Source: Callorhinchus milii
Lineage: Eukaryota
Direction: 5' to 3'
Assembly (NCBI RefSeq): GCF_018977255.1
Contig: NW_024704742.1
Location: 32,800,001-32,864,000 of the forward strand
DNA length: 64,000 nt
Part shown: positions 1-64,000 of the stretch, piece after piece
Layout of the letters: the number at the start of each line of letters is the position of its first letter
Numbering within the stretch: position 1 is the stretch's first letter
Translations under genes and position numbers: made by a program
The notes under the pieces: generated by a model
Databases searched by the model: none
The model's input: only the letters and a program-made list of their open reading frames with translations
Told to the model about the DNA's origin: nothing

Positions 1-899
1 AATACACTCTGGTATCATCAACTCACGGAGAAAGTAAATGGAGGGGTGGGGGAAAATGTCTGCGTGGAGTTAAGGAACTTCTAAGGCCGCTATCGTCGTC
101 AGGTATTCTTCTCATGAATGTAAACAACAACTTGGATTTATATAGCGCCCTCCAAGCTGGACGGCGTCTCAGAGCGCTTTACAGTGACGGATCCCGGGAC
201 AGAGCCGGAGGGGGGGGGGAAGGTGACTGAAGGCGCGGTCGAAAAGAAACAAGCTTCAGTCAGATCTGTTGCCAATCAGTCCACTTGTATGGGTTGTAGT
301 CCACTTGTATGGGTTGGGATGCTGGACTCATTGAAGAAATGGCTTGAAGCTGTAATGGGAAACAGTTGGGTAGGTATTGTGGAAGGATGAGTTCCAATGA
401 GTGGAAGGGTCTTCTTCATCCAAAAACCTCTCATGATTTGATAGCGCTTCACATCTCTCTTGAGTCCTGTTGACCAACTACCCTAATGATTGGTTTACAG
501 CTGCCCTCTGGCTCTGGCTTTGGTTGCTGCGAGGAGCACAAGGTTGGTTCAGATGAAGACAGCATCCATGGCCTTATTAAAAACGCGGCCAACTTGGAAA
601 GAGAGGTGGGCAAGCAACGGACGGCTCTAACATTAGGAGTTTGTGGTGGCATTGCCAGGCACTGTGAGGGGCAGATTCCTCTGGCCAGGGGTTTGCCAGA
701 AATTAAAATACCTTCATGGCCAAAGTCAACCAAACACCAGCCCAAAAAATAGCCCAATGTCACTCGTTGCCTCCAATGGGTTTGCAGAGCGGCCGAATAA
801 GGTTGATTGTTTTTGAAACTGTGCTAAGAACAGATCCTCAAAGGACAAAAAAAAGAACAGTTTTGCAGGTTTAAATTCAAAAATATTAAATTAAGTGAC

Positions 900-1200
900 A
901 ACAAAACCCCGCCCAATTGGGCGTGAAGCCGCCCAAACCTGGACGACTTCCCCATCCCTTGTGCTGCCTGCGACTTGCCCTCACCAACATGGCGGACGGG
1001 CAGGGACGCCAGCGGCTCCGGAGCAGCCAGCGGCGTCTGGTGACGTCAGTGAGGACGCGCCGGCGCCGGACCCTCGCCGTGTACGCAAGTGAGGCTCGCG
1101 CTTTCCCGGCTGCGTCATCAACGGCCGAGCGACCAGCTCGAGCCCGGACCGTTTAACGGCTCCGAGATTTGAAAGCGACAGACAGAGGGCGAGGGAGAGA
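900..1200. promoter_or_regulatory. CpG-island promoter of TRMT10A, probably bidirectional
   Basis: CpG-rich. GC box CCCCGCCC 907-914, CCAATTGG 913-920, YY1-like AACATGGCGG 986-995, full CRE TGACGTCA 1041-1048. Plus-strand donor CAA/gtgagg at 1089; minus-strand donor TTG/gtgagg at 984. Confidence 0.75.
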
Positions 1201-1588
1201 CTGGAGGAGGGAGAGAGTAAGAGTATTTTTGTTTGGTGTCTTGAGCCATGTGTAAAGCCCAACGCCGAGAGTCATCCAAACTCAGAAGAATAGTCTTTGC
1301 ATTTGCTATGGCGCCTCAGCACGTTCATCGAGACGCCTCGAAGCGCTTCCCAGGACATCACGGAGTCATGGCGGGGCAGAAGGAGGCCATTCGGCCCATC
1401 CTGTCTGCGCCGGCTCTTCGAAAGGACCTTCCGAATGAATCCCCGCTCTCCCCCCTCCCCCCCCCACCGCGCGCTCTCCTCGCAGCCCTGCAAACGCGTC
1501 CTCCCCGGATAATGATCCGCTGTAAAGCGTAGTGACTGTGTGTTTTGCAGCCGATTGCGCCCGGCACAGCAGTGTCCCGCAAACAGTC

Positions 1589-3840
1589 GAGGGGAGGGGG
1601 GACGGGGAGGCGAGGGGGGACGGGGAGGGCGAGGGGGGACGGGGAGGGCGAGGGAGGGAGGGGGGACGAGGAGGGCGAGGGGGGACGGGGAGGGCGAGGG
1701 GGGACGGGGAGGGCGAGGGGGGACGGGGAGGCGAGGGAGGGGGGACGAGGAGGGCGAGGGGGGACGGGGAGGGCGAGGGGGACGGGGAGGGCGAGGGAGC
1801 GAGGGGGACGGGGAGGGCGAGGGAGCGAGGGGGGACGGGGAGGGCGAGGGGGACGGGGAGGGCGAGGGAGCGAGGGGGGACGGGGAGGGCGAGGGGGGAC
1901 GGGGAGGGCGAGGGAGCGAGGGGGGAGGGGGGAGGGGAGGGCGAGGGGGACGGGGAGGGCGAGGGAGGGGGGGGGACGGGGAGGGCGAGGGGGACGGGAG
2001 GGCGAGGGGGGGACGGGGAGGGGCGGGGAGGGCGAGGGAGCGAGGGGGGACGGGGAGGCGAGGGGGGACGGGGAGGGCGAGGGGGGACGGGGAGGGCGAG
2101 GGGGACGGGAGGGCGAGGGAGCGAGGGGGACGGGGAGGGCGAGGGAGGGCGAGGGGGGACGGGGAGGGCGAGGGGCGAGGGGGGACGGGGAGGGCGAGGG
2201 AGCGAGGGGGACGGGGAGGGCGAGGGGGGACGGGGAGGGCGAGGGGCGGGGACGGGGAGGGCGAGGGACGGGGAGGCGAGGGGGACGGGGGGGGAGGGGA
2301 GGGCGAGGGGCGGGGGGAGGGCGAGGGCGAGGGCGAGGCGAGGGAGGGGGGGGACGGGGAGGGCGAGGGGGAGGGCGAGGGCGAGGGAGCGAGGGGGGAC
2401 GGGGAGGGGCGAGGGGGACGGGGAGGGCGAGGGGGACGGGGGGGGGACGGGGAGGGCGAGGGGGGACGGGGAGGGCGAGGGAGCGAGGGGGGACGGGGAG
2501 GGCGAGGGGGACGGGGAGGGCGAGGGGGGGGGGGAGGGGAGGGGGGGACGGGGAGGGCGAGGGGGACGGGGAGGGCGAGGGGGACGGGAGGGCGAGGGGA
2601 GGGAGGGGAGGGCGAGGGAGGCGAGGGGGGACAGGGGGGGGAGCGGGGGGCGGGGGGAGGGCGAGGGGGACGGGGAGGGCGAGGGAGCGAGGGGGACGGG
2701 GAGGGCGAGGGGGACGGGGAGGGCGAGGGAGCGAGGGGGGACGGGGAGGCGAGGGGGGACGGGGAGGGCGAGGGGGACGGGGAGGGCGAGGGAGCGAGGG
2801 GGACGGGGAGGGCGAGGGGGGAGGGGGGGGGAGGAGCGAGGGGGGACGGGGAGGGCGAGGGGGACGGGAGGGCGAGGGAGCGAGGGGGGACGGGGGAGGG
2901 CGAGGGAGCGAGGGGGGGAGGGGAGGGGGACGGGGAGGGCGAGGGGGGAGGGGAGGGCGAGGGAGCGAGGGGGAGGGCGAGGGCGAGGGGGGACGGGGAG
3001 GGCGAGGGGGACGGGGAGGGCGAGGGAGGGAGGGGGGACGGGGAGGGCGAGGGAGCGAGGGGAGGGGAGGGCGAGGGCGAGGGGCGAGGGGGACGGGAGG
3101 GCGAGGGGAGGGAGGGGGGGACGAGGAGGGCGAGGGAGCGAGGGGGGACGGGGAGGGCGAGGGGGACGGGGAGGGCGAGGGGAGGGCGGGGGGGAGGGGG
3201 ACGAGGGGGAGGGGCGAGGGAGCGAGGGGGACGGGGAGGGCGAGGGGGGAGGGGAGGGGAGGGACGGGAGGGGAGGGGAGCGAGGGGGGACGGGGAGGGC
3301 GAGGGAGCGAGGGGGGACGGGGAGGGCGAGGGGCGAGGGAGCGAGGGGGACGGGGAGGGCGAGGGAGCGAGGGGGGACGGGGGGCGAGGGAGCGAGGGGG
3401 GACGGGGAGGGCGAGGGGGACGGGGAGGCGAGGGAGGGAGGGGGGACGGGGAGGGCGAGGGAGCGGGGGGGGGGGAGGGGGGAGGGGGGCGGGAGGGCGA
3501 GGGGAGGGGAGGGGGACGGGGAGGAGGGGAGGGAGCGAGGGGGACGGGGAGGGCGAGGGGGGACGGGGACGGGGAGGGCGAGGGGGACGGGGAGGGCGAG
3601 GGGGGACGGGAGCGGCGAGGGGGGGACGGGGAGGGCGAGGGGGACGGGGAGGGGAGGGGGGACGGGGAGGGGAGGGGAGGGGAGAGCGAGGGGGACGGGG
3701 AGGGCGAGGGAGCGAGGAGGGACGGGGAGGGCGAGGGGGGACGGGGAGGGGGGAACGAGGGGGGACGGGGAGGGGGAAGGAGTGAGGGGGGACGGGGAGG
3801 GGGGAGGGCGAGGGAGCGAGAGCGGACGGGGGAACGAGGG
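1589..3840. repeat. G-rich minisatellite, unit about GGGGGACGGGGAGGGCGA (18-19 bp) with GGGAGCGA variants
   Basis: About 2.25 kb, almost T-free and purine-dominated, in TRMT10A intron 1. Confidence 0.97.
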
Positions 3841-4336
3841 AACCTGAGGGGGAATGAAGGTCACTGGGAGAAATTCTCTTCTCGGTTCAAGTCGTGCCAT
3901 GGGGTGTTTAACGTCCTCCTGGACAGGCAGACAGGGCCTCGTTTTAACGTCTCATCCAAGGAATGGCATCTCCCTGTGGAGCACCTGCTTAGAGTTGTTG
4001 TAGGAGTGAGGAAATTACATCCTGTTAAAATGCCTGTTATTAAAGATGCCATATTTATCTTCAAGAGTGTTGACTTTACTGCAGAGATGAAGATGGCAGA
4101 AGAGGAAAATGATAACAAACATTGTTTTGAAAAATCTATTCGGGATAGTTACCGGTATCTTCATTCATTGTGTGTCAGTCTGGCTCAGCAACATGCTCAC
4201 CTCTGAGTCACAAGGTTGTTGGTTCAAGCCCTACATTGGGTTTATATAGTCATGAGCTCAATATAATCTTAAGGTGACACTCCAAAGCAGTGCTGGGGGT
4301 GTGGTGCATTGTTGGAGGTCCCGTCTACCTGTTCAG

Positions 4337-4640
4337 GTGGAGTCATGTAGCTCAGTGGTTAGAGCACTTACTTTGCAAGCGAGAGACCCGGGTTCGATTC
4401 CCAGCAGGGTGAAACCTTGGGCAAGTTTCCTTACTCCACACGTCTGATAATAATCCCTCAAAAAAAAATTGGTCATTTCAATCCACGACTGTTTGTGGGA
4501 CATTGCTGTGCGCAATTGGCTGCCGCGTTTCGCCCACAAATATACAGTCAATTCACTTTACAGTCTATTCTGTGAAGCGCTTTGAGACATCTAGAAAACA
4601 TGAAAAGCGCTATATCAAATGCAAGGATTATTATTATTAT
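4337..4640 (+). mobile_element. tRNA-Ala-derived SINE (short form), nested in an older Deu-type SINE (about 4175-4770)
   Basis: A box TAGCTCAGTGG, B box GTTCGATTC, CCTTGGGCAAGT core, L2-like tail ending (TTA)n. The host resumes with gttaaagatcccatggcact. Confidence 0.9.
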
Positions 4641-5004
4641 GTTAAAGATCCCATGGCACTTTTCCAAAAGAGAAGGGAGTTTCTCCCGGTATTCTAGCTA
4701 ACATTTCCCCCAAAATAAAATTGGGTCATTTGTTTTATTGCTGCGTGTGGGACATTGCTGTATGCAATCGGGATACCGAGTTCAGTTGGGGAGGACAAGT
4801 TTGCAGGGTTATGAGGAGAGCACGGGGGAGTGCAATTGGATGGCTCTTTTCAAAGAGATGGCACAGCAACGATGGGCCGAATGGCCTCCTCCTGTGCTGT
4901 ATAATTCAATGATTCTATGTACAAATACACAGCCACTCCATAGTAAATGCAGTGAAGTGCTTTGGGACATTCTCCTGACATGAAAGTCAACATAACAAAT
5001 GCAG

Positions 5005-5150
5005 TGATTATTATTAATTATTATTATTCAGTAATAATTATGTGTAATAATTATTATAATAATTATATAATTATACTTATAAATAACATTATAAATAAAA
5101 TATATCCATAATTATAAAATTATAATAATGATTATATAATAATTATTCAG
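5005..5150. repeat. AT-rich low-complexity (TAATTA/TTA) tract
   Basis: Extends from the (TTA)n tail of a SINE fragment. Confidence 0.8.
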
Positions 5151-5243
5151 CATTGACAGTAAATATCAAATGTTTTTCTAAAAATTCTAAATAATTATAT
5201 TATCTTTTTCAGCTTTTGAAGTGATATAAAGATTCAATTCATC

Positions 5244-5461
5244 ATGACATCTGAATCAGAGACAGAGGCTTTTGAGGGAGATGTGAATTCATGCACTAAA
5301 AAAATGAAACATGATGAAATGAGCGAGTTAAAATCAAGAGATGAAAACAAACAGCAAAAGGATAATGGTTGGACTTTAGGAGAAAATGAGAATATATCGA
5401 AAAGGCAGAGGAAGCGATTAATGAGAGAGAAACTGTGGCAGGAACAAAAAGAATTACGGAA
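5244..5461 (+). CDS. TRMT10A: TRMT10A coding exon 1
   Basis: ATG 5244, [10 protein letters not shown]...QKELRK; acceptor ttttcag 5212; donor gtaagt 5462. Confidence 0.93.
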
Positions 5462-8400
5462 GTAAGTATGGGTAGTAGAGTATGTATAATTGACTTTGTA
5501 TTAATTTCATGCAGTTTCTTCATTGTATCGTGAATTAATCCATACAACTTGATCAAGCACTCCGGGATGCTGCCCCATGTGAAGGGCGCTATATAAATGT
5601 AAGTTGTTGTTGTTTGGTTGAGTTCACAAGTTGGTAGATAATCACAGGATAGGCATAACAACAACAACATTACATTTGTAAAGCACTTTTCACATCGGGA
5701 GGACATCCCAAGGCGCTGGACAGACAGAATTTCAGACTCGAGCTGGGGGTCAGGGTCAGGGGGGGACGCAGGGAGATTGAAAGCACAGTCGAAAAGGAGG
5801 GTCTTGAGATGAGTGTTGAAGGTAGCAAGGGAGAGGTGGAGGGACTGCGGGATGGAGTGCCAGAGGGTGGGGGCAGAATGGCAGAAGGCTCACCCGCCCG
5901 CCAATAGTGGGGTGAGCGAGGCGGGGGACGTGAAGCAGACTGGAGCCTGCTGAGGGGAGGGAGCGAGCAGAATGGTAGGGGTTTAGGAGGTCGCAGAGGT
6001 AGGGGGGAGCAAGACCATGGAGGGCTTTGAAAGTGAGGACCAGAATCTTGAACTGTATCTTCTGTGAGATGCGAAGCCAATGGAGTTAGGCAAGAATGGG
6101 GGTGATAGGGTCACAGAGCCTAGTGCAGGAGAGGACAAGGGCTGCAGACTAATGCAACCAGCTAGTAAACTAGTACTCTGGTAAAAACCTTGGTATGTTT
6201 TATAACTTGACACCTCAAGGAATTACAATTAGGTCTCTTTCAGCCCCATTATAATCGTATGCATAATAATAATCCTTACAACATACTCCGCCCATCAAAC
6301 CTCTGTTTAGAGCAGTTCCATTGTGATATCAAATCCCTTCAAAATAAAATTTTAAAAAATAATAATAACTTGGTCACACAATCCACGACTGTTTGTGGGA
6401 CACTGCTGTGCATAATTGGCTGCTACATATCGCCCACAAAATACATAGTGAATTCACTTTACAGCATATTCTGTGAAGCGTTTTGAGATGTCTTAATGTG
6501 TGATAAGGCAATACCATCAAATGCAAGGATTATTATTATTATAAGGTTCACTTTCAAATATTGATATGAACATAAGCATTAATATTCTAAAAGAAAATTC
6601 CTTGTTTACCTCTCTGTCCTTCAATCCCTAATTTTCCTAGGCAAAAGCGTAAAGAGAAGAAGCTTAAACGAAAACTAGAACGTCAGTCTCAGAATGAGGA
6701 AGATAATAAAGATTCTGCCAGAAAACACTTCAAGAAAGACATCATCCCAAGCAGTGTTCGCGTTGTGCTAGATTGCAGCTTTGATAGTTTAATGGTGTTA
6801 AAGGTAAGAGTGTCACTCAGCAACAACAACAATAAAATTACATTTATAGAGCCCCTTTCACGTCGGGAGGATGACCCAAAGCGCTGAACAATCAGATGTT
6901 GGGACCTGAGCATGGGGGAGGGGTGGGGTAGGGGTGAGGGAAGGCAGAGAGGTGGGTGGGCGACCAAAGGCACGGTCGAAGAGAAGGGTCTTGAGACCGG
7001 CCTTGAAGGAGGCAAAGGAGGAAGCGAGGCGAAGGGACTGTGGGATGGAGTTCCAGAGTGGGGGCAGAGAGGCTGAAAGCTCAGCCACCGATGGTAGGGC
7101 GGGTCAGGCGGGAGACATGGAGCAGACGGGAGCCCGATGAACGGAGGGAGCGGGCAGGTTGATAGGGAGTCAGCAGATCAGCGAGATAGAAGGGGGCATG
7201 GCCATGGATGCAAGGTCATGGCAAGGCCATGGAGTTCAGCGAAGCAATAATGGGTGATTTAATGGGCAGAGAATAATAACAATAATACTCCTTACTTTGG
7301 TGTAGCGTCTTTCATGTCCGAAGGACATCCCGAAGCGCTTCATAGGATACACTGTAAAGTGTAGTGACTTTGTATTTTGGGCAAACACGACACTCAATTA
7401 GTACACAGCAGTGACCACAAACATCCATGAAATGAGTGACCAATTTTATTTGGGGGATGGTTGGTTAGGACACCGGGAGAAACTCCCTTCTCTTTTCAAA
7501 TAATAGTGGGATCTTTAATATCCATCTGAACAAGAATGATTTCTTTGAATTTTATTCCTGTGTAGTAGTATTAAATGCCCCTTCTTAAAGTTCCATTCCT
7601 GTTATGGGTATTATGCCGGCAGGGCAAAATATTGGGCAAGTTTCCTTACTCCACATGCCTCTGTTTACCTAGCAGTAAGTAGGAACCTGGTTGTTAGTCG
7701 ATTGGCGAATCGCTTTTCTGGGGGTAATAATTCCTCCAAAAAAAAATTGGATGCTGCATTTGGCCCACAAAATATACAGCTAATTCACTTCAAAGTTTAT
7801 TCTGTGAAGCAATTTGAGACGTCTTGAATACGTGATAAGATGCTATATCAAATGCAAGGATTATTATTGTTAAGAAATTGTGGAAGTTTGATGTACACAT
7901 TGCACTGTATCAGTATTTAGGGCTAACTTTTACCACGGCTTTAGTTAATGGTTTCTTTGTCTGATGCATTGTGGAACTGGATAGTGTTGTACCACTATCA
8001 ATGGTGTAGAAATGTTTATTTTAAACAATTGTGTTTTTTTCTCCTTCCTACTCCACTGTGAAAGTCTTGAGAATGTATCACTGATTCAGCAGAAGCAGCA
8101 AAATAAATATATTTAATGTTGCTTTTTTTCAAACTAGGATATCAAAAAATTGCATAAGCAAGTTCATAGGTGCTATGCAGAGAATCGTAAAGCAGCACAT
8201 CCTGTAAAGGTGAGTCTTAATTGATTTGTTTTATGTTCACAGTTAAGAACAAAAGTTGCAAAGACGAGGCTGCCATTATCTAAGTAAAAATTAAACGCTT
8301 GTAATGTGAAAATTATCACATGGATTACTCCTAAACATCTTGGGAATTAAAACAATAGTCCACAGATATATTTAAAAAAAGGGACAATGTAGTAATGGTA

Positions 8401-11400
8401 AAGCTTGCTATTAAGAAGAATGCTAGACTTTGAATAAAGGCTAGTTAGAGTTTCTCTTTCCTCGCCAGCTGATTTTGACCAGCCATAATGGGCAACTGAA
8501 GAAGAATATGGATGAGAATGAAAAAGGATGGGTCAACTGGAAGGTAGGAAAGACCTTCACACAAAACACTGTTGGGGAGAAATTCTATCTGCATGTAGAT
8601 TTGTTCTATTAATGTACCATTTCAGAGCATCCCAAATTTGGCAAATTCTTAATACAGCCTTAATTTTGAAAGTTATTTTTAAAAAAGCTATAGAAAAGCA
8701 ATTATGCATTAACAGAATTCAACAATTTGCCAAGTTTGGATGTTCTAATATTCTACTTAAAAAGTAAATCTAGATCCAGATGGAACTCATTCATTTTTCA
8801 GATGTAGATGAGTTTGATGGAATCTTTCTATCCACTGGTAATTGTGTTGCTAAAATTTTTCTTCCTTGGTTTAATGTGGAATATGAATTAACACTTCAAG
8901 AAATATTCCAGGATAAAACTTCATCTAAGAATATTTCGTTAAAATAACTTCCCACGTTTGGCAGTTCTTGAAGGATTGAAAGTGAATTTTTTTTAATTTA
9001 AGATAGCAAGAACTGTTTCTGAAACTAACAACAACTGGCATAAGATTTCCATTTCTATAGTGTTTGTGAGGCAATGATAATGGGAAATGGGACTCTAAAA
9101 TAAAAAATAATAACCTACTCTTAATCCACTGTTAAATAATATACTGAGAATACTGTTATTAGGAGAGAATATCTCAGTCATTAAGTGCTCAGACAAGCAA
9201 AGATGTTAAAAGCTGTCAGGTATGGACATATTTGTGGGTCTATTGAATATCCTGTGTGAATGCATATGGATCGAGGAAATGCTGGTACACTGAATTATGT
9301 AACTAACCATTGAAAATGTTTGTAGAAAAATGCCTAGTCTATTTTGAAAGTAAGACTAAGGAAAGGTAACTGTTACTACACTTGTAATATTTACTATACG
9401 TAATAAATGCTTGTAATATGTTCACTTTCTCAACTATGTTGCCATCTACTTTAAAGAATTAGTAGGTGAGTAAATATGAATTGTCTCCTCAAAAAGAATG
9501 AGAACATCAAAAATCTAATCACCTCTTTGTAGAAAACATCAGAATATCACTTCAGTTAATCACTTCAAAAAATTCTGGTCAGTCTACACATATTTTTTGT
9601 TCTTTGAATTTGTCCACTAGGGAATCGTTGTTACCTCAGAGCACTTCAGTGAAGCAATACAGAAAGAAGATCTGGTTTATCTCACCTCTGATTCTCCTAA
9701 TATGCTGAATGAGTTGGATGAGACCAAGGCTTACATCATTGGTGGCTTGGTGGATCACAATCACCACAAGGTATTTTATATGTATTCCACGTAGGAAAAT
9801 GACTGTGTTCTCTGATAATGAAACTAAAAGGCATGGATATAGAGGTGCATAAAGTGACATGGCATGGAAACAGGCCTCTTGACCCAACTATTTCACACGG
9901 ATATTTATACTCCATTCTCACCATCTGCAGTCCTTTTCGATTACCTTCACAAAATGATCATTTTTTCACCTTCTGGCTTTGGTCGGCACTCTATCACTCG
10001 GACACCCACAATTAAATTATGCTTTAAAGTATCCAAATCAGGCAGAGTTTCACACATGCATGGAAATTTCCCTTTGTCTGGAATAGAGTGTGCTCTCTTC
10101 CTAGAGTGATGCACCCTGCTTACCAAATCCTGGAAAGTTTTAGGCACAGGTTGATGAGTCAAGAGTTTGGGGCCCAACTCTGTGTGTTAGGTTACTGCAG
10201 GGTGGCCCACCTATAAGCAGGGTCCATAAAATTCTAGTCGGTCTTATAATAGGGCAGGATCTAAATTAGCTGCCGGTCAGTGTTTCCTCTTTGTGACGTC
10301 CCTGAATAATAATAATAATCCTTGCATTTGATATAGCACTTTTCACGTCTTCTCGACGTCTCAAAGCGCTTCACAGAATAGACTGTAAAGTGAATTGACT
10401 GTATATTTGTGGGTGAAACACGGCAGCCAATTGTGCACAGCAGTGTCCCACAAACAGTCGTGGATTGAAATGACCAATTTTATTATTTTTTTTAAGGATT
10501 ATTATTAGGCGTGTGGAGTAAGGAAACTTGCCCAAAGTTTCGCCCTGCTTAGAATCGAACCCAGGTCTCTCGCTTGCAAGGCGAATGCTCTAACCACTGA
10601 GCTTCAGGACTCCGTGCATGCAGAAAGCCATCTGTTTGACAGATGAAGCTCAGTTCATTATTACCAAGGATAAAGAATTTTAATTATGAAAAGAGATTTA
10701 ATAATAATCCTTACAATTGATGTAGTGCCTAGATCAACAACAAGAACGATGACGACTTGTATTTATATAGCGCCCTCCACGCCGAACGGCGTCTCAGAGC
10801 GCTTCACAGTAACGGGTCCCAGGGCCGAGCCACAGGGAGGGGGAGGAAGGTGACCAAAGGCGCGGTCGAAAAGAAAGGTCTTCAGCCGAGACCTGAAAAT
10901 AGGAAGAGGGGACGAGGCGAAGGGAGTGAGGAAGGGAGTTCATACACCGATTATCATAACACTGTATTTCTTTTGAATTAACTTAAATTACTGCTTTGTT
11001 GTTGTCCTGATCGATGAAGGATAACTGCTTTCCACCCCAAGTGATGAGGCAACAATCTTAGGGCAAACGGCACCTAAGCAGATCGGAAGAATGTTAAACT
11101 GTCTCTAGTATAGTACAAAGCTACTACAAACTGGCACTACATTGGCGATCTCACTTAACAGCAGTTTCTTATTCCCTCTAGAGGATGATAAAGCTACCTG
11201 CATTTACTAATTGAAAACGGTTTTCCATTTAAAGTGCACTTACCAGTTTAGTGTCTTCTGTAAACTTGGATATACACCTCTCTATTCCTGTATCTGGGTC
11301 ATTTATATGTATATAGTGAAGAGCTGAAGCCGCAGTACCAATCTATATCAGAGCATTATACCAACCAAATAATATTACTTGTATCCCAGCTTTCTGCCTC

Positions 11401-13373
11401 TTTATTTGCCAAACTGTTTCCAGTTCAGTAATTTGCCTTCAATTCCATGTGTCTTAATCTCAGAGTGTAACTTTATCAGATACCTTCTGAAAATCCATGT
11501 GGATGACATCCGTGGATCCTGCTCTACCATCTCAGTAATTTTGTAAAGTTTTCTGTAAAATTGGTTCAATGGGACCTCTCCTTCATTAACTATCCTGACT
11601 AACCCTTATCAATTTATACTTCACCACTGGTTTTTGTTCATGGTCTGTGATTTGGCTGTTAAAAGTATTATTTTCACCTTTCCCACTTTATATTTCAGGG
11701 TATAACCTACAAAAAAGCATTGGAGTTGGAAATTGAACATGCCCAGCTTCCTCTTGGAAACTATGTGAAAATGGAAAGTCGCAAAGTATTGACTGTAAAT
11801 CATGGTAAACAATATAATGAGCCACTTGATACTGCAAGCCACTTATAATGCTCTTGCAGCGTACCTCATTCACAGCAAATGCACGAAGCCTCCTTCCCGC
11901 ATGCCAGCTGGCTTTCATTCTAAAATGGCAGACTTTATACTTATTCATAATGGTAATCTATAATGATAAAAATATAATTTGCCTTTACGGGTTATATCAA
12001 ACGCAAGGATTATTTATTATTAATCACACTGAAAGGTGTTGTCCTGATGGAAGGCCTGATACAAAATATTTCTTATTACTATTAACTTGATATATTGTAC
12101 CATTGCATTTATATTTTTAATTTGTAGAATATACAACAAAACATACACAATATATTTCTGATCTGACAAGTTTTTATTTCTGTGAATGCTTACTCTTAAT
12201 GTATGATGGGGCAAACCTTTTTATAACATTGAATAAAGTCCCAATCCTTGTTTGGATTGGTTTGGAATGTGAATTGAAAATATTTCAGCTGCTTTTAAAA
12301 AAAATGAAACCTCAGAGTGAGGTGAAATGTACATGTCATTAGGATGCAGGCTCTGCCAACAATCTCTCCAATCTGCCATTGTGGGGTTGATGTGTAAATG
12401 ATTGAGATTAACCTGATGACATCTAGGCAACAGTCATGCATTTTGCCCACAAAATGCACAGTCATTCACTTTACAATATATTCTGCAAGGATTATTATTA
12501 TTATTTCAATCATCCAAACCTGGCTTTCAATTGGCTGTAAAACAGGATGACAAAGAATGTACAGCAAAGAAACAGGTCACCCAGCCCACTCAGTCCATGT
12601 TATTGTTTATACACCACACAATTCTTCACCCATTCCATCCTCCTTCCCATACATTTCTACACCTCTGATTCCTCTTGAATGCATTTGTACCAACTGCTTC
12701 AGGCAGCGAGTTCCACAATCTCACTACCCTCTGTGTGAAGTAGTTCCTCCTAAATCCTCTTTTAGATCCCTCTAGTCATGAACACATTTAAAAAAAAAAT
12801 ATTTAAAACATTTTTTTCAAAAAAAAGGTCCGCCCACTTTGAATTTGGAGAATTAGGGTATGTTGGTTATTTTTATAGTTGTCTTAAGTTGGATATAGCT
12901 GCAGGCTTGATGTCTGAGAACGTGGCCTGATGAAAGCAGAATAGAAAAGAAGACTGGGGGAATAGGGTTTAAAGCAATTAGATAACACACCTTTTAAAAA
13001 AAAGCAATTTGCAACTCAAAATATTTGTCTCTAAATGTTTTTTTTCATCATTACTGACACAAGGATTGTTTTCCATTCTACAGTATTTGAGATAATCCTG
13101 ACATATTTAGAAAAGGGGAACTGGCAGGAAGCCTTCTTTACTATCCTGCCCCAGAGGAAAGGAGCTGTCCCTGCAGACCAGACCAGCAGTTGTGGGCCTG
13201 CATCGAGAAGTGAAGAGCAAAAAGAGCCCGAAGCTAACTCGGGCTTTGCTGACTCCACAGAGGATGGAACACAAGTGTCAGGAGCTTTGAAACAGGAAGA
13301 CACACAGCCTGCTGAACTAGACTGTGAAGAGACCAGTATTAAAAGTAGTGAAGGAAGAGACTGTGAAACGTAG
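5244..13373 (+). CDS. TRMT10A: tRNA (guanine-N1)-methyltransferase 10A (m1G9 SPOUT methyltransferase), spliced CDS, 357 aa
   Basis: Exons 5244-5461, 6641-6803, 8138-8209, 8469-8543, 9621-9770, 11699-11804, 13084-13373 (1074 nt, all GT-AG, continuous frame). Motifs [74 protein letters not shown] and [14 protein letters not shown] match vertebrate TRMT10A. AATAAA at 13382-13387. Confidence 0.97.
5650..6150 (-). mobile_element. L2-type LINE 3' fragment
   Basis: Reverse strand has the L2 3' ORF remnant and a (GTT)n tail. Similar fragments at about 120-250, 6820-7260, 10735-10935, 14235-14560, 15238-15485, 22470-22840, 25525-25760, 50020-50300 (+) and 63895-64000 (+). Confidence 0.8.
6641..6803 (+). 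CDS. TRMT10A: TRMT10A coding exon 2
   Basis: [15 protein letters not shown]...[14 protein letters not shown]; ttttcctag / gtaaga. Confidence 0.96.
6820..7260 (-). mobile_element. L2-type LINE 3' fragment
   Basis: Reverse frame ...[33 protein letters not shown], a typical L2 C-terminus. Confidence 0.85.
8138..8209 (+). CDS. TRMT10A: TRMT10A coding exon 3
   Basis: [24 protein letters not shown]; tag / gtgagt. Confidence 0.96.
8469..8543 (+). CDS. TRMT10A: TRMT10A coding exon 4
   Basis: [25 protein letters not shown]; cag / gtagga. Confidence 0.96.
9621..9770 (+). CDS. TRMT10A: TRMT10A coding exon 5
   Basis: GIVVTSEHF...[12 protein letters not shown]...[13 protein letters not shown]; tag / gtattt. 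Confidence 0.96.
10305..10613 (-). mobile_element. tRNA-Ala-derived SINE (short form)
   Basis: Full reverse-complement match to the 20081-20410 copy. Confidence 0.9.
11699..11804 (+). CDS. TRMT10A: TRMT10A coding exon 6
   Basis: [35 protein letters not shown]; tttcag / gtaaac. Confidence 0.96.
13084..13373 (+). CDS. TRMT10A: TRMT10A last coding exon
   Basis: [30 protein letters not shown], then an acidic tail; TAG at 13371-13373. Confidence 0.95.
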
Positions 13374-16300
13374 CATGTTTTAATAAATAATAGTTATTTT
13401 GAATTTTATTTGCCTACGATCTTCAGTGCAGCTAATCTAATCCAAAAGCAGCACATTTGATTTGAGTTCAAAGCGTTTTACAGAGGTTTAGAGTAATGTC
13501 TTTTGGGAATGGTGCAAATAGCTGAAACATGGAAAATACTTTATTTCTTATTTAATTTTTTATCATTGCTGGATCCTGCAAAACATTCTGTTACCCATTA
13601 ATTTCCGCCGAAGTAGATTAACTAAAATGTAAAATGTAAAATTGCAGTCCATTCCAGACTACATTGGCATTTTAGTTGGATTTGGGTGTTGTGATTAGTC
13701 TGGCTGCATTGTTTTCAGCAGTATCCCAGCCTTTTTGCTTAATAGCACAAGCAGCTTGACTGTCATTTTGTTTCTGCTGTCTTGATATGAGTTGTATAAA
13801 TGTTGTACCTGTACCCTGTATATTTATTACAGATCCAAAGACTAATCCAGTATTTCACCAATTATAGGTTCCCAGCTTTGCTATCTGTAAAGAGCAATAA
13901 CTGCATTTGTTCACATGGACAAAGCAGTAACCCTCTTGCAAAGCATTCCAACTAAATGTTGAAGTTTCAGTAACCTTAATTATATTTTTGAAATAAAGAA
14001 TAAGAAAGCAAACACGTCAGTTCTGATGATTAAGGCTTCAATATATTGTTTGAATTCTGTAGAGTAACCAAGTAAATTGAAATAGTGATGTTTAACAACA
14101 ACAAATAAGTAAGTAACAATGTGAACAGTGCCAGCACTGATTAGTAGAAAACTACTGGTTTCAAAGAAATTTGTCATTTTTTAATTTGCAGCATACAACA
14201 AAATAATGAATAATATATGTACATTAGACTTAAAAAACAACTTGCATTTATATAGCTCCCCCTCAACAATAACAAAGTTGCATTTATATAGTGTCGTGGT
14301 GCGCTTCACAGTGGCAGAGTCTGACAACGAGCCAGGTGTAGAAGGAGGGGGGAGGTGACAATAAGCACGATCAAAAAGGAAAGTTTTTTTAGGCGGGACT
14401 TGAAGATGGGGAGGGAGGGGGAAAGGCGGAGGGATTGAGGGACAGAGTTCCAGAGTTTCGGGGTGTAGTGTCAGAAGGCACGGGCAACGATGGTGGAACG
14501 GAGGGTCTGAGGGACAAATAGGCCAAAGCCAGTGGAGCCGGGCAAGTTCTGGTATGGGGGTAGCGTCCCAGAGTGCTTGCCAAACCAAATTATTCAACAT
14601 TTGAAGACTATTTGGAAAAATTAACCAAGTTTATTGTTGCAGGACATCATTAAGGCCACCCCTAGGTGTCTGGAACTCCCTATATAGAAATAAAAAAATT
14701 TAAACAGCAAGAATTCAAGTAAAAGGAATAAAGAAAGCTCATTTTTCTATTGATGGCTGCAAAAGTAGCTGAGGCAACCAACTTGTAACTGTAAAAGTGA
14801 CTGGACAAGTTCCATATTTGTATATAACACGTGACGCAGCACAGAGAGCGACTGGAAGAGAGGTGGAGTAGGCACCATACATACACTGAGTGATGCCGGG
14901 AGATGTCTGACACCCCCCCCCCCCCCACCCCCCCGCTCCCCTATTACGCCCATGACTAATCAGATCAATTATTTTGTGGACGACAGACTGCGTCCACAAA
15001 ATACACAGTCAATCCACTTTACAGTAATAATAATAATAATCCTTGCATTTGATGTCGTACTTTTCACGTCTTCAAGACGTCTCAAAGCGCTTCACAGAAT
15101 ATGCTGTAAAGTGAATTGACTGTATATTTGTGGGCGAAACGAGGCAGCCAATTGCGCACAGCAGTGTCCTACAAACAGTCATGGATTGAAAATAATAATA
15201 ATCCTTGCATTTAATATAGCACTTTTCACGTCGGGAGGACAACAACAACAACAACAACAAGATTCCATTTATTGAGCACCTTTCACGTCGGGAGGACGTC
15301 CCAAGGCGCTGTACAGTTGGGTCAGGACCCGAGCAGGGGGGAAATGGTCAGGGTGAGGGGAGGGAAGGGAGGGAGCGAGGAGGGGGTAGAGAGTTGAGAG
15401 GGGAGCTGAAGGCACGGTCAAAGAGAAAGAGAAAGGTCTTGAGACCGGCCTTGAAGGAGGAAAGGGAGGAGGCAAGGCGAAGGCACTGGACGTCCCAAAG
15501 CGCTTCACAGAACACACTGTAAAGTGAATTGACTGTATATTTGTGGGCGAAACGAGGCAGCCAATTGCGCACAGCAATGTCCTGCAAACAGTCATGGATT
15601 GAAAATGACCAATTTATCATTGTTTTGTTTTGGAAGGATTATTATCAGGGATGTGGAGTAAGGAAACTTGCCCAAGGTTTCGCCCTCTGCCTGGAATTGA
15701 ACCCAGTACATGCTGTGAATCCCGTTGAGAAGTCTCAATAATGTGATACGGTGCTATACCAAATGCAAGGATTATTATTAATATTAAAAATCACCAAGAT
15801 GCTCTGTCACTATGGGTGGAAGGTAGGAATTGGGGAGCAAACAACAGAGCGGAGTGTGGACAGATAGAGCAAGAGCTGGAATACAGTAGCTGGAGAAGAT
15901 GACATGAGTACTTCCGATGAAGACATTGCATTCCTACACACATTGATCTCCAAGGCGGCCTGTTACCTCTGTACACTACTCCCACTTTAGGTTTGTTTTT
16001 AAAACGGACTCATGTTTAAAATGAACACCTGGATAAGATCATCCCATGGCACTAGTCAAAAAGAAAAGGGAGTTTCTCCCAATCTCCTGGCCAATAAATC
16101 CCCAGATAAAAATTGCTCACTCACTCCATAACTGTTTGTGGGACATTGCTGTGTGCAGTTGGCTGCCGCGTTTCGCCCACAAAATACAGTCAATCCACTT
16201 TACAGTATATTCTGTTAAGCATTTTGAGACGTCTCAAAGACACGAAAAGGCGCTGGATCAAGTGTAAGGATCATTATCATTATTATCGATTTGCACATTA

Positions 16301-16770
16301 ACACAGTACCAGGTCGTTAATTATTCGCTTGATATTTGATCGGCAGCACGGTTCACACAGGTCGATGTACGTGCATTTGATGTAGCGCTTTATCAAGTTG
16401 TTGAGATGTTCTCAGCGCCTTGGGACGTCCTCCCGACGTGAAAGGCGCTCTATAAATGGAATCTTGTTGTTGTTGTTGCTGTTTAATAACAATAATAATA
16501 ATCCTTGCATTTGATGTAGCGCTTTCCACGTCTTCTAGACGTCCCAAAGCGCTTCGCAGAATATACTGTAAAGTGAATCGACTGTATATTTGAAGCGCCT
16601 CACAGAGAAGCGCTTGTGGGCTGTCCGGACTGAAGGGGAGAGGTCCAGTCTGGCCGAGTCCGGCTCAGTGTAAGTGCAAATGAAGCATCTGAGATATAAA
16701 CCTTTGCTGGTGCAGGAGCAGGACCGAGCCCGTGTGCACAGTGACCAGAGGTGTGTCTGTTGGTAGCCAA

Positions 16771-16873
16771 TGCACACATACACACACACACACATACACA
16801 CACACACATACACACACATACATACACACACACACACACATACATACGCACATACACACACACACACATACAC

Positions 16874-16906
<33 letters not shown>

Positions 16907-17015
16907 TACATACACACACACATACACACACATACATACACACACACACACACACATACACACACACACATACACACACACAAACATACACACACATACA
17001 TACACACACATACAT

Positions 17016-17046
<31 letters not shown>

Positions 17047-17142
17047 TACACACACACACACACATACACACACACACATACACACACACACATACACACA
17101 TACACACACACACACACATACACACACATACACACATACACA

Positions 17143-17181
<39 letters not shown>

Positions 17182-17189
17182 ACACACAC

Positions 17190-17229
<40 letters not shown>

Positions 17230-17331
17230 ACACACACACACACACATACACACACACACACATACACACATACACACACACACACACACATACACACACA
17301 CACATACATACATACACACACACACACACAC
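16771..17331. repeat. Compound (CA)n/(TACA)n microsatellite, about 560 bp
   Basis: Nearly uninterrupted purine-pyrimidine alternation immediately upstream of the ADH5 promoter. Confidence 0.98.
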
Positions 17332-17339
17332 CAGCCACA

Positions 17340-17513
17340 TCTCCTCACTGAGCCCAGGGGAGTGATTGGCATCTGAATTGACCAATGCAGTTGGGAGAGC
17401 AAATCTGCATTGGCCAATCATTCGGCCCTCCTTCTCCCCCTCCCTCAGCGCACATTGATTGGAGTCTGTGTGAGTGGCACAGGGAGAGAGAGAGGGCGGA
17501 CTGGGGGTGCGGG
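17340..17513 (+). promoter_or_regulatory. ADH5 proximal promoter with CCAAT (NF-Y) cluster
   Basis: ATTGG 17365, CCAAT 17382, ATTGG 17409, CCAAT 17414, ATTGG 17458, plus GGGCGG just upstream of the ATG. Confidence 0.7.
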
Positions 17514-27457
<9,944 letters not shown>

Positions 27458-27899
27458 GGCTGGTGTCCCAAGAGCTTGCAATACCATGGCCTTACCTGTC
27501 GAATGGAATCCTTTACTACAAAATCAGTCAACTATGCTCATTAATGGCTTAATTACTTCATGCAGTGTACATACTTGAACAGTAATTAGTGTTTACTTCT
27601 GTTGCTGTATTCCTGTAATACCTGTTATGTACAAGTCTCAAATTAAAATAAAGGCATTTTCTTATTTGGTTTATGGTAAATCGTCTAACAGAAGAGATGA
27701 ATTGACTCCAAAGCCAGGGCAAGTGACCTTGTCCTTATTTACATCTGCTTTGAAGATTGGAGACAGAAGTTATAGGTTCAAGTACAATGGGCCAAAAGTT
27801 CAACAGAAATTGTCAATATCCTAATAATTGTTCAGAAGAGCTATTAAGAGTGAAATGTGTACTACCCTCACACCAGTGTGCCAAATGCTAGAACCGTTC

Positions 27900-29795
27900 A
27901 TCTTGTAAAGTGATGACTAGTTAACTGTATCAAAACATTGGATCACATGCAACCATTCTTAATATAAAATGAATGTTGTAAGACTTGTCTTTCAAACATA
28001 AAGGTGGGAGAAGCATTAAGCAACAGCAATCGCATTTGACCTCACGAGGATTGGTGAGGTTATCAAAAACTCAAAGCAATGCTGCCAAATTTCAAGAGGA
28101 CTGATTTTGTGCACTTAAGAAGTCTGAGTTCTCAAAGTGGGCCTGGGCAGCTTAAATATGCTGAAGGGAGTGGAGGAACTATGGAATTCTTTCAAGGAGG
28201 TGATTATGAAGGCAAAGGAACAATGTATACCCATGCAAAGATACAAAGCTTAAAGGCACTCCTGCCTAGTTGAACTTGGCTACAAAGCAATTCATCGAGG
28301 GGAATAAAGGCATTTAAGACCGTGAAGAAAAGTGGCACAGAATTAAGTCAGATTTGATACCAGAAGGTATGCCAGGACTATAAAAAAGGCATCAGAATGG
28401 CATAGAAATTCTTTGAATTGAACATGGCAATAGATGTGAAGGATAATAATGTTTTTCAGTTACAGTAAGAGATGAAGAAAAACAAGTAATGGAATAGGGC
28501 CACTGAAGGTGGATTCAAATAATGTTGCACAGGCTGCAATAGTGCTAAAGCTTTTTTTTTTTTTGCATCAGTTTTTACTAAGGAGGGGACAGGTAACCTT
28601 TCTGATCAGGAAAGAGAACTCTAAAGATGTCACAGAGGAAAGTTGTGACACTATTCATATCACTGCCAACGTGGTTGCCAAACATCTATGCAAACTTAAA
28701 CAAATCTCAGGGGCTAGATAAATTGCATCCGAGGATCCTTAAGGAACTAAGGGAGGAAGTTGCAGAAATGCTGGCATAAGTCTTTCAGAAATCACTGAAC
28801 ACTGGAGATACTGGGGGACTGGAGAAAGGCAGATGTTACTCCTATTTTTAAGGGTAATGAGTGACCCAGGATTCTAGACCAGTAAGTTTGACGTCCATTG
28901 TGGGAAGAATTATGGATAAAATCACAGAACACCTGGCCAGAATAAAGTTATAAATGATAACCAATATGGGTTCATGAAGGGGAAGTCTTGCCAATCTAAT
29001 TTTCTGGTTTTCTTTGATGGTGTGACAAGGGAGTTTGTTAAGGGTAAGGCTTTGGATGTATATCTGGATTTCAGTAAGGCCTTTGATACAGTTCCTCTTG
29101 AGAGGCTGGTACTGAAAGTAGACAAAGTGAGAATCAGTGGAAATATTACAATGGATACATAACTGCTTGAACAGAAGAGCCCAGAGGGTGGTGGTACAGG
29201 GAATGTCTTGGGAAAATGTCACCAGTGGAGTTCCACAACTGTCTGTTTTGGAACCTCTTTCATATTTTTATAAATGATCTGGAACTAGGAGTCGCAAGCA
29301 CAGTGGTTATGTTTGCTAATAAGACCAAGGTAATGAAGGTGGTAGATTGCAAAGCTGAACAAGATAGGTTACAGGAGGATTTGAACATACTTGGGAATTG
29401 GGCAGATCGATGGCAGATGAAATTCAATGTGGAAAAATATAAATGACTTAACATGGTGACAAAAATCTAGGAATGGGCTATTATTTGAATGGAAGGAAAA
29501 TAATATGTATGGAAAACTTAAAGGCCTGGGTGTACTGATTAATAATAACTTGAAGCTCTTGCAACAATGCTCTGTGGCAGTGAATAAAGCAAACCAGATA
29601 TTAGGATGTATCAAAAGATCAATAGCAAGCTGAAACAGTGGGGTAATCCTGCCACTGTATAAATCATTGGTGAGACCATACTTAGAATACTGTGTATAGT
29701 TCTGGCTGCCTCAGTACAAAAAGATTATGGGATAAATCAGAATGATTGAGGAAATGGAGAGACTGGACTATGAGGAGAGATTAAATATATTGTCT
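27900..29795 (+). mobile_element. Degenerate CR1-type LINE ORF2 fragment
   Basis: [78 protein letters not shown], with stops and frameshifts. Confidence 0.93.
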
Positions 29796-30177
29796 TGATT
29801 TCAGAGCTTCCCTAACTTGACATCATTTACAGACACCTTTCTGGTCTGCAAATCCAGGTACTATATAGCTGATGACTCAAAATAAATATAGCAGCAAGTG
29901 TGACCGGTCTGACAGCTGTGGTGATTAGTGAAACTTTCTTGTCCAGCAAATGTGTGTCCAAGTCTCAGGATGATGCAGTGTTGCACTAAATTGCATTCTG
30001 ATTGATTAAATGCAAGCCTGCTCAGGTGATATTGCTAAAGCCCCCAAATCCATAGCCGTGCAACATGGCACAACTACATTCACTCTTCACAGTAAGTATC
30101 TGCCACAGTGCATTAGGTATCTTTCTGTTCCACTAAAAGGTTTTACATTGTGTTGTTACATTTATCGTAATACTTGA

Positions 30178-30408
30178 TCCACACGCCTAATAATAATCCC
30201 TCCAAAAACCCAAAACAATAATAAATTGGTCATTTTCAATCTACGACTGTTTGTGGGACATTGCTGTGCGCAATTGGCTGCTGCGTTTGCCCACAAATAT
30301 ACAGTCAATTCACTTTACAGTGTGTTCTGTGAAGCGCTTTGGGACGTCCTCCCGACGTGAAAAGCGCTATATCAAATGCAAGGATTATTATTATTATTAT
30401 TATTATTA
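30178..30408 (+). mobile_element. 5'-truncated young SINE
   Basis: Matches the 3' two-thirds of 48416-48746. Confidence 0.9.
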
Positions 30409-33297
30409 TCTTAATTTGTTCAAAAATATTTGTATTGATGAGCCAGAACACTGCACTGAAGTGTCACAGACAATAAACTCAAAGTCCTAACATAATGTTT
30501 GAACCCATAAGATTCTGTTACCAATTGAGCCAATTTGACACCTGGCATTATAACTATGAATTTTGTTTTTAACATAGCAATCTAAAACTTTGTTTCAGCA
30601 GTAATTCAGCATCTATGTACACAAGTATATTTCTGTTCAGGTGATAGAGGAGTGGTGTTGGCTCTTGTCAGTTTTAGGCACAATTAAAATAACCACAATT
30701 TCTCTTCATCTGTTAAGAGATCCACAAACAGCCATGTAACAAGAATTCATTATTATCTCATATGAATATATTAAGGTGTAAGTTGCAGGAGTAAGATGAT
30801 AGACAAGTAAAGGGAATTAGCTGGTTTGCTCTTTCAAAGAGACAACACAGATATGATGGGCTGAATAAAGATAGCTTTCTTCCAAGCTGCAAATTCTGTG
30901 CTTTTATGATTGTATAAGTGTGGTTCTGAATATTGTAAAAGTTGTTTCTAAGCATTTTTCACAATACTGCTAACATCATGTTCACAGACTGAGCACGCCT
31001 TCTGGTAAAATGCTACTTTTAATTCCCCCTCCCTCTCATAAAGTACAACAACTTGAATTTACATAGCGCCCCTCGCACAAGGCAACGTCCCCGAGGGCTT
31101 AATATTGGCTGTGCATTCCCCCACAAAATGCACACTTCACACTACAGTATATCCTTTGAAGCTCTTTGAGGAGTCTTGACAAGGCAATAAGGGGCTATAT
31201 CAAATGCATGTAGTATTATTGTTATACTGTCTATAGCTTGAGTTATCTGGACCAGCTGATTCAAACAGTTAATATATATTCAGTCATTTGTGTACACATG
31301 CACAGTCATTACACTTTACAGCACTTTGAGATGTTTCAACAACATGATAAGGCGCTATATCAAAATAGAGTAAATTCAGTTTTCAGTATATTCTTTGAGG
31401 TGTCTCAACAACATGATAAGGCGCTATATCAAATGCAAGGATTATTATTATAACAAATGGAAGGATTATTATAATTAGAAGCTTCACAAGGTATGAATGA
31501 GTCCAGTCATTGTTTATTAGCAATGACTGAAGTACCTGCGGCGACAAACCTCCTTCATTCTCTCTAGAAAACCATTCCCTAACTGCCACCTTTCCTTCTT
31601 TAATCTTCATTATTTCCCTCCTCTGTATTAATTCTTTCTTTAGCTGGCTATATTCCTCTGAGTTTCCTCTCATAATCTAATCTGTAAACACTGGTGAATG
31701 CCTCCTTCAATTATATTGATCCTTGTCTTTTCCAGATGAACATTTCCTCTTTAATATCCTCCTTGAATTTATTTTGACAACTTTTCATTATCTCTCCAAA
31801 ATCACAGGATTTTGTAGTGATTGTGTATTTATAGGCAAACGTGGTAGCTGAATTGCATAATGCAATATTCAATAAATAACTGAAGTTAATGACCAACTTT
31901 CTATTTCTAGTATAAGGCTTTGGGAGATTATCTGATAACCACATTATTTTCACAAACACAGGGAAGTTCATCCCCATTTGCGCAGATATTGAACATTGTT
32001 GTATATCTATCCAATGCAAAACAGGCTTGAAGATTATGATGAATATGGATGGTCAAATATTCAGTGAAAAGTGATAATTCCTGTGTGCACTGTGGAGGCA
32101 TTGAAATATCATCCATGGCATGCTATTGGTCAAAGTTGAACAATAGTGATAATAGTTTTTAGATCAATAAACTTGAGTTCTGCACAATTACGTTGAGGAT
32201 CAATAAGGGACTTTACAGAGATTCATCTCCATGGACAATTCATTCACCAGCTAACTTATGCAACTGCTGGAGATTGCATAAGTTAGCTAGAGAATGGTAC
32301 CCAAATTTGACATGTACTCATTAGATATACTGATCCAAGTGGCTGTTCTGGTTCCATCAAATCTTATGTTTTCATAAACATCTGCTTTGGTCCAGCACCC
32401 AGAATATTAGCTTTACTAGCTACATATTCTGTGTGCCACTACTGAACCCATTTTTAAAACAAGCCAATATCAAGTGAATCTTTGAGGAAGGGGTAAGCAA
32501 CGATACTTCCAGATAGCTGGGTGTCCCAGCTTGCAATTGTTATGGTGTAGTAATTAATATCTGTACATAACAATTATAAAGTGACTTAGTAAAGGAACCT
32601 TGAAGAACTAGGTTTTGAGAATTGTTGATTTGGGAACCAATGTTCATTTCATCTAATAACTATAGGTAGTTGGTAACTTCTGTATGTATTTTACAACAGA
32701 AATGTAAAATATTTCATACAATCACTCTTATTCCTAAGAACATAAAAGAACTTGGGGGTAGGGGGTTAGTGACACAAATTAACCACACCACACGGGAATT
32801 GAAAGTACTGATGAAAGACGCACATACAGTAAATTCAAAAAGAAAAAGGAGTTTTTCCTGATGTCCTGATCAACAATCCTCAGATAAAACAATTGGTCAA
32901 TCACCAATTACTTTATAAAATTACTTTATTAAATATTATTGTTAAGATTTTCCTTTGCATAATTATCTCCAAGTAGTTGCTGAATATCCTTCTCTAGGAA
33001 TCCTCCAGTCTCATCTCTAAATAGTCCCACACCTTTGACTATTCTAATTTAATTTGTTTATAAAAGACTTTATAATTACCCTTCCCATAAGAGGCCATGA
33101 TTTTTCAAATCCCTCTTAGCCTTCCTAATCTTCCTTTCTTCTTTCGCATCAATACTTTTTATACTTCTGATTGAAGCACTTTGAGACACCTCGAAGATGT
33201 GATAAGGTGCTATATCAAATGCAAGGATTATTATTATTATTTTTTTGTGTGTGTTGTCAGATCTAGATTGCAGTCATTGGAAACTGGTTGGGTTGAT

Positions 33298-33566
33298 ATA
33301 ATAATAATAATAATAATAATCCTTGCATTTGATATAGCGCTTTTCATGTCAGGAGGACGTCCCAAAGCGCTTCACAGAACACACTGTAAAGTGAATTGAC
33401 TGTATATTTGTGGGCGAACGCGGCAGCCAATTGCGCACAGCAATGTCCCACAAACAGTCGTAGATTGAAAATGACCAATTTAATTATTGTTTTTTTTGGT
33501 TTTTGGAGGGATTATTATTAGGCGTGTGGAGTAAGGAAACTTGCCCAAGGTTTCGCCCTGCCTGGA
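33298..33566 (-). mobile_element. 5'-truncated young SINE
   Basis: Reverse complement of the family body and tail. Confidence 0.9.
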
Positions 33567-33699
33567 AGCGTGAGTTCAAATGGCCCAAAAGATCTATAAG
33601 GAGAAATTCCTTTTGGGTGTTTTTAGTTTAATACACCATCCAAATTTTGACAAATTCTTAAACACAGCCTTAGTTTTGAACTATGGTGGTGAATCTGCT

Positions 33700-35060
33700 A
33701 TGATTTTGCTAAATGAGATCCTGTCTGCGTGTTCATCAAAGATCCCATAGTAGGATTTGAATAGAGAAAGGAGTATATATGAGGGGAGGAGGTGACTTTA
33801 GGAGCATTGCAATTCACAGCTGCATTATTCCTGGTATGAACACAGCATGTACAGCCACTGCGAGCTTCTCCATGACGTCCTTTCAATTCTCTCAAACATT
33901 CCCCCAGGCAGTATAAATCTAGCTTTCCATTCCATATCACTTTGGCATAAGCGCACATAGCATTACTGCTATGATTCAATAATTCTTACAGGCAAAACAA
34001 TGAAAATGACACTTAAAGGGAAAACTGAGAAAACAACAATAGTAGAAAGAGATTTTTTGGCATATTCAAAAATAGTCTAAATTTTGTCCAACAAATTCTC
34101 AATAATGGAGCAACTTTACTCACAAATGTAGCCCTTGGTGACCTTCAGACAAGTTACTGACACAGAATCTATCTGACAGCCTAATTTGCGAAATAGGCTC
34201 ATGAACACTAGAAATTGATTCTTTTATACGTAGCTGCATTCTTTATACAGTATCTTCTAACTATAATGCCTCAGCAGCACAAAACAAAGGCCTCAGGATC
34301 TAACGGTAACATGAGCTTTTTTTCCATTCTCCTTGAACTGAACACAATGTCATGCATTGTGCGACGGATCTCACCCTTTGATGTACGTGCAAATTTTGTT
34401 AACGCTTTTGTACCAAATGCCCTATGCTTCTCTCGTAACCCTGTCGGTGTGAGCCCCTATTTCAAAGGAGACTCAACCAAGTCAGAGTTAACCACAGACA
34501 GTTAACCCCAATGCCTGGTAACTGGAATGTCTAATTGGAGTCTGTTTGTACTAGTTGACCTCAAATGTTGACAACTACCCTCCGAAGTGCTTACTCCTTT
34601 TCTTGTCTAGAATGCTACAGAGACTTGAGGAAACATTCGGTGGAAACAACAGCTTTTTATTAAAACCTAGCAACCTTAGGCTACCTTGCATATAAGGAAC
34701 ACAGCAATGGAAGATATGCAACAATTGGGCGCAAATATAACAATCACAAATAACTATAACAACTGGCAGCACAATACCACATTAGTAAAGGAACATGAAA
34801 CTAGCTCTGACTGTACAGAAGTCCTGTACACGTCAGTACATACCAGTTAACGACCATTAGTTAGCGACCGTGAGGAGTGCCGAGCATTGCTTTATAGATG
34901 TGTGTGGCTCCACCCGCAGTATCATGCCATTGCGAGGATTTTTTCCCCGCGCTAGCGCCCACGTGTTATTTTACTCTGCAGGCTGCTTGTTAGCTCTGGG
35001 CTGCAAGCAGCTCCCGCAACTTGGAATCTTGCAGAACCCACTTAACAGGGCAGGCTTCCC
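33700..35060 (-). ncRNA. Putative multi-exon transcript divergent from the EFCAB14-like promoter (lncRNA or small-ORF gene)
   Basis: Four consecutive minus-strand donors (CTG/gtatgt 34843, GGA/gtaagc 34594, AGG/gtgaga 34374, TTT/gtgagt 34123) with plausible acceptors; CpG-rich 5' end. No transcript evidence is available. Confidence 0.4.
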
Positions 35061-35889
35061 CATTTCCCTTAAATAATATTATATAGTTATAGATACATAT
35101 TATCTAAGCAAGCGCAGGGGCTCTTCCTACTCAGCTTCCGTTAACTCAGTTAACCAAAGCTCCAATGGTAGGGTGGTCTAAGCTGGATGTAAATTATGTA
35201 AATAGGATACATCCCTCCGAGGAAAGAGTGTTTCTTTCCAGACATGGTGATTTCCATCCATAGATAGCATACATGGAACAACTCTCAAGTTGGTTTAGAT
35301 ACTCTTAAAGATGATGATGGATTGCCTCATGTGTCAGACACCCGGCTGACCAAAACACTTTTTTAATGAATATAATCCAAACAAACAGAAGATAAAAAAC
35401 AAATCAGAGGAAGCCTCTGGTCTGGAAAAAGTTGGGGTTGGAAAACTTCAATGTGATTCTGTATATTCTGTTCATTGCAAATAAATAAAGACATTTGGGG
35501 ATATTTAAATACCACTGATCTGTAGCCGGCTAATTGCCCACAATGTGTATGTATTTGGATAATTGATTGACTACTACACAGTGCAGCACAAGCATTTCAG
35601 AACTGAACTGTGACAAAGGAATGTATGTGTGTGAGAGCAAGGTGGTGGGTGGGGGAAGATGTCTGGCTTGTTTGCTTGATCGTTCTGTTCTCGGGAGGTG
35701 GAGTTTCCAGGTAACTTGATCCAGGTGTTTCTCCACTCCCTCAACTGCGAACTGCTACACTTTCTTTTAAAAGAAAGTCAGTGTAACTTAGCGAGCATTG
35801 CTGTAAGTGGCATAGAGCCGAGTCCCTCTGAAGTCTGGTGTGTGACTGTGAACTAGCACAAATTACAAGAAGCAAATCTCCTAGCCCCA

Positions 35890-35999
35890 ATGCCGGAGTT
35901 GAAGACTAAGGAGAAGTATGTCCTGCTGGGCGATGACTCTGACGGTGAGAACGAGGAGTATAACAAGATGAAACTGTCCTCAGTGAATGCTCAGCATGG
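35890..35999 (+). CDS. EFCAB14-like exon 1
   Basis: [37 protein letters not shown]; donor GG/gtaagc, phase 2. Confidence 0.82.
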
Positions 36000-38900
36000 G
36001 TAAGCAGTAAATCGTCATTCACCCGCAGGTTTTAGGATTGCCATTGATCGCCTCTGTTACTACCTGTGATTACTGCCTGCTAATTGTAAAATTACTTTTT
36101 TCCTCTTCCCCTCCAAAAAATCTGATCCGGTCAAAGCCAACCAGGTAACCCCTTTCTACGATCCCACGTTCCACCGCTAAAGCTATGTTAGTCAAATTAA
36201 AATCTGGGGCATTAATAGACAAGAAAAACAATGTTATCAGACAGGCTGATATGTCCCCATTTCGATGCAGTATTGTGTTTTGCTTTAGCCAGAATCATTT
36301 TTAAAACTGTTGAACATAAAATTATGGTGGAAAAGCTATCAATAGCGTTTAAAATCACGAGCTAACAAACCTGTGAAATTGAGAACAGCCTCAAAACACT
36401 GGGTATACATTTAGGATTTACATATTTATTTTCTGTTCTGGTAAAAATGTCCAGCGCCTAGCTGTTAAAGGAGCTGAATTTTTCGTTTAAAAAAAGCTAG
36501 AATGAGTAAATCCAGCCAGTTGAGTTTCCCTCCAGCTAATCTTCATATCAGATACAGGAGAGTCTTCACAGTGGATGGTAACATAATGACCCTGTGATCA
36601 CCAACCATAATGATACAAACGCTCTGGGACACTACCCGGGTGAAGAGCGTTATATAAATGCAAATTGTTGTTGTTGATCAGAGTGTATGGATGGTGGTTA
36701 GGTCCTCAAAGAGCACTGTCCTTCATGAAGCAAGGTGCATTATACTCTGTGTGAAAGTCTCCTCTTTGTGAACTGGACCTAATTTGTACAAGTGCATCAT
36801 GAAGAATTATCAATCCAATAGTGCTACTGATCCTTCTAACTTATACCGACCGAAAGGATCACTGCTGTGCGAAATAGAAAAACTGTGCTGTGTGCTATAA
36901 TTCTATGATTCTATGATTTGATTGGCACCTGATGGAGGGCTCTGGATGGATGGTGCCTCCCCTTGCCGACAAAAACACAGTCCCTACACTCTTCATCCTC
37001 TGAAGCAGTTTTGCTCTGGGATGCTACTATGCGTGAGGGGCACTATATAAATGCAAGTTGTTGTTGTCTATGTGATAAGGCACTATATCAATCAAAGGAT
37101 TATTATTATCTGGAATTACTTAAAATGGGGGGAGGGAAGGTAAATGCAAGGGGTAGACAACACTGCAATGTTGTCTGTGTTACATATTTATACTGTGTAC
37201 AACAGGCTAAACCATGGAACAATAAATACTTTGACCTTTCTAATAAATAAATCACATCAGAATTTCAATGAGTAACATTTATAAATTATTCCAACTACAT
37301 GTTGCTACATGTTCCAGACATTGAGTTTGTAACTTAACATAGCAATAGCACCACTTAAGCTCTTGGCTCAGATTTTGAAGAATAGCGAGTGCTTTAGCGT
37401 AGATACCATAAAACAAACAGGGTGAGAGGTATTATCCAAGTCAAAATTTGTTTTAAAGTTATGTACCAATGGTTATGCCATCTGGGTTTTGAACATGATA
37501 GTCACAACATAGAATCATAGGAATTTACAGCACAGAAAGAGGCCATTTTGCCAACAAAATGTACAGTTAATTCACTTTACAGTATATGTGAAGTGCTTTG
37601 AGACATCTTGACGACGTGATAATGTGCTATATCAAATGCAAGGAGCAAGGATTATTACTACTAGTAGTATTCGACTCATTGAATATGCACTGGCTCTCAG
37701 AGCAAGGTGTTCATACTGTATCACTGCTCTGCCTTATCCCCATACCCCTTCAAGCCTCTATTTTCTATAGTAAAACCTGTGAAGCTTTTTGAAAAGTCCT
37801 TCTGATGTGAAAGACGCTATAACAAATGCAAAGAATATTAGTCTGTGCTCAGCTGTGAGCATATCAACAGATCTTGCTCGAAACAAAATTAAATTGGTGT
37901 CAAACCAAACTGCTGTTAAGCATTCCAAGACACTACCCTCTGATGAAGGGTGCTTTATGAATGCAAGCTTTTGATGTTGTTTTCCAATAAAAAAAACTAC
38001 TTCTTTTACAGTAGATCATTTACCAGTACTACACCTCCCAACTAGATACAATTTATTATACAAAGATTAGGTGATAGCATTGTTCTCAGACACATAACCT
38101 ACAACTTGAAAAGAACATAGTGTAGAGGAAGTAACATTATACAGTACTGCTTCAGACCCAGATTCAGACGCAGATGGAATTTCTCCCCCATGTGTTTATA
38201 ACAAATCCTCATGCCTCTGTTTACCGAGCAATAAGTGGGAACCTGTTGTTTGTCAATTGGCGGATTGCATTCCAGGGGTAATAATCCCTCAAAAAAAATT
38301 GGTAATTCAATCCATGATTGTTTGTGGGACATGCTGTGTACAATTGACTGCCACATTTTCACCCAAAATTACACATCAATTCACTTTATAATATATTCTG
38401 TGAAGCACTTTGAGACAGTTCAACAACATGATAAGGCACTATATCAATTGCAAGGATTATTATTATTATTATATTACAACTGATTTTCACCAGGAAGATA
38501 CCACAAACAGTAAAACTAATTGGTAAATGACTAGTCAGACCTGAAGATTTTTGATAGCCATGACATTGGAAGAACCTCAAATAATGGCACAGAATCTTTA
38601 ATTTCCACCATAACAAGCAAGATAGGACCTCAGTTTTACATCTTATCCAAGTCATGTACCTCAGTGTCGAGATCTGATATACCCCTTGAAACTGTAACTG
38701 TCGGTGTACTTATAGTGCTTTCACATTAAAATGTATTTCACTTGTGTCTCTTGCTGGGCGGAAGCTTGTAGCTCACCTCTTTTGTTTTATTTTGTCTTCT
38801 GTTTCTGTTATAGGAAAAGGTACTCAGCAAGCAGATTCAGATGCTTTGCTTGGTGCCAGCCACAATGGATTTGTCACAGTTTCTTCATCTTATTGCTTCT

Positions 38901-41900
38901 CTTGTCCCAAGTGGGTTTATTTTTGTACGTGCTGAATCTGCATGGAGAAATAGCAAAAATAAAAGTGGGACAAACGACAAGACAGCAAAAAGGTAAGAAA
39001 ACATTTCATCATCATTGATACGTTGAACACTAGAACACCCAATTACTTCAATGTATTGAACTAAAGAGACCATGGGATAAATTAGTGGCATTTCATACCT
39101 CGTTCTGTGTGAAAATGAAGTTCACCATTGATGACACACCAGCCAGTCTGGCGAATTGGAGGAACAGACACTGGTACTGTGATTCTTCACAACCAGCTCC
39201 CGTTAAACCTGCAAGCCAAAGTCTTAAAGGGTGGTTTGGTTCTATTTATTTTTGGTCAGCAAGGTATCTGACACATGCAGAAACCCATCACATTGCTTAA
39301 GAGTATCCATACCAAGCTGAGAATCCCATGCATCCCACCTACACATGGAAATCCCAGAGATAGATTGTTGGAATGGAATGGGACACATTCTGCTGAGCTA
39401 ATCTGGAAAGTAATAGGTGCAGATTGGTAAGAGTCAAGGCTTGAGGACCCCAGAGTGTGGGTTGGGGTAACTGCTGGTGTCTAACCACCTAACACTGCAA
39501 CGCTTGCCATTGACTGGTTGACAAGTTTGTCCTGCTAGGACCACCCTACCCGTTAGGCTTTGGCTTGCAGGGTTAACAGGAGCTGAGTGGGATGACTCCC
39601 TGCCCCCAGTGACTGATTTGCCCTTCCAGGTCCTGCCGAAAGTCAGACTTGTTGCGCTGCCATCAGTAATGCCCTGGAATACTGCAGACCTGCCTGGCTA
39701 GGAAACAGACTACCGAGACCACCACAGGGGGCTGGCTCGATTCCGACAGTCCGTTGCCAAGCATGTCACCTTGGAGCTAGTTCTGCTTCAAGGAGTCTCC
39801 GCTTATCTCCACCCCTAACAGGATAATTTGATTGTATTTGGACAAGTAGAAAGAAGCTTGGAATGGCAAGCTGTGCAGTTTTAGTTGGACTCCAGTACTA
39901 TCCCAATGCATACCTCAAACATCCAAGCAAGGAGACAATACAAACTCCATCCCAGACAAATGGAAACCATGACTATATGGAATGCTGAGTAGCTTGATTT
40001 AAAGTCTCTTAAGCACGTTGACGAGTTTGCATGTGTTACCAAAAATAAATGATAATTAGAAATGATACTGAACATGTTTTGATTCACCACTAATTTATCC
40101 TCAACTTTCAAAGCGTAAGCACAACCAATAAGATCAAATCAAGGAATGTTCACATTTATTATATGTCCGAAACTTTCATCTCACGCTTTTAATTTTCTCA
40201 TCATCCAGTGTCAGCATTTTTATCTGGCATTTAAAAAAAATACCTTTTGTGTTTTTGATAATAAACTTTCAGTATGGATAGCAGATGCCTTAACAATGCA
40301 AGTCACTTAGGCAAAGCACAACACAGCCTAGCTGCTTTATAACTCCGCCAACCCCCTGTTATAATAACACTAGCTGTACCTGTAGTAGCTGCACTTGCAA
40401 GCAAAGGATCCAATATGGAATGTAGATTGACACACAGAGCCATTTCATCTTCATCTATACTGCTGTGGGAGGACTCCTGTGGGAGGACTCCATTTGGGAG
40501 GATTTGGCGCCTTAAAAATTAAATTTTGTTGTTAGCTTAGCTTCATCTGTGTTCTTTATTTTGTTCCCGCCACTTGGCTACGAGTATGCTCTGTGGCACA
40601 GGATGCCACAGCGCCACAGTCAGCCGGCACTCCCACCAGGTGTAACTGCAGTGTGTGAATACATACGCAGGTGCTCTGTAACGCATGGTGCCACGGCGTC
40701 ACTTTGACTCGGCGGCCACCAGGTGTAACTGCAGTGAAAAACACAAAATTGAAAATAACTCATGAACGATAGGAGATACCCAAAAACAAATATGCCCATG
40801 TCATTCCCAGATGCAAGGCCTTTCCGATGAGGTATAATTCATATCTCTATGTCAATTGATTATTGAGTACCTTCTTGAAGCACAGACAGATATTGTTGTT
40901 TTATTAATATATGTAGAAGATAGATAGATAACCTTTGCATTTGATATAGTGCCTCATCACATCTTCTAGATGTCTCAAAGCACTTCACAGAATATATTGT
41001 AAAGTCAATTGACTGTATATTTTGTGGGCGAAATGTGACAGCCAATTGCTCACAGCAGTGTCCCACAAACAGTTATGGATTGAGTGACAAAATTATTCTT
41101 TTTTTGAGATTATTACCCCCTGGAAAAGCGATCCACCAATTGACTAACAACCAAGTTCCTACTTACTGCTAGTTAAGCAGAGGCATGTCTAGTAAGGAAA
41201 CTTCACCGCGCCTGTGAATCTAACCCAGGTCCTCTCGCTTGCAAGGCGGTTCTCTAACCACTAAGCTACAGGACTCTATACTGTTGATTCAGTATTTTGC
41301 AGCAGTATATTTCTGCAGCAATAGAATTGCAACCAATGTGAAATCTAATGCTGAAATATTGCTGAATAGTGTTTTAGTTTTAATGATAATGACAGCTGAC
41401 AAAAAGTCTCTTTTTTTTCTCATTTTAAACTATTTCAGCAGTTTAGTAGCATTTAGAGATTATTTGCCACTTGTCAGTAAATATGTCATCCTTGCATGAG
41501 TCATTTAATGATCCATGAATTTTAATCTAGGCTGGCTCACTTCAGAAGCAAGTCTTGTCGTGAGTAGTATGAGCTTTCACACTCATTCCCAGACACACAA
41601 TTCAAAGATAACTACTTTGCCCCTCAATTGAGGAAAGCTTTATTGGAGAACTTGTATTTGACTCAAAATTTGAAAGCGTAATGATTTATTTGAAAAATTC
41701 ATGTGCATTTTTAGAAGAAGATTTACTGAATATTGGAGATAATTTTAGGAAAGAGCTAGCAGCCTCTTTCTTGTATGAAATTGCACTGACATTTTCAAAC
41801 TGGTGGAATATCCTAATAGTTATGCATGTAAGAGGATCTTTTCCCATTCCTTGTGTTGAGGTCCAACAATTTCTGAGCTCCTCGATAATTTAGAGATGTC

Positions 41901-44900
41901 TTTAAAGAGATGTGAATATGTGGGTCGATGCAGTACAGGAAATAATTTTGTTTCTGCACCCTACAAGGGTCAGTTGAATTGGGCTGAAGTTTGTGGCATT
42001 TCATAATTTACTGCATGAGACAGTTACCACGAAGAACAGATTAGGAAACATGGAAATTCCATGTCAATGACTCATAGCCTTTGTTTGTACAAGTGGCGTG
42101 CCAGAGATAATGTGAAATAATAACATTATGGTGCAGGTTGCACCACATGATAACATAGGATCAGACCGTACCCTTAGAGATGAATAGAGATACGAATAGA
42201 GATAATGAATAATTTTAGAAAATACATACACAAAAGTGGGAAGATGGTGAACTTAGTCCGAACACTGTCTGACTGCAACTGATTCATTTGTCAACCACCT
42301 GACTCCTACTACTTCATATCTCTCCACTCCAGCCAGAGGACATACCATACTCTGAGTAAAAATATTTACCCTTCATTAATTAAAAAAAACATGAATCTGC
42401 TGTGCAGAAATTAAACACCTGCATAACCATGGGTTACCATAAGAATAGTCCAAGTCTAGAAGCACCCATCATCAAAGTTAGTATTTAACAGCAAGAAGAA
42501 TTTCACGCCCACATGCCTGTGCCAGATCTTTGAAATTGCTGTCCAATTAGTCCTACTCCCCCATAGCATTGCAATCTTTTCTTTTCAAGTATCTATCCAA
42601 TTATTATTATATATTCCATTTTGAAAGTTATTATTGAATCTGTTTACACCATTCTTTCATGCAGTGCATTCCAGATCGTAACAACTCACAGCTTAACTCA
42701 CTGCCAAAGAACTCTGGTTCTTTTGCCAATTATCTTAAATCTGTGTCCTGGTTACCAACCGAACCAACCACCAGTGGAACTAGTTTCTCAATATTTACTC
42801 TATGAAAACCTATCATCATTTTGAACACCTCTATTAAATGTCACCTTAACTTCATTAAGGCCAACAACCAGGCCAACTTCTCTGCTCTGAGGAGAACAAT
42901 CCCAGCTTCGCTCGTTTCTCCACATAACTGAAGCCCCAACTAATATGTATCTGCAGTACATATTAGCAACTCAACATACAATGACTTTGCAGCATCATGA
43001 AGATAAACCGTTTTACAACGTTTTTCATGCAATGTAAGAGTGAATAAAGAAATGTTTTGAAATGCAATGTATTTCTTTATAACTTGTCCTTTTACTATCA
43101 GCATTGGAATTGTGATAATATTTTCTGGAGCTGCAAAATAAATCTCCAATTGTGAAAGCAGAACATTGCCCGAATGAGGCAGTATATAATAATCCTTGAA
43201 TATAAATACTCCTTGTGTTTAACATAAGCCTTATTACATCGTCAGACAATTTTTCATCGCTGAGATGTTCTTTCACTGTTGCATGACATCCTTTAGTAGG
43301 AAGGTGGGTATATTCTGGTGCTAGGAAACATTGATAGTGGGTGTTTGGTACGTGGTACTAATGAAAAGGCAACATGGATGGATAATTGTCTTTTCTTTCA
43401 TCCTTACCTTCATATTACTTGTGCCTGATTATTACACTCTTCCCTGATAAATAAGCAGTACACCTGATCTAGGTGAACATAGGTGCACTTTGTTGCTGCA
43501 CAGTCCTCAAGGTGTCCCAAGGATGAGCGAGATTTGAGCAGGTGAAAAGTTGAGAATTGCATTTAGAAGAAGGGTGGCTCTCTTCCTTTGTACTAGATCA
43601 ATGGAATTTAATTTACTGACTTGTTGTTGTTAGACAAGACAGGTTGCTCTGATAATACTTTGAGGAGTTGAAAGGCTAATTATGATATTCTTCATAAAGT
43701 AAAAAGTAAAACCTGTTAAAAGCTCATTGTGTGACTTGCTGAGTCTTAGTTACCAACATCTAAAATCAAATTTGCTGCAGGGTTCATAACTCATGTCAGC
43801 AGATCAATGCAACCACAGCCCAGACTTAAAACAGTTCACCGCTGAGCTCTTTGAAGATACATAATTAAATGTTTCACAACAGCTTCAATGTGATAATTTT
43901 TAAAATAAACGATCGGCCGAATGGTCTTCTTCTGTGCTGTAATATTCTATGACTCTATGAAGCATCACATTTCGCCTTTATTATTTATTAAAGGTTTTAA
44001 TGATTATTTTCTCATTTTAAAAAAAATATTATTAATGTACTTATTTTCTCTCTCATCTCTCTGGCACGTGTGAAAACCTGTTACCAGGCTTACACAAGAG
44101 TTTCCAAACCAAACTGAGAGTTGCACATATGCATGGAACATCATACATGGAACCTTCCCTCTGTCTGGATAGGAATGCACAATGGCGACACCCTGCTTAC
44201 CTAATTCAGTAGAGTATTAAATGCACTAATAATCGGGCTGTGGGGACCACAGATTGGATGAGGGGTACTGCTAGAGTTTAACCAGCCATTGGAAGCACTG
44301 TCTGTCAAGCTGCTTGTCCAGCTAGCTCCACCTGTTAGTGTATTGTTGCTGAAAAGGAAGAATCACTGCCCCTCCAAGTCCTGCCGATGTGCCAGACTGA
44401 CTGGTTTATCGTCAGTAATTCTTTGAAGTTACAGCGGAGTCTGGCACAGGAACCACTCAACTGCGACCACCAGAGTTGTCTCCATTTTGACATTCCATTC
44501 CAAAACAAGTAGGTGGGTGGGTGTATCTTCAGTCATGATTGATCATTGAATCTTGCTCTTTCTAGACTCATAGCTTATCATATGAGTAAGGAGGAGGAGA
44601 TGGATATGTGCTTCGAGTTCTCAGTGGAACTATTCTCTGTATCTCATGCTTTTTGAAGATGGGTGGTGGAGGCTTATCTGATCCTCTGTGTGCCTAGCAA
44701 GGAAATAATTCCTTCAAAAAAATTAATAAATTGGTCACTCAATACACGACTGTTTGTGGGACACTGCTGTGCACAATTGGCTGCCACGTTTCACCCACAA
44801 ACTGTACAGTCAATTCACTTTACAGTATATTCAGTGAAGCTCTTTGAGATGTCTTGAAGACGTGATAAAGTGCTATATCAAATACAAGGATTATTATTAT

Positions 44901-47900
44901 TATATTATTATTATTGCTAGCTCAGTTCCTAGGAGACCATACTTTCCTTTCCTTCTCCTCTCCCAAGATGGATAGCTATTAACAGAAGTCGCTAGGAATA
45001 CTCAGCATCTATCAGACAGCATCTATGGAAAAAGGAAAGTAAGTCAGAACTGGGGCATGTTGGGAGGGAGAGGCTGTTAAGGACTAACAGAGAGGTGGGA
45101 GGCAGGACAAAGAAGACAAAGGAGAAAATGGGGTAGAGAACAGGGAATGATGGATTAAAGAGGTATTAATGATGCAAACAAAGGGGGGAAAAAGATATCT
45201 GTACAGATATCTACAGATATCTTTTACAATCCCACCAACTCCCACAGTTACCTGGACTATACCTCCTCCCACCCTACCTCCTGTAAAGACTCCATTCCCT
45301 TTACCCAGTTCCTCCGCCTCTACCGCTCTGATGAAACCACCTTTCACACCAGAACAACTGAAATGTATTCCTTTTACCTTGACCGAGGATTCCCATCCAT
45401 TGTAGTAGGCAGGGCCCTTGACTGTGTCCGCTCTATTTCCCTTAACTCTGCTCACCCCCTCCCCCTCTTCTGAGTCCTCACCATCCAATCCACCAGCTTC
45501 AACATCCAACAAATAATTCTTGGCCATTTCCGGCATCTCCAGCATGATCCAACCAAAAAACATATTTTTCCCTCCCCTCCCCTCTCAGCATTCCAAAGGG
45601 ACAGTTCCCTCTGTGACTCCCTGGTTCATTCCTCCATCACCACCAACAATTGCTCTCCTCCACCTGGCACCTTCCCATGCCAAGTGCAGGAGATGCAATA
45701 CCTGCCCTTTCACCTCCTCCCATACCACTGTCCAGGGCCCCAAACACAGTTTTCAAGTTAAACAGTGATTTTTGTGCACTATCACCAATGTAATAATAAT
45801 AATAATAATCTTTGCATTTGATATAGCGCTTTTTCACGTCGGGAGGATGTCCCAAAGCACTTCACAGAACACACTGTAAAGTGAATTGACTGTATATTTG
45901 TGGGCGAATGCTGCAGCCAATTGCGCACAGCAATGTCCCACAAACAGTCGTAGATTGAAAATGACCAATTTATTATTGTTTTTTTTGGTTTTTTTGGAGG
46001 GATTATTATTAGGCGTGTGGAGTAAGAAAACTTGCCCAAGGTTTCGCCCTCTGCCTGGAATTGAACTCAGGTCTCTTGCTTGCAAAGCGAGTGCTCTAAC
46101 CACTGAGCTACAGGACTCCACTTTACTCCATTCACTGCTCACGATGTGGTCTCCTCTACACTGGGGAGACGAAACGTAGATTGGGTGACTGATTTGCTGA
46201 ACACCTCTGTTCTGTCCACAAGCACAACCCTGAACTTTCGGTTTCTTGCCACTTCAACTCTCCCTCCCACTCGCACGCTGACCTCTCCATCCATGGTCTC
46301 CTGCGTTGTTCCAATGAGCACAGCGCAAGCTCGACGAACAGCACCTCATCTACCTGCTAGGACCTTACAGCCCTCTGGCCTCAATATTGATTTCAATAAT
46401 TTCAGGCCATAACACCTCACCTTCCCCCACCCCCTCTTCTGTGACCATTACCACATCATCTGGGTCCCAGAGACACTTTTCTCTCTCTGGTCTACCTGTT
46501 TTGTTGCTTCCCCCACCACCCCCACCCACCTTTGTTCTGCATTATTAATACCTCTATTCCCCTGTTTTATCAATCTGTTTTGACTTGCATCATTAGCACC
46601 TCTTTAACCCATCACCCCCTGTCCTCTACCCCATTTTCTCATTTGTCTTCCTTGTCCTGCCTCCTTCCTCTCTGTTAGCCCTTAAAAGCCTCTCCCTCCC
46701 AATATGCCCCAACCTGACGAAGGATCGTGGACCTGAAACATTGACTCACTTTCCTTTCTTTGTAGAAGCTGCCTGACCTTCTGAGTATTCCCAGCGACTT
46801 CTGTTTTTGTTTCAGATTTCCAGCATCTGCAGCATTTTGGTTATTAGTTGATCATTTATGCAGGATCTTGAATACTGTCTGAAATAGCCTGTTTCTGTTT
46901 CAGAAAATATCATACTTAATGTTTCCTTTTAAAAGTCTTCTTTTGACACGTTTATTGCTTGTTTGTTTTTTATGTTGACATCTCTCAGAACAACTCACTC
47001 AGCAGTCTGTTAAGATGCCTTCTGTCGAGGGGAGCCTTGGAGAAGGAAATGCGGAACTGAAATCCAAAGTGGAGGATTTATATGAGAAGGTAAACCCATA
47101 ACAAGCTATACACAAGCAGCTTAATACTGGAATATGAGGGTGGTTGGGATGGAAGGATGAGATCAAAATGGGCCAATGATTATTTTCCGAAAAGCTCTTG
47201 TGGTATATGAGCACAAATCTGTCTGGGAGATGTTTGTCCTTTGTGGGCACAAATAATTCCATTTATCTGATTGCTGATCAATATTATACTTTAAGCAGGA
47301 GAATTAATTGCTGCCTAAGGAAATTTTGCCTTAAAAATAATGTTCCATTCAAATGTCATGTATAGATTCGTATTTGTACCATGCCATAGAAATGTATCTG
47401 ATACACTAATGGGAAGACAATACAGTCTTATGAATGCAATTTGTTGTTGTTGTATCTTTTGCATTTTAAACGCTACCCATCTGTAGCTTGTATTCTTTTT
47501 TTAATTTTCTTGTTTTTCTTTTTCTTGAAGGTCCTTTGTTAAAAATGACTTTCTTGTAAAATGGTGAAAATAATTTGTGTTTGTAATTCTTCACATTCAC
47601 ATAATTTGTTTTACAGCTTGAGGAGATTACATTTTCCCTTTCCCGAAGCAAAAAGTTGCAAAATGCAGAATCAGATGTGAACCATCCACATAATATAGCG
47701 ATGATAGACAAGGTACAGTATGTGAAGCCTGTAATAATAATAATGATCTTTGCATTTGATATAGCGCTTTTTTGGGACATCTCAAAGTGCTTCACAGAAT
47801 ATACTGTAAGTGAATTGACTGTATATTTTGTGGGTGAAATGTTCAGGTGAAAATGCAACAATAGTGATAACGATCACATTGTCAGATTTTATGTTACTGG

Positions 47901-50900
47901 CAATGTCTCAGTTGATAACTGGCTGAGGGGAAAACACCAACCCCATATGACTGTGAACGATTAGGTCCAAATCTACTTGCTGATGAGCTGTCTGGCAGAG
48001 ACTTTGAAGCGGCTGCCCTATGGATTGCCTCACTCAGTGCTAGTTCATAGAGGACTGGGAATTACATATTCAGTGCAATTTGCTTCACGACATTATGTCA
48101 CAGCGTTGATATTGCTCGTTCACATTATTGTTAGGGATCTATTCTATTTTGGTCAATTTATCTAGTTGGTGGTGGCTATCTATATTGACACTAGCTCTCA
48201 ATGAGCTCCATATGGATCCCCTAAATGAATAATTTAATAATTATTTCTTCATAAATGCTCAGCAATTATTTGACTGTAACCTCCTGATAACCTGAACTTG
48301 GCTTAACTTGTCACTATCATTTAAGTCACCATGCTGTCAATATCCCAGCTACATTTATTTATGTATTCATACATACACTGAGCCCTTCTCCTTGTAGTAT
48401 CAAGTTATCAAGTTTGTGGAGTCCTGTAGCTCAGTGGTTAGAGCACTCGCTTTGCAAGTGAGAGACCTGAGTTCAATTCCAGGCAGAGGGCGAAACCTTG
48501 GGCAAGTTTCCTTACTCCACACGCCTAATAATAATCCCTCCAAAAAACCAAAAACAATAATTAAATTGGTCATTTTCAATCTACGACTGTTTGTGGGACA
48601 TTGCTGTGCGCAATTGGCTGCCGCGTTCGCCCACAAATATACAGTCAATTCACTTTACAGTGTGTTCTGTGAAGCGCTTTGGGACGTCCTCCCGACGTGA
48701 AAAGCGCTATATCAAATGCAAGGATTATTATTATTATTATTATTATCAGGGGGTTTAGTTGATTGACAGGAGATATATGGGACTAGTATTTGAAAACATA
48801 ATTGTCAGATTTAAATCAGCATTTTTTATATAAATTGATGTCCTGAACACTAACAAAATGCAAGTGGTTTATCATTGGTCTCTCAATTGGATTGTTTGCT
48901 GTCTTGGGACATACTCCAAACTGTGTTATTCCAAATAATATACAGATTAGTGCAGTTTATGATTTAACCACAAGTGAGATGATGGTTTACTTTATTGGAT
49001 GATATAGAGAATTATATGGTAATAATAAATAATAATTCGTATTTGACATAGTCACTTTCATATAGAAGGCCATCAAAATCACTTAACAGGATTTACTGTT
49101 GAGCCCAGTGACTGAATTTAGGTAGCTGAATGGCCTTTCAGTAGTGAATGACATTTGAATGGTGTGCAAATGTTATAATTTCACAATAGTTCTGATGAAA
49201 GTTATCTATTGAGTAAAATTTGGGTTATTATTGACACAAATTGTATGCATTTATTATAACAGAAAATTAGCACTCTGGAGGATGACATTATTCATATCAG
49301 AGGAGAGCTGGGCTTACTGCAAGCTGAACGTGAAGAGTTAAAGGACAATGTGGAGAGAATGAATAAAATGACTGATGACCAGGTAACAGACTTGTAGTGT
49401 GTTTTCATTATATGTGGCCCTCAATTTGGCTGCTTTGAAATGAAAGGACAGTGGAATTACTGGAAAAGATTTGTCTTTGCATTGTGTCCTTCTGCCCAAT
49501 ATGGCCTCCTGCACATCAGCTCTGGTGAACAGTTATGCCCAAAATGCCAGCCCATCTTTCTCTTTCTGATGCAATTCTGTTTTTATTTGAAATTTTCCAC
49601 GTCTGCAGCATTTTGCTTTTGTTTCATTTAAATTGACTTTAGGGTTAAATTGCTTCTTTTACCAGTGCTTGACATTTGGGCCAATTAATTGTGCATTATG
49701 GTGCTTCAAGCCATTAGCTTTAATAATCTATTCTCTTCATTTCCTTCTGCCGAATTAATTTGAATACAATGCAACTTATATTTCCATTTATTAAATACAA
49801 TTTACATGTATATAGTGCCTTTTACATTAGGAGAATGTCTCAAAGACTTGACACTGCTTTAGGGACATCAGGCCTGAGAGGTGGGAGCCAAAGAGGTGGG
49901 GAGGGAAAAGATGACTAAAAGTGCGGGCTTGAGGTGGACTTTTAATGACGGAAGGAAAAGGTTAGGGGAATGGGACTGGAGTAGATAGAACAGCCACCAG
50001 CATTCTCTGTTGCAAATTTCTACGATCCCGAGGTTAAATATTTTCTCTGCCCCATCATTGCAGGTCGCGCTTTCAGTCACTAAACTCCGAAACTCTGGAA
50101 AACTCCCCCTCAATCCCGCCGCCTTGCCCCCTCTCTCCCCTTTTTCAAGTCCCACCTGAAAACCTTCCTCTTCTTCCGTGTTTATGGCCACCAACACCCA
50201 CACCTCCCCCACCCACCCAGCTCGAAGTCAGGCTCCGTTGCTATTAAGCATTCTGCGCCACTGCGTAGAAGGCTCTATATAAATGCAAGTTGTTGTTTTT
50301 GTTGTGAAGCGTGGATTATTAGCAATAATTGGCATCAAAATTAAAGATAAGCAAACAGTGTGGATAATTGAACATCACATAAAATACAAATTAACTATGA
50401 TGTTAACTTTAAAAAATTGTTTGTCAAGAGTTGACTCTATAGTACCTCACTGTGCCAATCCTTCTCTGTCTCTTTCTCTCCAAATGTTTCTCTCTTTTTC
50501 TCTTTGAGTCGCTATCTTTCTGAGTCTGTCTAAATTTCTATCTCTCAATAACTTTCTCTATGCCCCTCACTCTGTCTATGACTATTCCTTTTTCTATCTC
50601 TGTTTCTTTCTCTGCCTCTAACCCACTTTACACAGCGAAACATCTTCATAATGTGGGGGGAAAGAATGTGCATGATGTTGCTAAACCCACATTTCGTAGC
50701 TGTGGGAGTAGATTCCACATGAATAACCTCACACTTGTGCGAGCAACTGAATGTTTTTGTCAGTATCACAGCTCCACATTTATTTCCGCATCAGAGCCCA
50801 ATGTGGATAAGTAGACATGCGATAGTTAGTGTGCAGGTATAAGGTGTTCTACTGTGTAAGAAGTAGAATTGAGAGAGGAAAATCTGGTTATGTTCAATTG

Positions 50901-53900
50901 AATTGAGTTGCTGATGCCTGGGTGCCATGTTAATTCAGCCTGTATCATCTCTGACATCTAAACAAATAAAATACACCACAACAAGTAAAGGGTAGAATAA
51001 GGCAGCTGTTTTGAATCAAATCAATCCACCACAATGTATTTATACAAGATAACAGCCCCCTATTTAGTCAATAATACGATTTTTAAACTGTATGATAGGT
51101 ACTCCTGTTGATGTTTGACCAAATAAAGATACAGTGTGACCCCATTATAAGGGCTTTCTTTATTGCACAAATTCAATTATAACACAGTTGCACTGTGGAG
51201 CCCATTCATCTGCGTGTGTGTGGAGCTCGATCACTCTGTGCTGACATCCAGATCAGTAAGGTTGACGTCAACATCGCTTCCTGCTTGTATAGTGAAACCC
51301 ACGGACCTCATTGCAAAGATTTATGGATCCAACCAACACGTTGTACTGGACTTTGATACGAAAATTGAAAGAGTTCTCCTTGCTGTTTTATTAAACACAA
51401 TAAATCTATGCTGTCCCTCGTATAGATTTGGTGATTTGTTATATAGAAAAAAATGTGGCACGTGCAGCAAGTCAATGCTAACTAATATAAAATGAAATTA
51501 GTTTTGTTCCATTGCAACCACCTTCTACATTAAAGCTGAAAAAGTGCTTAGAAAGAAGGAGTCATTTATTACTATCTTTGTACAAATCAATGTTATTAAA
51601 AGAAATGCTTGAATTGCCATTAAAGGAAAGTTGCCAGAGACAATAGTTGACAGACAAATGCATGGGTGATTTTTGTGGCTTAGTTTAGTTTAAAAAAGGA
51701 ATAATGTAGCTTTATTTGATTACGTAGCTCTCTGTTATAAAGTGTTTCATTAAAATATATGGGGTTGTTTATCATGCAATTGGGATGTAGACCCAGACAT
51801 TTAATTATGAGCAGTCTTGAGGTGGCAAGACACTCTCTCTCTGTGGTATCTTAATTAAAAATAGTAATCCTTACATTTGATATAGCACCTTTCTTTCATG
51901 GCAAGAGAATGTCTTAAACCGCTTGACAAGATATACTGTAAAGAGCAGAGTATTTTGTAGGTGAATGCAGCAGTCAATTTTTTGCACAGTAGAGTCCCAC
52001 AAACAGCCATGTAGTGAATGATCAATTTTATTTGGAGGATTTTTAGCCAAGACACCAGGAGAAACTTCCTTCTCTTTTCAAATTGTGCCGTTGGATCTTC
52101 AACTTCTACCTAAATAGGCAAACCTGACCTCAGTTTACCACCTTACCCAAAGAATGGCACCTCCAACAAAGAAGTGCACCTCCAGCACTACACTGGAGTG
52201 TCATCCTTGAGTATGGGAATTCAAAGTCCTGATGTGGGGCTTGAACCTTTTGACTCCAAGGCGAGGCTGCCTTCTGAGACATCTTATGTGTGTGCATCAG
52301 ATTTCTATTGATATTAACTTTGATATATACTTGCTAGGCTCAGAGTAATACAACAGTTCTCAGTCTTAATCCTATCACCTGTATAATGGCTTTTTGTAGG
52401 AAGTAGAGTATTTTTTATCCAGAATACTTCTACAATAATATTTTAAAAAATTAGAAAACTTATTTGACCAGCCACTTTGCTGTGTTTCTTTTACAGGAAT
52501 TTTCCAGCCTGTATGAATTCATCCACAAAGTGAATGAGTCTAGTGTCTCCAGCTCCACTCAAGTAAAAGGAAAGATTCATGCATTTGACACCTTGATATC
52601 TGATCTCACCCGCAAACTCAGCACCATGGAAACAAGTTTGCTGACCCTTAGAAGGCTCATAAACACACAGGTTTAGTATCAAGTTTCTGAAGCGTTTATC
52701 CTGATGAAGCTGATAACACTCTTGTATATTCATGGTTTTAAGTCACCTTAACTTTCCAACAATAGGGATGCACATAATCAGATTGGAGCGGAAAGATTAG
52801 AGGATTCAGAGGGCTAAGAGGGTGTAAGCACAGGCAACTCCTTATTAAAGGAGCAGGGGCTACTTGAGACACGAGTTGTGTAAGAGTTATTTCTGGGCAC
52901 TGCAGGAAGACAACAAAAGATCCATTGAGTGATGGAAATGCGCTCAAAGGCATGGAATGAGGTCATGGTGGATTGTAAGCAAGAGGGAAAGGGGCACAAG
53001 TTTCAGTCAGAGAAGATCAAAGGAATGAACAGATTAAGATAGGGAAAAAATACTAATCTTTTGAAACAAATGAACAGACTGAAAGAAAGTGCGGACTTAT
53101 AATCAGGTTTGCACTTACCAGTTGAAGGGGAAATGGATATATGCTCTGGATCTCTTCCAGAACACAGCTCACTGCCAATACTTGACTCAAAATCAGAAAT
53201 CCATTGTGAGTGCAACCTACCATTTGGTATGCCTGAGTTCCTGCTTTAATTACCAAAATATATGAAAGGAAGTCATTCTTTAGTCTTTTTACCAACTATT
53301 TATTACCAGAGTTTAAAAGCTACACCCTGTTACTCAGGGGTGTAAACATTAGCAGTGACTAAACGGTGCTGGAACAGAACATCATTGTTAAAATCTGGGA
53401 TTTGGATACTGTGCATGTGGATGCATATATAGTATATCTGTAGAATGCAGTATATTAATTGCTTTTGAAATTCTACCTTATGCCAATTTATCAGTGAGAA
53501 TCTTGGACAAAATCCAGTCTTCGGATTTTGTCAAAATAGCCATATTGTTATCTAAAGTGCAGAGAAGTACAGGTACCTTAACAGCATGTGAATGTGTACA
53601 TTAAACTGCAGCATTTTACAATTCAAATAAGAGCAATAAGGAATATTATTAAGAATAACAAGAAATATTCCATTCAGCAGCTTTAAATTCTAATATATAT
53701 ATTTGAACATTTTGGATAATTAAGCAAAATTATGATTTTGTATTAAAAATGTCTAAGAAAAATGCGACCATGCTGTTTTATTGATATGAACAATAATAAT
53801 CCTTGCATTGGTTATATGCCTTTCCCATTGGGAGAATAGAGCAAAGCACTTCACAGGATTTTGCTGTAAAATATAGTGACTGTGTGCTTTGTTGGTGAAG

Positions 53901-56900
53901 ATCTTAGCGATGTTATTAGACTCATTAGGGGATTTCCAAGCTGGGGAATGGAATTTTTCAATCTAGCTAACTTTCTGCATCCTGTACAATCAGGTAAACT
54001 TTTACTGTTACTCTATATCCTGTTTGTAATGTGGTGATCAAAACTGAATATAATAATACATAATAATAATAATTCTGGCATTTGATATAGCGCCTGATCA
54101 CGTATTCGAGACGTTCAAAGTGCTTCATCGAATAATATACTGTAAAGTGAACTGACTGTATTTAGTGGGCGAAATATACAGTCAATTCAATAAAACTCCA
54201 GTGATGTAGTCTAACCAGTCCATCAGAAATGCTTCAGCACAACTACTGTATTCGCTACTGTTCTTTTTATCCCAACAATGAATTAGCTTTCCTCATTGCA
54301 TTACTGCATTGTTTAGGTACTTGAAAGTGAAGATTAACATGTAAAAAGTTCTATAATAATAATAATACTTGCATTTGATATAGCGCTTTTCACGTCTTCT
54401 AGACTACAAGTTGTAACTATAAGTTAAGTTGGTATACAAAGTTACCTTCCTTCAGACCCAGCAGTAAATCTTTAACCTCGATATTTTGTCTTCTACCCAA
54501 AGATTTTTAAGTCGCCCTTATAACATGGTTTATAATTAGTTGTTGGTTCAATGCCAATTTTTCTTTAAAATTATTTTTGGATGTTATTTGTATGAATCTT
54601 GCTGTACCTGCTTTTCAGCTATGCAAAGTATTGTACAATTGTCTATTCGTGTCTGATTCAAAGCAGCTACACAGAATGCCACAGCCTGGGGCTATTTTCT
54701 GGTGCCTCGCAATTAATATTATGAAAGCACATGCAATCTAATCTGCTGGAGGCTATGTCTCATGTCTCTATTGTAGAGCTCAAAGATGCAATGCATACTT
54801 CTTTACAACCACAGGCTGTAACACGTGGACTTAGTCAAGCATTTCTGGACGCTATCCCATGTAAAGGGCGCTATATAAATGCAAGCTGTTGTTGTTGTGT
54901 TAAGTTTAAGCTAGCTGCAGTTCATAAGTGTTCAATGTGATAATTGTTATAATTATCATTTTGTGTCTAACCCTAAATGATTGGCTAAGACAGAACATCT
55001 CTCCAGATACTGGAGAATGCTTCTCTCCCAACCCCGCACCCCCCACGCCCCCCCACCACCACCACCACCCTTTCTTTTCTGCTTGATCAATGCTATTTTG
55101 ATTTATTATTAATAATAAATGAAATAATCTTTGCATTTGGTATTGTGCCTTTCATGTCAAGAGGACATCCCAAAGCGCTTCACAAGGTAATATAGTAAAG
55201 TGGAGTGACGATACGTTTTGTGGGCGATTTAAAATGAAGCAACAAGATTTTTTTTCAATTCTGATTGGTAGAACTGGTTTCGATTTTTTTGTTTGTTTAT
55301 TTTTATTATTATTTTTCAACCACATTCTGGTGAAGAAAGATGGAGATTGTCCTCTCCCTGGCCTGAGCACGATTTTCAACAAACTATATAGCCAGGTTTC
55401 TGCCATGATGTAAAATAAAAATGTTCACTTTTTGTTCAGGCCAATGAACTCTACCAGTTTGAAGAATCAGTAAGAAAAGTACAAAATGGCTCCGATGATT
55501 TGAAAACTCTCCAAATCCAACTGGATCAGGTTAGTACTATTTTAATATTGTTTCTACGTGTCAGTCTACAACCCTTATTAAAATGTTATACGTATTGTAA
55601 AGCATACATTCTAGTGGCTATTACCAAACATACATTGTTTTTTGGAAGTATTTCAAGGATACATACTAGGCAATTGGATCAATTCAATACAAAGTCACAG
55701 AGCGTGAGGATTAGTGACCACACAGAAGGCCAGAAATTCCTCCAAGTATGTCTATTGCATTTTAAATTTAGGTTTGCATAAAATCGTGGATGATTCTTAA
55801 GTGCAGCCTTGGTTTGGGAAACCGGATTTCCATCCTAGTGAAAAAGAACCAACTTCCAAATTAAGGCTGAATTTAAGAATTTTACACAATTCGGTTCAAA
55901 CATAAATCATAAATTTTAAGACAAAATAGTCTTACAAGTTGAGACAAGGATAACATTTGAACCATATTTTCTCTGCAGAAACAAATATACAAACATGGGT
56001 TAACAATGTAACTAGGAACGATTGTTCCCGTGCTCAGATAGGATCTGAACTTTCTTCAGGACAACAGGAATAAGGTCTATATGATGCTACATCTTTGTCA
56101 GGCATTCTGAGCATTGATTAAATCTTTCCTACTGCTATTGGATTGACCCAAAACTTAGATATACATATCAGCCACCTTGGGATTAAGTCTTGACCACAAT
56201 ACTGTAAATTAAGCTTCTGCATCAACGTATTTTCAAATATACTGTGTTTATAGGGATCTTTTAACGTCAATTTTTTTCCTTGATTTTCATCAATAAATAC
56301 CTGGATTTTTTGGTAATAGTCGATTGGTAAAGGGTGATTTTATCCCTGACATTACAATTGTGTTTTTTTTTGGCATTTGGGGTTTCTGGATGCATGTACA
56401 TCACGGTGCAGCTGTAAACCACATGTTCGCATGTAATTTTTGAACCCAGTGTGAGTGAGATTTTTTTGTTACCAATTTACACCAAACGTGCCCTTTTTTT
56501 GGAACTGATTTTTTGTCCTCAATATTCTCTCTTTCATTGACATCAATGAAAATGAAAATGGCTTTTTATTTTATGGTTGAAAAACATCTTGAATGGTCCT
56601 TAGGTGTTTAATTTGCTCTCTATTTACTTTAGAGACTGGATAATGTCTACCAGCAAATCTCCCAGCTGAGAGATGAGTTCTATCAGGAAGACAATGCTCT
56701 GAATCGTACAAATCAAACTGACTCAGACATGCCACAATTTCACTTTGAAACTACCACATATTCACCTCCGCAGACTGAGACTACTGATAGTACATCACCA
56801 ATAGGCTATGAGAGGAAACATCAACAAGGTAACAACTTATGGAAGCAGTGATTGATGCACAAAACTGTGTTTAATAGCAAAGGTCCAATCATTACTTTAA

Positions 56901-59900
56901 TATTAACAGCACATGCGACACAGCACTCCAAGGGGAGCGATTCTTGTGCTACACACTAATGTGTTACCAGTGAGAACTAGCACACTGGTACAGGCTCTCA
57001 AACTTGGACTTTTCGGACAGCCTCTATTTCCCTTTACTCCCAAACCACACTGCAATATTGTTAATATGACAATAACCAAGTTATGATGAACTTATGATGA
57101 TAGAGGTCCATTTTAATCTGAGTGTCTTAAGCTTCTTTTCAACAATATTTAAGTTTGGCTACAAAAATATACAGCCACTACACATTACAGTAAATCCCGT
57201 GAAGAGCTTTGAGACATCTTCTTGACATGGAAGACACTATACCAAATGCAATTATTATTATTATTAGTTCACCAGCTCATCATTGCGCAGTAGGAAAGAT
57301 CCAACATAAGGAATAACATATTTTAAGCTTTACATTGATCTGGGTAAACATTTTCAATCTAATTTGTTACTTCAGTTCCAGATGTCCAGATGAGACAAGC
57401 AACTACAGAGAGTTTCACAAGGAAGCCATCTGTCACAAATGTTGTTGTGATTTCCTCGATAAAGAGTCTGAGAGGTGAGTGCTAGATTAATATAATAATA
57501 ATTCTTGCATTTGATAAACGCCTTATCATGTCTTCAAGTCATCTCAAAGCGCTTCACAGAATATACTGTAAATTGACTGTATATTTTGTGGGCAAAATGC
57601 AGCAGCCAATTGCGCACAGCAGTGTCCCAAAGACAGTTGTGGATTGACTGACCATTTTATGGGGGGGATTATTAAAATGTGTAAGTGTTGTCAATTAACC
57701 CTTCAGGTACTGTGGCAGTGCATTTGCAGCATGTCCCAAGCTATAGTAAGTTACTGCTCAGCGGCTTCATTTTCAGTAGAATGACTTGTGAAACAGCACA
57801 GGCAGTTCTTAAAATCCACGACAGGCTGATCAGCATCTGAGAGAGAAGTACAGGTAGTTATTTCAGGTGTTGCCTTTCATTGGAACTGAGAGACTAGATA
57901 GTGTTAGCATTCAGAGGGACTTGGGTGTCCTTGTATACACCAGTCACAAAAAGTTAGTTTGCAAGTACAGCAAGCAATTAGGAAGGCTAATGGTATGTTG
58001 GCATTTGTTAGCAAAGGGTTAGAGTATAAGAGTAGAGAAGTTGCAGCAACTGTGTAGGGCCCTGGGGAGACCTTACCTAGAGTATTGTGTGTAGTTTTGG
58101 TCTCCTTATTTAAGAAAGGATGTACTTGCCTTGGAGGGAGTACAGCATAGATTCACTAGGCTGGTACCGGGGATGAGGGGGATGAGTTATGAGGATAGGT
58201 TGAGCAATTTAGGCCTATATTCTCTAGAATATGGAAGAGTGAGAGGTGATCTTATAGAAACCTATAAGATTATTAAGGGGCATGACAGAATAGATAGTGG
58301 GAGACTTTTTCCCCTGGTTGGAGAAACTATAACCAGGGGTCACAGTCTTAAAATTAGGGGTAAGCCCTTTCGCATTGAATTGAGGAAAAACTTCTTCACT
58401 CAGAGGGTAGTGAATTTATGGAATTCTCTACCCCAAAGGACTGTAGATGCTCAGTCATTGAACATATTCAAGACTGAGATCGATAGGTTTCTTGTGGATA
58501 AAGGGATTAAGGGATATGGGGATAAGGCGGGTAGGTGGAGTTAGAATAGATCAGCCAGGATATTATTGAATGGGGCAAATGGCCTACTCCTGCTCCTAAT
58601 TCTTAAGTTCTTATGTTCTTATCCCCAAGTACCATGTCACTTTCTGGTCAAGGTGGATATTTGAAACCTATTAGTCTTGCAATTCACCAGCTGTGAATTT
58701 CCAGCATATTTTTATATGAAACAATTCAGATTCTGAGCATTTTCAGGTTTTCAGTTGGTTCCCACAGAAACGTGTTACAATTAAAAGTGTTTTACGTCAA
58801 AACAAATGAATTCATTTTACAGTAACAACTGTCACGTGTAGTGTGTGTTGAATATGATGACACATGCTAGGATGTAATTCAGTGGCTATCAGGGCTCTGG
58901 TACCTTGGCCAAATGGCTATTCTTCAAATATGAAACTGTCAAGGTGACAACCTATGGAAGCAGTGATTGATGTACAATACAGTGTTATAATAGCAAAGAT
59001 CCAATAATCTTTACTTGAACAGTTTCCAGCAGAAATTGTTTTCTCCGCCTCCCTAGGCTAGGTTAACCAAAGTCAATAATAGTTCTCTCTACTGGAACCG
59101 ATTGAGATCAACTAACTGTGCATTTTTTGATTTACAATACGTCATTCTCATCATAATGAATGGTATCATCGTGCATGGCTCACTTTTCATATCAGACAGT
59201 GATTTTACCAGTCCATCGGAGGAGCTCACTTGTTTTTAATGTTACTGCTCTTATAAATCGAGATCAATTAATCTGAGAATCTCACAACATGAGAAATACC
59301 TTTGCAATCAATATGTATGGCTCTTGTCTTCTAACAGCACTCCAGTCCTTCTTTTATCAAGCAGATTGGGCTGCTCGTGGCTACTTAACATATGAGGACC
59401 TCATGAATAATCTAGGGGAACGTGTACCGCAAGAAGAAGAAATTAAACCATTTGATGAAAATAATGACGGCAGGTTTTCCTATCTAGAAATAAAACATGC
59501 TTTGGGACTACAAGGTAAAGTTTATTGGCAACGGTGGACAATCTCTTTGGTTGGCCAACAAAATAAATGTTTCTTGATTGAATATTTCCTGATTTATGGC
59601 ATAAATCTATGCTATTTTGTTATTTCTATGATTATTTTGTTGACTGACCAAAAACGGTTTATGGAATAGAGGATGAATACGTACGTATACTTTTTGATTC
59701 TAAATATTTATCATTTTCACACATACAAAGGAAAGGAAACAATCCTAACTACAACAATGAAATCACAAGATGTGCGTGTAAATCAGATAGCTGATGAGGA
59801 CATTTTGAAACTTGGGATGATAGCTGCTGGAAGGTTTTACCTGCAGTCCGGGTTTGTGAACACATGCTCATATATCAAAGGCTTGGAATCCACCTTGATT

Positions 59901-60663
59901 GGTTTACAGAGAGGCCAGCAGCTTTGCTCAAACTCTGCACCTCCAACTGGTGAAAGCATCGCTCAATTGGGTGGAGATGTGTGTCTGAGCTGTAGGCAAG
60001 ATGATTGTAACAATGCTCTCACAGTTCACGCTGAGCCGTGTTGCCAACAGGAAGCTCACAAGGAGATCTTGGTATCTGCCATCCACCTGGTGAGGGCTCA
60101 ACCCTGCACTTGGCAGATGTCAAATGACCAACAAGTGACTATCTTTCTTGGGAGAGGTTGGGAAGGTAAACAGAGTCTTCTTGGAGCTGAGCTCGCTCCA
60201 ACATGCCATGTTTGGCAACAGAATGTCAAAATCGAGTCAACCTCTGCAGTGGTCTCTGTAGTCCGGTTCCTGAGCCAGGCAGGTCTGCAGTACTCCAGGG
60301 CACTGTTGATGACAGCCAAGCTGGCTGGTCAGCAGGACTTGGAGGGACAGACTTTTGCCAACATGTGCCTAATACTTTCCAGAATTAGGTAAGCAGGAGG
60401 CATCCCTCCAGGAGGAGAGTGTGCATTCCTTTCCAAACATGGGGTTTTCCATCAGTGGGTGGCATGCATGCAGTTCTCATTCTAGCTTGCACACTCTTAA
60501 GCATGGTAATGGGTTTTCATATGTCACTCGACTCACCAAACATAATGTGAATACAAATGGGATGAACCATGTAAAGAGATGAAAATTCATGAACTGAGGC
60601 AATAAAGGAATCAGCAATGTGGAATTAAAATCATTCAGCATTATTCTTTATTTTTCAGAATAA
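35890..60663 (+). CDS. EFCAB14-like type II membrane protein (acidic cytosolic N-terminus, one TM helix, coiled coil, C-terminal EF-hand pair), spliced CDS, about 448 aa
   Basis: Exons 35890-35999, 38814-38992, 46989-47089, 47617-47712, 49263-49382, 52497-52670, 55440-55529, 56633-56828, 57376-57474, 59338-59514, 60659-60663 give an open 1347-nt frame with GT-AG junctions and an in-frame upstream TAG at 35854. The C-terminus ESFTRKPS...[21 protein letters not shown]...[21 protein letters not shown] resembles the EFCAB14 C-terminus as I recall it. Confidence 0.88.
38814..38992 (+). CDS. EFCAB14-like exon 2 (TM helix)
   Basis: [50 protein letters not shown]...; strong pyrimidine tract, donor gtaaga. 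Confidence 0.88.
40925..41277 (-). mobile_element. tRNA-Ala-derived SINE (long form, diverged)
   Basis: Head, extra central segment and tail are all recognisable. Confidence 0.85.
44981..46845 (+). mobile_element. Penelope-like retroelement (5'-truncated) with GIY-YIG remnant and inverted 5' pseudo-LTR
   Basis: [23 protein letters not shown], then after the [28 protein letters not shown]. 44981-45180 is an inverted copy of about 46580-46805. Confidence 0.88.
45791..46121 (-). mobile_element. Young SINE interrupting the Penelope-like endonuclease frame
   Basis: Full-length reverse-complement copy. Confidence 0.92.
46989..47089 (+). CDS. EFCAB14-like exon 3
   Basis: [34 protein letters not shown]; ctcag / gtaaac. 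Confidence 0.82.
47617..47712 (+). CDS. EFCAB14-like exon 4
   Basis: [32 protein letters not shown]; ttttacag / gtacag. Confidence 0.8.
48416..48746 (+). mobile_element. tRNA-Ala-derived SINE (short form, young)
   Basis: Near-identical to 20081-20410. Confidence 0.93.
49263..49382 (+). CDS. EFCAB14-like exon 5 (coiled coil)
   Basis: [40 protein letters not shown]; heptad pattern. Confidence 0.86.
51860..52270 (-). mobile_element. Old Deu-domain (SacSINE1/AmnSINE-like) SINE
   Basis: Reverse strand reads B box ggttcaagcccca, then ggaggtgccattctttgggtaagg...gatccaacggcaca...gaaaagagaagg (Deu-like), then the shared tail. Confidence 0.75.
52497..52670 (+). CDS. EFCAB14-like exon 6
   Basis: [16 protein letters not shown]...[25 protein letters not shown]. 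Confidence 0.86.
55440..55529 (+). CDS. EFCAB14-like exon 7
   Basis: [30 protein letters not shown]; tttgttcag / gttagt. Confidence 0.85.
56633..56828 (+). CDS. EFCAB14-like exon 8
   Basis: [30 protein letters not shown], then a Thr/Ser/Pro-rich stretch; donor gtaaca. Confidence 0.85.
57376..57474 (+). CDS. EFCAB14-like exon 9
   Basis: [33 protein letters not shown]; donor gtgagt. A second in-frame acceptor lies 6 nt downstream. Confidence 0.84.
57895..58622 (+). mobile_element. CR1-type LINE 3' end
   Basis: [67 protein letters not shown]; tail ttcttatgttcttat. Confidence 0.95.
59338..59514 (+). CDS. EFCAB14-like exon 10 (EF-hand pair)
   Basis: [22 protein letters not shown]...[21 protein letters not shown]; canonical EF loop [12 protein letters not shown]. 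Confidence 0.92.
59800..60520 (-). mobile_element. Unclassified ancient dispersed repeat
   Basis: Shares blocks with about 9990-10290, 23850-23970, 24400-24960, 39270-39830, 44060-44520 and 63640-63890 (for example ctccagggcactg and gaaacccattaccatgcttaagagt). Strand label is relative to the 39270 copy. Confidence 0.7.
60659..60663 (+). CDS. EFCAB14-like terminal coding bases (E + stop)
   Basis: Strong acceptor ttctttatttttcag followed by AA TAA, completing the phase-1 codon. Confidence 0.6.
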
Positions 60664-62439
60664 TGCTGGTGAGAACTGTTTGTTTGCAAACCCCAGTGGA
60701 TTGACTTCAAGATCCTCAACGTGACTTTCAAATCCCTTCATGATCTTGCTCTACCCTCATCTCTGAGATCTCTTGCAGTCCTATTCTCCTCTTCATACCT
60801 CCTCATACCTTGTTATTTCCTTTAGATCTTCTTTCCCTAGTATCAAATCCTTCTCAAATATCTCTTATTCTGATCGTGCCTTTGGCCAGCATTAATAAAC
60901 TCTCACCTCCTTCCCTTCCTGCTCCTATTCTTCATTGTAATACACTTGGAGACATTCATTCATTCTACATAACAAGGCACTATATAAGCAGGGTTGGTAA
61001 AAAAAAAAAAAATTGACGATAAAATAAGTTTTTTTTGTATTTGTGATCAATATGTTCAACTGAGAAAATGTCTGACTTCCTGGTCATCAGTTGGCCATGG
61101 ATGTCACTTGCGCATATGAATGGTAGTGTAATCCATAGTGACCTGTCAGCCTTTTGTGTTGTCTAAAAAAGAATTGAAACAATCAACAACAACTTGCATT
61201 TATATAGTGGCCTTCACTCATCAAAAAAACAAGTTTTGTGATGAAAATTTATTTTTGCAAAGAGAGTGGAACACTGCAAACCCCAAAAATATGTTTTATG
61301 CATTTCCACTAAGTCTGGTGTTGGGGGGTGGGGACAAGTTAAATACAATAATGGGTCCCGGGACCTGCTAGCCAGATGCATTTTATTTAATTTTCGTGCC
61401 TCAATCTTTCCTTTATTCTTTATTCTCACTCCATGGCTGTTTCTGGGACAATGTTGTGTGCAAACCGGCTGCCTTGTTCGCCCACAAAATACAAGTCAAT
61501 CCACTTTACAGTACATCCTGTGAAGTGCTTTGAGATATCTCGAGGGTGTAATAAGGTGTTATATCAAATGCAAGGATTATTATTATATATAAATTCAACT
61601 TGTACTTTGCTGCGGTCCAATGCCAATACATATATTAACTTTCACTTTAATGATTTATTTTAATGGATTTCATTTAATCAGTGCAGTTTGTTTGCATAGT
61701 AATTTACAGATGTCAATGAGTTGTTTGTCAGTTAATTTGATGAATTTCTATCAGAAATTTAGCAGTGTTAACTGCTGGTTAACTGCATATATTTCAACAT
61801 TTATTTAATTTAGTTGAAAACTCAAACGTGAATGATTACAACCTTTATATTGTATATTCCTGATTGGAAACAAGTCATATTTAAAATGTTTTTTCTAGAC
61901 TGGTTATAATTTGTACCAATGCACATAATCTTTAGCAGGGGTGCATGTTATTTTTCTGTGGTCTATAATCTCTCTCAAATAATCACGATGAGTTAAATTA
62001 ATAAAAGTAATCTAATAATTGTTTTGAAGAGACAAAGTATAATTTAATTGGATTGAATGAAACGAGAAGAGCATAATAAACCGTTTTGTTCAAAATAGTT
62101 GTACTTTGATATTGATTAAAATCACGTGTGTATGTGTGTGGGGGGCGGGGGAGGAAACATGCAGGACGTGCTAATTATTTATAAAGGCTTGTTAAAACAA
62201 TCAAAGTGCATGGTATTAATGGAAATAGGGTAGCATAGATAGAAAGTTGATTAACGGCTCATTTTAACAAGCCTCTTATGTAATACCTTATCAGAGACTT
62301 CTGAAAATCCATATACATCACATCCTAATGCCCCATTAAAAAAAAGCTGTAAGCTGTAAGAATATGTGGTCAAATCTCAGATTTCATCTAGTATGTGTAT
62401 TCCTTGTAAGGGTTAGTGGGAGACTCATGGAGCCTATCC

Positions 62440-62795
62440 AACAGCAACTTGCATTTATATAGCGCCCTTCACACAAGGTAGCATCCTGCAGTGCTTGACA
62501 GTGGTGGAGTCTGACAACAAGCCAAGGGGAGGGGGGAGATGATAGTTAGCACGATCGAAAAGGAAGGTCTTTAGGCGGGATGGTGGAGCGGAGTGCATGG
62601 GGGACAATTATGAAGCTGGAGCCAGCCGAGCGGAGGCAGCGGGTGGTGGAGTGGGAGGTCTGATATGTTAGTGGGGGTGTGAGGGAATGAAGAGATTTGA
62701 AAACGAGTGAAAGAATCTTGAAGTCAATCGGTTCAGTGATTGGAAGCCAGTGGAGCCTGGTAAGGACTGGTGTGATAAGAGTAGAGGTTTGTGCG
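62440..62795 (-). mobile_element. L2-type LINE 3' fragment
   Basis: ITPVLTRLHWLPITEPIDFKILSLVFKSLHSLTP. Confidence 0.85.
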
Positions 62796-62804
62796 GGTGA
62801 GTAT

Positions 62805-62990
62805 CCTTCTCGAAAGGGAGTAAGGCAAGGTTGTCCACCATCACCCATCGTATTTGATGTATTCATTAATAATTTATTGGACAGCATTGAGAAAGGACTT
62901 AGTGCATCTGTTCCAGATATATAAAAGGATTAGGGTACTTCTGTTTGCAGATGATATTGCATCTAGATAGACTCACCTGGAGATCTTGTA
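62805..62990 (+). mobile_element. Non-LTR reverse-transcriptase core fragment (not CR1/L2-like)
   Basis: GVRQGCPPSPIVFDVFINNLL, then after a frameshift LFADDIA at 62941-62961. Confidence 0.8.
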
Positions 62991-64000
62991 CACTGCACTC
63001 ATTATTTTAAACACTTCAGTGGGACATGGTGGTACTGCCCTCAATTTCAGTACATGGTCTTGAATGGCTCAAGAGGGAGATCCTTGAAGGTATTGCTTAA
63101 AAATAATCTTTGCATTTGACTAGAAGACGCAAGGGGAAATCATCCCAAAATTTGATTCATATCGGTAACTTGGTGTTGTGGACACCAACTTTTGCTTTGT
63201 ACACTGTCCCTCTTCAATGATAGCAAAGTTCCTATGTAAGTTAAGCATGTGGTGTATAAGACATGTGTCCAAAACAGTTCTCGTTTGTGGTTCCAAGCTA
63301 CAAGGCATGCAGTGGATGGGTTTCTTTTATCTGTTTACAAAGTAAATGGACCAAAGGGTGAGGTGCATTTGTGGTAAAATGGGAAGTGGCTGCAGGGGGG
63401 AAGGAAGGCTCTAGTCCACATTGATCTGTTCGGTACCTTTTAGGTGTAGTCAGCTTCATGGCAAGTACGTGCATTTGCCAAAGTCCCTCACGTGAGGACC
63501 GAAAAGTAGTTAAATTGTGTAAAGCTGATATGCAGAATTGGATATTGATTCCAAAACATCAAGGTGGCTGGCATGTTACAAATTGTCCTGTGTCGGTCCT
63601 CCCACCAATGTGAAGGCAGATATCTGTAAAACAGCTGATAAGGAAAATTCAACAGCTGCCAGAGGGCATTAACTGGAGCCTGGATTTGTGAACACAGGTT
63701 CACAGGGGCTTGGATTCCACCTTGGTTGGTATCCAGACAGTAAGCAGCTGCTGCTCAGGCTCTGCACCTCCTAGAACTACTGGGAATTATATGGGAAAGG
63801 ATATGTGTCCAAGCTGTGGGCAGAAAGATGGTGGCATTGTTCTCACACATTTCATTGGCTACGTTGTGCTGCTCACCAGGAAGCTCACAGGTAATTCCTC
63901 ATCGGCCTTCCAAACTCTTCCCTTCACAAGCTGCAGACCATCCAAAACTCCGCGGCTCGTTTACTCTCACGCACCAGGCTCCGTGACCCCATCACTCCCA

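What the first reader, a model, noticed from the sequence alone, without database searches (positions are those of the whole stretch)
35890..60663. Divergent EFCAB14-like membrane Ca2+-binding gene at the ADH5 locus, largely invisible in the ORF track
Seen: 11 exons make a 448-aa open frame. It has a cytosolic YVLL plus acidic cluster (DDSDGENEE), juxtamembrane cysteines (RCFAWC), one TM helix, about 230 aa of largely coiled-coil-like sequence with N-glycosylation sequons (NES, NGS, NRT, NQT), a Thr/Ser/Pro stalk and an EF-hand pair. From recall: the architecture and C-terminus match EFCAB14, but the typical MKKRKELNALIGL start is absent, and human EFCAB14 is on 1p33 rather than beside ADH5 and METAP1. 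Inference: an uncharacterised ancient paralog without a mammalian counterpart at this locus, perhaps a secretory-pathway luminal Ca2+ sensor.
Basis: partly seen in the sequence, partly recalled or inferred. Interest (0 to 1): 0.75.

Follow-up and report, generated by a model that had tools for sequence, protein, structure and literature searches.

The report
Unnamed ancient paralog of EFCAB14
This elephant shark gene is a real, expressed, unstudied twin of the calcium-binding membrane protein EFCAB14; it dates from early jawed vertebrates or before, survives in some mammals such as the horse, and carries a strongly conserved signal that probably routes it to internal cell compartments.

Summary
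The gene is real. Eleven GT-AG exons give 448 aa, identical to RefSeq XP_007907014.2 of Callorhinchus milii, which NCBI names EFCAB14. RNA-type contigs join exons 3-11 at the modelled lengths. The name is wrong: the species has a canonical EFCAB14 (V9KLU3, 21% identical), 12 species carry both genes, and an AU test rejects placing this gene with canonical EFCAB14 (p=6.5e-9). 'No mammalian counterpart' does not: horse, echidna and sugar glider have orthologs; their loci were not testable. New here: the best-conserved segment is the tail motif [DE]xYxLL plus an acidic cluster (20 of 20 rows), an overlapping dileucine/tyrosine sorting signal, and the canonical ELNALI is itself a dileucine motif (19 of 19). 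EF-hand 1 is degenerate in all 12 cartilaginous-fish rows but intact in 13 of 13 bony-vertebrate rows with the domain; EF-hand 2 is intact in this protein. Best model: a type II, probably trimeric, adaptor-sorted endosome/TGN protein showing a Ca2+-loaded EF domain to the lumen. Function is inferred. No earlier scan finding matched.

The parts
35890..35999 (+). Exon 1 coding part (aa 1-36): cytosolic sorting tail
   Evidence: matches P0002; outside the stretch on which reads were laid
35911..35928 (+). EKYVLL (aa 8-13): overlapping [DE]xxxL[LI] dileucine and YxxPhi motifs
   Evidence: [DE]xYxLL in 20 of 20 paralog rows that have an N-terminus; 0.2% of 20000 shuffles of the tail
35932..35958 (+). 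Acidic cluster DDSDGENEE (aa 15-23) with an S-x-x-E casein-kinase-2-type site (motif recalled)
   Evidence: D16, S17, D18, E22, E23 identical in at least 90% of 20 rows
38814..38992 (+). Exon 2 (aa 37-96): juxtamembrane cysteines C47, C51, C57 and the single TM helix (aa 59-77, window 38878-38934)
46989..47089 (+). Exon 3: coiled coil
   Evidence: joint to exon 4 in contigs of runs X1, X4, X6
47617..47712 (+). Exon 4: coiled coil
   Evidence: joints in X1, X4
49263..49382 (+). Exon 5: coiled coil; skipped in a Carcharodon isoform
52497..52670 (+). Exon 6: coiled coil with sequon N215; its 5' border is shared with canonical EFCAB14
55440..55529 (+). Exon 7: conserved distal coiled coil with sequon N276
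56633..56828 (+). Exon 8: end of coiled coil, sequons N314 and N317, start of Ser/Thr/Pro stalk
57376..57474 (+). Exon 9: stalk and lead-in to the EF domain; its 3' border is shared with canonical EFCAB14
   Evidence: its own joints are not among the rows shown, but contig offsets on both sides fit its length exactly
59338..59514 (+). Exon 10: EF-hand pair. EF1 loop (59364-59399) lacks ligands 3 and 5; EF2 loop (59454-59489) is canonical
60659..60663 (+). Exon 11 coding part: last residue and stop
   Evidence: joint 59514/60659 in X1, X4, X6
60664..61213 (+). 3' UTR carried on the same contig as the coding exons; AATAAA at 60894; further contig pieces reach about 61530
   Evidence: table 8

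Best explanation
The gene is the elephant shark member of a second, unnamed EFCAB14 subfamily ('EFCAB14-like') that split from canonical EFCAB14 before sharks and bony fishes parted (shown by tree and co-occurrence; about 0.95). The protein is a type II single-pass membrane protein: short cytosolic N-terminus, signal-anchor helix, glycosylated luminal or extracellular C-terminus (inferred; about 0.85). Its tail motif EKYVLL plus the acidic cluster binds clathrin adaptors and moves it between the cell surface or trans-Golgi network and endosomes or lysosome-related compartments (inferred from motif identity and conservation; about 0.7), probably helped by palmitoylation of the juxtamembrane cysteines (inferred). 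The ectodomain forms a parallel homo-oligomeric coiled coil (modelled; oligomer about 0.8, trimer about 0.55) that holds a cluster of EF-hand domains away from the membrane on flexible stalks. EF-hand 2 binds Ca2+ (inferred from sequence; about 0.75). The most likely job is Ca2+-dependent capture of a luminal or extracellular partner, with release where Ca2+ or pH falls, in the manner of a cycling sorting receptor or adaptor (inferred; about 0.35-0.4). No partner was identified.
For: Paralogy: canonical EFCAB14 in the same species (P0101, 64% to shark EFCAB14, 21% to this protein). 12 species carry both genes, in Carcharodon and Cetorhinus on contigs of different size (274 vs 123 Mb, 250 vs 106 Mb). 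Tree of 44 rows: canonical clade 100/100, paralog clade 94/86, window gene inside the cartilaginous-fish paralogs 100/100. AU test on 24 of the 44 rows: p=6.5e-9. Homology: two exon borders, read from isoform deletions in canonical proteins, fall at this gene's introns 5 and 9. Topology: one hydrophobic helix, net charge +4 before and +2 after it, all 4 sequons after it; across 20 paralog rows the charge is higher before the helix in 20, with 4-8 sequons after and 0-1 before. Canonical EFCAB14 is reported in cerebrospinal fluid (PMC8111065, passage) and brain interstitial fluid (PMC9855636, table passage), which fits a shed ectodomain. Sorting tail: aa 8-25 are 59% identical to 11 bony-vertebrate orthologs, more than the EF domain (40%), TM region (44%) or proximal coiled coil (11-13%); [DE]xYxLL in 20 of 20, ELNALI in 19 of 19 canonical rows. 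Oligomer: three copies of aa 110-316 scored 0.40 against a best control of 0.00 (mark reached by 21 of 30 proteins solved as pairs and 0 of 23 solved as single chains; on eukaryotes 17 of 29 and 0 of 30; runs agree in at least 27% of contacts, partner pLDDT at least 51), as an in-register parallel coil over about 203-310. EF2 has ligands 1, 3, 5 and 12 in 12 of 12 cartilaginous-fish rows and 12 of 13 bony rows.
Against: No localisation, Ca2+ binding or ligand has been measured for either paralog in the papers I found; EFCAB14 is listed as 'Unknown' (PMC8156796, table passage). EF1 is degenerate in this species, and Pfam EF-hand scores stay under the curated cut-offs (26.8 vs 30 bits); Foldseek finds only weak calmodulin-lobe matches (best E 0.039). 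The two invertebrate homologs lack [DE]xxxL[LI] (0 of 2), so the signal is not universal in the family. The complex job was unlike its calibration (three copies, no alignment used), coiled coils may pass from memory, one of three runs scored only 0.24, and a dimer was not run, so the trimer is not chosen over a dimer by that call. The charge difference across the helix is small in this protein (+4 vs +2). The paralog clade is not starred (94/86) and branches are long. The strict RhxxhE trimer motif (recalled) is absent from this protein's coiled coil; only K-variants occur there.
Confidence: 0.5

Rival explanations
1. Luminal Ca2+ sensor that signals across the membrane, like STIM1: loss of Ca2+ from the EF domain changes oligomer state and the tail relays it.
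For: Luminal EF domain on a single-pass protein; self-associating coiled coil; both EF loops intact in 13 of 13 (EF1) and 12 of 13 (EF2) bony-vertebrate rows.
Against: The cytosolic side is about 55 residues, disordered (pLDDT under 50), and its conserved residues are sorting-type motifs. The coiled coil is on the luminal side, unlike STIM (recalled), no SAM domain was found, and a 58-residue disordered, unconserved stalk (8% identity) lies between sensor and coil.
Confidence: 0.15
2. Structural or Ca2+-buffering resident of the Golgi/endosome lumen, like the type II coiled-coil proteins GOLM1, CASC4 and GOLIM4 (recalled), with the EF domain as a permanently loaded folding module; the ectodomain may be shed.
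For: Same overall plan: short tail, TM, long glycosylated coiled coil. Length and sequence of the coil vary greatly (332-452 aa orthologs; 11-13% identity in the proximal coil). EF1 decayed in cartilaginous fishes and in 15 of 16 canonical rows. Canonical EFCAB14 appears in body fluids.
Against: The EF domain keeps conserved non-ligand residues (F393, F394, Y395, A397, G403, Y404, L405, P419, Y437 in at least 90% of 20 rows), more than a buffer would seem to need; one or two sites per chain is poor buffering.
Confidence: 0.25
3. It is simply the elephant shark EFCAB14 ortholog, as its RefSeq name says.
For: [quoted passage not shown]
Against: A canonical EFCAB14 with MKKRKELNALIGL exists in the species; tree and AU test exclude it from the canonical clade.
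Confidence: 0.02
4. Opposite topology or cytosolic EF domain (type I/III orientation), making it a cytosol-facing Ca2+ sensor on an organelle.
For: No cleavable signal peptide; small charge bias in this species (+4 vs +2).
Against: Sequons lie only after the helix and N276, N314 and T316 are conserved in at least 90% of 20 rows; the adaptor motifs and cysteines would be useless in a lumen.
Confidence: 0.08

Closest known systems
EFCAB14 (KIAA0494), canonical; e.g. V9KLU3 of Callorhinchus milii, XP_041063680.1 of Carcharodon
   Same: Order of parts (dileucine motif, acidic cluster, juxtamembrane cysteines, one TM, glycosylated coiled coil, stalk, C-terminal EF pair with 30-residue loop spacing); full-length similarity E 1e-14; two shared intron positions; EF2 intact.
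   Different: About 21% identity; separate clade; tail has EKYVLL with an added YxxPhi directly before the acidic cluster, against ELNALI about 35 residues before it; faster evolution and patchy retention; EF1 intact in bony-vertebrate paralogs but in only 1 of 16 canonical rows; sits beside ADH5 and TRMT10A here (human EFCAB14 on 1p33 is recalled, not tested).
Predicted 'EFCAB14-like' or 'uncharacterized LOC' proteins of other vertebrates (e.g. XP_005998671.1 coelacanth, XP_043917598.1 lungfish, XP_048703710.2 turtle, LOC111770560 horse, XP_038610971.1 echidna)
   Same: These are its orthologs: one clade, 94/86, same tail motif.
   Different: Automatic predictions under inconsistent names; three of them are named plain EFCAB14 (elephant shark, horse A0A3Q2ICJ4, bowfin). 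Cartilaginous-fish members alone have lost EF1 ligands.
Invertebrate EFCAB14-like proteins (Lineus XP_064624302.1, Solemya KAL5022567.1)
   Same: TM, coiled coil, same EF-pair unit.
   Different: Outside both vertebrate clades; no dileucine motif; the Lineus protein repeats the EF-pair unit three times.
Type II trimeric coiled-coil receptors: class A scavenger receptors and ASGPR-type lectins (recalled)
   Same: Short sorting tail, type II TM, coiled-coil neck, terminal domain that may use Ca2+; weak Lectin_N neck matches in two homologs (E 3e-4 and 0.022, below cut-off).
   Different: No collagen, SRCR or C-type lectin domain was found; the terminal domain is an EF pair. A working analogy, not membership.
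Luminal EF-hand proteins STIM1, CREC family, nucleobindin, MCFD2 (recalled)
   Same: EF-hands facing the secretory-pathway lumen.
   Different: STIM is type I with EF-SAM and a cytosolic coil; CREC, nucleobindin and MCFD2 are soluble. None came up among the listed rows of the PDB searches.

Membership tests
Canonical EFCAB14 orthologs | N-terminal MKKRKELNALIGL | tested here: not met
   ELNALI in 19 of 19 canonical rows; this protein has EKYVLL instead
Canonical EFCAB14 orthologs | Falls inside the canonical clade | tested here: not met
   Canonical clade 100/100 without it; AU p=6.5e-9
Canonical EFCAB14 orthologs | Is the only EFCAB14-type gene of its species | tested here: not met
   P0101 = V9KLU3
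Canonical EFCAB14 orthologs | Shared gene neighbourhood | not testable with these tools
   No genome held. Window neighbours are TRMT10A-type and ADH5; the human location is recalled
EFCAB14 family in the wide sense (homologs) | TM + coiled coil + stalk + C-terminal EF pair with significant similarity | tested here: met
EFCAB14 family in the wide sense (homologs) | Shared intron positions | tested here: met
   2 positions (introns 5 and 9) match borders inferred from canonical isoform deletions; the other 8 could not be compared
EFCAB14-like subfamily (this report) | [DE]xYxLL followed by D/E-S-D-x(1-3)-EE; membership of the paralog clade | tested here: met
Ca2+-binding EF-hand | Ligands at loop positions 1, 3, 5, 12 in EF2 | tested here: met
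   [12 protein letters not shown]; helix-loop-helix model pLDDT 93-96
Ca2+-binding EF-hand | Ligands at loop positions 1, 3, 5, 12 in EF1 | tested here: not met
   [12 protein letters not shown]: Ala at 3, Arg at 5
Ca2+-binding EF-hand | Measured Ca2+ binding | not testable with these tools
   needs ITC or similar
STIM-type sensors | EF-SAM luminal domain with cytosolic coiled coil (recalled) | tested here: not met
   No SAM hit; the coil lies on the same side as the EF domain
Class A scavenger receptors / type II C-type lectins | Type II TM with oligomeric coiled-coil neck | tested here: inconclusive
   Three-copy model passes (0.40 vs best control 0.00), dimer not run, topology inferred
Class A scavenger receptors / type II C-type lectins | Collagen, SRCR or CTLD domain | tested here: not met

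The most novel reading that the evidence does not exclude
EFCAB14 and this paralog define an unrecognised class of cycling type II receptors in which a trimeric coiled coil presents EF-hand pairs, in place of lectin or SRCR heads, to bind cargo at the high Ca2+ of the cell surface or trans-Golgi network and drop it in Ca2+-poor endosomes. The invariant ELNALI start of human-type EFCAB14 would be its adaptor-binding signal. The paralog, with two intact EF loops in bony vertebrates and the lamprey fragment, would keep the ancestral Ca2+ switch, and would have been lost repeatedly (none seen in teleosts, birds, rodents or primates among the named hits) while kept in horse.
Probability: 0.25. Interest if true: 0.7.

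Novelty: new member of a known kind. Interest (0 to 1): 0.42.

Why it matters
Human EFCAB14 is an orphan that recurs in plasma and cerebrospinal-fluid proteomics and association studies with no known function (PMC11111566 and PMC8156796, passages). The paralog gives an independent evolutionary test of what matters in the family: a dileucine sorting signal, an acidic cluster, juxtamembrane cysteines, the distal coiled coil and EF-hand 2. That turns 'function unknown' into direct cell-biology experiments. It also corrects gene names (three paralog records are called EFCAB14) and adds a candidate to the list of ancient vertebrate genes kept in some mammals and apparently lost in others. It is not a new kind of system, and the gene model was already in RefSeq.

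Tried and rejected
No whole genome is held, so a genome-wide search and synteny in other species were not possible; the canonical gene was found through protein databases instead. The word-index search with the full protein found only cartilaginous-fish orthologs (16 hits among 5150 candidates); the HMMER search was needed for the rest. The look-up of sequencing runs listed no holder on record as RNA; 9 of 13 runs are guessed RNA; their spliced contigs are the evidence, and they give no tissue or level. Exons 1-2 lay outside the stretch laid, so joints 1-2 and 2-3 rest on length arithmetic (406 nt ahead of exon 3 = 289 coding + 117), on the 448-aa variant record V9KWH7 and on orthologs. A missing exon was considered and rejected for exons 3-11 (constant offsets). 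The 498-aa model A0A4W3I4J7 reads through intron 10; three runs show that intron spliced. The 240-codon ORF in intron 10 has no Pfam hit and matches 7 other places in the window: a repeat. Foldseek and PDB profile searches gave only generic calmodulin lobes and coiled coils. The trimer-motif scan was inconclusive. Two of seven ADH exon queries were out of frame and were not counted. 9 of the 29 new HMMER hits were not named (look-ups exhausted), so the range list is incomplete; absence in teleosts, birds, rodents and primates is 'not seen', not shown. 23 of about 70 paralog-type records went into the 44-row tree (one per species), with 19 of the canonical records. Seven literature searches (EFCAB14; KIAA0494; EFCAB14+lysosom; ADH5/METAP1/synten/TRMT10A; EFCAB14+paralog; EFCAB14+Golgi; the full protein name) showed no paper on the paralog or on EFCAB14 localisation; most were seen as listings only, and supplements (organelle proteomics tables) were not searched and may hold localisation data. 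PMC4028059 (passages) lists genes flanking frog and reptile ADH loci with no mention of an EF-hand gene. PMC4545869 (passages) added nothing. Earlier scan findings: none relevant.


Full report
Observation. I rebuilt the gene from the window by coordinates. Eleven exons between 35890 and 60663 on the + strand, all with GT..AG introns, give an open frame of 448 aa with phases 2,1,0,0,0,0,0,1,1,1. A search with exon 10 alone returned two proteins among 5 candidates, both Callorhinchus milii; one, XP_007907014.2, is identical to my model. The window order is a TRMT10A-type gene, one class III alcohol dehydrogenase, ADH5, then this gene. I saw no METAP1 in the window.

Transcription. No run was on record as RNA, but 9 of 13 listed runs were guessed RNA. 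I laid 4 of them on 42000-61900. GT..AG joints are listed for introns 3, 4, 5, 6, 7 and 10, in two or three runs each. One 2016-nt contig of run X1 carries exons 5, 6, 10, 11 and 550 nt of 3' UTR at a constant offset of 117, and an 839-nt contig of X4 carries exons 3, 5, 6 and 8 at a constant offset; so no exon is missing or extra between 3 and 11. Exons 1 and 2 were outside the stretch; the X1 contig has room for them plus 117 nt of leader. A second database record, V9KWH7, is also 448 aa with three substitutions, one of which (F232L) appears as a base difference in X4 and X3.

What it is. The full protein finds 14 further cartilaginous-fish records at 45-54% identity, named 'EFCAB14-like', 'uncharacterized' or otherwise. 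HMMER against 1.84 billion representatives gave 31 hits. Of the 20 that I could name, the stronger ones are from turtle, lungfish, three frogs, axolotl, caecilian, coelacanth, horse, echidna and sugar glider; weaker ones are canonical EFCAB14 of shark, bichir, frog, koala and whale, two invertebrates, and short bowfin and lamprey records. A search with shark EFCAB14 found the canonical elephant shark protein V9KLU3 (64%), which is only 21% identical to the window protein though similar over 419 columns (E 1e-14). Twelve species have both types. In a 44-row maximum-likelihood tree the canonical proteins form one clade (100/100) and the paralogs another (94/86, 21 rows plus the bowfin fragment), each roughly following vertebrate phylogeny; the window gene sits with the other cartilaginous-fish paralogs (100/100). 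An AU test on 24 of these rows rejects grouping it with canonical EFCAB14 (p=6.5e-9). The 88-aa lamprey record joins the paralog side at 94/65, not starred, which hints that the split predates jawed vertebrates. Exon borders read from isoform deletions in canonical proteins match introns 5 and 9 of this gene. The RefSeq name is therefore a misassignment.

Anatomy. AlphaFold (45 sequences, mean pLDDT 72.5, pTM 0.29) shows a disordered tail, a helix through the membrane into about 230 residues of coiled-coil helices, a disordered stalk at 317-374 and a compact EF pair. Conservation against 11 bony-vertebrate orthologs is highest in tail residues 8-25 (59%), then the cysteine/TM region (44%), EF domain (40%), distal coil (33%), and lowest in the proximal coil (11-13%) and stalk (8%). 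The tail motif is [DE]xYxLL in 20 of 20 paralog rows with an N-terminus; it satisfies at once the acidic dileucine pattern [DE]xxxL[LI] and the tyrosine pattern YxxPhi, both known clathrin-adaptor signals (established knowledge, recalled), and is followed by an acidic cluster. Shuffles of the tail give the combined motif in 0.2% and the dileucine pattern in 3%. The invariant canonical start contains ELNALI, the same dileucine pattern, in 19 of 19 rows; the two invertebrates have none. In the EF pair, loop 2 has ligands 1, 3, 5 and 12 in 12 of 12 cartilaginous-fish rows, 12 of 13 bony paralog rows with the domain and 16 of 16 canonical rows. Loop 1 lacks the position-5 ligand in 12 of 12 cartilaginous-fish rows (position 3 as well in 11), is complete in 13 of 13 bony paralog rows, the lamprey fragment and Lineus, and is complete in only 1 of 16 canonical rows (the echidna record lacks the domain and was not counted). 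The simplest reading is two ancestral sites and independent decay of site 1 in the shark paralogs and in canonical EFCAB14 (inference). Three copies of residues 110-316 were modelled as an in-register parallel coiled coil, score 0.40 against a best control of 0.00 (mark reached by 21 of 30 solved pairs and 0 of 23 single chains; eukaryotes 17 of 29 and 0 of 30; contacts agree at least 27%, pLDDT at least 51). This supports self-association, may reflect memory of other coiled coils, and does not choose trimer over dimer.

How it most likely works. Shown: gene structure, splicing of exons 3-11, paralogy, motif conservation, EF ligand pattern. Modelled: fold and self-association. Inferred: type II topology, adaptor-driven cycling through the trans-Golgi network, surface and endosomes, Ca2+ binding at loop 2, and Ca2+-dependent capture of a luminal partner by the clustered EF heads. 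I put the whole model at 0.5 for a sorted, oligomeric, lumen-facing Ca2+-binding protein and lower (0.35-0.4) for the capture-and-release step. A structural or buffering role like Golgi type II coiled-coil proteins is the main rival (0.25). A STIM-like signalling sensor is less likely (0.15) because the tail has no effector part and a floppy stalk uncouples head and coil.

What is known. Seven literature searches found no paper on the paralog (mostly listings). For canonical EFCAB14 I read passages only: function 'Unknown' (PMC8156796), 'understanding remains limited' (PMC11111566), measured in cerebrospinal fluid (PMC8111065; method not checked) and listed in brain interstitial fluid (PMC9855636). 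No solved relative exists beyond generic EF-hands and coiled coils. Subscription journals and supplements were not searched.

Verdict. A real, expressed, database-predicted but misnamed gene; the founding example of an undescribed EFCAB14 paralog subfamily that reaches from sharks to horse. It is a new member of a known, functionally orphan kind. Its value lies in the testable sorting-signal and Ca2+-site predictions for the whole family. Interest 0.42.

Noticed in passing
window 5244-27500: A TRMT10A-type gene is followed directly by a single class III ADH; five in-frame ADH exon queries find only themselves in the window. In human (recalled) six more ADH genes and C4orf17 lie between TRMT10A and ADH5, so this may be the pre-expansion state of the ADH locus.
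   Followed up: partly
window 1589-3831: A 2.2-kb G-rich tandem array (unit about GGGGAG / 18-mer, 80% GC in 2001-4000), upstream of the first TRMT10A coding exon; likely to form G-quadruplexes (not tested).
   Followed up: no
window 59670-60392: A 240-codon stop-free frame in intron 10 with no Pfam hit; it matches 7 other places in the window at 66-93% and is part of a dispersed repeat.
   Followed up: yes
P0001 (XP_042201301.1, 629-kb contig): A second elephant shark record, 389 aa, identical to the window protein apart from two altered or missing stretches; probably a haplotype duplicate in the assembly, possibly a recent copy.
   Followed up: no
P0031 (Lineus longissimus): The ribbon-worm homolog repeats the EF-pair unit three times with Thr/Pro linkers, which suggests that the unit is a modular, multivalent head.
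   Followed up: no
P0042: An unnamed 79-aa record close to the horse EF exon, without a start methionine and with a changed lead-in; it may be a decayed copy in another mammal.
   Followed up: no
window 57900-58550, 62690-62920, 28100-29800: LINE-type remnants; the 62.7-kb piece has a reverse-transcriptase match (E 1e-5), the others are judged by eye.
   Followed up: partly
window 16773-17331 and 17943-18264: A long CA/CATA microsatellite and a 20-bp GC-rich minisatellite just upstream of ADH5 exon 2.
   Followed up: no
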